From the NCBI GenBank assembly GCA_977017645.1, contig OZ360234.1, positions 94,922,001-94,986,000 on the forward strand: DNA of 64,000 nucleotides, in the 5' to 3' direction. Every line of letters begins with the position of its first letter. Within the stretch, counting starts at the first letter, position 1. This document shows, piece after piece, positions 1-64,000 of the stretch. The DNA comes from Torpedo marmorata (lineage: Eukaryota). The notes beneath the pieces are model-generated. The model ran no database searches. It was given only the letters and a program-made list of their open reading frames with translations, and was not told the DNA's origin. Made by a program: the position numbers and the translations under genes.

Positions 1-3000
1 ACCAATATCCTGGCAGGGAGGTTTGCTAAGACTACTGGGGAGAGTTTAAACTAGAAAGGTTGGGGGGTGGGAACACGATAGTTGAGGAAGAGAGTGGACC
101 TCAAATAGTGGAAGATGGGGGACGGTGTGTGAGGAAGGCTAGGCAGGTGATAGAGAAAGGACGTGCTCAGATGGACGGTTTGAGATGTGCCTATTTTAAT
201 GCCAGGAGTATTGTGAACAAAGCGGATGAGCTTAGATCATGGATTAATACTTGGGACTATGATGTGGTGGCCATTACAGAGACTTGGATGGTTCAAGGAA
301 AGGATTGGGTGCTTCAAGTGCCGGGTTTTAGATGTTTTAGAAAGGACAGGAAGGGAGGTAAAAGAGGAGGGGGCGTGGCTTTGTAGATCAGGGATAATGT
401 CACGGCTGCAGAAAAGGTGGACGGCATAGAGGGTTTGACTACAGAACATATATGGGTGGAGCCTATGAATAGGAAGGGGTCAAAAACTTTATTAGGTGTT
501 TTTTATCGGCCACCCAATGCAGAAAGGAAAACTGAAGAGCACATTGGGAAACAGATTTTGGAAATGTCAAATAACAACAGACTTGTCGTGATGGGGGATT
601 TTAATTTCCCAAATATTGATTGGATTATCCCTAGAGTAAGGGGTTTAGATGGGGTGGAGTTTGTTAGATGTGTTCAGGAAAGTTTCTTGACACAATATGT
701 GGATATGCCTACAAGAGGAGAGTCTGTACTTGATTTGATATTGGGAAATGCACCTGGTCAGGTGTCAGATCTCTCAGTGGGAGAGCATCTTGGAGATAGC
801 GATCATAATTCTATCTCCTTTACAATCACTTTGGAGAGTGATAAGAATAGACAAGTTAGAAAAACATTTAATTGGAGTAAGGGGAATTATGAGGCTATCA
901 GGCAATAAATTGGAAGATTAAATTTGGAACGGATGTTCTCAGGGAAAAGTACAGAGGAAATGTGGCAAACGCTCAGGGGATATTTATGTGAAGTTATGAA
1001 TAGGTATGTTCCAATGAGACAGGGAAGTTATGGTAGGGAACAAGAACCATGGTATACAAAGGCTGTGAAAAGGCTAGTGAAGAAGAAAAGAAAGGCTTAC
1101 AAAAGGTTAAGAGGGATAGGTAGTGTTAGAGAATGAGAAGAGTATAAGACTAGCAGGAGAGAGCTTAAGAAGGAAATTAGGAGAGCAAGAAGGGGCCATG
1201 AGAAGGCCTTGGTGGGCAGAATTAAGGAAACCCCAAAGGCATTCTACAAGTATGTGAAGAGTAAGAGGATTAGACGTGAGAAGATAGGACCTATTAAGTG
1301 TGACAGTGTGAAGGTGTGTATGGAACCGGAGGAAATAGCGGAGGTACTTAATGAATACTTTGCTTCAGTATTCACTATTGAAAAGGATCTAGGGGATTGT
1401 AGTAATGACTTACAGCAGACTGAAAAGATTGAGAATGTAGATATTAAGAGAAAGGATGTGTTGGAGCTTTTGGAAAGCATCAAGTTAGATAAGTCACCGG
1501 GACAGGATGAGATGTACCCTAGGCTGCTGTGGGAGGCAAGGGAAGAAATTGATGAACCTCTGGCGCTGATATTTGAATCATCACTGGGGAAGGGAGAGGT
1601 GCCGGAGGACTGGAGAGTTGCAAATGTTGTTCCTTTGGTTAAGAAGGGGAGTAAAGATAGCTCAGGAAATTATAGACCAGTAAGACTTACTTCGGTGATT
1701 GGAAAATTGATGGAGAGGAAGAGAGACAGGATTTATGAGCATTTGGAGACTTATAATAGGATTAGGAATAGTCAACATGGCTTTGTTAAGGGCAGGTCGT
1801 GCCTTACGAACCTGATTGAATTTTTTGAAGATGTGACTATACATATTGACGAAGGAGAAGCAGTGGATGTAGTGTATATGGATTTCAGCAAAGCATTTGA
1901 TAAGGTACCACATGCAAGGCTAATTGAGAAGGTAAGGAGGCATGGGATCCATAGGGATTTTGCTTTGTGGATCCAGAACTGGCTTGACAACAGGAGGCAA
2001 AGAGTGGTTGTTGGATGGGTCATATTCTTCATGGAGGTCAGTGACTAGTGGTGTTCCTCAGGGATCTGTTCTGGGACCTCTACTATTCATGATTTTTATA
2101 GATGACTTGGATGAGGAAGTGGAGGGATGGGTTAGTAAATTTGCTGATGATACTAAGGTTGGGGGTGTTGTTGATAATGTGGAGGGCTGTCAGAAGGTAC
2201 AGAGGGATATTGATAGAATGCAAAACTGGGCTTAGAAGTGGCAGATGGAGTTTAACCCGGACAAGTATGAAGTGGTTCATTTTGGTAGGTCAAATAGGAT
2301 GGCAGAATATAGTATTAATGATGAGACTATTGGCAGCGTGGAAGTTCAAAGGGATCTTGGGGTTCAGGTACATAGAACACTCAAACCAACTGCACAGGTT
2401 GAGTCAGTGGTTAAGAAGGCATACGGTGTATTGGCCTTTATAAATCGAGGAATTGAATTTAGGAGTCGAGAGGTAATGTTGCAACTGTATAGGACGTTGG
2501 TCAGACCTATATTGGAGTATTGTGCGCAGTTGTGGTTGCCTCACTACAGGAAGGATGTGGAGGCATTAGAAAGGGTGCAGAGGAGATTTACTAGGATGTT
2601 GCCTGGTTTAGGGAGCATGCCTATGAAAACAGGTTGAGGGAACTAGGCCTTTTCTCCTTGGAACGAAGGAGGATGAGAGGGGACATGATTGAGGTGTTTA
2701 AGATGATAAGGGGCTTTGATCGTGTAGACAGTCAGAGGCTTTTTCCCAGGGCTGAAATGGTTGCTACAAGGGGACACAGTTTTAAGGTGTTGGGAAGAAG
2801 GTATAGAGGAAATGTCAGAGGTACATTTTTTACACAGAGAGTGGTGGGTGCGTGGAATGAGTTGCCGGCAACGGTGGTGGAGGCGGATTCTATAGGTACT
2901 TTTAAGAGACTTTTGGATAGGTACATGGAGCTCAGAAATATAGAGGGATATAAGTAAGTCTATCAATTCCTAGAGTAGTGACATGTTCGGCACAACTTTG

Positions 3001-3048
3001 TGGGCCGAAGGGCCTGTATTGTGCTGTCGGTTTTCTATGATTCTATGA
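1..3048 (+). mobile_element. CR1-clade LINE: end of ORF1 plus nearly complete, degenerate ORF2 (APE endonuclease + reverse transcriptase) and 3' tail
   Basis: ORF pieces carry YFNARSI, ITETW, GDFNFPNIDW, SDHN (APE) and [34 protein letters not shown] (RT); several stops and frameshifts; ends GGGCCGAAGGGCCTGT...TTCTATGATTCTATGA, a CR1 tail. Confidence 0.95.
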
Positions 3049-3049
3049 T

Positions 3050-3258
3050 CAACCTTATCTATTCCTCTCTTAACTTTATAAATTTCTATCAGGACTCCCC
3101 TCAGCCGCCGACACTCCAGAGGGAAAAACCCAAGTTTGTCCAACCTCTCCTTGTATCTCAGGCCCTCTGATACAGGCAGCATCCTGGTAAATCTCTTCTA
3201 TACCTTTTCCAAAGCCTTCACGTCCTAATGGAATGACCAGAACTGCACACAATACTCG
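3050..3258 (-). mobile_element. CR1 LINE ORF2 C-terminal fragment
   Basis: Minus-strand ORF MLPVSEGLRYKERLDKLGFFPLECRRLRG matches the CR1 C-terminus of the other copies in the window. Confidence 0.8.
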
Positions 3259-3429
3259 GTGCAACATTGGAAAGAGAAAACGTCTTCTACTCAGCACACT
3301 GCTGTTTCCAGCTTTGGAGTAAATCCATCCTTTGCAATGAGGAACAGAAAACATAATGGGTGGGAACCCTCGTGATACACATCTTGCTGACTAATTTCAG
3401 AGACATGCACATGAGTTGGGAGGAAAGAA

Positions 3430-3660
3430 AATGGTCATCCACTGGGAGATCCCTGTTATTACAGCAGACAGAGTGAAGATGCTCAATGAAACGATCTCCC
3501 AGTCTGCGCCCAGTCTCTCCGATGTAGAGGAGATCACAACGGGAGCACTGGATGCAATAGATGACCTCCGCAGATTCACAAGTGAAGTGTGTTGCTTCAC
3601 TTGGAAGGACTGTTTGGGGCCCCGAATGGTGGTGAGGGAGGAGGTCACACTTAATGTCTT
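3430..3660 (-). mobile_element. Penelope-like element fragment (GIY-YIG endonuclease)
   Basis: HFTCESAEVIYCIQCSRCDLLYIGETGRRLGDRFIEHL. Confidence 0.85.
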
Positions 3661-4477
3661 CATTATAAACAATACTCTGTAGTGATGTAGATAGGAAGGA
3701 GAAAATAATATACAGTACATTATACCACATGAGGATGGCTCAGATGGGGCACAGAACTTCTTAAAATGTACCAACAAGAATTCAGAATACATTTATAAAA
3801 TCTAAAGCAGTTGTCCTGGGTCCACTAGAAGGTCACAAACAGAGATCTGGAAGAAGCAATGGTCTCCATCTTTGTGAAAGGAGGAATTATTTTTATGACA
3901 CATTTTTATCATGTGTGTTTTGTTTAAATTTCAGACTTTCTATTTTGGGCTCTTTGTACTCTTTAATACATCTCTGTTCCTTCGAGGGGAAGGATGTGAC
4001 GGAGGTAGTGTTTATTGCCAGGTCCATGTCATCGTCATTTAATTTGTGTGTGGGCCTGTTGTGCTGCAGACGATCATAATCTGCAACTCCCATTTGCTCT
4101 CTTATTTTAGACTAGTGTGGGTTTTTCTTACTGTATACTCAGAAGTTGAGTCTTAAATCCACTTGCAATCTTAAATCAGCACGGAAACATACCTGTTTAT
4201 TGTGGCAGTAGGAACTTGACTAAGCTGAAATGTGGTACAATCATTAACCAAGTGAGAGGGGTCCTTAAGGTCATGGGAACCTTCTAATCCACAGCTAACA
4301 GTGGGACAACAGAGCCGACAGATAAATGCTACATCGCTCCTACTTTTCAAAAGAGAAGTAACAATGCTATACATACAACTGGACACATTTTATATTGAGA
4401 TCTTATATCACTAGTCAATTAACACCTGTCAGTCATAAACTCTCAGGTCTAGTGACATGAAAGAATTTCCATACACA

Positions 4478-4848
4478 GATCAGAATCAGAATCAGAATTT
4501 ATTGTCATGAACAAGTCATGAAATTCGGTGTTTTGCGGCAGCATCATAGTGCAATTAACATTCATATTAACCATCTAACGACATTACTATAAAAAATTAT
4601 AAACAATAGTGCACGAAAAGTAAGGAAGTGTCTTTGGTTCATTGATTATTCAGGAATCTGATGGCAGCGGGGAAGAAGCTGTCCTTGTGCCGTTGAGTGC
4701 TCGCCTTTAGGCTCCTGTACCTTTTTCCCGATGGAAGCAGAGTGAAGAGGGCATGGCCTGGGTGGTGGGGGTCTTTGAGAATAGAGGCCGCTTTTTTAAG
4801 ACACCGCCTCATGTAGATGTCCTCGATGGAGTGAAGTTTGGTGCCTGT
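4478..4848 (-). mobile_element. Rex1/Babar-like LINE 3' end
   Basis: (ATTCTG)n tail, 3' UTR and HPGHALFTLLPSGKRYRS coding end; near-identical to 47137-47778. Confidence 0.8.
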
Positions 4849-5084
4849 ATCAATATACAGTATCTCTTTGCCCTTTGTCTATATTTTACTCCGGTTCTTA
4901 ACTCACTTTTACTCTTGAAACACATTGATTTCATACCAACTACATCTTGGTAGGCGGGTTAACACTGCCTACTTTGTGCATTTATTGCACTCTTTCCAAC
5001 TCATGGGGTTCATCTCTGGACTCCCTGGTTTAGAAGTGTGCTCTTATCCTTAGATCTTCCTTTTCTTTTGTTGCTTTTCTTCAC

Positions 5085-5485
5085 TGCTTCCCAAGACCAC
5101 AAAAAACTGCAAAGAGTTCTAGCCATCACGCAAACTGTCCATCAACTCCATCTAACCACACCCCCTCCCTCCTGCCTTGGGAAAGCAGCCAACATAATAA
5201 AGGGCATATCCCACCCTGGTCACACTCTCTTATCGCTCCTCATGTCAGGCAGAAGATACGAGTTTAAAAACAGGAACTTCCAGATTTAAGGACAACTTTG
5301 TTTCCTACATATCACATTCCATGAATCAAAGATGATGCCTTGCACTGTTTAGCTGTACTTTTTCTCTTTATCACTATGTCCTGCACCTTTGATTTAATTG
5401 TTGCTCTATGTGGATAGCATGCAGAAAAAGTTTTACACTGTGTCTCAGTACACGTGACAATAAACAATTAAATTCAGTTCAATTC
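5085..5485 (+). mobile_element. Old Rex1/Babar-like LINE 3' fragment
   Basis: KAANIIKGISHPGHTLLSLLMSGRRY and GACAATAAA...(TTCAA) tail. Confidence 0.6.
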
Positions 5486-5769
5486 CTCTTTGAAACTTTA
5501 CCCTGTCAAGTGCCTCTACTCTCCTCGTCTAAGTCACTCCTTGGCATCTGCCTTCATGAAACTGATTCAGGTCTGACAATGAGACTACACACGAAGCCCT
5601 CACTGCAATGATATTCCTCTTCTATTCCCTTAGAATGTCTACTGTTCTAGACCACAATGCTGCTGTGGTCAATCTACACAATCTTCTTGCAATCTTTCCA
5701 GGTCCTTTCACCATTAGTTCTCCCATTTGGATTTCCACTGATAACTACAATCTGATGGGATGAAGCATG

Positions 5770-5900
5770 ACAAGGATCCTTGTGCCCTTCTCCAGGCCCT
5801 CTGAGCAAATCTATAACCTGCAAAGAGGTGAGCGACTGTCTCTTCCGCATCGCAGTCACCTCGAGGGCAGCATGCATTGGGAGTGATATTTCGACTGGAA
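5770..5900 (-). mobile_element. Possible Tx1/L1-clade LINE C-terminal zinc-finger fragment
   Basis: Minus frame RNITPNACCPRGDCDAEETVAHLFAGYRFAQRAWRRAQGSLSCFIPS resembles a decayed CPxxxCxxEETxxHLFxxC motif. Confidence 0.45.
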
Positions 5901-6399
5901 AAAGTAGGAGAGCTAAACTAAAAGGGAAGCTTAAAAAATTGGAATGGTCCAATAGTCTTCAGTGGGTAGACAAATTGAAATCATCTATCCCATTTGGGGT
6001 TCTTCTCTATGGCACAGTCATTATTTTAAGTAGGGTAGAATGATACATTTTTAATGTGGCTATTAGAGTTAGAACTGAGAATGACATAAGAGCAATAGTC
6101 AAAATCAGGATGAGGTAATCTGCTGAGAAATAACTACCAGTAATCTGATTTAAAGACACAACGCTTCATGAATTGGGTGGTGGTACAATTGATAGTTGCA
6201 GATAAACCTGTCAGATTCTGGAGAAGGGAACACCATGAATGAATATGATCATTTTGATTGGGGATTTCAGTAGAAATGGATGATTAACTTGGACGAGATA
6301 CTGCAACAGCAGACTGAAATAAGGTGGTATTGCAATCTCATTTAACAGGAGCAAAGCTATTAATATTTTAACAAAGTAAGGACAGATAACCTCACGAGA

Positions 6400-7612
6400 C
6401 TAATGAGATTTTTGAGGAAGTAACAAAATAAATTGATGAAGTGGTAGATGTGGTGTATATGGATTTTAGTAAGGCATTTGACAAGGTCCCCCATGAGAAA
6501 CTTGTTCAGAAAGTCATGAGGCATGGGATCCATGGAGCCTTGGCTCTGTGGATTAAAAATTGGCTTGCATGTAGAAGGAAGAGAGTAGTAGTGGACGGAA
6601 AGTATTCTGCCTGGAGGTCAGTGACTAGTGGAGTTCCGCCGTTTTGTTCTGGGACCACTGCTGTTTGTGATTTTTAGAAATGACCTCGATGAAGAGGTGG
6701 AAGGATGGGTCAGTAAGTTTGCAGATGATACGAAGGTTGGAGGAGTTGTGGATAGTGCCGAAGGTTGTTGTAGGTTACAAAAGGATATAGACAGGATGCA
6801 GAGTTGGGAGGATAAGTGGCAGGTGGAATTCAATCTGGATAAGTGTGAGGTGATGCATTTTTGAAGGTCAAACCAGAAAGCTGAGTACAGGGTTAATGGT
6901 CGGATACTTAACAGTGTGGAGGAACAGAGGGACTTTGGGGTCCAAATCCATGCATCTCTCAAGATTGCAACGCAGGTTGATAGGATAGTTAAGAATGCCT
7001 ATGGGATGTTTGGCTTCATTAATAGGGGGATTGAGTTCAAGAGTCGAGAGGTCATGTTGCAACTCTACAAATCTCTGGTCAGACCACATTTAGAGTATTG
7101 TGTTCAGTTCTGGTCACCTCATTATAGGAAGGATGTGGAAGCTATGGAGAGGGTGCAGAGGAGATTTACCAGGATGTTGCCTGGATTGGAAAATAAGTCT
7201 TATGAGGCAAGGTTAGCAGAGCTGGGACTTTTCTCTTTGGAGCGCAGAAGGATGAGAGGAGGTCTACAAGATTCTGAGAGGTGGACAGCCAGTGCCTGTT
7301 TCCCAGGGCAGGAATAACAAACACCAGGGACGTATCTACAAAATGAAGGGAGGAAAATTTTGGGGGAGACATCAGGGGTAAGTTTTTTACACAGAGAGTT
7401 GTGGGTTCCTGGAATGCCTTGCTGGGGATGGTGGTGGAGGCTGAAACATTAGGGGCATTTAAGAGACTCTTAGACAGGCACGTGGATGAAAGAAAAATAG
7501 CGAGTTACGAGATAGGGAGGGTTTAGTACTTATTTTTGGTAGGAATATATAGGTTGGCACAACATTGAAGGGCATGTACTGTGCTGTGATGTTCTGTGTT
7601 CTATGTTCTATA
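6400..7612 (+). mobile_element. 5'-truncated CR1 LINE
   Basis: VDVVYMDFSKAFDKVPH, KFADDTK, RPHLEYCVQFWSP; tail GTTCTGTGTTCTATGTTCTAT. Confidence 0.92.
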
Positions 7613-8499
7613 ATTTGGATTTTAAAACATCTGATGAAACGACACTTTAATGAATTTGAGTGTCTATTTCTCCATGTCCCAATCACAGTTGTAAATATAT
7701 TAAGTGTATTATTAATGTTGTAATGAACAATGAATATTGAGTTCAATGTCTTACAATCCTACCATCCAAGGAGGAGATAAAGCATAAATAAAGTCTTTGA
7801 ATTGTTTATACCTTCAAGTTTGGCGCTGCATCCTGGAATACAAATTTAAGGGCTACAGCCTGATTTATTTGCTGTTTGGTTCTGTTGCTTCCTGCTTATT
7901 GTCTTCTCTAAGTTTAGTCTACTGTAGTAAACAAATGGATGTTCACACTGAGTTGAAATCTGGATGAGAACATAAAGGAACTAATGCTTGTGCATTGCAA
8001 ATGTAAGGTTACATTGAACGATTTAAACAGGTTGAGCCCCAAGCTGAACGGGAAGCAGGAAAACAAAGCAAGGCCTAATGGTCCAAAGATTACTTGTAAC
8101 CGATAAAGTATTGATCAATTTGTTGGAAGGGAAGAGAAGGAAAAGAGCGGTTGCATAGCAGTGTTACAGACTATCCTGCAAATAGGATGGTCTGTTCTAT
8201 AGCTTCAATCTCATAGAAATGAGCACAACTACCATTTGTTGCTCGAACTGGCTGTAAGGAAGAACATGATAGCTCCAAAGTGATTGGTGCCAATATGAAG
8301 GACAAAGGTTGAATGGAGTCCAGTACAAAAGTGAAATTCTGTCCCTTGAGCTTGACAGGAAGAGTTCAGGAGATCAAAGGCAGGAAGAATGGAGTGGTAC
8401 TGGAGGGAGAATATCAATGACAAGGAACAGAGAGCACAGGGCACTCTTCCAGAGAAACAGAGGCTGATCAACAAATTGAACATCTCATTTGTTTCATCT

Positions 8500-8940
8500 C
8501 ATTTGGTTGCATCCCCCTCCACCCCTGTTTCCCGTCTGGATTCTTTCACTCTTTGCCTACCCCCCTCCACTTTTGTTCCATCTGATCTCTCTTTATACCA
8601 CCATTCTTCTCTTCTTATCAGATTCCAGCATTGGTCGCCTTTTGTCGTCTAATCACCCACTCTATCCTGTATGACTCATCGTCCTCCACCTGACCCATTT
8701 GTTTCCCCTTGTCTGGTACCTGCCAATTTACTGCCTCTGTCTGTCATCTTTAACCTCTACCTGGTTCATCAATCCCACATGGGGCCCCTGTCCCACCCTT
8801 CCCACCCTGTCTTCTTTACACTAGCATCTGTTCTACAATTACCCAGTCTCTATTAAGGGTTTCATCTTGAAACATCAACCATTCTTTTTTTTCCTCTGAT
8901 GCTGCTTGACCTGCTGAGTTCCTCCAGGAGAATGTATTCA
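8500..8940 (+). mobile_element. Decayed Penelope-like terminal repeat (pLTR) remnant
   Basis: Pyrimidine-rich tract followed by GAAACATCAACC and GATGCTGCTTGACCTGCTGAGTTCCTCCAG, the motif ending other Penelope copies here. Confidence 0.55.
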
Positions 8941-9182
8941 CTTTATTCAAGATGTGATCTCTGAGGTGTGGAGGAGATGGTAATTTGAACAGTAAATATA
9001 ATGACTCTATTGGAAGAAGTATTAACTCCCATTTGAAATGCTATTTTGCAACCTAAACAGTGGTGTGGAGGAATAAATGGGCAGGAGTTGCGATTGCTGG
9101 AGCCACAACATCGAGTCATAGAGCTATACAGCATTGGAACAGGCCTTTTGGCATATCTTGTTGTAGTGTGGATTGTGAAGGG

Positions 9183-10145
9183 TGTTATGGACCATGACTG
9201 ATCATTTGGACTGTGGAAGGTCAGCACCAAGGATGACGTCTTTTGAGTACACACTGGGACCAGGTATTGAAAGAGTTAACTTGCCAAGGGCCGGCTGTGC
9301 TGAGAGAGAGAGAGACATAGAGAGAGAGAGACAGGCTGTGGAAAGATACTTTGCTGCACTTTTGCAAAAGCAGGCGCAAACCTCTGCAAAAAGCATTCAG
9401 TTTGGAGTTGCAAAAAGCTGGAGAGAAAACAGCAAAACCAGAAGCTTGTGCATTTCCAGCTTGAAAGGCTGTGGAGAAGAGCACATGGCCTCCTTTATCA
9501 GTAAAAGACTGATTTAAAGCAACTTTCGTGGAGAACAGGTGTGAGATCAGCGAGACAGGCTGTGATATCCAAGTACACGCCTCAATCAGTGGTATACTGA
9601 TTTGGAACAGCAACCCTCGTGCTCATACCAAAAGGGAAAGCCATTGGAAGATAAGCAGGCCAAGCATTCGTAAGCTTAAACAGTCATTGTCTCTCTCTCC
9701 AACATTCATTAAGAAGTTCTTCATGCCACCACACAGAGCTGAATATGGACCCTGAACATGGAGAGAGATTTTTGTGGACTGTATTTTTTGGGACTGACTT
9801 ATTTTTATAACTGACCTGGGGGTTTTGGGGAAGGTTTTCTATTTTTTTTCCTTGAGAGTTGGGCACAGTCTGNNNNNNNNNNNNNNNNNNNNNNNNNNNN
9901 NNNNNNNNNNNNNNNNNNNNNNNNNNNNNNNNNNNNNNNNNNNNNNNNNNNNNNNNNNNNNNNNNNNNNNNNNNNNNNNNNNNNNNNNNNNNNNNNNNNN
10001 NNNNNNNNNNNNNNNNNNNNNTAGATGTTTATAGTGGGGTTGATTGTTGTGAAATTATATGTTTAATTGTCATAAATAAATATAAATTTAAATTTTACCT
10101 CTTTTGCATTGCGTCTTCTGTCGTTGCTGGTTTGAATTTGTAACA
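9183..10145 (+). mobile_element. 5' LTR of Gmr1-like Gypsy retrotransposon
   Basis: Starts TGTTATGGACC, ends TGTAACA (TGTTA/TAACA inverted ends); AATAAA near 3' end; homologous to 27659-28414 and 48138-49057; followed by PBS and gag. Confidence 0.9.
9873..10021. other. Assembly gap (run of N)
   Basis: N run inside the LTR. Confidence 1.
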
Positions 10146-10148
10146 AAT

Positions 10149-10166
10149 TGGGGGCTCGTCCAGGAT
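10149..10166 (+). promoter_or_regulatory. Primer-binding site, tRNA-Pro
   Basis: TGGGGGCTCGTCCAGGAT, one mismatch from the tRNA-Pro PBS TGGGGGCTCGTCCGGGAT, 3 nt after the LTR end. Confidence 0.9.
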
Positions 10167-10273
10167 TGAATCAAGCTCCAGCTTGATAATTGAAGGAATC
10201 GCAGTCTGGTTTAAGACATTCCTTTTGTAAAGCTAATGGAAAGCCAATGTGTGTATAACATAAACCAGCAACA

Positions 10274-11398
10274 ATGGATGTAGGAATTTTTTGGAATCAC
10301 CCAAACCTGATACTTTAAAAAAGGCTAAAAAGGAACAGTTAGAGGTTATAGCAATAGAGTTGGGCATTGCTTCTGTAAAACCATCAATGAAAAAGGCAAA
10401 GATTAGGAGAACAATTTCCAAATACTATATAAAATGGAAAAAGTTTGAGGAGAGCGTGTTAGAGCAGTTTCCCCAAGGGTAAACCTTCTGAAAACAAACA
10501 GTTGGAACTAAAGAAATTGGAATTGGAATTTGAACAAAATAAATTAGACAGGGAATTGGAACAAAAGAGATTAGACTTGGAGGCAGCCAGGGAACAAAAG
10601 AGATTAGACTTAAAGAGAGAGAACATTAGGCAATATGAGCTGGAAAATATTAAGTTGAAAAATGAGAGGAGACAAGAAGAGCACCAAGATCAAATTCGTG
10701 GTCCTGTTGAGAGGTTTTTGGCCAGTAGAGAAGTTAGGTTGGTTCCTCCATTTGAGGAGGCAGAAATAGATAAGTACTTCCAACATTTTGAGAAGGTGGC
10801 TGTGAAATTCAAATGGCCACAAGACCAATGGTCTCTTATGTTACAAAGTGTAATTAAAGGAAAAGCTCAGCAAGCTTATTCTACTCTTACCACGGAGCAA
10901 GCTACTGATTATGAAACGGTGAAGAAGGCTATACTCCAGGCTTATGAGTTAGTTCCAGAGGCTTATAGACAGAAGTTTAGAAATTTAAAAAGATCAGCAA
11001 CCCAATCTTACACAGCGTTTGCCTATGAAAAGGTTGTGTGTTTTGACCGGTGGTGCACATCTAAGGCGGTAAACAATGAATGCAATCATTTGAGAGAATT
11101 GATGTTAATTGAGGAGATAAAAAGGTGTGTTCCTGAGGATATTAAGGCATACTTAGATGAAAAGGAGGTGAACACTTGGCAAAATTCACCTAAGTTGGCA
11201 GGTGAATATGTTTAACCCACAAGCTAAAGTGGACGTCAGGCAGAATTTTCCAAAAGGGCACTGTGGATACTCCCAAGCAAGTGGAAAGTAAATTTGGAAG
11301 TGGTGTTAAGGAAAGAGATGAAGGGAAGTGGAAAAAGGAAAACCCTTCAGGTCCCATTTGCCATTACTGTATGAAGGCTGGTCATATGCTAGAAAGCT
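10274..11398 (+). pseudogene. Gmr1-like gag (coiled coil, SCAN-like capsid domain, CCHC knuckle), disrupted and cut by an L1 insertion
   Basis: VPPFEEAEIDKYFQHFEKVA...AYELVPEAYRQKFR...; CHYCMKAGHM knuckle; internal stops; colinear with the copy at 62283-64000. Confidence 0.85.
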
Positions 11399-11860
11399 GG
11401 TCATATGCTTGGTAAGAATGGCGGCGCTGCCGGAGCTGCTGTAGTGGCAGCGCTGCCGCTGGTGCGGACATGCGGGGAGCGTGGAAGTGGAGATACAGCA
11501 CTCCCGCGGGGTCCAGCTGCACAGTCGACTGCTGTCGGTTCCGCACGGGCTTTGAACGGCCCGTTAAAGGAGCCGACGGTGGTTTTATTTGAGATCCCGC
11601 GACAGCAGGATCTGCGCCAAAGATGGCAGCACCTTTAACCAAACTACTGCGCATGCGTGAAATGACGCGCATGAGTGAAACGCAACGGGAGCTGTTAACT
11701 GAGGTTGACAGCCAAAGAAGAACCTCCCGTTCAATTCAGTACATTGTTGGAGAGGAAAGATCATTGTCAACGGACTCAGAAGATAAAGGGAGGAAGAAAG
11801 AAATGTTTGGTGGAATGGAGAGACAAGCAGAGGAGATGGAGGGAGAGGAAAGAGATATAA

Positions 11861-12740
11861 TTGGAGGAGAAGAAACTTACCTGTTTCAAGGTAAACAAAG
11901 AAATTTCAACTACTTTTATCCAAGCCATAAATTACTTAACAGATCAAGTCTCTACAATGAGTCAACGTATAGAACATGGATTTAAGGCTATAGATATCAA
12001 CTTTACTGAATTTAAGGAAGAAATGAAAGGCATTAAATTTAATATGAAAAAGTGTTCAATTGCTGTGGATAAAGTGACATTGAAAGTCCAGAAAGTTGAA
12101 AACGAGGTTAAAGAATGTCGTGAAGAGATGGTGGATTGCAAAGATATAGTGGATAAAATGGAAAATTCATTTACAGGCTGGGAATTACAAAGAAATGAAC
12201 TTTTACAAAAAATAGATACATTGGAGAATCAAGGCCGGAGAAACAATATTAAAATTGTGGGATTGCCAGAAGAATACGAAGGGACAAAATCAACGGAATT
12301 TTTTCAAAATTGGATTCCAAAAATTTTGGGTCTTGAAAACTTCCCTAATGGACTTGAATTTGATAGGGCTCATAGAGATAATAGAAGGAAACCATATCCT
12401 GGACAAATGCCACGCTCAGTGTTAATTAGATGTCTTCGTTACCAGGATAAAGAGAAGATATTGAAATTAGCCATTCAAAACGCAAGAAAGAAACAAGGTC
12501 CATTGATGATTAATAAAAACAGGGTATTTTTTATGCTGATTTAAGTGCAGCAATAATTAAAAAACGCAAAGAGTTTAACCCAGCCAAAGCAATCATTGGA
12601 ATAAGGGATATAAATTTTCATTTAGATATCCTGCGATATTGAAAGTTCAATCTCGAGACAATCAGTCCGTTTTTTTCGCTGATTATCAAGAAGCTTTGAA
12701 GTATGCTAATACGCTTCCTAATATAAAGGAAGATCAAGAT
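11861..12740 (+). pseudogene. L1 ORF1p (coiled coil, RRM, CTD), frameshifted
   Basis: LENQGRRNNIKIVGLPE, FDRAHR, PRSVLIRCLRYQDKEKIL, downstream RYPAILKV; N-terminus probably extends upstream via a frameshift. Confidence 0.85.
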
Positions 12741-13184
12741 TTGTCTGGGCAATTTCAAGTTACTATACCTCTTCAGGACTTGTTACACTTAACAGAGAAC
12801 CTCCAAACAGCTTCAAGACGAGATGAACTGGCCAAACTGAGTAATGATCAAGTTAACAGAGATTTGGAAGATGTTGGATTTGGATGAAGAATCGACAATG
12901 ACTGTTATGTAAAATCTGTTGGGGGGGGTGGACTTTTTTTGTCTTCTCCGCACCTAACCACACATCACCTTAGTGGCGAGGGCCACTTCCCGAACAGCAG
13001 AGGGGGGTAGTATTGGTGTAAATAGACCAGTATTATATAGTGGGTTTCTTTAGTCTTTTATTATTCCTTTTTTTTTTCTTTATTTCTTTTTTTCCCTTTT
13101 TTTTTAAGGAGATGTCAAATTTATTGCAAATGTGGAAGGGGGAACCGATTGGTCTGAAAAGGAGAAAGTTATTAAATATTAGTA

Positions 13185-16100
13185 ATGGCGGATAGTAAAT
13201 CAATAAATGTTGTAAATATTAATATAAATGGGCTGAATAATCTGATTAAACGGAAGAAAACTTTGGCATATATTAAAAAGTTAAAAGTTGATATAGCTTT
13301 TTTACAAGAGACACATTTGACAGATGTAGAACATCAGAAACTGAAAAGAGAATGGGTTGGTCAAGTGGTTGCGTCTTCATTTAATTCTAAAGCAAAAGGA
13401 GTTGCTATATTAATTAATAAAAAGTTACCTTTTAAAATACAATCTGTGGTTTCAGATGTGTCAGGAAGATATGTTTTAATAAATTGTCAGATATATTCAG
13501 AAATGTGGACACTTATGAATATATATGTGCCAAATACAGAAGATGAACAATTTATTCAAGATTCTTTTATGCATTTATCAGAAGCAAATGATAATATTTT
13601 AATCGGTGGGGATTTTAATTGTTGTTTTGATCCAATAATAGATAAAACATCAAAATCAATTATTAGAACTAAAACTGCAAAAAGAATTCTTTCTTTGATG
13701 AAAGATCTGAATTTAATAGATATTTGGAGGAAGTTAAATCCAAGAGAAAAAGACTATTCTTTTTATTCTTTTAGACATGATTCTTATTCTAGAATAGATA
13801 TGTTTTTATTGTCATCTCAATTAGAAGATAGGGTGACCCAAGTGCAATATAAAGCAAGAATAATTTCTGATCATTCGCTTCTAATAATGTCATGTATAAT
13901 TCCAGAAAAAGAAAAAATTATATATAGATGGAGATTAAATTCTTATTTTTTGAAAAGACCGGATTTTTGTAATTATATAAGAGAAATTCAAGAATTTTTA
14001 CAGATTAATTCCCATTTGATTGACAATAATTTTATTATTTGGGAATCTTTAAGGCTTATTTAAGAGGTCAAATAATAAGTTATTCAGCAAAAGTTAAAAA
14101 GGAATATGTTCAGGAATTAGATAATTTGGAGAAGGAGATTGAGTTTCTGGAGAAGGATTTACAAAAGAAGAGATCAGAAGAAAAGAGGAGGAATTTAATT
14201 GATAAAAAATTGTATTATAATACGTTACAAACATATAAAATGGAAAAAATAATTGAAAGAACTAAGCAAAGATATTATGAATTGGGAGAAAGAGCGCATA
14301 AAGTGTTGGTGTGGCAATTGAAGAAAGAAAAAACTTCTAGAACTATAAATGCCATAAAAAAGAATTCAAAGAAAATAACATATAAACCTCGAGAAATAAA
14401 TGATTCCTTTAGGGAATTCTATTTAAATTTATATAAATCTCAAACTGATAAAGATGATTCTAAAATTAATGCATTTTTATCTAAAATTAAGTTACCGAGA
14501 TTGAATATTCGAAATAAGGAATTTTTAGATTCAGCATTTACTATGAGAGAAGTTAACGAGGTTCTTAGTTCTTTAACAAGTGGAAAATCTCCGGGGAGGA
14601 CGGTTTCCCATCAGAATTTTATAAAGAATTTAAGGATTTATTGATACCTCCATATATGGAGGTGTTGAAACAAATAACGGAAACTCACTCGTTACCGGAA
14701 ACATTTTCAAATGCAATAATTACAGTTATACCTAAAAAAGATAGAGATGTGTTGAAAACAGAATCATATAGACCAATTTCATTGTTAAATGTGGATTATA
14801 AGATAAAGGCAAAAATATTAGCAAATAGACTGGCTAAATATTTACCAGATTTAATTCATGTAGATCAAGCAGGTTTTATTAAGAATATATATTCAAAAGA
14901 TAATATAGCAAGGTTAATTAGTTTAATAAATGTGGCACAAAAGAAAGAGGAATTAGCATTAGTATTAACATTAGATGCTGAAAAGGCTTTTGATAGACTA
15001 GAGTGGAATTATTTATTTAAAGTATTGGAAAAATTTGGTTTTGGAACTACATTTATTAATTGGATTAAAACTATATATAAAGAACCTTCCGCTAGTGTGG
15101 TGACAAATGGTCAAATTTCTTCAAAATTTTTGTTGACTAGGTCAACTAGACAAGGATGTCCTTTGTCGCCAGCCTTGTTTATTTTAGCAATAGAACCTTT
15201 GGCAGAAATAATTAGACAAGATATTAAGATTGTAGGTATTAAAGTCGGAAGAGAAGAGCATAAAATCAGTTTATTTGCAGATGATGTATTGATATATATG
15301 ACAAAACCTATTACTTCTTTAATACAATTGAATGTTTTATTGAAAGAATACGGGGAGATATCTGGTTATAAGAAAAATTCTGATAAAAGTGAAATTATGG
15401 CATTGACACAAGGGGATTATAGTAAATGTAAAGAAATTACACAATTTAAATGCTCCAAGGAAGGAATTAAATATTTGGGAATAAAGACTGATACAAAATT
15501 AGTTAATCTATATAAATTAAATTATATACCATTATTTATGAAAATTAAAAAAGATTTAGAAAGTTGGAAGGATTTACCTATAACTTTAATAGGAAGGGTA
15601 AATTGTATTAAAATGAATGTTTTTCCAAGAATTCAATATCTTTTTCAATCAATTCCTTATGAAATTCCTCAGAATTTTTTTAAAGATTTAAATTTAATTA
15701 TTAGGAAGTTTTTGTGGAAAGGAAAGTTGGCTAGAGTAGGTATGCAGAAATTAACTTGGAATTATGAATTGGGTGGTTTACAACTTCCTAATTTTCAAAA
15801 TTATTATAAAGCAGCTCAATTAAAATTTATTAATGAAATGTTTGATTCAGGAAAATCTTCTGCTTGGATTAAAATAGAATTAAATAATATAGGAGAAGAT
15901 TTGAAAGAAGAAGTTATTTATAAATGGAATTCTAAATTAGTATTAACAAGAGGGAAAAATTCTCCCATTTTTAGACATTTGTTAGAAATTTGGAATAGAG
16001 TGGATAGGGAGATTGGAGGGAAAGGGTTAATTTCTCGAAGAATGCCTTTATATCAAAATAAACTTATTCCATTTACTGTTGATAATCAATTATTTAAAAT

Positions 16101-16967
16101 TTGGTTTCAAAAGGGAATTAAGAAAATAAATGATTGTTTTGAAGCTAGTAAATTTATTACTTTTCAGAGAATGAAAGAAAAGTTGAATGTATTAGATAAT
16201 ACACTTTTTGCTTATTATCATATTAGAACATTTTTAGTTGAAAGGTTGGGTTATAGTTTGATTTTACCAAGACAAAGTGAATTGGAATTATTAGTTATTA
16301 ATGTAGGTGTAAATAAATTTATTTCTCAAATGTATAGATTATTACAGAGAAAAATGCCCAAAGTAGGAATTCACAAATCAAGATTAAAATGGGAATCAGA
16401 TTTGAATGTAACAATAGATGAAGAACATTGGAAAGAATTATGTAAATTAAGTATGACAAAAATTATTAATATCAGATATAGACTAGTGCAATATAATTTT
16501 TTCCACCAATTATATTTAACACCTAAAAATTAAAGAAATTTAATCTGACATTATCTGGTTTATGTTTTAGATGTAATAGAGAGGAAGGTTCTTTTTTACA
16601 TTCTACATGGCTTTGTCCAAAGATATATGATTTTTGGTTGAAAGTTAAAATGTTTTTAGATAAAGTATTAAGAATTACACTTCCAATGGATCCTATGATA
16701 TTTTTGTTTGGAGATATTAAAAGAATTAGTACCAAGATGAAATTAAATATGTACCAAATAGAATTTTTCCGAATTGCTTTAGCTGTTTCTAAGAAATGTA
16801 TTGCTATTACATGGAAATCTGATGTAGATTTAGGGTTAGATAGGTGGCATGCAGAACTTCGTTCAGCTATACCACTTGAAAAAATTACTTATAATTTACG
16901 TAATAAATACCATTTCTTTTTGAAAATATGGAGCCCATATATAAAAACGGTTGGTTTAAGGATTTGA
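13185..16967 (+). pseudogene. L1 ORF2p (APE endonuclease, RT, C-terminal CCHC), frameshifted
   Basis: NINGLN, LQETHL, GGDFN, SRID, SDH; LDAEKAFDRLEW, QGCPLSP, LFADD; CFRC...HSTWLCP; split over four ORFs. Confidence 0.93.
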
Positions 16968-17228
16968 AGATCTCTGGATATCAGATCTGACTGGTGAACC
17001 TATTTTCCACAATTTAGTTTATAGTTGTTCTTTTTTTAGATTGACATTGTCCTTATTTTATCTTTTTCTTTCTTTCTTTTCTATTAACTAGATTAGTAGG
17101 GGTGGGAGGGTTAGGGAGGGGAGGGAGGGTGGGGAGGAGAAAATGTATCACACGTATTTTGATAATTTTGCATTTTATACAGTGTATTGTGTGATTTAAA
17201 AATTTTAAATAAAATATTTTTAAAAAAA

Positions 17229-18228
17229 GAAAAAGAAGAGAGAAATTGATGCAACACCTAATGCTTGTATTTACAGTGAGAAGAGGCATAACACCCAGGA
17301 AGGAGACAAATTTACTGACAAAGTTAGGGATGTATTTAAACCTTTTGTGACTGATGGTTTTGTTTCAGTTAAGGCAGGATCAAAGCAAGTTCCGGTGAAA
17401 CTCTTGCGAGATACTCAGTCACTTGTGTTAGACAGTGTCTTGGAATTTTGTGAAGCCACTGAAATAAATTTAATTAAAGGAATTGGGGGTGATGTTGAGT
17501 CCATTCCTTTGCATAAAATAGTGTTGAACTCAGCCTTGGTTGAAGGACCTATTATAATAGGAGTGAGATCAGAGTTGCCAGTAGAAGGAGTCTCACTGTT
17601 GCTAGGCAATGACTTGGCTGAGGGTAAAGTAGTTCCTGCAGTGCAAATGACCACTAAGCCAGTCATTGTTCTGTCAGAGAAGGACTCTGATATTTATCCG
17701 GCATGTGCCATAACCAGGGCCATGTCTAAGAAAAACGTCAGTGTAGAGAAGGCAGTGGAAAATGAATTGGTGAAAGAAAAAGTCGGTGATAATCAAAAAC
17801 ACCTGGAAAAGGTTGAGCAATCTCCTGTATTACGCCCATACACTGATAAGACACATAAAAGCACAGATTTGTCACTATCCCGACAGGTGCGAATAGCAAG
17901 GCAAAAGGAGGATCCTGATCTTGCTGAGGTGAGGGATAAGGTTCTCTCTGAAGAGGAGATTAAGAAGGTGCCAGTGGGTTATTATGAAAAAGACGGATGT
18001 TGATGAGAAAGTGGAGACCACGTGATGTTCCTGCCAATGAAGAATGGGCAGTAGTGCAGCAGGTTGTGATCCCTAAAGTATATAGGGATGCAATAATAAC
18101 TTTGGCTCATAGCACTCCCTTAGGTGGTCACCTTGGGGTGAAGAAAACTATACGGAAGATCATGAAACAATTTTATTGGCCCAGTTTGAAAAGGGAGGTT
18201 GTAAGCTTTTGCCGGGCCTGTCACACTT
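17229..18228 (+). pseudogene. Gmr1-like pol: protease followed directly by integrase zinc-binding domain, truncated
   Basis: VKLLRDT(GAA)QSLV, LLLGNDLA protease; AHSTPLGGHLGVKKT...FYWPSLKREVVSFCRACHT (HHCC) with no RT in between. Confidence 0.85.
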
Positions 18229-18652
18229 TAAAGAGAGGCCTTTTATGGTTGTCAACAGGAGAGGGGGCATATATGGAAATGGAACTGACTTAGATCAGGG
18301 TTCTAGTGAACATGGTGGAGGGAAAACCTGGGTATCAAAACAGTGGAGTCTTTTGGAGTAAAACTAAGGAGAACTTCTTCAGGGTAGGCATCCCTCGAAG
18401 AGATTTCACAGTATTTTGCAGTATGCCTCGAAGATACTGTGTTTTCATGTTTTACTCCTGTCTTTTTTTACTTTAATCACTGTGTCTGCAGACTTTCGTG
18501 TTTTTCTGGAGTCTTTTCGAACCTGAATGTAAAGAGGTAATGTTGTAATGTTGGGAGAGGTGTAATGGTGCATCCAACTTAAACCGATCACTTCCAGGAT
18601 TAGGTTGGCTTGCAAGACATGAGTTAATAGCAAAATAAAAAAGAGGAAATAA

Positions 18653-19477
18653 CACTGGACAACAATTTTTTTCAAAAGGTTTGCTTCCTGAAAATAAATT
18701 AGGGATTATGATAGGCAACTTCAATCTGAACACAAAGATAATTTCAGATTTGTTGTATCACGTAAGAAGTTGGAGAAACATTAAATTAACTTTTATTGAA
18801 TTTAGCATGTTTAATCGCCTAATGACGCTGACACATTGGTTCGTTCAACTGACCTAAAAATGTTTTGCCGCTGATTTTCGTTTGTACTCAGCATCTGATG
18901 CCTCTCGTGTCAGTGTCCAACAATAGTCGGCCAGCATTGATGGATTCCAGTTGATCTGATACCGCTTTTCTGTGGTCGCAATGTCCTGGAGAAACCTTTC
19001 ACCATGTTCATCACTGACTACAAGCAAAACACGAAAATCTGTAGACACCGTGGTTGAAGTAAAAAACACAAATGCTGGAGAAACTCAGCAGGTCAAACAG
19101 TGTCTTTTATGTAGCAAAGGTAGAAATACATAACCGATGTTTCGGGCTTGAGCCCTTCATCAAAGTATGAGAAAATGCCGGCAGGCGTAGAACAAAAGAG
19201 TGAGGGGTGGAGGGGGCATTACTAACTGCACCAAGATCAGCAGGGAAGAAATCCAAATGCGAATGCAGAAAATGAATTTTCAATGACACGTTGCACATCG
19301 TGGTTTTGTATGCTTGAAGTAGACTTAAAATATGACAGGAAATCACAAAAAAAATAGGTCATATCTAAAAAAAGGTATGTGATCGGAACATTTTAAGGTG
19401 ATTTTCGTGATCAGCAGCCCAAAATCCATAGAATACACCCAGAAGTGTTCAGGACGCAACATCTTCCTTGTCTAATG
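18653..19477. mobile_element. Non-autonomous Chapaev3-like DNA transposon with a transposase C-terminal fragment on the minus strand
   Basis: Left end CACTGGACAAC, right end degenerate CTTGTCTAATG; minus-strand peptide SLKIHFLHSHLDFFPADLGAVS/DEHGERFLQDIATTEKRYQINWNPSMLADYCW; family name from recalled motif. Confidence 0.7.
19020..19216 (-). mobile_element. Short Penelope pLTR-derived insertion with hammerhead-like core
   Basis: Splits the transposase frame at LGAVS|DEHG; flanked by CATCACTGACT (19009-19019) and CATTACTAACT (19217-19227); core at 19136-19163. Confidence 0.75.
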
Positions 19478-19949
19478 TAGTTGGAGGAGAGCCAGTAAAA
19501 GCAGGAAATCCCTCTATTCTCCGGTGTATGTAAAAAATGGTGCAATGCTCAAGTCATGGGCCTAAGGTAAGTAATTTGGGCAGCATTCATACATCGGCCG
19601 GAAGGCCAGTCTCCATGATGTCGATCTCTATGGCCTTAACTCTGTTTCTCTCTCCACAAACGCCGAATACCCCCAGCATTTTCTGCTTCCATCCTGGTGG
19701 GATAGGAGTAGTAGTTGATGAATTGTCAGTGGGGAAATATTTTCCAGATCCACAGCTGGCTTCCCTTCTGGGGTCGACTACTTCGTTCGCATTTGAAGTG
19801 ACTTTGCTGAAATTTTGAATCAGGTTGGGCGTCAAAGACCAACAAAAAAAAGCTTGAGAAGGTGAGAGATTTTGTTCCGAGACCGTGCACATCAAGGAAG
19901 ACACCATGCATTGATTTTTAAAAGTCTCTTGCTAAGTACTGGATGGGAG

Positions 19950-21330
19950 ATTCCGTGACGTATGAAGGAGTTCTCCCCAGTGACGTTCCCTTCTATAACG
20001 TCACGGAAAAAAGAAACATTTTCCCGCCTCCAGCCCAATTCTCATTGATCAGCTGTGGGGACAACATTTCGGGGCTGTGATTGGTTGGATGGAGGTTTGG
20101 GGGCGGAGGGATGAGATGGATATAGGAACGATGTGCGGCGACGGGGAGTGCAGTCTGGGACCATGGGTACACCTGATGCACGCAATTCCGGTAAGAGAAC
20201 AAACGGGCAGATTAGCACCGGGACTAACAGAGTGCCCCTGGCGATGGCTGGGATTGGTGTTGGATGCGCCGCTGGGACCGACTGAGGTTGACACTCGGTC
20301 AGAGACTGACACCGCGGCTGAGAAGGATACTGGGGTTGAGAGGGTTCGGGGGTGGGGTCTGGAGTTCAGCACTGGAACTGGGAGAGATTGCGGGCGGATG
20401 TCGCTGGGTCCGGGTGTGATTGTCATTGGGACTGGGTAAAATTGGCATTGGGGTGGTTGGCGCTGGGAACGGCACGGAGACTCTGTCCAGGTTTGGCACG
20501 GCAGATTATCGGAGTCTAGCGACTCTCGCCCCGTGTTACCTGGCAAGAGCTCCATTGATGGGATATGCGCCCGGTGAAGCGAGCTGTGCCCGAGACGCCG
20601 CATCCTGCGAGCAGAGAGGCCGGGCAGAGAAAGAGTTACCTGAAGCGTGAGCTCTGCTGCTACCATCTCAGAAGCTCCATACCCCGAGCATTTGCTGTCG
20701 TTAGCGCAGATCTCCAGCAACCTCGTTGACACGCATTAAACGTAACTGTCCATCGGATTCGGCAGCTGTTTCTGACCCACCTTCGTGTCTAGCCCTTTGC
20801 CGGTCCTCGATTCGGTCTCGGGACGTGGGCGGTGACGCCTGTGTGGATCTCTGCGCCTTGTACCCGCATCCCCTGGCACCTCCCGACCCGTGGGTGCGGG
20901 AACCCAGCCGGCGGCTCACCCGGCAGATGCCACGCAGTGGGGACGACCGACCGAAGGAAAGCGCACTCGAGCTGCTGCTCCCCGCTGCTGACTATTGGCC
21001 CGGTCGATCGGGTTGCCCGTTAATGGCCCCACGTCCACCAGCGGTAGGGAGATCATTTGGAGGCCGGATTGTTTCCCCTGCTCACTTTGAGATCCAGCGC
21101 AATTGGCATCTCCTGTGTACTTTCGTTCCCTTGGCCCCACCGGTGCGTGGTCTCTCGGGTGAGTCGTCGCTAGGTTCCCACACGCCGCCCAGGTCCACAC
21201 TGCATCGCCGCCTGTCCGGTGTATCATCCGGTGGTGCGGGGATGAACGCCAAACAGAGCCACGCTGCGCCCTCATCTCCTCTTCAAAATATATCCCCGGG
21301 CCTTCACCGACTTCTGGGTACGAACCCTGG
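19950..21330. promoter_or_regulatory. CpG island, probable promoter of the RGCC-like gene
   Basis: GC- and CpG-rich, non-repetitive; two TGACGT half-CRE sites near 19957-19986, ATTGG (CCAAT) and GGGGCGG (GC box) near 20080-20107; ends at candidate exon 1. Confidence 0.65.
21242..21317 (+). CDS. RGCC: Candidate coding exon 1 of RGCC-like gene (MNAKQSHAAPSSPLQNISPGLHRLL)
   Basis: ATG with G at -3 at the end of the CpG island; phase-1 donor G|GTACGA joins exon 2 in frame; no sequence similarity to confirm it. Confidence 0.5.
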
Positions 21331-21656
21331 AGATCCCTGCCTAATGGTGATGTGAAGGTAGCTCCAACACAATGGCAGTGACTCGGGAAAAGAGTTCACC
21401 GCTGTGAGGGACCAGGCACCCTAGCCTGACCATCCATACCCCTGTCGTGGGAATAAGCACCGCAGTAACAAATGAACATTTGAAACAAATCCCGCAGACG
21501 CTGAAAATCTGTAAGACAACACAAAAGTGCTGGGGAAAAAAACTCAGCAGGTCTGGCAGCATGGTGAGGCGGGATATAACAGTTAAAGTTGATGGAAGAT
21601 TCCTTCACCTGATTAAATGTTTCTCTTTCCACCGTGGGCGCTACGCCAACCGTGGA

Positions 21657-21918
21657 GCGGCACGGTTGGCGTAGCGGTTAGTGCAACGCCTTTACAAGCG
21701 CCAGCGATCGGGACCGGGGTTCGAACCCCGCGCTGTATGTAAGGAGTTTGTACGTTCCCTCCGTGTCTGCGTGGGTTTTCTCCAGGGGCTCCGGTTTCCT
21801 CCCACCCTTCAATAAAACGTACCGGGGTGTAGGTTAATGGGGTGTAAATTGGGCGGCACGAACTCGTAGGACCGAATTGATCTGTTACAGTGCTGTATGT
21901 CTAAATTTATTTATTTAA
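21657..21918 (+). mobile_element. tRNA-derived V-SINE (HE1-like)
   Basis: A box TGGCGTAGCGG, B box GGTTCGAACCC, V core GTGTCTGCGTGGGTTTTCTCC...CTCCGGTTTCCTCCCAC, CR1-like tail GTGCTGTATGTCTAAATTT. Confidence 0.85.
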
Positions 21919-22519
21919 AGTTTCTGCCCAACCAGCTGAGCTTTTCCAGCACCATTTTCATGCTGACTCCGATGCGAATCACATTCGCATGAATTGGGGC
22001 ATTCCTCTGTGCCTTTCCTATCTAAGTACCTGCCCAAATTCCTTTTACTGCTGTCATTCCATCTGCCTCAACTATCTCCTCTGGCAGCTCCTTGGTTCAA
22101 ACATTTGTGCTGAAGTCTCATTCACTGATTGATTCTCCCTAAAATCAAGGACTGCCCCCAAGGGGGTTCACCAACAATACCTGATCGGATTCACCACCAA
22201 CCTAAAATTCAGACTGTTACACTCTCTCAGCAGAAGATGAGGTGCTCAAGGTCATGGTACTGGAGTAGAATAGAAGCCACAATAACTCAAAGCTGAGAAC
22301 TATTTCAGAGCCATGGTTAATGTCCTATGCTTTAAATGGTTTCTTGTAGTCTTTAACCAAGAACAATGCAGAAGAAAACCATTCAGTTTATTGTGTCCAT
22401 GCCAGCAATCCCATAAGTCCCATTTCCCAACTCTCCACTTCCCTGTACCCCTGCAACTTATTTTCTCTCACACATACCTGCCAGCTCTCCATTGATTCCA
22501 TTTGCCATGTAACTTGCAA

Positions 22520-22675
22520 TAGCCAATTAACTCAAGTCTTGGGTGTGAGAGAACCTGGAGCTCCCAGCAATGGAGAAAATGTGCAAACTCAACACTGCCA
22601 GCATCTGAAGTTGGGATTGAACTAAACACCAGAGCTGTGGGACAGCAGTACCACCTGCTACACTACCATGCCATC
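22520..22675 (-). mobile_element. Decayed V-SINE
   Basis: GGAGAAAATGTGCAAACTC...GGGATTGAAC...CACTACCATGCC, the reverse complement of a SINE head and core. Confidence 0.6.
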
Positions 22676-22754
22676 GTTTGACCCTATTTACTCTGGGGAA
22701 GGTGATGATGATTCACCTTGAGTTTGAATACAGCAATGACAATGCAATTCAGAG

Positions 22755-23285
22755 CCACCTTATCCATTTCAAAGGGCAGTTAAGAGTAAACCATAGTCTT
22801 GTGGATCTGTGAATCAAAACAATTCTTTCATTTGCAAACATGGTTAATTGTAGTTTGCAGGAAAGTCTTGCTTCATGTGATGTAGTATCAGATTGAGATT
22901 AATGAAGTTACAGAATCGTTACCAAATTGGCTTGTAAATTTTTCTTTGAATAGTCTCGTAATTTTTCTTTGTTGCTAATATCTGTAAAACTGTAACTGAC
23001 ACTTGGGTGTGGTAGAAGGTAGCAGAAATAGTAGGAGTCACAGACACGGGCTGGGTTGGGTAAAGATGGTAGATTTTCTTGCCTGAAGGTCACCGATGAT
23101 TCAGATGTTTTTTTTGGTAATCCAATTGTTTTTGTCGTCACTGTTTTCATCGAGTAGTTATTTTTCCAGATTACTAATAGAATTTAAATACCAAAGCTGT
23201 TGAGGAATTTGAACATCTTTGGATTTTTACTCTAAACCTCTGAATTACTCGTCTGATAATTTAGCCACTGCACTGTTACTGTACC
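22755..23285 (-). mobile_element. Old DeuSINE (SacSINE-like) remnant interrupted by a duplicated segment
   Basis: CATTTCAAAGGGCAGTTAAGAGTAAACCA...GTGGATCTG | GAGTCACA...GGTAAAGATGGTAGATTTTCTT resembles the Deu core as recalled. Confidence 0.55.
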
Positions 23286-24135
23286 CAACTTGTGGAATGA
23301 ATCACAAAATCGACAATTCGATTTGGGTACCAAAGCTTGCTCTTTAAATGCCTGTGTGAGTTTAATATGGGGTTAGTGCAGAAAGGTGGGACCAGGGAAA
23401 AGATTAACCATGATATTTTGATTGGTGGAGCAAGCATGAGATGCTGATTGGGTTACTCCTTCTAGTTATAATGTTGTCAGTGCTCAATTGTTGCACTTCA
23501 GCCAGCGATATTGAAATGTGACGTCTTTCTCACTACTTTCAGTGTGGAATGAGGAAGAATTTGATGCTCTTCTCAATGAATTCAATGGGGTCATTAATGA
23601 TCTCTCCTGCCCTGCAAGAACTGGTACTCAGTATGAGGAACATTTGAATCAGAAAAAACGAATGGGTGCCACCAGCGCTGTGGACAGTGGAATCGATGAT
23701 CCAGAGAGTGAGTAATGCACTGTGTGGGATGACTAACCATATGATTACTTCATGATGGGTGTGGTGATTAATTATAATTAAACTGTACTGGTACAGTGCA
23801 AATGGTTTTGATATAAATTTCAAACCGGGCAAATGGCATGCTTGCTATTGAAATCTATGCAAGTGCTGGACATTCACCACAGGGTGATGCAGAATCATTG
23901 CTACATCAATTTCAATGCACAAATATTCTTTCATTTGCAAAGATGGTACATTGAAGTTTGTAGTTTGCATGGAAGTCTTGCTTCATGCGGTTAAGATTTA
24001 ATGAAGTTACAGAATCATTACCAAATTGGCGTAAATTTTCTTTGAATTGTCTTGTAATTTTTCTTTGTTGCTAATATCCAGAAAACTGATTGATACTTGG
24101 GCTTGGTAGAAGGTAGCAGAAATAGGACGAGTGGG
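22822..24135 (+). repeat. Diverged ~215-bp direct repeat pair (22822-23035 and 23926-24135) flanking RGCC-like exon 2
   Basis: Both copies run ATTCTTTCATTTGCAAA...AATGAAGTTACAGAATC...GTAATTTTTCTTTGTTGCTAATATC...GGTAGAAGGTAGCAGAAATAG. Confidence 0.9.
23543..23707 (+). CDS. RGCC: RGCC-like exon 2
   Basis: CTACTTTCAG| acceptor, A|GTGAGT donor; EEFDALLNEFNGVINDLSCP...QYEEHLNQKKR...DSGIDDPES aligns with RGC-32 DLSDALCEFDAVLADFASP...HYEEHLERMKRR...DSSGFSDSES. Confidence 0.9.
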
Positions 24136-24907
24136 ATCAGAGTAGGAGGGGACGGATTTGAAATGTGAGAATGGACAGAGATTTGTTGGGCTTTGTGTTT
24201 GTACATTTCCTCCAATTTCATTTAGAACTGAACATCTGAGGAGCCTTCGATTTTGGGGAATATGTTTTCTTGAGCAGCTTGGTATTTGTTGCCCATCAGT
24301 GGCTGCCCTGAAAAGCTGGTGGTGGTTCTTTTGAATTGGGTGAGACAACTGAGGAGCTTTCTGAAGTCACAGTGGAAGATTAAGTGTCAGTCACATTGGT
24401 GTTGAACTGAGGCTTCCTTTTCAAAGGGTGCTGGTAAAGCAGTCATGCTTACATTGACATATAAAAGAGGGTTTGTATAAAAACATGTGGGGTCCATGCA
24501 GGAAAGGGACGTGGAGGTGAAAGATCAGTCATGATCTTATGAGTGATGGAGCAGGGATCACACCAGCTGCTCCTTCTTCTACTTCTCGTGTTCATACATT
24601 ATTTTTAAAATTTGATTTAGAAATACAACACGGTAACAGGCCCTTCTGCCCAAAATTCACCCATGAGACCAATCAACCCCACACGTCTTTGGAATGTGGG
24701 AGGAATCCCACACACACACATCTACAAACTCCTTAGTGTTGTGCCACCCCATTATCTTCTGCTTACTTCTTGCATTTAAATGTGACTTCTTTATTATGTG
24801 AGGAATGAGGTTGAATTTAATGCACTCAAACATTTATATCATTGTCATACTGAAACTCTGTTTAGTAAAAGGCCACTGTAGTACAAAGCAGCCTTGTATA
24901 AAGCCTT

Positions 24908-26022
24908 TAATTGTGCAGATGACACGAAGATTGGTGGAGTTGTGGACACTGCAGAGGGCTATCACAGGATACAGCAGGATATAAATCAGTTGCAGATATA
25001 GATATAGGCGGCATGGTTATCGCAACGCTGTTACAGCGCCAGCGATCAGGACTGGGGTTCGAATCCGGCGCTGTTTGTAAGGAGTTTGTACGTTCTGCGT
25101 GGATTTTACCCAGGGGTTCCGGTTTCCTTCCACTGTTCGAAATGAACCAGGGGTTGTAGGTCAATTGGGTGTAATTGGGCAGCACGGGCTTGTGGGCCGA
25201 AATGGCCTGTTACCGTGCTGTATGTCTAAATTTAATTTTTTTTTTAAATGGCAGAGTTTAATCTAGACCGGTGTGAGGTGTTGCACTTTGGGAGGTCGAA
25301 TTTAAGGGGAAAGTATACAGTCAATGACAGGATTCTTAACAGCACGTTGTGCAGAGGGATCTGGGGGTCCACGTCAAGAGCTCCCTGAAAGTATCCACTC
25401 AAGTTGATGGAGTGGGAATGAAGATGATTTTATACTTGTTATCATTGGTTGGGGCATCGGGCATAAAAGCAAGGAAGTCGTTTTGCAGCTGCATAAAACT
25501 CTAAATACCTCAAGAATATTGTGTGCAAATCTGGTCACCCCATTACAGGAAGAATGTGGAGGCTTTGGAAAGTGTACAGAAGAGGTTTACTTGGATTCTG
25601 CATGGATTGAAGGGTATGAGTGTGAGGATCAGCTGGACAAGCTTGTTTTCTCTGGAGTGGAGGAGGCTGAGGGGAGACCTGATAGTTTATAAACTATGAG
25701 AGGCATAGATAGGGTAGAGTCAGAATCTCTTTCCCAGGGTAAAAATGTCAAGCATCAGAGGACATCTGTTTCAGGTGAGGGAGGAGAGTTTGAAAGTGAT
25801 GTGTGGGGCAAGTTTCAACAGAGTAGTAGGGGCCTGGAACAGACTGCCAGCGGTAGGGTTGCAAGCAGATACAATTGCAGCTTTTAGGAGGATTCGAGAT
25901 AGACATGAGTTGGCATGGATTAGAGGGATATGGATCATGTTTAATTTGGCATCATGTTCGGTGCAGACATTGTGGTCTGAAAGGCACGTTCCTGTGCTGT
26001 TCTGTTCCATGTTGTATGTCTA
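24908..26022 (+). mobile_element. Old 5'-truncated CR1 LINE interrupted by a V-SINE
   Basis: GCAGATGACACGAAGATTGGTGGAGTTGTGGAC start, continuing after the SINE with CEVLHFGR-like sequence and a CR1 tail. Confidence 0.8.
25007..25246 (+). mobile_element. V-SINE (HE1-like)
   Basis: GGTTCGAATCC B box, V core, tail GGCCGAAATGGCCTGTTACCGTGCTGTATGTCTAAATTT. Confidence 0.85.
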
Positions 26023-26517
26023 TAGTTCAGCAATGTTTGAATGAACTTCCAAATGTAACTGTTTTATGCATGGCTGTCAACTACTTTGTGTAAAGAGCAA
26101 TTCTGCAGTACTTGCAAAATTCAAGTGGTTACAGTCCAAATCCTTCTTCCCCTTCTCCTTCTATTCATATCCTTGTGATCAAACATTACTTGCTGCCACT
26201 CCTAGCATCCTAAAGATGAGTGGGGTTAGTTGGTTGATTGTCTACAACAAATTGTTCCTCGTGAGTGGTATACTGTAATTAATAGAATGTCGGGAAAATG
26301 GGTTTAATGTAGGATTAGTGTAAATAGGTGATGATCGGCAGGTACTCGCTGGTCTGTGCTCTATCACCCCATGACTCATTCACTGTTCTCCTCTGTTCGC
26401 CTGTTGAGGTCAGTCACTGCCCAAAAACTTCATTGGCTGTGACTGCCTGAGGCCTTTCAAGGTGCTGTGATTTCCAAGGCTTTCTTCCTCGAATAAGTTT
26501 GACAATGTCTCGGCAGT

Positions 26518-26980
26518 CTCCAACCAGATGTCATCAATCTCGACCTCCAATTTCTGTTAACTCTCCCCCCCCCCCCTAGTCTCTCTCTTTCCCTATCGCT
26601 CTGTCTCCTTTCCAGATCCCTGTCCCTCCCCTTCCTTCTCCTCTCAGTGAGCTACCCTTCTCAACCCTCCACCCTTCTCAACCCTCCACCCTCCCCCTGT
26701 CACATCTCGGCTTTTCTCTTCTGAACTCCCACCTGTATCCACCTATTACCTCTAACCTGTTAGCCTGCACTCCTCCCTTCCTCCATCCTCTCCTCTTCCT
26801 CCTTCCCCCCCCCCCCACCTTTCTCTTCGGGTATATAGCTGTTTTTCAACATTCCTGACATAGGGCTGACCTGAAACCTCGACTGCTTTTATTTCCAAAG
26901 GAGTTTGCATGACCTGCTGAGTTTCTCCAGCATTTCTGTGTATTGCACTAGAGCCCAGCCTCTGCAGATTTCCTTCTTCA
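26518..26980 (+). mobile_element. Penelope-like 3' fragment with pLTR
   Basis: End of the GIY-YIG ORF (LQPD..NLD), pyrimidine tract, decayed hammerhead-like core 26855-26880, GACCTGCTGAGTTTCTCCAGCA. Confidence 0.7.
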
Positions 26981-27254
26981 CCTCCATTTGACAATCGTAC
27001 ATAGAGTTAAGCTGGGGTGAAATTCTTTCCACACCACGACCAACAACCGCTCAGGTGCTTGCACTTCCGATGATCCTCCTTTCAAACTCACTGGGAGTAT
27101 GAGCAAAGAATTCCCTAATCTGACACAATGACTATGGCAATGAAAGTGGATGGGTGGAGCGATGCAATTTCAATTTAACCTCCTCATTAGGAAACCGACA
27201 TGACCAAATACCTTGTTGTTTTGTGACCAATCCAGATGGACTATCTATTTACAT

Positions 27255-27393
27255 CAGTGGTTTTCAAACTTTTTCCTTCCACTCACATACCACCTTAAGT
27301 AATCCCTTACTAATCACAGATGCATAGGGATACTATGCATAGGGATTACTTAAGGTGGGATGTGAGTGGAAAGAAAAAGTTTGAAAACCACTG
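27255..27393. mobile_element. hAT (Charlie/Buster-type) palindromic MITE
   Basis: TIRs CAGTGGTTTTCAAACTTTTT / AAAAAGTTTGAAAACCACTG; exact 8-bp TSD ATTTACAT (27247-27254, 27394-27401). Confidence 0.93.
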
Positions 27394-27474
27394 ATTTACA
27401 TCAATGAGCAAAGTTTTAAACTGTGACCCACCCAATTTCTTGGATTCCTCCTGAGAAAGTGAAGTTGAAGTTAC

Positions 27475-27658
27475 CAGAAATGCTGGAGGAGCTCAGCCAC
27501 TCTCTCAGTGCCCATCGCAGGTAAAGAAATATTATCGACATTTTGGGCCTAAGCCCTTCCTCAAGGTATCAGTGAAAAGAGGCAGGTGTCTGAATTAAAG
27601 GCTGGGGAAAGAAAGGGGGGGGGTGGTGGTGGAATGGGAGAGGGAGGAGTACAGACCA
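27475..27658 (-). mobile_element. Penelope pLTR remnant
   Basis: AATGCTGGAGGAGCTCAGC end and hammerhead-like core at 27537-27564. Confidence 0.65.
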
Positions 27659-28414
27659 ACAGACATGAGAGAGAGAGAGAGAGAGAGACAGGCTGTGGAA
27701 AAGATACTTTGTTGCACTTATGCAAAAGCAGGTGCAGACCTCTGCAAAAAAAAAAAAAAAAAAAAAGCTGACAGTTGGGAGTTGCAAAGGCTGGAGAACA
27801 CAGCCAAATCCAGGCTTGTGCTTCCCAGAGAAAAGATTGGCAGAATAGCACATGGCCTCCTGTCTCAGAGAAATTCTGAGTTAAAAGCAACTTCTGTGGA
27901 AAACAGGCATGAGATCAGCGAGACTAGCTGTGAGATTCAAGCACACACCTAAATCAGTGGTATACTGATCTGAACTCGCAATCCTTATGAACACACAAGA
28001 AGCGAATGTCATCAGAGAAGGAAAAACAAGTATTTGTAAGCATAAACAGTCATTGTCTCTCTCCAACGTTCATTCAGAAGTACTTCTACCAGACACAGAG
28101 CTGAATTTGAAACCTGAACTTAGAGAGTGAATTTTGTGGACTGTATTATTATTTTTTTTGACTGACTTGTTTTTTATGACTGACCTGGGGTTTTTGGGGA
28201 AAGTTTTTCCATTTTTACATAAGGGTTGGGCACAGACTGTAATGGTAAGGGCTTTACACACACACACCTTTTAGATAAGAATAGTGTTTATAGACGTTTA
28301 TAGTGGGGTTAATTGTTGTGAAATTATATGCTTAATTGTCTTTAATAAATATAAATTTCAATTTTACCCCTTTTGCATTGCGTCTTCTGTCGTTGCTGGT
28401 TTGATTTTGTAACA
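27659..28414 (+). mobile_element. 5'-truncated solo LTR of the Gmr1-like family
   Basis: Colinear with 9310-10145 from the (GA)n tract to TGTAACA; no PBS follows. Confidence 0.85.
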
Positions 28415-28419
28415 TTACC

Positions 28420-28670
28420 TAATTTTGTATTTATTTTCATTCCCAAATATTTAATTCCATTATTTAACCTTTTAAATCGAGTAATTTCTTTACATTTATT
28501 ATAATCTCCTTGTGTCAATGCCATAATTTCACTTTTAGCAGAATTAATCTTATAACCAGATATTTCCCCATATTCTCTCAATAAAACAGTCAATTGTGTT
28601 AAAGAATCAATAGGTTTTGTCATGTAAATCAATACATCACCTGCAAATAAACTAATTTTGTTCTTTTCCA
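28420..28670 (-). mobile_element. Internal L1 ORF2 fragment
   Basis: KISLFAGDVLIYMTKP...GIKYLG, same family as the other L1 copies. Confidence 0.85.
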
Positions 28671-29395
28671 ACCTATACCTCTCTCCTGATGGCAGCAGTG
28701 AGAACAGAGCGTGTGCTGGTTGATTTGGGTCTTTGATGATTGCTGCTGCCCTCCGACGGCAGCGTTCCCTGTAGATGTACTCAATAGTGGGAAGGGTTTT
28801 GCCAGTAATGTCCTGGGCTGTGTCCACTACCTTTTGGAGGGCTTTACGCTCAGGGGTATTGGTGTTCCCATACCAGACCGTGATGCAGCCGGTCAGCACA
28901 CTTTCCACCACACATCTGTAGAAATTTGCCAGGGTGTCTGGTGTCATACCAAACTTCTGCAAGCTCCTGAGGAAGTAGAGGCACTGACGTGCTTTCTTCA
29001 CGATGCCATTAGTGTGTTGGGTCCAGGAAAGATCCTCCGCGGTAGTGACTCCCAAGAACCTAAATTTGCTCACCCTCTCCACCCCTGATCCCCCAATGAT
29101 CACTGGATTGTATACCTCTGGCTTTTCTTTCCTGAAGTCAACAATCAGCTTCTTAGTTTTGGTGATATTGTGTGCAAGGTTGTTGTTGGTGCACCATTCA
29201 GCCAGGTTTTCAATCTCCATCCTGTATGCTGACTCATCCCCTTCCTTTTTGCAACCTACTACCGTGGTATCGTCGGCAAATTTGTAGATGGTTTTATTGT
29301 TATACCGAGCTACACAGTCGTAGGTGTAAAGTGAGTAGAGCAGGGGGCTAAGAACGCAGCCCTGTGGTGCTCCGGTACTGATGGAGATCACTCCT
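28671..29395 (-). mobile_element. Rex1/Babar-like LINE RT fragment
   Basis: STGAPQGCVLSPLLYSLYTYDC, KFADDTTVVG, NFYRCVVESVLTGCITVWYG. Confidence 0.88.
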
Positions 29396-29419
29396 GCCCA
29401 ATAGCCCATGAACCTTTTG

Positions 29420-29655
29420 ACAAAAACAAACTGTTGGAGTAACACTGCAGGTGGGCTAGCATCTGTGGAGGCAAAGCGATGGTCGACATTTTGGATCAAG
29501 ACCTGCATCAGGGGTTTCAGACCTTCCCTCTCACTTCTCTGTACTGGCTGTCTTCCATCTACACTCTCAGTTCTGACGAAGGGTCTCGTCCCAAAAGGTC
29601 GATCCTCTCTCTGCCTCCACTGATGCTGCTCAACCCTCTGAGTTCTTTCAACGAT
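29420..29655. repeat. Inverted pair of Penelope pLTR ends (fold-back unit)
   Basis: GCATCTGTGGAGGCAAAG...GTCGAC arm versus GTCGA...CTGCCTCCACTGATGC arm; hammerhead-like cores on both strands (29485-29511 minus, 29573-29600 plus). Confidence 0.7.
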
Positions 29656-29929
29656 TGGTTTTCACTGTGTTTAAGGTCAGGAAACACGGTGGCCATTTTG
29701 GGTCAAGCAAGTTGCCAAAAATATCGTAAGAGGAACGGATTAAACGGAGATAAATCATTGGATTGTTGGTGCAAGCTGAGGATAAAACTTGGAGAAGACT
29801 CATATTGTCCTTGCTCTGGATCTCAGATCCTTGATGTGGCTCTCATGAAAAGTGAATGGAGACTCTGATGTTTATATTTGACCTGATTCTGTGGAAGCAT
29901 CAGCACAAAACAACACCCTCCCCTTTTTT

Positions 29930-30212
29930 CATTGCACAATGTGCTGGAGAAGCTAAGATACTTCGTCAAAGTATGAGCAAAAAGCAGGCAGGCGCATGAA
30001 TAAAAAGATGGGGGAGAGGAGAGGAGAGAAGAGAAGGGGAAGGGGATGGAGCACAGGTCAGAGGTCATAGGTGGATATATACCTTGAAGGGCCCAAGCCC
30101 AAAACAGTGGTTACCCTTCACTTCCTATAGTTGCTGTGTGACCTGCTGAGTTTCTCCAGCACGATTGTGTATTGCACTCAACCCCAGCATCTACAGACTT
30201 TCTTGTTTAACG
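29930..30212. repeat. Inverted Penelope pLTR unit just upstream of RGCC-like exon 3
   Basis: CACAATGTGCTGGAGAAGCT arm versus AGTTTCTCCAGCACGATTGTG arm. Confidence 0.6.
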
Positions 30213-30234
30213 CCCTCCCCTTTTTAATTGACAG

Positions 30235-30312
30235 GCACCGGATCATCTGCTGGCAGTAGCTTGAACTGTAGTGTGGAGAAGCTGAACTCCACGGACACAA
30301 CAACAACCAAAG
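30235..30312 (+). CDS. RGCC: RGCC-like exon 3
   Basis: TTTTTAATTGACAG| acceptor, AAG|GTAGGA donor, phase 1-1; STGSSAGSSLNCSVEKLNSTDTTTTK aligns with RGC-32 NSFSFSDEKLNSPTDS. Confidence 0.85.
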
Positions 30313-30416
30313 GTAGGATCTTAATCAGGGCCATTAACAAGCCTCCAGTCTGCTCTTGGCAACCTTTCAGTCGGGTCACTGATAGGGCCAGGCCCCTGTG
30401 TTGTTTGATTCACTGA

Positions 30417-30636
30417 AGGCACGGTTAGCACAACACTCTCACGTTGTCAGCAACCCAGGTTCGAATCCGGCACTGGCAGTAAGGAGTTTGTACATTCTCC
30501 CCATGTCTGCATGGGTTTCCACCCACCCTCAAAATACATACGGGGATTGTTGGTTAATTGTTGTAGTTTGGGGGCATGGGCTCACAGGCCGGAATGGCCT
30601 GTTACCCTGCTGTATGTCTACATTTTAAAATTTTAA
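30417..30636 (+). mobile_element. V-SINE (HE1-like), internally deleted
   Basis: GGCACGGTTAGC head, GGTTCGAATCC, V core, GGAATGGCCTGTTACCCTGCTGTATGTCTA tail. Confidence 0.8.
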
Positions 30637-30734
30637 AAAGATTATAAATTAAGAAGGCAGTCTGGTTCAGTAACTGCATTAAGTTTGTTCAGATGGACAT
30701 CCTTGAGAAAAGCACAGAGAAGAGCCACAAGACA

Positions 30735-31550
30735 TGGAGAACATACATTCAATATAGAGCAGTACTGCCAGGAAATGGCCCGTAAGCTCACCATGTCTGT
30801 GCTGACTATGATGCCAATTTAAACTAATCCCATCTGCCTGCACATGGTCCATAGCCTTCCATTTCCTGCCTGTTCGTGTGTCTATCTAAATACCCTTTAA
30901 GCATCACAACCATGTCTGTTTCCACCTCTTCCCCTGGAAATGTGTTCTAGGCATCTACCGCTCTCTGTTTTTAAAAAAATATTACCTCTCCTTCAAGCTT
31001 TCCCCCTCTAATATTCGACGTTTCTACCTTGGGAACAGGACTGATTCTTTACCCAGTCAATGCCTCTCATAATGTACTTTTGGCAGGTCACCCCCTCAGT
31101 CTCTCTTAAATTTTAAATTTACACATACAGCACAGTAACAGGCCATTTCGGCCCATGAGTCTCTGCCGCCCAATTTATACCCAATTAACCTACACCCCCG
31201 GTACGTTTTGAACGGTGGGAGGAAACCGGAGCCCCTGGGGAAAACCCACGCAGACACGGGGAGAAGGTACAAACTCCTTACAGACAGCACGGGATTGGAA
31301 CCCCGCTCCGGTCCCGATCTCTGGCGCTGTAATGGCGTTGCACCAACCGTGCCACCCCTCTTTTTTTTTTCTTCTTCTGAAACACAAGCTCCAGAGAAAA
31401 CAGCCAAAGTGTGTCCGACCTCTCCTCATACCCTCAACATCCAAGTAAACCTTTTTTGTACCTTCTCCAAAAGCTCCACATCCTTCCTGTAATGCGATGA
31501 CCGGAACTGCACACAATACTCCAAATGTGGGCCAATTAATGTTTTATACA
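30735..31550 (-). mobile_element. Old CR1 3' fragment interrupted by a V-SINE
   Basis: TCCACATCCTTCCTGTAATG...GAACTGCACACAATACTCC and the CR1 3' UTR on the minus strand. Confidence 0.7.
31107..31355 (-). mobile_element. V-SINE (HE1-like)
   Basis: Reverse complement of the 21657-21918 element. Confidence 0.88.
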
Positions 31551-32555
31551 GCCGCGCTCCAACGAATTGTTGTTTTTTGTTGCTAAATCAGATATCGCAC
31601 CATAATTTGATGGGTGTTTAAAGACCTGGAAAGAAAATGTGCATTGCAGATACAAATAGACAAGCTACTTGTGATTGTAGGAATGAGAATCTAAGATTTA
31701 TTGGAAGATACTTAGTTGAGAGTGGGTTTTTGTAGAGAATTGGGGAAGAAGAAGCCTGTTCCAATGCAGGTGGTCAATTTGTGTTCCTTGTCAAAATTAC
31801 GCAAAGAATATTGAATTGAATAGTTTTTCTCACCCATAATTAGCAACATCTGCTCCTGGAAGGTTGCCATGGTCCATGGAAATATTTCCTATTGATGAAT
31901 TAATGTATTGCATAGAACGATAGAATACTACAGCACTGAAACAGGCCCTTCATCTCATCTAGTCTATGCCAAGCTGTTGTTCAAGTTTATTGTCATCTGA
32001 CTGTACATGTACCAGCAGACGAAACAGCGTTCTCTGGACCACGGTGCACAGACATACACAGTTAATACACAGCACATATAAGCATAAAGATATAATTTTA
32101 AATAGGTATATATAAATATTTTAGAATGATGTACATGGTTACAGGATACCATTCATCAATCTCACAGCACGCATGAAGAGGCTGTATTCTGCATTGACCT
32201 GCAGCCAGACTATAGCCCCCCATACCACTCCCATCCCTGTATCTATCCAAATTGTTCTTAAATATCAAAATCGAGCCTGCATTCACCACTTCAGTTGGCA
32301 GCTTTTTTCACACACTCACCACTCTCTGCATGAAGAAGTTCTCTCACATGTTCCCCTTAAATATTTCACCTTTCATCCTTAAACCACCTAACCTCAGTGG
32401 GAAAAGCCTGCTTACTTGTACTCTATCTATAGCCTTCATCATTTTGTATAGATTGCCGACTGATTGTTTACAGCTTAGTCCTGGAACTTGCTACTTTCCA
32501 GGAATTTTCTTCTCTTGTTCTTGCGACTTTGCAGGAAAGGTGGCAGAAACTCCAG

Positions 32556-33817
32556 TTGGTAGGTCGTGTTTAACGAATCTTCTAGAGTTTTTTGAGGAGG
32601 TTACCAAGAAAGTAGATGAAGGAAAGGCTGTGGATGTTGTCTACATGGACTTTAGTATGGCCTTTGACAAGGTTCCACATGGGAGGTTAGTTCAGAAGGT
32701 TCAGACTCTAGGTATCCATGGAGAGGTTGGGAAATGCATTCGAAATTGGCTGAATGGGAGAAGACAGAGTGGTAGTTGATGATTGCTTCTCAGACTGGAG
32801 GCCTGTGATTAGTGGTGTGCCTCAGGGATCAGTGCTGGGACCATTGTTGTTTGTTATCTATATCAATGATCTGGATGATAATGTGGTAAATTGGATCAGC
32901 AAGTTTGCTGATGACACTAAGATTGGAGGCGTTGTGAACAGTGAGGAAGGCTTTCAAAGCTTGCAGAGGGATCTGGACCAACTGAAAATAAGGACCATAA
33001 AATGGCCGATGGAATTTAATGCAGACAAGTGTGAGGTGTTGCATTTTGGAAGGACAAACCAAGGTAGGACATACACAGTAAATGGTAGGGTACTGAGGAG
33101 TGCGGAGGAACAGAGGGATCTGGGAATATAGATACATAATTCCCTGAAAGTGGCGTCACAGGTAGACAGGGTTGTAAAGAAAGCTTTTGGCATCTTGGCC
33201 TTCATAAATCAAAGTATTGAGTACAGGAGTTGGGATGTTATGGTGAGGTTGTATAAGACATTGGTGAGGCCAAATTTGGAGTATTGTGTGTAGTTCTGGT
33301 CACCAAACTACAGGAAGGATATCAGTAAGATTGAAAGAGTGCAGAGAAGATTTACTAGGATGTTGCCGGGTCTTCAGGAGTTGAGTTACAAGGAAAGATT
33401 AAACAGGTTGGAACTTTATTCCTTAGAGCATAGAAGAATGAGGGGAGATTTGATAGAGGTTTACAAAATTATGAGGGGAATAGACAGTAAATGCGAGTAG
33501 GCTCTTTCCACTTAGATTGGGAGAGATAAATACGAGAGGACATGGCTTTAGGGTGAAAGGGGAAAGGTTTAGGGGAAACATTAGGGGGAACTTCTTCACT
33601 CAGAGTGGTGGGAGTGTGGAACGAGCTGCCATCTGACGTGGTAAATGCGGGCTCACTCTTAGGTTTTAAGAATAAATTGGATAGATACATGGATGGGAGA
33701 GGTCTGGAGGGTTATGGAATGGGTGCAGGTCAGTGGGACTAGCGGAATGATGTTTTGGCACAGACTAGAAGGGCCGAATGGCCTGTTTTCTGTGCTGTAG
33801 TGTTCTATGGTTCTATG
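32556..33817 (+). mobile_element. 5'-truncated CR1 LINE
   Basis: [33 protein letters not shown]; tail GTTCTATGGTTCTATGG. Confidence 0.92.
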
Positions 33818-35864
33818 GTGAAAAATGCAAGTCAAAGATTAGAAAGTCATGAAAACAGCCAAGGTCATCAGGATGCGACCATTTACCTTCACTACAAGGT
33901 CTCGAGGTATTGGATGTGTAATACCAGTCAGAACGGGATTACATGAAAGTCCTTCTGGAAAGGGTTGTTGCTACAATTAAATTTATTGCTGTGCGGGGAC
34001 GAGCCTTTAGGGGCCACAATGAGTGTATTGGATCAGCAAACAATGGCAATTTTATAGGGACACTAGAATTGTTAGCGCAATTCGATCCTTTTTTTGGCAA
34101 CGCATATTGAAAAAAAAATGGAAATAAGGGTAAATGCTCTGTGTCCTACCTTTCATCCACAGTATGTGATGAGCTGAATGAAATATTTGGGGGAAAAAAG
34201 GTGTTAGAAAAATTATTTCGGAAATCAAAGAAGCCAAATATTTTTAAATATCTGGATTCAACCCCTGATATTTCACACGTGGATAGGCTGTCTTGCATAT
34301 TTTGATATGTGCATGAGAGTGGTCCTATTGAAAGATTCATCAAATTTCTCGATTGCAGAGGTCACAGTGGTGAACAACTTGCTGAGAGTATTCTGATGTT
34401 TTTAGTAACAGAAAAAATAGACTTAGAGAACTGCAGAGGTCAATCTTACGACAACGCCTCCAACATGGGTGGCAAGTATAATGGTTTTCAAGCTAAAATA
34501 CCTGAGATAAATCCAGTAGCTGACTATATTCCTTGCTTTTGAACCTTGTCGGTCATCCAGCAGTGGATTGTGTTCTGAAAGCTACTGCTTTTTTGATTTT
34601 GTTGAACAGTTGTACAATTTCTTCAGTAATTCAACCCTCCGGTGGGAAATACTTGTGGGCGAGCTTGGAAAGAATCTTGCAGTTGTGAAGAGACTTAGTG
34701 ATACACGATGGTCTGCTCATGCAAGTGCTACGGCCTCCCTAGATCAGGGATACGAGAAAGTGAAGTCGGCATTGCTGGCAATCCAGATGAAAAGTCAAAC
34801 AACCGACAAGAAGCCAGAGGCATTGTGAGCAAAATGGATTCTCTGGAGTATGGAATACTTCTCAGCGTTTGGGCAACAATTTTGGAGCAATTGCACAAAA
34901 CCAGCTTGAATTTACAAAACCCAGAAATAGATCTTAACGAAGGCCTCAGGACCAATGACTCATTTGAGGACTTTGAGCAAGAAGGCATTGCAAAGGCTGG
35001 GACATCAGTTTACAAAGAAGAAACGCAAAGTTAGTATCAGGATAACAAGGTATGACGGTGAAGCACAGGCAACAGATTTTTCACCTCGCCAGAGAAGTTT
35101 CAAGATTAATGTGTACTTACTGATCTTAGACAAATTATCAGCAGATCTTAAAAAATGCACTGATGCATACAGATCTGTGTCCAACCGATTTGGATTTTTT
35201 TTTCTCGTATTTGCAATATTGATGTCGACGCACTTAAAAAGGAAGCGAATACCCTCATACAAGTTTATCCGGACGACTTTGACTTAGCCTTTGTGGAAGA
35301 GCTCCTCCACTTTCAGAAGTACATTCAAGGACAATCTGATGATGATGTCATTGGGATGTATTGAGCTCTGGCAAGAGATCGACTGCACGAGGCGTATCCA
35401 AATACATGCATTTGCTTTAGAATTTATCTGTCCTTAATGATCACTAACTGTTCAGATGAGCGTTCATTTTCGGCACTGAAGAGGATCAAAACCTATTTGC
35501 GCTCAACAATGAGCGATGAGAAACTTAGTAATCTGGCACTCATGCACATTGAATCAGATATGCTTCAATCTGTTGATTTAAATGCTGTTATCGACACTTT
35601 TGTAAACCAAAAAACACGGAAGTTTTTAAAATTACAAATGTAAAGAAAATGAAAAATAAATGAATAAAAGGGCTGTAATTGATTCATATAACTTTATGAT
35701 ATTATGCATGTAGTACATTATACATAGTACAATGATATGTTATTTAATGTAACTTAACATCACTTTTTTTTCTATTCAACGAAGGGTGGGGGCCATGGGG
35801 CAAGGTCAGGGGGGGCCTTACTAAAGCTCAGCCTAGGGCCCGGGTGGTAGTTAATCCGCCACTG
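33818..35864 (+). mobile_element. hAT (Tip100/ZMYM1-like) transposon, 5'-truncated, transposase pseudogene
   Basis: AFRGHNE, DSTPDISHVD, GQSYDNASNMGG, KRLSDTRWSAH, ERSFSALKRIKTYLRSTMSDEKLSNLALMHIE; 3' TIR TTAATCCGCCACTG ending at 35864. Confidence 0.88.
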
Positions 35865-36291
35865 CATCTTTGGAATACCAGCATGTTCCTCCAATACCTA
35901 ATTGTCCTGGAGAAGCCGGTGATGCGTTGCCTTCTTGAACCCCTTTAATTTGTGTGATGATGCTCCCACCGTGCATCAGAAAAGCAGTTCGTAGACTGAA
36001 GATCTATTTTTTTTAAGATGGGACGCATCTTGAATTGGTTGTGTGCCCATGGGCAAACCCTTGAGCTACATGGTGGACAATGCACAGGTGTTCTGTAACT
36101 TGCTGCCAAAGAAGCTGTGGTGCATATGTGCAGTGCACCTTTTGTCTTAACACCACCCTCCTGCAAAGTACATTATCTCAAATACATATTTGAATTGTAA
36201 GAAGTTGTTCTTGACAAAGTAGCAATATACCTTGGTCTTTATCACTCATTTGCATCTTGTAGATTAATCCTTTTGTTTCTTTTTTCTGAAG

Positions 36292-36354
36292 CCAAGCTTG
36301 GAGACACAAAGGATCTGGAGGATTTTATTGCGGACCTGGACCAGACGTTAGCAG
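36292..36354 (+). CDS. RGCC: RGCC-like exon 4
   Basis: TTTTTTCTGAAG| acceptor, CAG|GTATCT donor; AKLGDTKDLEDFIADLDQTLA, nearly identical to RGC-32 AKLGDTKELEAFIADLDKTLA. Confidence 0.95.
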
Positions 36355-36711
36355 GTATCTAGCAATTTTAAAAGTATTAAGACACATCAACAGTGAACTA
36401 TCTGCAATCTCTATTGCCTCCATCTGTAAGAAGTGTTTTCTAAGTGATTGAGGTGAGATGCTGCCACATCCAATTAGTCTTTGTATTGCCTCCTGGGCGC
36501 TCTGCCTGTCTTCACACCCCATAGATGGGTGGATTGAAAGACCAATGGCCAGAGCGACAGACGAGCAGCAAGTTTAAAGCCGTTTCCTACTGTCCCAGAA
36601 ACACTGAGTGCAGAGCCACTTCCAATACTCCAGAGCAGATTTTGTGCTACATTCTGAAGTCGCCCAATACAGACGTGGATAAAGGGCCACATTCTGTTAT
36701 CCCATAATAAA

Positions 36712-36842
36712 AAGAGAAAATGCAGGAAACAGTCAGCAGGTCAGACAGCAACTGTGAAAAGAGAAATGGTGTAAATGTTTCACTTTGAGGACCCTTCAAT
36801 GCTGTCTGACCTGCTGAGTGTTTCCTGCATTTTCTATTTTTA
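36712..36842. repeat. Fold-back Penelope-derived hairpin
   Basis: AGAAAATGCAGGAAACAGTCAGCAGGTCAGACAGCA versus TGCTGTCTGACCTGCTGAGTGTTTCCTGCATTTTCT. Confidence 0.8.
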
Positions 36843-37689
36843 TTTCAGATTTCCAAATTTACATTTCTAATTGGCGTAATTGCAAGTCTCAGACCATGAG
36901 TCGATGTGATTACCTCTGACATATCAATGCAGCTTTTACTGAATTGACTGATTTGCCTGCAAACGATTTGATTCACTTTCTGCCACAAATGCTATCTGCA
37001 AACCCCACAACATGGCTGTTGCCATGTATGCAAGGGCAGAGTATCAAACGAGAGGGGGTTGTTGGTCTCTAGGCTCACTGCACCAAATGTGGTAGTGTGG
37101 TGGTTGTAACTGGTAGCTGTACCAGGCAGATTGAGAAAATAAAGCTCCTCATTCAAGTGTTCTCGGCCCAGTCAGTTACTTCAACAGTGACCTTCAGTTG
37201 ATAATCCAATATCTAAAACATCAGCCAAGACCAAAGTCATGAGCATGCCGGCCTAATGGAGTTTCAATGTATCAATCATGAAAGCCTTAAAGCGATTTGC
37301 ATTGTCATGGAAACATGCCGGGTTTATTAATGTGGTTAAAGAGGAAAGTCTGTAGATGCTGGGATTGTAGTGGAATGCACAAAATGGAGGCGAGGGTGAA
37401 CCGTAGAATTTGGCGGGAGAACCGAAGGGAGCAGCAGACAATGAAGCGTAGGTACCTGAGATCCTTGTGAGGGCCAAACTGGGAGGCCTGGAAACCGAGC
37501 TGGAAACCACGTGGCACAAGATGGCGGCAGAGGCAAGTAGCCAGGAGGGACTCATGGGGATCTATCTCACTGGTCAATGAATGTGCTTCCAGAGGCAGAA
37601 CATCTGCTGCTCCTTCAGACTCGGGTGTAACCATGAGTACCGAACTGCTGCTGGCTTTGAGAGCCCAGTGCATAGGAGAACCACACCAC

Positions 37690-37997
37690 ACCATCAGGAA
37701 AGAAATATAGGTGCCACAAGACTCAAGTTCAGGAACAGCTGCTGCTCCTCCACCATCAGACTCCTCAACAACAAACTCAATCAGGGACTCATTGAAGGAC
37801 TCTTACTTTTGCACTTTGTTTTTTTTTCCTCTCTGTATTGCACAGTTGTTTACATTTCTTTATTTGTTTACATTGTGTACAGTTTTTTTTTTGCACTACC
37901 AATAAGTGGTAATTCTGCCTGGCCCACAGGAAAAAGAATCTCAGGGTTGTATGTGATATCATTGTATGTGATATTACTCTGACAAGAAATCTGAAAT
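37690..37997 (+). mobile_element. Rex1/Babar-like 3' tail
   Basis: TRLKFRNSCCSSTIRLLN end, AAAAGAATCTCAGGGTTGTATGTGAT...GACAAGAAATCTGAAAT tail. Confidence 0.7.
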
Positions 37998-38344
37998 AAG
38001 GGATGGCAGGAAATGCTGGCCTTGCCAGTGGGATCCATGTCTCCCTCCCCCACTAAAAAAAAGTCCACTGGGTGAGCAAATAACTCTCCAACCGCTGACG
38101 CATGTTTTGGAGAGCACTCACTGTTTAATGCAGGAAGCACAGATGTCAATATGCTCACCAGCTGTCGAGCTTTAACCACCACACAATCTGCTTCAATGTA
38201 TAGGGAGGTGGGGGTGGAAGAAGCAATGGGTTAGGAAGCTTTGGAGGAAGCCCTTGCTTATTTTTGAGTGACATCGCGGGAGAGTTCAGGACCACCAGAG
38301 GGAATGGGATGGGAATGCTGAATGGTGGCAAGTTCGATACATGG

Positions 38345-39565
38345 TACACAAAAGTACTGGTGAATCTCAGCAGGTCAAGCAGCATTCATAGGAGGTCTTC
38401 ATGCTGCCAAATCGAGGCCACCTGCAAATTCTGTCTCTGCACGCTCCAACCAGACGGCATCAATATCGACTTCTCCAATTTCTGTTAGCCTCCTCCCCGA
38501 CTTTCCTTTCCCCTTGCTCCGCAGCCCAATTCCCTTCCTTCTCCTTTCAGAGAACTGCCCTCTGACCTCTCCCCATCACTTCTCAGCTTCTTTCTCTTCT
38601 TTATACCTCTATCCCCCACACAGAAGGTCTGAAAGCACTTTGCTTTTTCCTGGACCAAAGACCCGACCAGTCACCCTCCACCACCACCCTCCTCCGCCTG
38701 GCAGAACTTGTCCTCACTCTCAATAACTTCTCCTTTAACTCATCCCATTTCCTCCAAATCAAAGGAGTAGCCATGGGTACCCGCATGGGTCCCAGCTACG
38801 TCTGCCTGTTTTGTGGGCTTTGTGGAGCAATCCATGCTGCAAGCCGACACAGGTAAGACCCCTCATCTCTTCCTCCGGTATATTGATGACTACATCAGGG
38901 CTGCCTCAGGCACCCGCGATGAGCTTGTCAACTTCATCCACTTCGCGTCCAACTTCCACCGCTATCTCAAACTCACCTGGTCCATCTCTGATAACACTCT
39001 CCCCTTCCTGTATCTCTGTCTCCATCTCGGGAGACAAACTTTCCACCGACATTTACTGCAAACCCTCCAACTCCCACAACTATCTGGACTACACTTCCTC
39101 ACACCCTGTCCCCTGCAAGGATTCCATCCCCTTCTCTCAATTTCTCTGTCTCCGCCGCATCTGTTCCCAAGATGAGGTCTTCCAGTCCAGATCTTCTGAA
39201 ATGTCTGCCGCCTTCCACAAATGTGGCTTCCCCTCCACCACCATCATCTCTGCCTCCAGATGCAACAAAGATAGAATCCCCCTCATCCTCACCTACCACC
39301 CCACCAGCCTCCGCATCCAACACATTATCCACTGGAATTTCTGGCACTTACTACAGGGTCCCACCACCAGACACATTTTTCCTTCTCCTCCCCTCTCGGC
39401 CTTCCGCAGGGACCGCTCGCTCCGCGATTCCCTCGTGCATTCATCCCTCCCCACCCATCGCACCCCCGGCACCTTCCCCTGTGTCTGCAGGAGGTGCAAT
39501 ACCTTCGCCCATACCTCCCTCCTCACCATGGTCCGGGGCCCCAGACAGGCCTTTCAAGTGAAGCT
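38345..39565 (+). mobile_element. Penelope-like element, partial tandem (GIY-YIG end followed by RT fragment)
   Basis: TLQPDGINIDFSNF, then QIKGVAMGTRMGPSY, FLRYIDDYI, SHPVPCKDSIPFSQFL, RIPLILTYHP. Confidence 0.88.
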
Positions 39566-39793
39566 ACTTTTGAAAAATGTGCTCAGGGGGAGCTGTCACT
39601 CCCCCTGCACCCCCCTTGCTACACCACTGCTTGGTTAACCATGCCCCAAGGAAGTTTGCTGGAGCAATCTGCTGGAGGAACCCACTGGGAACCCACTGGG
39701 AACCCAGTGGGTGGAGCAGCATCAGTAGGAGATGGGGGGAGTGAGGAATTGTTAATATTTTGGGTCAAGACCCTTAGCAAAACCAGAGTTATT

Positions 39794-42700
39794 ATTATTT
39801 AAAAAAAATATTTTTAACATTTTTAATCACTCGATAATACATACGGTATTACAAAATGCAAAATTATCAAAATAAATGTGATATATTTTCTCCCACCCTT
39901 ACTATTCTAATAAAATTAAAAAAGAAAAAAAGAAAGAAAGAAAAAGAAAGTAAGGAGAATGTCAATCTAAAAAGAACAACTATAAGCTTATTTTATTGTG
40001 GAACACAGGTTCGCCAGTGAGATCCGATATCCAGAGATCTTCAAAATCCTTAAACACACAGTTTTTATATATGGGCTCCATATTTTCAAAAAGAAATGAT
40101 ATTTGTTACGTAAATTATAAGTAATTTTTTCAAGTGGTATAGCTGAACGAAGTTCTGCATGCCATCTCTCTAACCCTAAATCTACATCAGACTTCCATGT
40201 AATAGCAATGCATTTCTTTGAAACAGCTAAAGCAATTTGCAAAAATTCTATTTGATACATATTTAATCTCATTCTAATACAAATTCTTTTAATATCTCCA
40301 AACAAAAATATCATAGGATCCATTGGGAGTGTAATTCTTAATACTTTATCTAAAAACTTTTTAACTTTCAACCAAAAATCATATCTTTGGACAAAGCCAC
40401 ATGGAGTGTAAAAAAACGAACCTTCCTCTTTGTTAGATCTAAAACATAAACCTGATAATGTCGGATTAAATTTCTTTAATTTCTTTGGTGTTAAATATAA
40501 TTGATGCAAAAAGTTATATTGCACTAACCTATATCTAACGTTAATAATCTTCGTCATACTTTGTTTACATAATTCTTTCCAATGTTCTTCATCTATTGTT
40601 ACATTCAAATCTGATTCCCATTTTCATCTTGATTTATGAATTCCTAGTTTAGGCATTTTTCTCTAACAATCTATACATTTGATAAATAAATTTATTTATA
40701 CCCCCATTAGTAACTAATAGTTCCAGTTTACTTTGTCTTGGTAAAATTAAACTATAGCCCAACCTTTCAACAAAAAATGCTCTAATTTGATAATAAGCAA
40801 AAAGTGTATTATTTAATACATTAAATTTCTCTTTCATCCTTTGAAAAGTAATAAATTTACTAGCTTCAAAACAATCATTTATTTGTTTTTAATTCCTTTT
40901 TGAAACCAAATTTTAAATAATTGATTGTCAATAGTAAATGGAATAAGTTTATTTTGATATAAAGGCATTTTTCGAGAAATTAACCCTTTCCCTCCTATCT
41001 CACTATCCACTTTATTCCATATTTCTAACGTGCTTTAAAATAGGAGAGTTTTTACCTCTTAATAGTAATTTAGAATTCCATTTATAAATAACTTCTTTCA
41101 AATCCTCTCCTATATTATTTAATTCTATTCTAATACAAGCAGAAGATTTCCCTAAATCAAACATTTCATTAATAAATTTTAGTTGAGCTGCTTTATAATA
41201 ATTTTGAAAATTGGGAAGTTGTAAACCTCCCAATTCGTAATTCCAAGTTAATTTCTCCATACCTACTCTAGCCAACTTTCCCTTCCACAAAAATTTCCTA
41301 ATAATTAAATTTAAATCTTTAAAATAAAATTGAGGAATTTCATAAGGAATTGATTGAAAAAGATATTGAATTCTGGGAAAAACTTTCATTTTAATACAAT
41401 TTACCCTTCCTATTAAAGTTATAGGTAAATCCTTCCAGCTTTCTAAATCTTTTTTAATATTCATAAATAATGATAAATAATTTAATTTATATAAATTAGC
41501 TAATTTTGTATCTGTTTTTATTCCCAAATATTTAATTCCATCATTTGACCATTTAAATTGTGTAATTTCTTTACATTTATTATAATCTCCTTGTGTCAAT
41601 GCCATAATTTCACTTTTATCAGAATTAATCTTATAACCAGATATTTCCCCATATTCTCTCAATAAAACAGTCAGTTGTGTTAAAGTAATAGGTTTTGTCA
41701 TGTAACTCAATACATCATCTGCAAATAAACTAATTTTATGCTCTTCTTTTCCAACTTTAATACCTACAATCTTAATATCTTGTCTAATTAATGGATAAAA
41801 CATCGAAATCAACTATCAGAACTAAAACTGCTAAAAGAATTCTTACTTTGATGAAAGATTTGAATTTAATAGATATTTGGAGGAAGTTGAATCCAAGAGA
41901 AAAAGATTATTCCTTTTATTCTTTTAGACATGATTCTTATTCTAGAATAGGTATGTTTTTATTGTCATCACAATTAGAAGATAGGGTGACTCAAGCGCAA
42001 TATAAAGCAAGAATAATTTCTGATAATTTGCCTCTATTAATGTCATGTATAATTCCAGAAAAATATAAAAATATATAGGTGGAGATTTAATTCCTCTTTA
42101 TTGAAAAGAATGGATTTTTGTAATTATACAAGAAGAGAAATTCAAGAATTTTTACAGATTAATTCTAATTTGATTGACAATAAATTTATTATTTGGGAAG
42201 CTCTGAAAGCTTATTTAAGAGGTCAAATAATAAGTTATTCAGCAAAAGTTAAGAAGGAATATATTCAGGAATTGGATAATTTGGAGAAGGAGATTGAGTT
42301 TTTGGAGAAGGATTTGCAAAAAAAGAGATCAGAAGAAAAGAGGAAAAATTTAACTGAAAAAAATTATATTATAATACGTTACAAACATATAAAATGGGAA
42401 AATTAATTGAAAGAACTAAGGAAAGATATTATGAATTGGGAGAAAGAGCTCATAAAGTGTTAATGTGGCAATTAAAGAAAGAAAAAACTTCTAGAACTAT
42501 AAGTGCTATAAAAAGGAATTCTAAGAAAATAACATATAAAACGAGAAATAAATGATTCTTTTAAGGAATTTTATTTAAATATATATAAATCCCAAACTGA
42601 TAAAGGTGATTCTAAAATTAATGAATTTTTATCTAAAATTAAGTTACCTTGATTAAATATTCAAAGTAAAGAACTTTTAGATTCATCGTTTACGATGAGA

Positions 42701-44456
42701 GAAGTTAATGATGTTCTTAGTTCTTTAACAAGTGGAAAATCTCTGGGGGAGGATGGTTTCCCATCAGAATTTTATAAGGAATTTAAGGATTTATGTTGTT
42801 ACAAGATTGTAGTGAGGTAGAAACCCTTATTAGGAAAGGAAATATTAAAAAAATTACTTCTATAATGTATTCTTTGTTACAAAGGGGAGTTTTAAAACAA
42901 GGACTTCATAAATCTAGACAAAGATGGGAGCAAGATCTTAATGTTATAATTGATGAAAAAAGATGGTCGGATTTATGTCAAGTATGACCAATACTATTAA
43001 TGTAAGATATAGATTAGTACAGTATAATTTTTTACATCAACTATATCTTGCGCCACAAAAATTGAATAAGATAAAATCTACATTATCAAATAAGTGTTTT
43101 AGATGTGGTGAAGAGGAGGGGAACTTTTTTACATTCAACATGGTTATGCCCTAAAGTAAAACATTTTTGGATAGAGTTAGGGAATCTGTTAAAACAAATT
43201 ACAGGTGTTACATTTCCACAGAATCCTGATTTATTTTTATTAGGGAATGTGGAAGGAACTAGACCAAAGTTGAAGTTATCAACATGTCAATTGAAATTTG
43301 TAAAAATTGCTTTAGCAGTGGCAAGGAAGTGTATAGCAGTAACTTGGAAATAAGATACAAATTTAGGCATGGACAGATGGAATATAGAGATGCGGAGTTG
43401 TATTCCATTGGAAAAAATAACATATAATATGGGAAATAAATATGGGATATTTTTGCAAATTTGGCGTCCATATATCCAATCATTAGGTATGAATATTTAA
43501 ATGTGTTGCTCTACATCCTAGACCCTGTTGACTCTCTCAAATTTAAAGAATAAATATTGTTGAATGCCACACGTCGAATCGTGGACACAGCAGCGATCCG
43601 TGCAGATGTTTTTTTTAATAAGTAATACCAATGCCTTCCTTTCTGTTTTTTAGTTTTTAGTAAGGGGAGGGAATTAAAGGGAGGGGAAGGGTGGAGGGTG
43701 GGGTAGCAACATTATAGAGCGTGGGTTATGGGATGGGTTAGATACACTGTAATACAAACTGTTTTTATTTACTGGAATTAATAATGTATATTACGTATGT
43801 TGTACTGCTGTGAGAAAATTCAAAATTTAAAATAAAATATTTTTTAAAAAAAAAAGGAATTTAAGTATTTATTGATACCTCCATATATGGAGGTGTTAAA
43901 ACAAATAACGGAAACTCATTCTCTACCGGAAACATTTTCAAATGCAATAACAGTTATACCTAAAAAAGATAGAGATGTGTTGAAAACAGAATCATATAGA
44001 CCAATTTCACTGCTAAATATGGATTATAAGATAATGGCAAAAATTTTAGCAAATAGAGTGGCTAAATATTTACCAGATTTAATCCATGTAGATCAAGCAG
44101 GTTTTATTAAGAATAGATATTCAAAAGATAATATAGCCAGATTTATTAGTTTAATAAATGTGGCAGAAAAGAAAGAGGAATCAGCACTAGTATTAACATT
44201 AGATGCCGAAAAAGCTTTTGATAGATTAGAGTGGAATTATTTATTTAAAGTGTTGGGAAAATTTGGTTTTGGAACTACATTTATTAATTGGATTAAAACT
44301 ATATATATAAATATAAAGAATCCTCTGCCAGAGTGATGACAAATGGACAAATTTCTTCAAAATTTTTGTTGTCTAGGTCAACTAGACAAGGATGCCCTTT
44401 GTTGCCAGCATTGTTTATTTTAGCAATAGAACCTTTAGCAGAATTAATTAGACAAG
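39794..44456 (-). mobile_element. 5'-inverted (twin-primed) L1 insertion with TSD
   Basis: 39794-41790 minus: RT C-terminal half, 3' UTR, (AAT)n tail; 41791-44456 plus: upstream ORF2 ending at the same LIRQD breakpoint; TSD ACCAGAGTTATT at 39782-39793 and 44457-44468. Confidence 0.9.
42795..43853 (+). mobile_element. 5'-truncated L1 of a different subfamily nested in the inverted L1
   Basis: ORF2 C-terminus, distinct 3' UTR, AATAAA, poly(A); TSD AAGGAATTTAAG(G/T)ATTTAT at 42776-42794 and 43854-43872. Confidence 0.9.
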
Positions 44457-44922
44457 ACCAGAGTTATTGACAATTCCTCCCCCTCCCTCTCCTTCTCCAT
44501 AACTCATGATGCTCAATCCCGCTGGGTTCCTCCAGCAGTTCGGATTTTGCTCCAAATTCCAGTATCTGCTGTCTGCATTGAAGAATCTTCTCGTACATTA
44601 ATTACTGTTTAAAAATAATGATCTTTAATCCATTAATCAAGATCCATTATCTCGAGATTGAACTGATTAGGCAGAGAAATCTGACTCCAGATGTAATTAA
44701 TTTTGCTGAAACTCTGCCCTGCAAGATTTCGCTCTTTGTAGCCAAATAAAACTAAACATTTTTAGAGAGGAAATATGAATCAACTTTGCAAATATTTTTT
44801 CAAACCACATGCTTTATAAAATTGGGAATATATACTGCAGTTAATAAACTGGAATGAACTTCCATTCCTAATTCGCCTGGCATCTGTGATGTGTGCAGTA
44901 AACTTTTTACTTTCTCTTACAG

Positions 44923-44933
44923 AGATGATGTAG
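44923..44933 (+). CDS. RGCC: RGCC-like terminal exon, coding part (EMM-stop)
   Basis: TTTTTACTTTCTCTTACAG| acceptor, phase 1 gives GAG ATG ATG TAG; matches the very short last coding exon of the family; followed by unique 3' UTR-like sequence. Confidence 0.7.
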
Positions 44934-45311
44934 CCATTTCTGAGATGCATGGCTAGCGTTGCACAAGGAAACGTGATGTGTGAGGGATATCAGACCGGAC
45001 GCAGCCTTAATGAAGCTTCGCACCATGAGCTCCAATCTTTGCTTGCAAAAAACCGAGACTTTGTGTGCTGGTGGAACTGATTATAGGGAGCTGCGGCATT
45101 GTGCAGGCATGAAACCTGCACAGGAAGGAAGTTTCTTTTAAAAGCTGACACATTGCATTCTATTGTTGCAAACCTCCTTTGTGTCAAATTGAAAATAACG
45201 TCAAAGTTTGCACTGTCTGAAGTTCAATACAAATTGATTCTTATCTCAACACCTTTGATCTGCAAATTTATGTGTACATTTTGTAAAATATATATTTATC
45301 GACTTGAAACC

Positions 45312-45317
45312 AATAAA
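45312..45317 (+). terminator. Candidate polyadenylation signal of RGCC-like gene
   Basis: AATAAA about 380 nt after the stop, preceded by a U/A-rich tract and followed by T-rich sequence. Confidence 0.55.
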
Positions 45318-45454
45318 CTACCGGAACTCTTAACATTTTACCTTTTGGCCTAATTATTCTCTTGTACCCTTGAGTTTTTCAAGTTTAAGAATTAAAAAAA
45401 ATAATCATATGAAAAGTTTAAAAAAAAAAAAAAAAAAAAAAAAACCAAAAAAAA

Positions 45455-45878
45455 ACTGCAGGTGCTGGGAATTAAATTAAAAAAAAAAAACAAAAAACAG
45501 AAAATGCTGGAAAAACTCAATGGGCCACGTAGCATACGTGGAAAGATAAACAGTTGACGTTTTTTGAAGATCTTTCATCAGAAGTGAGAAAGAGACAACA
45601 AAAGCAACACACAGAATGCTGGAGGAACTCAGTGGGTCAGGCAGCATCTGTGGAAGGGGATAGACGGTCAGCATTTTGGGCCAAAATTGCTTCATCAGAA
45701 CTGGAAAGAAAAGAAGGCAGAAGCCAGAATACAGGGTGGGGTAAGGGGAGGAGCGCAAGCTGGCAGGTGATAGGTGAAAACAGGTTGACGTTGACGGTCC
45801 ATTGCTTTCCACGGATAATGCCTGACCTGCTGAGTTCATGCAGCATTTTGTATGTTGCTCCAGGTTTGCAGCATCTCA
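45455..45878. repeat. Cluster of Penelope pLTR remnants (tandem and inverted)
   Basis: Repeated AATGCTGGA(A/G)(A/G)AACTCA ends, hammerhead-like cores near 45556-45581 and 45670-45697, and a GACCTGCTGAGTTCATGCAGCATT inverted arm. Confidence 0.65.
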
Positions 45879-46955
45879 GAATCAATTTATTGTCATTCAC
45901 ACTACATACATAGCAAAAACGAAAAGAAGTATCCCTGAACAGTGTCCATAAATCACAAGACAAGGCCAAGACAATGCCTCTGACAAACAAGACTAACCAA
46001 GACAGCCCCTGCACGCCACTCAGCCTATCCAGGTAACCGCTGCGGATTTACGCGCCGCCAACCACAACAAGCAAGCAGCAAATATGAGCACCAGACAAAA
46101 CATAACCAAGCTCAAACCGCTTACTCGCCCAAGAAGCCGCCGCGATATATGAGTCGCCATCTTAAGCACGTTTGGAGTAAGGACACACTAAAAAACACAA
46201 AAATTCACAAAAGACACCAGATACACAAATAACTCCCCTTGTTACTGCACAGTGACTACAATACAGCAATCAGTAGGACTAGACAAATAGCCTCTACCGC
46301 AACAACATAGTAGTAGGCAAGATGTTAAATGTCCACTACTTACAGCACAGACCCGCCACCCAGTCCATTTTACCTCAGAGTTCAGCGTCCCCGCGCCAAT
46401 GTCCAGAAGGGGAGAACCCCCACACTGTATCCATGGCCACCAACGTCGCCGCCGTCTCCCTCCAACACCGTACTCCGAAGTGCCCGGTAGTCCTGTCGTC
46501 CGCCCTGGCCGACCTTGCCATCGTACTCCTCCGTTGGTCTCAGCAACGTTCTCCAGTCCTTTCAGCTGCCGCCGCAGCTCTCCATGAGTACCTGCGTGGA
46601 AGGGGTCCAAACCCCTGTCACTCTGAGCTCCAACCTGGTAGTTCTGCCACCGTCCTCCGAACCCGCCCTCTGCCATCCACACCTCGCACTGCATCCTCTC
46701 CTCGGCCGCCGACGCCACTCGACACCGAGGACTGGAGGCCTGCTACTGCAGTGGTGGGCCGGTCCATCAGCAGTGCCCAGAGACCTCACCCAGAGGTACC
46801 CCGGTACTGCTGTTGGGTTCCAGATGATCCCCGACACTCCATTTGTCCAATCCTCCTGCTTGTCGATTGTGCACGGCTCTCAGCTTAACAAACAACATGC
46901 ACTTGCCCGGAGGAGCCGCTGCGAGATGCTCGCTCTGCCGCCATCTTGTTTTCAA
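45879..46955 (-). mobile_element. Non-autonomous GC-rich retroposon(s) with AAGATGGCG head and Rex-type tail
   Basis: Minus-strand heads AAGATGGCGGCAGAGCG (about 46945) and AAGATGGCGACTC (about 46163); tail ATGACAATAAATTGATTCTGA; no convincing coding potential. Confidence 0.55.
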
Positions 46956-47136
46956 AGAGAGAAAGCAAGTTAGTCTTTGCAGCAGAGCAGGTGGGAGAGG
47001 TTAATGGGTGTAACAAAAGGAGTGCCTGTAACAGGATGAAATGACACTGCCATTATATAGATGGTTGAGCTCCTTGTCTTTGTAATGTTTTAGCAATGTT
47101 GTATAATCTGGCCAACCAGGTCGCACCCAAATATAC

Positions 47137-47778
47137 AGAATCAGAATTTATTGTCATGAACAAGTCATGAAATTCGGTGTTTTGCGGCAGCATCATAGTG
47201 CAATTAACATTCATATTAACCATCTAACGACATTACTATAAAAAATTATAAACAATAGTGCACGAAAAGTAAGGCAGTGTCTTTGGTTCATTGATTATTC
47301 AGGAATCTGATGGCAGCAGGGAAGAAGCTGTCCTTGTGCCGTTGAGTGCTCGTCTTTAGGCTCCTGTACCTTTTTCCCGATGGAAGCAGAGTGAAGAGGG
47401 CATGGCCTGGGTGGTGGGGGTCTTTGAGGATAGAGGCTGCTTTTTTAAGACACTGCCTCATGGAGATGTCCTCGATGGAGTGAAGTTTGGTGCCTGTGAT
47501 GTCACAGGCCGAGTTAACAACCCTCTGGAGTTTACTCTTGTCCTGGGAGTTGGCGCCTCCATACCAGGCAGTGATGCAACCAGCCAGAATGCTCTCCACG
47601 GTACACCTGTAGAAGTTTACGAGAGTCTTTGGTGACATACCGAATCTCCGCAGACACCTCACAAAGTATAGCCACGGACGAGCCTTCTTTGTGATTGCAT
47701 CAACGTGGATGCTCCAGGACAGATCATCGGAGATGTTGACACCCAGGAATTTGAAGTTCTTGACCCTCTCCACAGTTA
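47137..47778 (-). mobile_element. 5'-truncated Rex1/Babar-like LINE
   Basis: VERVKNFKFLGVNISDDLSW...NFYRCTVESILAGCITAWYG...HPGHALFTLLPSGKRYRS; (ATTCTG)n tail. Confidence 0.88.
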
Positions 47779-47844
47779 AGTGCAAAGGAGATGGCCGGCA
47801 AAATAGCCCAGTCCTGATACAAACAGAAAGAAAGAAAGAACCAG

Positions 47845-49275
47845 TAGTCTGAAGTTGGAAAATTCCACACTGAACCCTGAAGGCTGCACTGCAGCCAGTT
47901 GTAAGAGGAAGTGGTGTTCCTTCAGCTTGTATTAGGTCTCGATGATGGTCACAAGTAAAAAGCTCAGAGCGGGGATAGTGAATTCAAGTGGTAAACAACC
48001 GGAAGGGCAGGGGTACTCCTGCGAATGGAATGCAGACACTCTGTGATCCGGCTACCCAATCTGCAGTGTCTCTCCAGTGTCAAAGAATCCACTACTTCAT
48101 CTGGAAAGACTTATTCGGGTCCCTAGATGGTGGGAAGTGTTACAAATTCAAACCAGCAACGACAGAAGACGCAATGCAAAAGGGGTAAAATTGAAATTTA
48201 TATTTATTAAACACAATTAAACATATAATTTCACAACAATTAACCCCACTATAAACGTCTATAAACACTATTCTTATCTAAAAGGTGTGTGTGTGTGTGT
48301 AAAGCCCAGACCATTACAGTCTGTGCCCAACCCTTATGTAAAAATGGAAAAACTTTCCCCAAAAACCCCAGGTCAGTCATAAAAAACAAGTCAGTCAAAA
48401 AAAAGAGAATAATACAGTCTACAAAATTCACTCTCTAAGTTCAGGCTTCAAATTCAGCTCTGTGTCTGGTAGAAGTACTTCTGAATGAATGTTGGAGAGA
48501 GACAATGACTGTTTATGCTTACAAATACTTGTTTTCTTCTCTGATGACGTCCCCTTCTGGTATATTCATAAGGACTTCGAGTTCAGATCAGTATAGCACT
48601 GATTGAGGCGTATGCTTGAATCTCACAGCTAGTCTCGCTGATCTCACGCCTGTTCTCCACAGAAGTTGCTTTTAACTCAGAATTTCTCTGAGACAGGAGG
48701 CCATGTGCTATTCTGCCAGTCTTTTCTCTGACTATGCACACGCCTGGATTTGGCTGTGTTCTCTAGCCTTTGCAACTTACAACTGTCTGCTTTGTGCAGC
48801 GATCTGCACCTGCTTTTTGCAAAAGTGCAACAAATGTATCTGGTCCACAGTCTCTCTCTCTCTGGTCTCTCTCTGTCTGGGTACACCAAAAGTGCAACAA
48901 TGTATCTTTGTCCACAGCTTGTCTCTCTCTCTGTCTGGGTACACCAAGTCCTGGGGAAGTTAACTCTTTCAGTATCTGGCCCCAGTGTATACTCCAAAAG
49001 ACTTCATCCTTCCTGCTGACCGTCCGCAGTCCAAATGGTCAGTCATGGTCCATAACAGAAGGGAAGAGGGGGATGAGGTGTTGCACCTCCTGTGGTCGCA
49101 AGGGAAAGTGCCATTCTTATGGCAACCTGAGAGAGGGCCATTGGCCACCAATGGGGCAGCCCCCTCTGAACGCTGAGAGGGGAAGGGAATAGAGGTTTGA
49201 TAGTAAAACCTTGTTGGAGCTGGTGGAAATCGTGAAGGATGATCTACTGAATGTGAATGGATTGGTGAGGGGAAA
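47845..49275 (-). mobile_element. Old Penelope-like fragment split by a solo LTR
   Basis: Sequence on both sides of the LTR (GGTCCCTAGATGGTGGGAAG | GGAAGAGG...GTGTTGCACCTCCTGTGGTCGCAAGGGAAAGTGCC) parallels the Penelope copy at 39380-39560. Confidence 0.6.
48138..49057 (-). mobile_element. Complete solo LTR of the Gmr1-like family
   Basis: TGTTACA...CATAACA termini; 4-bp TSD GAAG (48134-48137, 49058-49061); reverse complement of 9183-10145. Confidence 0.93.
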
Positions 49276-49659
49276 CCACTATTGGCATATGTTGGAGTAC
49301 TTTATGAATGTGAATGGAAAGTGGATCAAGGGGCTAAGTTCTGTTCTCAGAGAGAGAGAGAGAGAGAGACTGAAACTTGTTTGCTGCAGTTCTGTACATA
49401 CATTAAATACACTAACAAAACTATAAATTACCACACGAAAATATAATTAATATAAAAGAACAGACAAAGATTCACAGTTGCAGTTTTTTGAAGGTGCTAT
49501 TTCAATAGTACTGATAGATCTTTGGTCCTGGTGTGGTTTATGATTAGTGTAGTAAGGGGAGGTTCAAAAGCCTGATAGCTGTTGGGGAAAAAAAACTGGC
49601 CTCGAACCTAGAGCTGCCAGACTTCAGGCTTCTGTATCTTTGGCCTGAAGGTAGCAGCG

Positions 49660-50884
49660 AGTAGATAAGGGAGAACCAGTGGATGTGGTATATTTGGATT
49701 TTCAAAAGGCTTTTGATAAGGTCCCACACAGGAGATTAGTGCGCAAACTTAAAGCACACGGTATTGGGGGTATGGTATTGATGTGGATAGAGAATTGGTT
49801 GGTAGACAGGAGGCAGAGAGTGGGAATAAACGGGTCCTTTTCAGAATGGTGGGCAGTTACTAGCGGGGTACCACAAGGCTCGGTGCTGGGACCCCAGTTA
49901 TTTACAATATATATTAATGATTTAGACGAGGGGATTGAATGCAACATCTCCAAGTTTGTGGATGACACGAAGCTGGGCGGCAGTATTAACTGTGAGGAGG
50001 ATGCTAAGAGGATGCAGGGGGACTTGGATAGGTTGGGTGAGTGGGCAAATGCATGGCAGATGCAGTATAATATGTATAAATGTGAGGTTATCCACTTTGG
50101 TGGCAAGAATAGGAAAGCAGATTATTATCTGAATGGTGGCCGATTAGGAAAAGGAGAGGTGCAACGAGACCTGGGTGTCATTGTACACCAGTCTTTGAAA
50201 GTGGGCATGCAGGTACAGCAGGCAGTGAAAAAGGCGAATGGTATGTTGGCATTTATAGCAAGGGGATTCGAGTACAGGAGCAGGGAGGTTCTGCTGCAGT
50301 TGTACAGGGCCTTGGTGAGACCACACCTGGAGTATTGTGTACAGTTTTGGTCTCCTAATCTGAGGAAAGACATTCTTGCCATAGAGGGTGTGCAGAGAAG
50401 ATTCACCAGATTGATTCCTGGGATGGCAGGACTTTCATATGAAGAAAGACTTGGCCGACTAGGCTTATACTCGCTGTAATTTCGAAGATTGAGGGGGGAT
50501 CTTATTGAAACATATAAAATTCTTTCGGGATTGGATAGGCTAGATGCAGGAAGATTGTTCCCGATGTTGGGAAAGTCTAGAACCAGGGGTCACAGTTTAA
50601 GGATAAGGGGAAATCTTTTAGGACTGAGATGAGGAAAAATGTCTTCACACAGAGAGTGGTGAATCTGTGGAATTCTCTGCCACAGGAAACAGTAGAGGCC
50701 AGTTCATTGGCTATATTGAAGAGGGAGTTAGATGTGGTCCTTGTTGCTAAGGGGATCAGGGGGTATGGTGAGAGAGCAGGTACAGGGTATTGAGTTGGAT
50801 GATCAGCCATGATCATACTGAATGGTGGTGCTGGCTCAAAGGGCCGAATGGCCAACTCCTGCACCTATTTTCTATGTTTCTATG
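49660..50884 (+). mobile_element. 5'-truncated CR1 LINE
   Basis: [36 protein letters not shown]; tail TTCTATGTTTCTATG. Confidence 0.93.
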
Positions 50885-51115
50885 AGACGAGGTTGTGTCC
50901 AGGGTGATGGGGGACCTTTATAATGTTGGCTGCCTTCTTGAGGTAGCCTGTCACGTGGATGTCTTTCATGGATGGGAGGTCAGTGCCTGTGATGGACTCG
51001 GTTATGTTTGCTAATTTCTGCAGCCTTCTGTGTTCCTTTGTCACTTGAATTACCAAACCAGTCTGTGAAGCAACCAGTCAGTTTACTTTCCACAGTGCAC
51101 CTGTAGAAGTTTGCC
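50885..51115 (-). mobile_element. Old Rex1/Babar-like fragment
   Basis: NFYRCTVES-like coding remnant on the minus strand. Confidence 0.55.
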
Positions 51116-54100
51116 AAAGACGAAGGAGACGATTGTGGACTTCAGGAGGACCATGGACGACCACCCTCCACTGCACATTAATAGCTCAGTAATGGAGAGA
51201 GTGGAGAGCACCAAGTTCCTCAGAGTCCAGTTCAGAAGTGACCTATCCTGGACACACAACATCTCCTCTCTTGTCAGGAAGGCGAAAAAGCAACTACATT
51301 TCCTGAGAAGACTGAGGCGGGCAAGGCTACCAACCACGATCCTGTCAACTTTCTACAGGAGCTCTATTGAGAGCGTCCTGGCCGGCTGCATCATAGTGTG
51401 GAGCATTAGATCGGAGGTCAATCCACAGGACCATAAGAGTGGCAGAGAGAAAAAGCTGGTAGAATTGATCTAAAGAGATTTGATAAAATTTAGTTACGAT
51501 GGATAGTAAGAAAATAAATGTAGTAAATATTAACATAAATGGGCTTAACAATCCGATTAAAAGAAAGAGAACTTTAGCATATATTAAAAAGTTGAATGTA
51601 GATATAGCTTTTTTACAGGAGACGCACTTGATAGATTCGGAACATCATAAGTTAAAAAGAGAATGGGTTGGTCAAGTGGTGGCTTCTTCATTTAATTCTA
51701 AAGCAAGAGGGGTAGCTATATTAATTAATAAAAAGTTACCTTTTAAGATACAATTGGTAGTTATAGATGTGGCAGGTAGATATGTTTTGATACATTGTCA
51801 GATTTATTCAGAATTCTGGACACTTATGAAATTGCATGTGCCAAATGCAGATGACAAACAGTTTATTCAAGATTCTTTTTTACATTTGTCAGAAGCTATT
51901 GAGAATATTTTAATTGGGGGAGATTTCAACTGTTCCCTAGATCCAATAATGGATAAAACTTCAAGATCACTTGCTAAAACTAAAATTGCTAAAAGAGTTC
52001 TTAGTTTGATGAAAGATTTAAATTTAATAGATATTTGGAGGAAATTGAATCCTAGAGAAAAAGATTATTCTTTTTATTCTTTCAGACATGATTCATATTC
52101 TAGGATAGATTTATTTTTATTGTCTTCACAGGTTCAAGATAGAATAACGCAAGCATCTTATAAAGCGAGAATAATTTCTGATCATTCACCTTTATTAATA
52201 TCTTGTATAATTCCGGAAAAAGAAAAAACTGTATATAGCTAGAGATTCAATTCTTTTTTATTAAAAAGAAAAGATTTTTGTGATTATATGAGAAGGGAAA
52301 TTCAGGAATTTTTACAAATAAATTCTAATTCTACTGATAATAAATTTATTATTTGGGAAGCTTTAAAAGCTTATTTAAGAGGTCAAATAATAAGTTATTC
52401 AGCAAAAATTAAGAAAGATTATCTTAGGGAAGTAGAAAATTTAGATAAGGAGATTGAGTGTTTGGTAAAAGATTTACAAAAAAACAGATCAATTCAAAAA
52501 AGGAACCATTTAATTGGGAAGAAATTACATTACAATTTATTACAAACATATAAAATGGAAAAATTAATTGAAAGAACTAAACAAAGATACTATGAGTTAG
52601 GGGAAAGAGCTCATAAAGTTTTGGCATGGCAATTAAAAAAAGATCAACCTTCTAGAACTATAAATGCTATAAGGAAAAAGAACTCTAGAGAAATAACTTA
52701 TAAACCTCGAGAAATAAATGATTATTTTAAAGATTATTATTTGAATTTATATAAATCTCAGATTGATCAAGACGACTCTAAAATTACTAGATTTTTATCT
52801 AAAATTATATTACCTAAATTGAATACTCAAAGTAGAGAATCTTTAGATTTACCTTTCTCAATGAGGGAAGTTAATGAAGTTCTTACTTCTCTAAAGAGTG
52901 GTAAATCTCCAGGTGAAGATGGATTTCCATCAGAATTTTACAAAGAGTTTAAAGATTTATTAATACCTCCATATATGGATGTATTGAATCAAATTACGGA
53001 AACTCACTCATTACCAGATACTTTCTTAAATGCAATAATTACAGTTATACCAAAGAAAGATAGAGATGTATTGAAAACTGAATCTTATAGACCTATCTCA
53101 TTATTAAATGTAGATTATAAGAGAATGGCAAAAATTTTAGCAAATAGAATGGCTAATTATTTACCAGATTTAATTCATGTAGATCAAGCTGGTTTTATTA
53201 AAAATAGATATTCAAAAGATAATATAGCTAGATTGATTAGTTTAATTAATTTACATAAAAAGAAGGAAGATTTACCATTAGTTTTAACTTTAGACGCCGA
53301 AAAGGCTTTTGATAGATTAGAGTGGAATTTTTTATTTAAGGTATTAGAGAAATTTGGTTTTGGAAATACATTTATTAATTGGATTAAAACTATATATAAA
53401 GAACCATCTGCTAAAGTAGTTACAAATGGACAAATTTCTTCAAAATTTCCTTTGACTCGATCTACTAGACAAGGATGTCCTTTGTCACCAGCATTATTAA
53501 TTTTGGTGATAGAACCTTTGGCAGAATTAGTTAGAAAAGATCCTAAAATAATTAGTATTAAAGTTGGAATGGAAGAACATAAAATTAGTTTATTCGCAGA
53601 TGATGTATTGATATATATGACAAAAATCTATTACATCCTTAGTACAACTGTCTGTGTTATTGAGAGAATATGGGGAAATATCTGGATATAAAATTAATTC
53701 TGATAAAAGTGAAATTATGGCATGATCACAAGGGGATTATAGTAGATGTAAAGAAATTACACAATTTAAATGGGCAAAGGAAGGAATTAAATATTTGGGA
53801 ATAACGGTTGACACAAAATTGGCTAATTTATACAAATTAAATTATTTACCATTATTTGTGAAAATAAAGAAAGATTTAGAAAATTGGAAAGATTTACCTA
53901 TAACTTTAATGGGAAGAGTAAATTGTATTAAAATGAATGTTTTTCCAAGAATTCAATATCTTTTTGAATCAATTCCTTATGAAATTCCTCAAAAATTTTT
54001 TAAAGATTTAAATTTAATTATTAGAAAATTCTTATGGAAAGGAAAGTTAGCAAGAGTAGGTATGGAAAAGCTAACTTGGAATTATGAAATGGGTGGTTTA

Positions 54101-55992
54101 CAACTTCCTAATTTCCAAAATTATTATAAAGCAGCTCAATTAAAATTTGTTAATGAATTTTTTGATTCAACTAAATCTTCTGCTTGGATTAAAATAGAAT
54201 TAAATAATATAGGAGAAGATTCCAAAGAAGAAGCTATTTATAAATGGGATTCTAAATTAATATCAACAAGAAAGAAAAATTCTCCTATTCTTAAACATTT
54301 GTTAGGAATATGGAATAAGATGGATAAGGAAATAGGAGGAAAAGGATTGATTTCTTCAAGGATGCCTTTATATCAAAATGGACTTATACCATTTACTATT
54401 AATAATCAATTATTTAAAATTTGGTTTCAAAAAGGAATTAAGAAAATTAATGATTGTTTTGAAGCTGGGAAATTTATTACTTTTCAAAGAATGAAAGATA
54501 AATTTAATATATTAGATAATACACTTTTAGCTTATTATCAAATTAGAGCTTTTCTGATTGAGAAATTAGGTTATGCTTTGATTTTACCAAGACAGAATGA
54601 ATTAGAATTATTAGTTACTAAAGGAGATGTCAATAAATTTATTTCTTAAATGTATAAATTGTTTCAGAGGAAAGTGCCTAAGGTAGGAATTCATAAATCA
54701 AGATTAAAATGGGAATTAGATTTGAATGTAAGAATAGATGAAAATCATTGGAAAGAATTATGTAAATTAAGTATGATGAAGATTATTAATGTTAGATATA
54801 GATTAGTACAATACAATTTTTTTCATAAATTATATTTAACATCTAAAAAACTAAAGAAATTTAATCCGACATTATCAGGTTTATGTTTTAGATGTAATAA
54901 AGAGGAAGGTTCTTTTGTACATTCTACATGGTTTTGTCCAAAAGTTTATGATTTTTGGTTGAAAGTTAAAAAAATTTTAGATAAAGTATTTAAGATTACA
55001 TTTCCAATGGATCCTATGATATTTTTGTTTGGAGATATTAGAAAATTTAGTATTAAGATGAAATTAAATATGTATCAAATAGAATTTTTGCGAATTGTTT
55101 TAGCTGTTTCAAAGAAATGTATTGCTATTACTTGGAAATCTGATTGAGATTTAGGATTAGAAAGATGGCATGCAGAACTTCGTTCGTGTATACCACTTGA
55201 AAAAATTACTTATAATTTATGTAACAAATATCATTTTTTCTTAAAAATTTGGAGCCCATATATGAAAGTTGTTGGTTTAAGGATTTGAAGATCTCTGGAT
55301 ATCGGATCTACTGGCATACTTGACCTCTATAATAGAATTAGTTTATAGATTGGCATTCTCCTTACTCTATCTTTTTCTTTCTTTTTTCTTCTTCTTTTTC
55401 TATTTTTATTTTATATTTTTATTTTTATTAGGTTAGTGGGGTTGGGAGGGTTGGGGAGGGGAGGGGCGGAGGGGGGTGTGAAAATGTATCACAAATACTT
55501 TGATAATTTTATATTTTATTTTATGTATTTTGTGATTTAAAAATTTTAAATAAAATATTTAAAAAAAAAGAGTGGCAGAGAGGATCACTAGAGTCTCCCT
55601 TCGCCACATCGACGTGATCTACCAAACTCGTTGTTTGAAGAGGGCGCGCAAAATTTTTGAGGACCCCATCACCCTGCACACAGCATCTTTCAGCTACTCC
55701 TGTTGGAAAAGAGAAACAGGAGTATCAGAGCCAGAAACACCAGCCTGAGACACAGCTTCTTCCCACGGGCAGTGAGACCGCTGAAATCCAGAATGTACTG
55801 CTCATACAAACCCTCCTAATCTCTACTATTTATTAAACAAAATTTATTTATTTTAATATCCAGTATGTATATATGTCCTGCATATGTATTGTTTGTCTGT
55901 ATGTGTGTTGTGTCTGGATGTGTGTCTGCATGTTTTGCACCGAGGACCGGAGTACGCTGTTCTATTGGGTTATACTTGAACAATCGGATGAT
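51113..55992 (+). mobile_element. Rex1/Babar-like LINE fragment split by an L1
   Basis: KTKETIVDFRR...FYRSSIESVLAGCIIVW (51113-51449) resumes at 55583 with HPAHSIFQLL and a 3' UTR. Confidence 0.8.
51450..55567 (+). mobile_element. L1 truncated just upstream of ORF2; complete but disabled ORF2 (51499-55288), 3' UTR, poly(A)
   Basis: All EN/RT/CCHC motifs present with a few stops and a frameshift; 15-bp TSD AAGAGTGGCAGAGAG at 51435-51449 and 55568-55582. Confidence 0.94.
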
Positions 55993-56002
55993 GACCTCTG
56001 AA

Positions 56003-56848
56003 AAAAATGGCAGCGCTGCCGGAGCTGCTGTCACGGCAGTACTCCCGTTGGTGTGGACCCATGGAGAGTGGAGTCACAGCACTCCCGCGGGGTCCAACCG
56101 CCCAGTCCGACGTCCAACAGCTCCATACAGTCTTTAAACGGCCTGTTGAAGGAGCCGACGGGGGTTTTATTTAGAAATACTGCAACCACGGGGTTGCACC
56201 CAAGATGGTGAGGCCTGTGATTGGTAGCAGCCACGAGGGATTACAGACTCCGGGGAAGCAGAGGACTGGCATGGGGCACCAGAAAATCAGGAGACCAGCC
56301 CCCGTTTGAGATGGAGAAGCAGAGGAGGCAACCCATGGGACGGTGACCATGGCAGCGGACCAGCAAGGGGTTCTGCAGCCGAAGAACACACATGCTGTTA
56401 GCGACTCAAGGCTAGGAACCCATGCAGGCTGTGGGCCGCTGATGACTTCAGACGAGGGATTCACACCGGGCTGCGGACTGCTGGAGACTGGCTCAAGACT
56501 GGCTGAAGGGGTACCAAGTTTCGGAACTGGGATGCGAGAGGGTGCCGAGGGCGCTGAAGGATTCCTGATCATGTCGGTTCGGATCTGGAGCTCGGGCTGC
56601 TGATGGTTTGGACTGAACTCGGTGTGGCTGCGGGGGCTGCGGCAGTGCTAGAGGTGAATCCATAGACACTCGGTGACGCTGAGGGGACTCTCTTTTGCTT
56701 CTCTTTCTCTGACTGTAAGAGGCGCTTCAGGCAATTTCTGCCGATGGCGAATCTGTCTGCCTTACGGCAGATGAAACAAATTTTGTGTGATATTGCACTG
56801 TCTTTATAACATGACAGTAAATTAAATCTTGAATCTTGATCTTGAAAT
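56003..56848 (+). mobile_element. Non-autonomous GC-rich retroposon with Rex-type tail
   Basis: Head AAAATGGCAGCGCTGCCGGAGCTGCTGT; tail ATGACAGTAAATTAAATCTTGAATCTTGATCTTG; first ~210 bp homologous to 11415-11630. Confidence 0.7.
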
Positions 56849-57624
56849 TTAACCTTAATAAACTTGAATGAAATCACTGTGGTTGCAATATCCTATTCCA
56901 AATCTCATTGATTTGCATGAGACCGGCATGCTCCATTACACAAGGTGAGGAACAAAGGAAATGGTTGCAGCTTGAGCGAAAGCAGAGAACGGAATATGTT
57001 GAAGGATGCAATTTCAACTGGAAGTCCCCTGGAGAGGAGCTCAAACCATTGGAGCCACTTGCCAACGTAGTACTCTTGTGCATAGAGCAGTTGATGCAGA
57101 AAGACTTAGAGGGACAGCAGTGAATAGAACCAGAGATGATTCTTAAGATTAGGTAAGACTCAAGCCCAACCGTAGCATCAGCAAGATAAGTAAAGCTGAA
57201 TACGGTGCTCTTATTGTGATGGTAGCTAACCCCACAGTTTAATATCCTGCTTGTTGGAAACACTAAGTCATGCGGAGAAAGCAGCCAATTCAACAGACCG
57301 AGTATATTAAAATTCAGTGAGTTTTGTGAGTGTTGAAGCTGCCGCAGAGGTCAGTACAACTCTCATGATTCTAAGTGTGCATTTGTTATTCACTGCAGAA
57401 CATTGAGGCATTGGAGGTGGTGAGAATCTGATGCTTCAACCTCTTGATTCAAGCGTGTCTGCTCATATAATGTGCAACAAATCTTCGTAACTGTCTCATA
57501 TGGGGCTTAGGTGGTTAGAAAGAGTTCCTTCTGGCTGGGTTGACTGGAACCAGGGATACCATTGAACACTACAGTAGAGCAACAGGCCCCTTGGCCCATC
57601 TAGTCCATGTCGAACTATTATTCT

Positions 57625-58310
57625 AATAAAAACACCGAAATGCTGGAAGAAGTCAGCTGGTCTATTCAAGCATCTATAGGAGACAAAGATATATTGCCGA
57701 CGTTTCGGGCCTGAGCCCTTCTTCAACGAAAATTCAGAAAAGGCAGAAGCAGGATATATCAAAAAGTCTCAGAATTCAAACAATGGGGGAGGAATCCAGA
57801 CCAACAAAAGGTGTTAATTGGGTGTGATAAGGGACTAGGTAGAATTTATCATGTCTGTGCGAAAGGAGACTAGGAATGGAGAGACGACGTGGGAAGCAAG
57901 GGGGTGGGGCGGGTTTAACGAAAGCCAGAGAAGTCGATATTAATGCCATCCAGTTGGAGGGTGCCCAGTCGGAAGATGAGGTGTTGTTCCTCCAAGTTAC
58001 GGGTGGTCTCAGTCTGGCAGTACATGAGACCATGGACAGACATGTCGGCAAGGGAATGGGATGGAGAATTGAAATGGGTGGCCACTGGGAGTTCCACGCT
58101 ATTGTGGTGGACAGAGCCGAGGTGCTCAACAAAGCGATCTCCCAGTCTGCGTCCAGTCTCTCCGATGTGGAGGAGACCACAACGGGAGCACCGGATGTAG
58201 TAGATGACCCCTGTAGATTCACAAGTGAAATGTTGCTTCAATTGGAAGGACTGTTTGGGCCCCGAATGGATTTTACTACAATCACAGCATCTGCAGCCTA
58301 TCGTGTTTCA
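57625..58310 (-). mobile_element. Penelope-like insertion (GIY-YIG + pLTR with hammerhead-like core + short inverted end) inside a CR1 tail
   Basis: HFTCESTGVIYYIRCSRCGLLHIGETGRRLGDRF...LEEQHLIFRLGTLQLDGINIDF; 12-bp TSD AACTATTATTCT at 57613-57624 and 58311-58322. Confidence 0.9.
57699..57726 (-). ncRNA. Minimal hammerhead-ribozyme-like motif (best-preserved copy)
   Basis: Minus strand TTGAAGA-A-GGGC-TCAG-GCCC-GAAA-CGTC: (C/U)UGANGA box, 4-bp stem II, GAAA, GUC triplet. Confidence 0.6.
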
Positions 58311-58579
58311 AACTATTATTCTGCCTAGTCACATTGACCTGCATCCTCCATAACCCTCCATACCACCCCCCACCCCCCACACATCCATGTACCTGTCCGA
58401 ATTTTCCTTAAATGTCAAAATTGAGCCCGCATTCACAAAGAAAATGGGGACAGAAGTAGGCTACCCTCCTTCAAATGTGCCCCCCACCCCAATCATGGCT
58501 GATCAATGCTGGCCTCAACTGTGCCAGTTCTCATTAACCATTTATTCCTCGATCTTCCAAATATTTATCCACATTTTCT

Positions 58580-58765
58580 TGTTGTGTTATTATGTGTAAA
58601 TAAGAACTAAATTTCCCAGCATGCAATGCGCGTGGTTGGGTGGAAACCGGAAGTGACATTTGAGGGGAGTCGGTAGGAAGTCGGTTGAAGCAGCTCAAGG
58701 AAAGAAAGGTCGGTTAAGTGTTAAACCCACATAAAGTCATTCTTCTTGAAAGAACAAGCATAACA
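58580..58765 (+). mobile_element. 5' LTR of a second Gypsy family
   Basis: TGTTGTG...CATAACA termini, directly followed by a PBS and gag. Confidence 0.8.
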
Positions 58766-58779
58766 TGGTGTCAGAAGTG
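58766..58779 (+). promoter_or_regulatory. Primer-binding site, tRNA-Leu type
   Basis: TGGTGTCAGAAGTG immediately after the LTR. Confidence 0.8.
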
Positions 58780-58814
58780 TCTGAGTGAGTAAGAGAAGAC
58801 AATAGTTCGTAAGC

Positions 58815-61800
58815 ATGGATAAGTTAAGTCCTCCCACACCAATGCAGTTTACCAGCAATCTAGCCGATAATTGGATACGCTTCAAACAACGATTCAACAT
58901 TTATTTAGAAGCTGGTGGAATGGGAGAGACCGATGGAAAACAGAAAGCGTCTATGTTTCTGCATGTGATGGGTGAAGATGGCTTGGATATCTATAACAGT
59001 TTTCAAATTGATGAGACAACTTTCACGTTGGACACGCTGATGACAAAATTTGAGGAGTATTTTGTTCCAAGTAAAAACGTCACATTTGAGAGATTCAAGT
59101 TTTTCTCCTGTGACCAGAAACAAGGTATGAACTTTGACCAATACTTAGCCGAGCTTCACACACTGAGTAAGTCCTGTGAATTTGGAGATTTGAAAAATTC
59201 ACTCATTAAAGACAGAATAATTTGCAGAATGCCAGATAATGGACTTAGAGAAAGACTGTTGCGTGAAAAAGATTTGACTCTGGAAAAGGCTGTGAATGTG
59301 TATAGGGAAATAGATACTACACGAGCACAAGCTAAGGAACTGCACAAGATAGACTCAACAGTTATGGAGCTGCACAGGATAGACACAACAGTGCATGTGA
59401 TGAAAACAGATAAGCAGAGCACCAGGAGTTTCCCAAAGCAACAACACAGCAAAGTGGTAGATTCTGGCTTTATCTCAAGGTGATTATACTAGATGTAGAG
59501 AGGTTACGGAGTTTAAATGGGCTAAAGAAAGTATTAAATATTTGGGAGTTAAAGTGGATACAAAATTGGAAAATTTGTATAAATTAAATTATATACCTTT
59601 ATTCATGAAAATAAAAAAAGATTTAGAACTTTGGAAAGATCTACCTATAACTTTGATGGGAAGAGTAAATTGTATCAAAATGAATGTTTTTCCAAGAATT
59701 CAATATCTTTTTCAATCGATTCCTTTTGGAATCCCAAATAAATTTTTAAAGGATTTAAAATTTGTTATTAGGAAATTTTTATGGAAAGGAAAGTTGGCAA
59801 GAGTAAGTATAGATAAATTAACATGGAATTATGAGATGGGAGGATTGCAACTTCCTAATTTTCAGTATTACTATAAAGCAGCTCAATTAAAATTTATTAA
59901 TGAATTTTTTGATTCAACTAAATCTTCTGCTTGGATTAATATAGAATTGAATAATATAGGAGAAATACATAAAGAAGAGATTATTTATAAGTGGAACTCT
60001 AAATTATTATTAGCTAAAAAGAAAAATTCACCAATTATTAAACATTTGTTGGAAATTTGGTCACAAGTAGATAAAGAAATAGGTCGGAAAGGATCAATTT
60101 CTTTAAATACACCAATATACCAAAATTTGCTTATACCATTCTCTATTGATAATCAGTTACTTAAATTATGGTTTCAAAAGGGAATTAAGACCTTGAAAGA
60201 TTGTTTTGAAGCTGGTAGATTTGTTACTTTTCAAAGGTTAAAAGAAAAATTTAATATACTAGATAATACAATGTTAGTTTATTTTCAAGTTAAAGCCTTT
60301 TTGACTGAGATATTAGGGAATGAATTAGTAGCACCAAGACAAAATGAATTGGAATTGTTAATTACTAAAGTTAATATTAATAAGTTTATATCACAAGTGT
60401 ATAAATTATTTCAGAGAAAGATGTCTAAAGTAGGGTTACATAAATCTAGATTAAAATGGGAACTAGACTTAAATGTTAATATATATGAAAATCATTGGAG
60501 AGACTTATGTAAATTAAGTATGACTAAAGTTTTGAATGTTAGATATAGACTAGTACAATATAATTTCTTTCATCAATTATATTTAACACCTAAAAAATTG
60601 AAGAAATTTAATCCAGCATTATCAGATATGTGTTTTAGATGTAAGAGTGAAATAGGCTCTTTTGTTCACTGTACATGGTTATGTTCAAAAATTCAAGACT
60701 TTTGGTTGAAAGTTAAGAATTTTTTAGAGAGAATTTTTAATGTTGTGTTTACGATGGATCCTATGTTATTTTTATTTGGAGATATTAGAAAATTTAGTAT
60801 TAGAAATAGATTAAATATGTATCAGGTAGAATTTCTACGTATAGTATTAGCAGTTTCGAAAAAGTGTATAGCTATTACTTGGAAGTCAGATGTAGATTTA
60901 AATTTAGAAAGATGGCATGCAGAATTACGTTCATGTATACCACTAGAAAAAATTACCTATAATTTGCGTAATAAATATCATTTTTTCTTGAAAATTTGGG
61001 GCCCATATATGAGAATTATGGGTTTAACAATTTAAATTCTCTGGATATCGAATCCACTGGCAAAAATAACCTCTATGGTAGAATTAGTTTGAAGCTTGTT
61101 TTCTCCTCACTCTATTTCTCTATCTTTCTTTTTTCTTTTTCTCTTTTACTATATTTTTTTTTAGAGTAGTGGGGATGTAGGGGTTAGGGAGGGGAGGGTG
61201 GGAAGGGGGGGGAGAAAATGTATATCACATGTATTTTCAAATATATGTATTTTATTCTATGTATTTTGTGATTTAAAAATTTAAATAAAATAAAAAAACC
61301 AAAAAAAAAAAACCAAAGCAAAGTGGTAAGCTCAAACAGCAAATGCAGCAGATGCGGAGGTAGACATATTCCAAAGATGTGTCCTGCCTATGGAAAGTCC
61401 TGCAATAAGTGTGGGAAGAAGAATCATTTTGCAAAGTGCTGCAAAGCAGGGTATACCAAGAGAAATGTACACACAGTGGACGAAGAAATGGAGGAATTCT
61501 TCGTGGATTCACTACAGACTGCTGCTGCTGGTAAAACGGAATGGATTGTTCCAGTGACTGTGAATGAGACAGTAACTCCATTTAAGCTCGACACTGGAGC
61601 CCAGGTGAATCTGTTATCTATGGATGATTACAAGACTCTCACTGTAAAGAGCAAGATTTATCCTGTGAAATTAAAAGTGACAGGCTACACTGGAGAGAAT
61701 GTTCCAGTAAAAGGGGGCTGTATGGTGACCTTCAAACACAAAAGGACGGCATCTAAAGTCATAGCTACTGATTGTAGAAAGGAGAGTGCAGCCAATATTA

Positions 61801-61884
61801 GGTCTGAGTGTATGTGAAGAGCTCGACCTGGTGAAAAGAGTTTTCATAATGGCTTCACAGACCGAAGATAAGCACACAACACTC
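58815..61884 (+). pseudogene. Gypsy gag-protease, split by an L1 and truncated before RT
   Basis: NLADNWIRFKQRF, NVTFERFKF, LIKDRII; after the L1 [49 protein letters not shown]. Confidence 0.9.
59460..61316 (+). mobile_element. 5'-truncated L1 inserted in Gypsy gag
   Basis: Uninterrupted 497-aa ORF2 C-terminus, G-rich 3' UTR, poly(A); TSD AGCAAAGTGGTA at 59448-59459 and 61317-61328. Confidence 0.94.
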
Positions 61885-62283
61885 ATGGAAGAAAGGATAA
61901 CTACACTGGAGAAGCGATACCTTAATGTACAGAGAGAATCAACCTCATTACATGTCATCATGAATGACAAGCTGGAAAATGAGTTGGCAAATAAGGATGC
62001 CTTCTTACACCAGCTAGAAGACAAAAATAGACAGTTACAGGAACGTCTGGAACTGGCTGAACAGAAAGTGCAGCAAACAATGAGGCGAGCAGAAACGTTA
62101 CCAGAAGTAGAAGCTGAACTTTCCCAGCGAATTGCAGCTCTGACAAAGGCTGAAGAGTGGCATGGCAGCATAGAAGAACGTTTGAGACATTTATAGACTC
62201 AGCTTGACTCTAATGAGCAACTTCAGCTGCATCTAAAAGAAAGAATGGCTGTATTAGAGGATAAGAATATATCGATACAAGAA
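61885..62283 (+). pseudogene. PPFIA2: Processed liprin-alpha (PPFIA2-like) mRNA fragment, coiled-coil region
   Basis: [13 protein letters not shown]...[11 protein letters not shown]...[81 protein letters not shown]; no introns, one stop, internal deletion; paralog assignment less certain than family. Confidence 0.88.
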
Positions 62284-64000
62284 TGTTACAAAGTGTAATT
62301 AAAGGAAAAGCTCAGCAAGCTTATTCTACTCTTACCACAGAGCAAGCTGCTGATTATGAAACAGTGAAAAAGTCTATACTCCAGGCTTATGAGTTAGTTC
62401 CAGAGGCTTATAGACAGAAGTTTAGAAATTTAAAAAGATCAGCAACCCATTCTTATACAGAGTTTGCCTATGAAAAGGTTGTGTGTTTTGACCGGTGGTG
62501 CACATCTAAGGAGGTAAACAATGATTACAATCAATTGAGAGAATTGATACTAATTGAGGAGATAAAAAGGTGTGTTCCTGAGGATATTAAGGCATACTTA
62601 GATGAAAAGGAGGTGAAAACTTGGCAAAATTCAGCTACTTCAGCAGATAAATATGCTTTAACTCACAAGCCTAAGTGGACGTCAGGCAGAATTTTCCAAA
62701 AGGGCACTGTGGATAATCCCAAGCAAGTGGAAAGTAAATTTGGAAGTGGTGTTAACGGAAGAGATGAAGGGAAGTGGAAAAAGGAAAACCCTTCGGGTCC
62801 CATTTGCCACTACTGTAGGAAGGCTGGTCATATGCTAGCAAGCTGTCCAGTGTTGAAAAAGAAGAGAGAAAAGGATGCAACACCAAATGCTTGTATTCAG
62901 AGTGAGAAGAGGCATTACACCCAGGAAGGAGACAAATTTACTGACAAAGATAGGGATGTATTTAAACCTTTTGTGACTGATGGTTTTGTTTCAGTTAAGG
63001 CAAGATCGAAGCAAGTTCCAGTGAAAATCTTACAAGATACTGGAGCTGCTCAGTCACTTGTGTGAGATTGTGTCTTGGAATTTTGTGAAGCCACCGACAC
63101 CGATGACATGAATTTAATTAAAGGAATTGGGGGTGATGTTGAGTCCATTTTTTTGCACAAAATAGTGTTGAACTCAGCCTTGGTGGAAGGACCAGTTATA
63201 AGAGGAGTGAGATCAGAGTTGCCAGTAAAAGGAGTCTCACTGTTGCAAGGCAATGACTTTGCTTAGGGTGAAGTAGTTCCTGCAGTGCGAATGACCACTA
63301 AGCCAGTCATTGATAAGTCAGAGAAGGACTCTGATATTTAACCGGCATGTGCCATAATCAGGGCCATGTCTAAGAAAACTTTCACTGCAGAGAAAGCAGT
63401 GGAAAAGAAATTGGTGAAAGAAAAAGTCGGTGATAATCAAAAACGCCTGGAAAAGGTTGAGCAATCTCCTGTGTTATGCCCATACACTGATAAGACACCT
63501 AAAGGCACTGATTTGTCATTATCCCGACATGTGCGAATAGCAAGGCAATAGGAAGATCCTGATCTTGCTGAGGTGAAGGATAAGGTTCGCTCTGAAGAGG
63601 AGATTAAGAAGGTGCCAGTGGGTTATTATGAAAAAGATGGGGTGTTGATGAGAAAGTGGAGACCTTGTGATGTTTCTGCCAGTGAAGAATGGGCAGTAGT
63701 GCAGCAGGTTGTGATCCCTAAAGTATATAGGGACTAAAAAATAAATTTGGGTCATAGTACACCCTTAGGTGGTCACCTTGGCGTGAAGAAAACTATAAGT
63801 AAGTTAATGAAACAATTTTATTGGCCCAGTTTGAGAAGGGAGGTTTCAGCTTTTGCCGGGCCTGTCACACTTGTCAGGTGGTGGGTAAACCTAATCAGGG
63901 TCCCCCGGTGGCACCCTTGCAACCTATCCCTGCTTTCAGTGAGCCTTTCTCAAGAGTAATTGTGGACTGTGTTGGCCCATTGCCCAAAACCAAAGCGGGG
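62283..64000 (+). mobile_element. Second Gmr1-like copy: gag C-terminal half, protease, integrase (runs off the window)
   Basis: Colinear with 10838-11398 plus 17229-18228; intact CHYCRKAGHMLASC, LQDTGAAQSL, HHCC, then EPFSRVIVDCVGPLPKTK integrase start. Confidence 0.92.

Follow-up and report, generated by a model that had tools for sequence, protein, structure and literature searches.

The human RGCC gene has a five-exon layout. Its product, RGC-32, has been reported to have CDK1, PLK1, and Akt as partners, with Thr91 required for CDK1 activation, and has been described as lacking a human homolog. Elasmobranch proteins in RefSeq already carry the automatic annotation "regulator of cell cycle RGCC-like"; our literature searches found no paper on this RGCC-like paralog and no published function of any RGCC-like protein. 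In the 64,000-nucleotide stretch of Torpedo marmorata DNA analyzed here (the window), five exons had been proposed to form a hidden gene for a divergent second member of the RGCC/RGC-32 family. With close orthologs annotated in RefSeq, the gene was not hidden; it adds another ortholog to those of a protein that already has an automatic annotation. We are highly confident that the window holds an intact five-exon ray gene with exon 1 at 20163 and a 114-amino-acid (aa) RGCC-like product, a judgment that covers jointly the gene model, orthology and paralogy, the age of the duplication, and the inferred mechanism.

The original prediction placed all exons on the forward strand (21242-21317, 23543-23707, 30235-30312, 36292-36354, and 44923-44933). 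Its translation was reproduced: all introns were GT-AG and phase 1, and the joined exons gave 393 nucleotides (nt) and 130 aa. Exons 2 to 5 stood as described. Exon 2 (165 nt) encodes helices 1 and 2 and a DSG-acidic motif and was 85% and 81% identical to ray/shark RGCC-like. Exon 3 (78 nt) encodes a Ser/Thr-rich linker, and exon 4 (63 nt, with an AAG acceptor) encodes the family-invariant C-terminal helix. Exon 5 contributes 11 coding nt, including the stop, and supplies last residues identical to those of most elasmobranch orthologs.

The first exon and the 130-aa length are very probably wrong. Exactly 9 residues precede exon 2 in 13 of 13 shark and ray orthologs, and among 303 upstream ATGs compared with the N termini of these orthologs, that of 20163-20190 ranked first (mean BLOSUM62 score, 17.8). 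We therefore corrected coding exon 1 to 20163..20190 on the forward strand (28 nt, or 9 codons plus 1 nt; phase 1), which has a strong Kozak context and a consensus donor and yields the length of most orthologs. The 21242..21317 segment (forward strand) has an open frame, a GT donor, and phase 1, lies within a CpG-rich stretch, and has no repeat copy elsewhere in the window, features that could fit a real alternative first exon giving a 130-aa isoform private to this lineage. We consider such an isoform very improbable and rejected the segment as exon 1, since it resembled none of the 13 ortholog N termini (mean BLOSUM62 scores of -9.0 for its last nine residues and 7.5, rank 7 of the 303 ATGs, for its first nine). 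Its donor matched fewer consensus positions (5 of 9) than did the remaining four donors (7 of 9; that of 20163-20190 among them), 16 ATG-to-phase-1-GT candidates of comparable quality lay within 20201-23540, and there was no TATA-like or CRE site upstream. The segment is most likely intron 1 sequence.

Motif positions at the 5′ edge of the CpG-rich stretch (CpG o/e, 0.76 to 0.96 over 20001-22000) point to a probable proximal promoter at 19956..20125 on the forward strand. This region contains three CRE/ATF-type half-sites (19956, 19981, and 19998; 3 of the 16 in the window), CCAAT boxes at 20035 and, inverted, at 20080, a GC box at 20101, and a TATA-like element at 20120. The probable 3′ untranslated region (UTR; 44934..45330, forward strand) contains one AATAAA at 45312, consistent with a 3′ end near 45330, the end point being set from this polyadenylation signal. 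It also contains two AUUUA motifs and, at 45273, a Pumilio-element-like site with 1 mismatch to UGUANAUA; no miR-30 seed was found in it. Given their shortness, the motifs in both the promoter and the UTR are best read as candidate regulatory elements. Among the sequencing runs listed as sharing sequence with the gene, none was identified as RNA; a fraction of 0.47 of the 3′ UTR words was common to one run of uncertain kind, which is evidence neither way.

Membership in the RGCC/RGC-32 family was borne out by the Pfam RGCC domain (PF15151), which matched exon 2 with 34.6 bits (E value, 2.5e-8) and exon 4 with 36 bits (E value, 9e-9), both above the gathering cutoff of 27; exons 1 and 3 searched alone gave no PF15151 match. 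Because exons 2 and 4 each exceeded the cutoff, the gene is not a product of chance. The C-terminal helix motif of the family was also present, and its columns were invariant in a 46-sequence alignment. For the Narcine ortholog, AlphaFold (46 rows) predicted helices at residues 13-31, 38-53, and 97-113 with a low-confidence linker (pTM, 0.26), and helices 1 and 2 of the window protein were placed from this model. Foldseek with this low-pTM model returned 0 matches, and an atlas searched by features gave RGCC clusters alone, whereas the structure search of the same atlas yielded no match above threshold. Six weak sequence matches to solved structures (best E value, 0.069) were rejected.

Phylogeny agreed with the proposal of a second paralog distinct from canonical RGCC. 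In a careful tree of 39 rows, the window protein was sister to Narcine RGCC-like (support, 100/94) and nested within elasmobranch RGCC-like (95/97), outside a single canonical RGCC clade spanning sharks, bony fish, and tetrapods (95/92). A quick tree of 67 rows, 28 of which are omitted from the careful tree, agreed with it. AU tests rejected grouping of the window protein with shark canonical RGCC (p-AU, 1e-4) and with all canonical RGCC (p-AU, 5e-5). Both RGCC-like and canonical RGCC were present in seven cartilaginous fishes (Pristis, Narcine, Hemitrygon, Scyliorhinus canicula, Heptranchias, Pristiophorus, and Callorhinchus); in Pristis and Narcine, the two paralogs (one-member clusters) sit on different-sized contigs. 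Sequence comparison and the tree together show that the gene is orthologous to elasmobranch RGCC-like and paralogous to canonical RGCC/RGC-32. The tree also puts the duplication before the cartilaginous/bony fish split, an age shown by the branching of the sequences and in keeping with the proposed ancient duplicate.

The gene could instead be the sole, fast-evolving canonical RGCC of its species. Canonical RGCC lies beside NAA16 and VWA8, and the window offers no flanking host genes by which to place the locus. Among 207 flank and 51 intron-region open reading frames (ORFs) searched with Pfam, no neighboring host gene was found, although short neighbor exons could escape such a search; matches were to mobile-element-type domains or lay inside such elements. 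The flank set (110 plus 97 ORFs) comprised all 204 of at least 60 aa plus 3 shorter exon-like ones, from 414 of at least 40 aa, and the intron-region set comprised 51 of at least 90 aa. We nevertheless rejected a sole canonical RGCC as extremely improbable, because the nearest relatives, Narcine and Pristis, each carry a separate canonical copy, the AU tests reject both canonical placements, and the window protein scored 173 bits with the RGCC-like profile versus 105 with the canonical profile.

Motif content also separated the two paralogs. The basic RRSS cluster (RRS[SA]) occurred in 0 of 35 RGCC-like proteins, the window protein included, versus 28 of 31 canonical RGCCs, and the aromatic RF.Y motif in 0 of 35 versus 26 of 31. 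A full S/T-P-x-K/R site before the last helix, absent from the window protein, was found in 1 of 35 RGCC-like and 8 of 31 canonical proteins. Present in just those 8, this CDK site is only weakly diagnostic of canonical membership; it was missing from 23 of 31 canonical RGCCs overall, including all 8 from cartilaginous fish, and its loss was rejected as a paralog-specific trait on the latter grounds. Annotated short isoforms of both RGCC-like (P0014) and canonical RGCC (P0318 and P0152) skip exon 3 and are joined at the residues of the window's exon 2/4 border, with exactly 26 residues missing in P0014 and P0318. This comparison, which covered the exon-3 borders, shows from aligned residues that the introns flanking exon 3 occupy common positions in the two paralogs.

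The RGCC-like type was not confined to fish. It was also present in reptiles, birds, platypus, and marsupials, which argues against a fish-only paralog, and entries from platypus, koala, Tasmanian devil, Gracilinanus, wombat, and bilby refuted the suggestion that it is absent from mammals. All 26 named placental entries in our results were canonical and none was RGCC-like, in searches of limited reach, one of which left 21 of 141 matches unlisted and overlooked the RGCC-like proteins of teleosts and the canonical ones of sharks. RGCC-like seems to be lost from placental mammals, and we infer that copies survive in every other major jawed-vertebrate group sampled.

Specific orthology of the ray gene to teleost rgcc-like is plausible, with no decision from the tree. 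RGCC-like might comprise several old duplicates (cartilaginous-fish, ray-finned, and tetrapod) whose common features are ancestral. Consistent with this, a single clade uniting the RGCC-like proteins of sharks, fish, and tetrapods had support of 43/0 with a hagfish outgroup on a very long branch, a clade of shark RGCC-like and canonical RGCC was not rejected (AU test; P = 0.49), and the hagfish protein scored slightly higher on the RGCC-like profile (48 versus 36 bits). However, a clade of shark-like and tetrapod-like proteins was likewise not rejected (P = 0.13), one exon-3 motif was common to 33 of 35 RGCC-like versus 2 of 31 canonical proteins (median lengths, 114 versus 129), and no species in our results had two distinct RGCC-like types, bar two near-identical sturgeon entries. 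We regard several duplicates as unlikely.

We infer that RGCC and RGCC-like were separated by a whole-genome doubling early in vertebrate history. The gene order near CLCN5 is CLCN5/AKAP4/DGKK, and RGCC adjoins DGKH/AKAP11. We give about an even chance to the account in which RGC-32 has an early-genome-doubling twin beside CLCN5/AKAP4/DGKK, retained in lineages ranging from sharks to marsupials, deleted in a single event on the placental stem (probably out of the X-linked block), and constituting a separation-of-function variant without RRSS. Separately, the Callorhinchus RGCC-like entry in UniProt (V9LGH5) is labeled "Chloride channel 5," only a hint of ohnology; no paper on an RGCC-like/CLCN5 link was found.

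RGCC-like is probably a small helical adaptor akin to RGC-32 that lacks the RRSS phospho-cluster, which we take to be the Akt site; the mechanism taken by itself is tentative. The protein would be nonenzymatic and largely disordered, with three helices, of which above all the invariant C-terminal one may bind the same kind of partner as RGC-32. Because it has neither the RRSS cluster nor a CDK consensus site, kinase control through such sites probably does not extend to it. Regulation might occur by supply instead, through signal-inducible transcription from the CRE-type sites and through the Pumilio-like element next to the poly(A) signal; the DSG-acidic motif might also mediate turnover. Conserved binding-type helices together with the missing RRSS cluster and CDK site, and the reported need for Thr91 in CDK1 activation, would also suit a dominant-negative or kinase-insensitive competitor that binds the partner of RGCC without activating it. 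We doubt this, as shark and ray canonical RGCCs likewise lack the full CDK site. That lack suggests that the Thr91 mechanism described in human cells arose later, mainly in tetrapods.

The significance of the locus itself is modest; what it adds is the revised gene model, with exon 1 at 20163 and a length of 114 aa. More broadly, jawed vertebrates carry two old branches of the RGC-32 family, which database names mix up. If placental loss and ohnology are true, the paralog offers a comparison for locating the parts of RGC-32 needed for its core activity and is one more gene lost on the placental stem. If the twin account is true, RGCC-like could reveal the role of the conserved helices apart from kinase control.

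Among known proteins, bony-vertebrate RGCC-like (coelacanth XP_005992951.1, sturgeon, teleosts, lungfish, axolotl, lizards, crocodile, birds, platypus, and marsupials) shares with the window protein the diagnostic motifs, length class, and position outside the canonical clade but is only about 46 to 51% identical to it (lungfish and tetrapod rows compared). Canonical RGCC/RGC-32 shares the Pfam domain, the invariant C-terminal helix, and the intron positions around exon 3, whereas its identity is 41 to 44% for rays (50/113 for Pristis and 46/111 for Narcine) and 46 to 53% for mammals; relative to it, the window protein lacks the RRSS cluster and RF.Y motif, has another exon-3 motif, and is shorter. 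The closest match is to elasmobranch RGCC-like (Pristis pectinata XP_051878384.1, Narcine bancroftii XP_069752140.1, and Heterodontus francisci XP_067903972.1; 81 to 89% identity), with 101/114 residues identical in Pristis and 99/114 in Narcine (87 to 89%). These RefSeq proteins have the same 114 aa, nine-residue first exon, C-terminal end, and exon-3 borders as the window protein and differ from it by species-level substitutions only, at 13 to 22 of 114 residues.

The original prediction of five segments with GT-AG introns (4 of 4), joined in phase 1, was borne out on the plus strand; the joined frame of 393 nt encodes 130 aa. Exon 2 (23543-23707) and exon 4 (36292-36354) each passed the curated cut-off for Pfam RGCC (PF15151) separately. 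The predicted exon 1 (21242-21317; open frame, GT donor, phase 1) and exon 3 (30235-30312) gave no Pfam match when searched alone, and coding exon 5 (44923-44933) has a GT-AG, phase 1 junction. The exon 4 acceptor (36289-36291) is AAG, a less common type, preceded by a long pyrimidine tract. The window gene is no chance pattern.

Exon 1, however, had very probably been misplaced: its 25 residues are unlike the N-termini of the RGCC-like proteins of Pristis, Narcine, and Heterodontus. These three genera supplied the matches to an exon 2 query (3 proteins among 9 candidates), all 114-aa RefSeq entries named "regulator of cell cycle RGCC-like." In each of the 13 elasmobranch RGCC-like proteins compared (fetched family proteins P0001-P0013), the part ahead of exon 2 is exactly nine residues long. 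Each open ATG upstream of exon 2 (303 in total) was scored as a nine-mer against these 13 N-termini: the ATG at 20163 ranked first (17.8; runner-up, 10.5), while that at 21242 ranked seventh (7.5) and the last nine residues of its exon scored -9.0. The 20163 ATG has a purine at -3 and a G at +4, and exactly 28 nt after it lies a phase 1 donor that matches consensus at 7/9 positions, equal to the three internal donors. The donor at 21317 matches at 5/9, and 16 candidates of like quality fall within 20201-23540. Upstream of 20163 are what we take to be a TATA-like element at 20120 and a GC box at 20101, together with two CCAAT boxes and three of the window's 16 CRE-type half-sites. Ortholog N-termini, Kozak context, donor, and upstream motifs make 20163-20190 (plus strand) the very probable exon 1. 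The corrected protein is 114 aa and identical to Pristis and Narcine RGCC-like at 101/114 and 99/114 residues, respectively. Close orthologs across sharks and rays are already annotated in RefSeq.

A profile search with three ray and shark RGCC-like proteins gave 141 matches among 191 candidates, 120 of which were listed; the 100 representatives from a full HMMER search included 20 proteins for which names were obtained, among them canonical RGCC (RGC-32) of the sawshark Pristiophorus. With the latter as query, 112 of 121 candidates matched, including canonical RGCC of Pristis, Narcine, Hemitrygon, Scyliorhinus canicula, Heptranchias, and Callorhinchus. Both paralog types were found in seven cartilaginous fishes, on contigs of different length in Pristis (103.0 versus 120.5 Mb) and Narcine (179.7 versus 216.9 Mb), the clusters of both genera having one member each, and also in coelacanth, sturgeon, moray, platypus, leopard gecko, Phrynocephalus, Pogona, Lerista, and Lonchura. 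Identity between the window protein and canonical RGCC is 44% for Pristis and 41% for Narcine.

A careful 39-row tree put the window protein as sister to Narcine RGCC-like (100/94) inside elasmobranch RGCC-like (95/97), with the canonical RGCC proteins from sharks, bony fish, and tetrapods in a separate clade (95/92); a quick 67-row tree agreed. This placement makes an electric ray the probable source of the window. AU tests rejected a grouping of the window protein with canonical RGCC, whether that of sharks (p-AU 1e-4) or all of it (p-AU 5e-5). The two types in cartilaginous fishes, the tree, and the AU tests support the original proposal of a second paralog and an old duplicate. Cartilaginous fishes share the canonical clade with bony fishes, so the duplication is older than the split between them. 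In annotated isoforms that skip exon 3, the junction falls at the same residues in the two paralogs; therefore, the two introns flanking exon 3 are common to both.

Two profiles sorted 327 fetched proteins and the window protein into 92 like-type, 231 canonical, and 5 unclear. Named like-type entries include lungfish, coelacanth, sturgeon, teleosts, axolotl, frogs, lizards, snakes, crocodile, birds, platypus, and five marsupials, so the suggestion that the paralog is absent from mammals was wrong. Among the 120 of 141 matches listed, all 26 placental-named entries were canonical, including rat "RGCC-like 1," and a mammal was the nearest named neighbor of none of 17 unnamed like-type proteins. 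Loss in placentals is thus likely, as judged from this word-based, incomplete search. Database names do not follow the two branches (P0016, P0025, P0038, P0120, P0227, and P0235): some like-type entries from Callorhinchus and Gekko and many from birds ("RGCC protein, partial") are named RGCC, and some canonical ones from rat, Heptranchias, and sturgeon are named RGCC-like.

Monophyly of all RGCC-like proteins had support of 43/0, and two alternative groupings were not rejected (p values of 0.49 and 0.13); because a highly diverged hagfish protein was the sole outgroup, the tree does not establish a single ortholog group. Diagnostic motifs of the like group occur in 33/35 like versus 2/31 canonical proteins, and these motifs could be ancestral.

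Pfam scans of 207 flank and 51 intron-region ORFs revealed no neighboring host gene. Matches were to LINE endonuclease and reverse transcriptase, to LTR-type SCAN, protease, and integrase pieces, and to a hAT transposase dimerization fragment (35365-35640, plus strand, intron 3); the few others sit within or next to these elements. One LTR-type element, with SCAN and integrase zinc finger, occupies 62283-63872 without interruption, and its upstream copy is in two pieces about 5.8 kb apart (10838-11399 and 17229-18228; 94% and 90% identical), between which a LINE with a 654-aa reverse transcriptase ORF (14569-16530) forms a nested insertion. A match to PF25526 (LIP-1, "liprin-alpha-like coiled coil"; E, 2e-44) at 61765-62193 (plus strand), flanked by protease-like and SCAN/zinc-knuckle ORFs, is probably a retroelement gag portion and not a host liprin exon. 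Three ALKBH8_N matches (28345-29661 and 47291-47983, minus strand; 51069-51470, plus strand), one sharing an ORF with reverse transcriptase, are likely a LINE C-terminal domain rather than ALKBH8 exons. An AT-rich LINE family has at least four copies, 77 to 82% identical (39908-41616, 15386-17237, 53706-55566, and 59451-61308), one inverted inside intron 4. An assembly gap of 149 N lies at 9873-10021.

Callorhinchus RGCC-like (P0016; UniProt V9LGH5) carries the misannotation "Chloride channel 5," which may reflect a neighboring CLCN5 gene. CLCN5 presumably shares its neighborhood with AKAP4 and DGKK, and paralogs of these two (AKAP11 and DGKH) flank RGCC; this arrangement would make RGCC and RGCC-like ohnologs, which we regard as a lead. 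Among the search listings read from the open-licence literature, no paper dealt with this ohnology or described the second branch, so the history and function of the branch appear unstudied there. The chances seem evenly balanced that RGCC-like is an ohnolog kept from sharks to marsupials and lost in placentals, a natural variant without the phosphorylation cluster.

Human RGC-32 is reported to have CDK1, PLK1, and Akt as partners and to require Thr91 for CDK1 stimulation (PMC5909466, PMC12303305, PMC6530392). The basic phosphorylation cluster RRSS occurs in 0/35 like versus 28/31 canonical proteins, and the full CDK site (S/T-P-x-K/R, equivalent to Thr91) in 1/35 versus 8/31. In that set the full CDK site occurs only in canonical proteins of tetrapods and in one like protein, from sturgeon; it is also missing from 8 of 8 cartilaginous-fish canonical proteins examined (P0227, P0229-P0234, and P0292), so the RRSS difference alone is paralog specific. 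The like group typically has a DSG motif with acidic residues behind it (DSG in 33/35, the counted match being at another position in lungfish, coelacanth, and sturgeon); this motif resembles what we take to be the beta-TrCP degron consensus, making it a putative degron. No solved structure of a relative was found. An AlphaFold model of the Narcine ortholog (46-row alignment; pTM 0.26) placed helices at 13-31, 38-53, and 97-113 and gave a low-confidence Ser/Thr-rich linker. We tentatively propose, at somewhat less than an even chance, that RGCC-like would be a small adaptor whose family helices engage partners of the RGC-32 class, and that its control would lie in expression and turnover instead of RRSS phosphorylation.

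The only AATAAA lies at 45312, and 39 nt ahead of it the probable 3′ UTR holds a Pumilio-like element with one mismatch; UGUA is common close to poly(A) signals. The arrangement echoes human RGC-32, which is reported to have a Pumilio element beside the poly(A) signal. Compared with canonical RGCC, RGCC-like has kept the family helices but lacks the RRSS cluster.

Follow-up and report, generated by a model that had tools for sequence, protein, structure and literature searches.

A spliced PPFIA2 piece in the Torpedo marmorata genome belongs to a multicopy, non-autonomous Gypsy family that carries pieces of two host genes

We analyzed a 64,000-nt stretch of Torpedo marmorata DNA (GCA_977017645.1, contig OZ360234.1, positions 94,922,001 to 94,986,000; hereafter, the window) and found that the spliced liprin-alpha piece near its end is part of a real, multicopy, non-autonomous family of Gypsy elements (family A). 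Members of this family are approximately 2.9 kb long and read LTR, primer-binding site (PBS), gag, protease, five exons of PPFIA2, six exons of TPR, PPT, and LTR; the cargo is in frame with gag-pro and replaces the RT-RNaseH-integrase of an autonomous helper between the pro linker and the pol stop. The true third template, next to Gypsy and liprin, is a second host gene, TPR, whose piece is lost from the window copy. It is probable that family A is a host-gene carrier made by three template-switching steps in reverse transcription, that its cargo is a passenger, and that the window copy was damaged later.

Exact-pattern searches of the genome, for which reversed-pattern controls gave 0 matches, returned at least 168 matches to the liprin-TPR join, 126 to the linker-liprin join (J1), and 88 to the helper-type continuation of the linker, so that an earlier note on this DNA was right to suspect a multicopy gene-carrying element. 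By these matched patterns, family A has at least as many copies as the helper. A first look gave 414 candidates for the family. The liprin-TPR join was present in 25 of 29 other copies and a second LTR lay within the locus in 21 of them; complete copies had an exact 5-bp TSD in six cases and a 4/5 match in two more (n = 9). The copies decay, with stops in most. Contigs from runs under other organism labels bridge the family joins; none of the listed runs with such sequence is registered as RNA. Of two runs that are RNA by guess only, and that carry no weight as evidence here, X9 has long contigs resembling the parent mRNAs and X14 has one contig, possibly DNA, that bridges J1. No protein with both PF25526 and PF25785 was present in the best 120 of 7991 or the best 120 of 340, no annotated protein combining protease and liprin was present in the best 120 of 281, and no description of a liprin-TPR element was found in open-access text.

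The window copy and the sequence joined to it are laid out as follows:

58578..58582, no strand: left flank CTTGT, 5 nt, not repeated after the downstream Gmr1-type LTR (CTACC there)
58583..58765, plus strand: family A 5' LTR, 183 nt, TG..CA; the autonomous helper has the same LTR
58766..58779, plus strand: PBS, a motif starting TGG directly after the LTR; the matching tRNA is presumably tRNA-Leu
58815..59459, plus strand: 5' part of gag with its ATG at 58815; weak PNMA match (E = 0.005)
59460..61313, plus strand: LINE, a later insertion, 5'-truncated, with an A-rich tail (alignment to other copies in the window)
61314..61884, plus strand: gag zinc knuckle, aspartic protease, and pro-RT linker (Pfam, reading frames)
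61885..61892, plus strand: switch point J1, ATGGAAGA, common to the helper linker and a PPFIA2 exon (mid-exon); in frame
61885..62284, plus strand: spliced PPFIA2 (liprin-alpha-2) coiled-coil piece, five exons (exon alignment)
approximately 61885-62013, 62014-62148, 62149-62207, 62208-62265, and 62266-62284, plus strand: the five PPFIA2 exon pieces
62283..62284, plus strand: private out-of-frame join, AT (comparison with other family A copies)
62283..64000, plus strand: Gmr1-like element, 5'-truncated, with SCAN gag, protease, and the start of integrase (Pfam, translated motifs)

The Gypsy LTR, PBS, gag, and protease (PF13650, E = 3e-5) are present as previously described, except that the LTR starts at 58583, 3 nt after the proposed 58580. 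The liprin piece is 400 nt long and encodes a coiled coil (PF25526, E = 2e-44); a 99-nt in-frame deletion typical of a subfamily spans its exon 3/4 join (between 62207 and 62208), and neither of its ends has a poly(A), a TSD, or a splice site, in agreement with the earlier note. A single frame had also been proposed to run from gag-pro through approximately 400 nt of liprin: the join is indeed in frame, but in this copy the protease region has gained 1 nt near 61740 and a stop occurs prematurely at 62194, so the frame is open over 61765-62196 only. The LINE inside gag, absent from the earlier description, is approximately 1.85 kb long and flanked by a 15-nt TSD (59445-59459 and 61314-61328; 14/15 identical). 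It shares 76-82% identity with other copies within the window, and we take it to be of the L1-like class; a Pfam scan of its frame gave 0 matches. LINEs are abundant in this stretch. ARAGORN found 0 tRNAs in the window.

Directly after the liprin piece lies a gag with a SCAN domain (PF02023, E = 3e-10), which matches window positions 10838-11399 at 94% identity; the abrupt passage from liprin into a Gmr1-like gag stands. The downstream element is of the Gmr1 type, with integrase before RT (translated motifs by eye) and SCAN in gag (Pfam), and it runs beyond the window with INT, RT/RH remnants, PPT, and its own LTR. What does not stand is the role given to it: liprin had been read as a bridge and the Gmr1-like element as the third template, so that Gypsy A, liprin mRNA, and the Gmr1-like element would be a single reverse-transcription chimera mobilized as a unit. 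Although the window does show the three parts side by side, their join was seen in the window copy alone (1 of 40 scored places), 0 of 29 other family A copies continue into a Gmr1-like element, and at the join the frame is broken and no more than 2 nt (AT, 62283-62284) are shared. Reverse transcription yields identical LTRs. The window structure has an A-type 5' LTR and is closed by a Gmr1-type LTR, i.e., LTRs of different families with no TSD in common (flanks CTTGT vs. CTACC), and 0 A-type LTRs were found in the 20 kb past the window. Moreover, the window piece has the 99-nt deletion of an A subfamily, indicating that its source was an A copy whose assembly was already complete. Such a three-template chimera is thus highly improbable. 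Lost at the private join are the remainder of liprin, the whole TPR piece, the family A 3' LTR, and the 5' end of the Gmr1-like element; the join is likely a genomic deletion to a neighboring Gmr1-like element. No contig bridging it was found among those listed, and it may be a local misassembly.

The parent genes are present in the same genome. With a sister copy (L011) as query, the liprin piece matched five exons of the genome's own PPFIA2 at 97-99% identity, so it is not a chance resemblance, and 11.4 kb of PPFIA2 introns are missing from the element. Taken together, five PPFIA2 and six TPR exons matched at 95-99% identity, with GT-AG introns in the parents and none in the element. The proposal that spliced liprin-alpha mRNA was captured is therefore confirmed, and an origin within a single exon is ruled out. 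By eye, most copies differ from the parents at approximately 3 PPFIA2 sites in 543 nt and by 7 TPR events in 768 nt; junctions and variant counts alike were read by eye from alignments. A genome search with upstream PPFIA2 sequence found only 4 paralogous loci. Upon searching for copies with PPFIA2 well past exon 5, exon 6 was matched by the parent only (1 of 1 candidate), a search that missed 13 nt of exon 6 in family C (below), later seen in copy L077. The autonomous helper (L108) has RVT_1, RT_RNaseH, and rve in order, i.e., the PR-RT-RH-IN type, and another helper copy (L109) has the same 3' end and LTR as family A.

Two further families carry one gene piece each. Family C (liprin only; 12 of 40 scored) consists of helper gag-pro, then a PPFIA2 piece that starts at ATGGAAGA and ends after the first 13 nt of exon 6, after which helper integrase resumes at a shared AGCAG. 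Family B (TPR only; 3 of 41 matches) consists of helper gag, then TPR (whale-shark residues approximately 291 to 607), then the helper 3' end from a shared GTGGAA directly after the pol stop. Both counts are minimum values, obtained by scoring 40 candidates. Family A combines the 5' join of C with the 3' join of B, and the switch between them lies at AAGGAA, present in both; this motif is complete in spliced RNA only, because it spans a PPFIA2 exon join. The J1 sequence is flanked by CTC and GTAC in the helper (at most of the 88 exact places) and by GAT and AAGG in the PPFIA2 parent, which upholds the earlier suggestion of capture at ATGGAAGA microhomology. Across the switch points 8, 6, 6, and 5 nt are shared, and the fifth has 3 nt inside an 11/12 near-match; the chance of such microsimilarity was estimated by hand only. 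Trans-splicing was rejected as a source of the joins, since J1, J4, and J3 on its TPR side fall within exons; family B does join gag to TPR at the start of a TPR exon, yet gag has no GT donor at that point.

These joins are consistent with a three-step history. A switch from helper gag-pro to PPFIA2 mRNA at ATGGAAGA and back to helper integrase would have produced C; a switch from helper gag to TPR mRNA and back to the helper 3' end at GTGGAA would have produced B; and one recombination between co-packaged C and B RNAs, with a switch at AAGGAA, would have produced A. Family A would then have been copied in trans by helper RT and integrase and have come to outnumber both parents, while the window copy would afterwards have received the LINE and then been joined to the neighboring Gmr1-like element. 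The order from C and B to A rests on parsimony, and A is likely the C x B recombinant. C and A have in common J1 and a derived Leu-to-Ser codon that is absent from the parent, shark, and ray proteins; all 7 TPR differences from today's parent are common to B and A, which does not polarize the order.

The reverse order, in which A arose first in one round from helper, PPFIA2 mRNA, and TPR mRNA, and B and C came later via the parent mRNAs, we regard as unlikely. A is far commoner than B and C, sequence homology would make it easier to switch from A to a parent mRNA, and captures with multiple switches are described in the available text of Tan et al. (2016; PMC5131818). Against this, each parent mRNA would have to be met twice, with approximately four more switches, and C and B hold sequence without counterpart in A (integrase and 13 nt of PPFIA2 exon 6 in C; approximately 185 nt of TPR in B). 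An L1-made processed pseudogene in a Gypsy copy, or an assembly artifact of the whole structure, has practically no probability. LINEs are abundant and one sits in the gag of the window copy, but the cargo takes the place of pol instead of interrupting it, both cargo ends are mid-exon coding sequence without poly(A) or TSD, and more than 120 dispersed sites, as well as contigs from other runs, show the same joins. Both are refuted for the family; the private join of the window copy alone is without read support.

We favor switching in three steps, and the cargo so acquired is most likely a passenger. In 51 of the first 100 listed A copies (of 198), a common 19-nt frameshift removes the final ~40 codons of TPR (approximately residues 566-605), and among informative C copies 7 of 9 have in common a net -44 frameshift that leads straight to a stop. 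Because these frameshifted subfamilies multiplied as well, a passenger role for the cargo is probable. The cargo frame was not preserved beyond the rest of the element, as a functional captured gene would have it. The frame is maintained at all three 5'-side joins (gag-TPR, pro-liprin, and liprin-TPR) and across the common 99-nt deletion, although a pure passenger would have no need of it. A useful cargo, in which the pore-binding domain of TPR, as part of a Gag-Pro-liprin-TPR polyprotein or of its coiled-coil tail after cleavage, would anchor particles at the nuclear pore basket and thereby cause the burst of family A, is rather unlikely. The TPR piece corresponds to human residues 351-605 (offset checked by L458/M489) and coincides with the pore-binding domain, given as human 357-606 (historic) or 450-606 (remapped) in the available part of bioRxiv 10.64898/2026.10.08.757499; a random piece of that size would cover 450-606 approximately 5-8% of the time (by hand), the joins are in frame, and the accessible text of PMC5909446 describes basket nucleoporins as influencing Ty1 and Tf1. 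On the other hand, 51 of the first 100 listed copies have the truncated domain and multiplied all the same, family B has the whole domain in frame with gag and only 3 copies were found, the few changes common to copies include amino-acid-changing ones (Leu-Ser, Met-Thr) beside silent ones, and stops accumulate. With some small probability, then, the in-frame Gag-Pro extension, comprising the TPR pore-binding domain and a dimerizing liprin coil, docks at the nuclear basket; if so, docking would explain why the two-gene recombinant outnumbers its single-gene parents and matches or passes the helper, and copies with a frameshift would be cheating, relying on complementation in trans.

The transforming retroviruses E26 (gag-myb-ets) and Gardner-Rasheed FeSV (gag-actin-fgr) are helper-dependent, have pol replaced, and carry a single in-frame gag fusion from two cellular mRNAs, formed somatically and selected for transformation. 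In contrast, family A belongs to the germ line, where many copies are fixed, and it can apparently dispense with its cargo. Crocodilian ERVs with KIT-ligand or nectin3 are likewise vertebrate LTR elements that captured and recopied host mRNA but, as far as the available text of Chong et al. (2014; PMC4299795) goes, they are retroviruses that each took up a single gene, number 9 and 6 copies, and have it in a separate ORF under purifying selection, whereas family A is a Gypsy whose two genes are fused to gag-pro, whose copies run into the hundreds, and in which alignments read by eye give no sign of selection. Animal LTR-mediated retrocopies, in the parts of Tan et al. (2016; PMC5131818) at hand, have pieces of host mRNA in place of the internal ORFs that lie between the LTRs, switch points with ~6-nt microsimilarity, and secondary retroposition; they include the two-gene chimera CG4799_CG11924_r and a mouse four-gene case, and secondary copies are few (nine fly retrocopies at 18 insertion sites; five LTR-type in zebrafish). 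Our case resembles them in intronless cargo, ORF replacement, microsimilarity, and two LTRs with a TSD, and differs in being one two-gene carrier with at least 168 copies of which both single-gene precursors survive. Maize Bs1 is similarly a non-autonomous LTR element with spliced host-gene pieces and switch points common across copies; it is from a plant, has 1-5 copies and three parent genes, and the same parts of PMC5131818 do not mention surviving intermediates.

The capture mechanism is thus already known, and what is unusual is the scale and the preserved steps of assembly; in the sources available to us, multi-gene LTR capture is otherwise known from single loci or few copies. Here, one genome keeps the whole likely pathway, namely the helper, both parents, both intermediates, the recombinant, and its subfamilies, which supports exon shuffling via recombination of two gene-carrying elements, not one round with multiple jumps. 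The copies record older alleles of PPFIA2 and TPR, their dispersed cargo can confound gene annotation and read mapping for both genes, and their number, in the hundreds, allows a direct test of whether the cargo benefits the element. A vertebrate Gypsy is therefore able to spread pieces of host coding sequence to hundreds of sites.

The window holds a damaged member of family A, a non-autonomous Gypsy element, joined to a Gmr1-like element. The family A part comprises (window coordinates):

58583-58765, LTR of family A, followed by the primer-binding site (PBS)
from 58815, gag, then zinc knuckle, protease and a linker ending in EDKHTTL
59460-61313, 5'-truncated LINE of 1.85 kb within gag, flanked by a 15-nt target-site duplication (TSD; 14/15 identical)
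61885-62284, liprin coiled coil of 400 nt (PF25526, E 2e-44)

The SCAN-bearing gag of the second family directly follows the liprin piece. The observation in the earlier note is real, and its layout of LTR, gag, protease, liprin and second gag was correct except that the LINE in gag had been missed. In this copy the frame is disturbed near 61740, where 1 nt is inserted, and meets a stop at 62194. The copy belongs to the one subfamily that lacks 99 nt across the PPFIA2 exon 3/4 join, a stretch that is whole in the others. Relatives of the LINE lie at 15386-17237, 39908-41616 (minus strand) and 53706-55566, and a short reading frame at 57915-58307 (minus strand) may resemble the GIY-YIG endonuclease found in Penelope-like elements.

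Searching the genome that the window comes from (6.2 Gb) returned 414 candidate places for the liprin piece; besides the window, 39 were scored, with 94-96% identity and ending at or shortly before 62284. Of the 29 other copies fetched, 25 go on into an additional join, and in 21 the locus includes a second LTR. Complete copies measure ~2.9 kb, and the flanks of nine of them formed an exact 5-bp TSD (6/9), matched at 4/5 positions (2/9) or did not match (1/9). The liprin piece is liprin alpha-2, its closest matches coming from rays and sharks, and the additional ~770 nt are TPR (86% to whale-shark TPR; PF25785, E 6e-24). A single frame spans gag, protease, liprin and TPR. Most copies contain stops; L096 has one internal stop before a late one, and L011 has none between protease and the end. 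Exact pattern matches numbered 126 at the linker-liprin join and 168 at the liprin-TPR join, and a TPR motif was matched 198 times (reversed controls: 0). These figures are floors because copies diverge by several percent; we estimate 300-400 copies in total. The multicopy, gene-carrying element that had been suspected thus exists. Longer LTR variants on family B copies (TPR-only carriers) and some A copies (L058:5805-6037, L060, L019, L029) suggest LTR swaps among subfamilies. The liprin piece of L102, L132 and L114 shows further internal deletions at short direct repeats, in a stretch deleted repeatedly.

The parent genes lie on contigs C48 (PPFIA2) and C22 (TPR). Five PPFIA2 exons (97-99%) and six TPR exons (95-98%) are represented in the cargo, from which the GT-AG introns of both parents, 11.4 kb in PPFIA2, are absent, upholding the earlier claim of a captured spliced liprin mRNA. 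Since most copies differ from the present exons at only ~3 sites in 543 nt (PPFIA2) and by 7 events in 768 nt (TPR; alignment read by eye), and the L011 LTR pair differs by ~7%, capture likely occurred shortly before the burst. At several sites (L042:2631, L052:5580 and the 2150 region of L052; Gly vs Asp, Ser vs Thr and His-Ile vs Ser-Leu) the present exons differ from nearly all copies, while other species' proteins agree with the copies, which therefore likely preserve older host alleles of PPFIA2 and TPR.

The cargo was set against the helper, an autonomous element with the same LTR, in which the linker is followed by a non-liprin codon at 88 places, nearly all ATGGAAGAGTAC/T, and RT, RNase H and integrase follow in that order (L108). 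At the linker/liprin switch point (J1), helper and PPFIA2 have ATGGAAGA in common (8 nt, in frame), the microhomology that the earlier note had suggested. At the liprin/TPR point (J3), AAGGAA (6 nt, in frame) is common to spliced PPFIA2, across its exon 5/6 join, and mid-exon TPR; at J4, GTGGAA is common to TPR and the helper immediately after its pol stop. Estimated by hand with equal base frequencies, an overlap of 8 nt or more would arise by chance with a probability near 1e-4, one of 6 nt or more near 1e-3 and one of 5 nt or more near 5e-3; purine-rich sequence raises these values. In run X3 (organism B) contigs bridged all of J1, J3 and J4, in X6 (organism C) they bridged J1 and J3, and in X10 (organism E) J1; these are three organism labels in three studies, and one of the organisms could be the source species. 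One helper-type copy (L066:1334-1533), whose 3' end lies within ~150 nt after the protease linker, is a cargo-free deletion derivative.

Two single-cargo families bear on the order of assembly. In family B (3/41 matches, L058-L060), gag is joined in frame to TPR residue ~291 (3 nt common, within an 11/12 near-match), protease and liprin are missing, and the TPR piece ends at J4 as in family A. Family C, the liprin-only carriers (12/40 scored places), has J1 as in family A and includes the first 13 nt of PPFIA2 exon 6, after which an out-of-frame join at AGCAG leads into helper integrase; it shares a derived Leu-to-Ser codon with A. Because AAGGAA is present within both B and C, one switch at that point during minus-strand synthesis, with B RNA as the first template and C RNA as the second, would yield A. 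Were A first and B and C its derivatives, both host mRNAs would have to be met twice, and by parsimony we place B and C before A. An X3 contig (L011:1513-1944) running from the protease linker directly to TPR, with the whole liprin piece skipped and a 5-nt overlap, is a further derivative. An A-type fragment sits back to back with a B copy at L059:2850-5450, and the gag of this B copy carries a small inverted-repeat insertion.

The earlier note had read liprin as a bridge between the two retrotransposons, made from three templates during reverse transcription. That reading did not hold: none of the 29 other copies continues into Gmr1-like gag, and the window join, which is out of frame, is the sole instance among 40 scored places, sharing 2 nt (chance ~0.16 by the same hand estimate with equal base frequencies). 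Downstream, integrase, RT/RH remnants and a PPT lead to an LTR of the Gmr1-like element's own kind (L031:2669 to L032:3071, interrupted by a LINE). The outer flanks of the composite differ, and an A-type LTR was not found in the 20 kb downstream of the window. Reverse transcription gives identical LTRs, and because those at the two ends are unlike, a genomic deletion between neighbouring elements is the best reading. None of the contigs listed bridged the join. A second Gmr1-like copy (10020-11399 and 17229-18228; LTR end, PBS and gag, split by a LINE) is 90-94% identical to 62283-63872. When X1 and X10 were compared with X3 and X14, summed contig depth over Gmr1-like gag (62283-62700) reached millions in X1 and tens of thousands in X10, but in X3 it ranged from tens up to roughly a thousand, in contrast to a far more even depth over the liprin part; this hints at lineage-specific expansion, depth not being equal to copy number. 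Gmr1-like gag matches at 2472-nt spacing on a small contig (L124-L126; G000:C2746:137646-142653) suggest a tandem array.

All three joins on the 5' side keep the frame, and so does the 99-nt deletion, which would fit a cargo useful to the element; in-frame joins would, however, also be favoured by microhomology between coding sequences. The TPR piece (residues 427-681 of P0013; human 351-605 by an offset of 76, checked at L458 and M489, which land on L534 and M565) nearly coincides with the NPC-binding domain, which bioRxiv 10.64898/2026.10.08.757499 places at 357-606 by the historic mapping and at 450-606 after remapping. There is also overlap with the insertion region at 390-660 described in 10.64898/2026.02.20.707084. 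The influence of basket nucleoporins on Ty1 and Tf1, as excerpted from PMC5909446, also counts towards function. The liprin piece matches the solved chain 8z22_C and appears to lie within CC2, the region to which RIM and ELKS bind (PMC12151379, in excerpt). Against function, among the first 100 listed copies (out of 198) 51 have a common 19-nt frameshift that removes about TPR residues 566-605 and 49 are intact, 7/9 informative C copies have a common frameshift with an immediate stop, and family B has the full TPR domain yet few copies. Most likely the cargo was carried as a passenger; if a long open frame brought any benefit, it may have been to RNA stability at most.

Gag fusions of two host genes are known from acute retroviruses. 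In the features tested, family A agrees with LTR-mediated retrocopies (Tan et al., 2016, PMC5131818, in excerpt), among which chimeras of two genes and secondary copies occur there in low numbers; family A is far more numerous than Bs1 (1-5 copies, same excerpt). The genes captured by crocodilian ERVs are present in 9 and 6 copies and evolve under purifying selection (PMC4299795, in part). The result listings of a literature search contained no report of family A. Family A, at least level with its helper by matched patterns (126 vs 88), is set apart by its copy number, its surviving intermediates and its match to the pore-binding domain of TPR.
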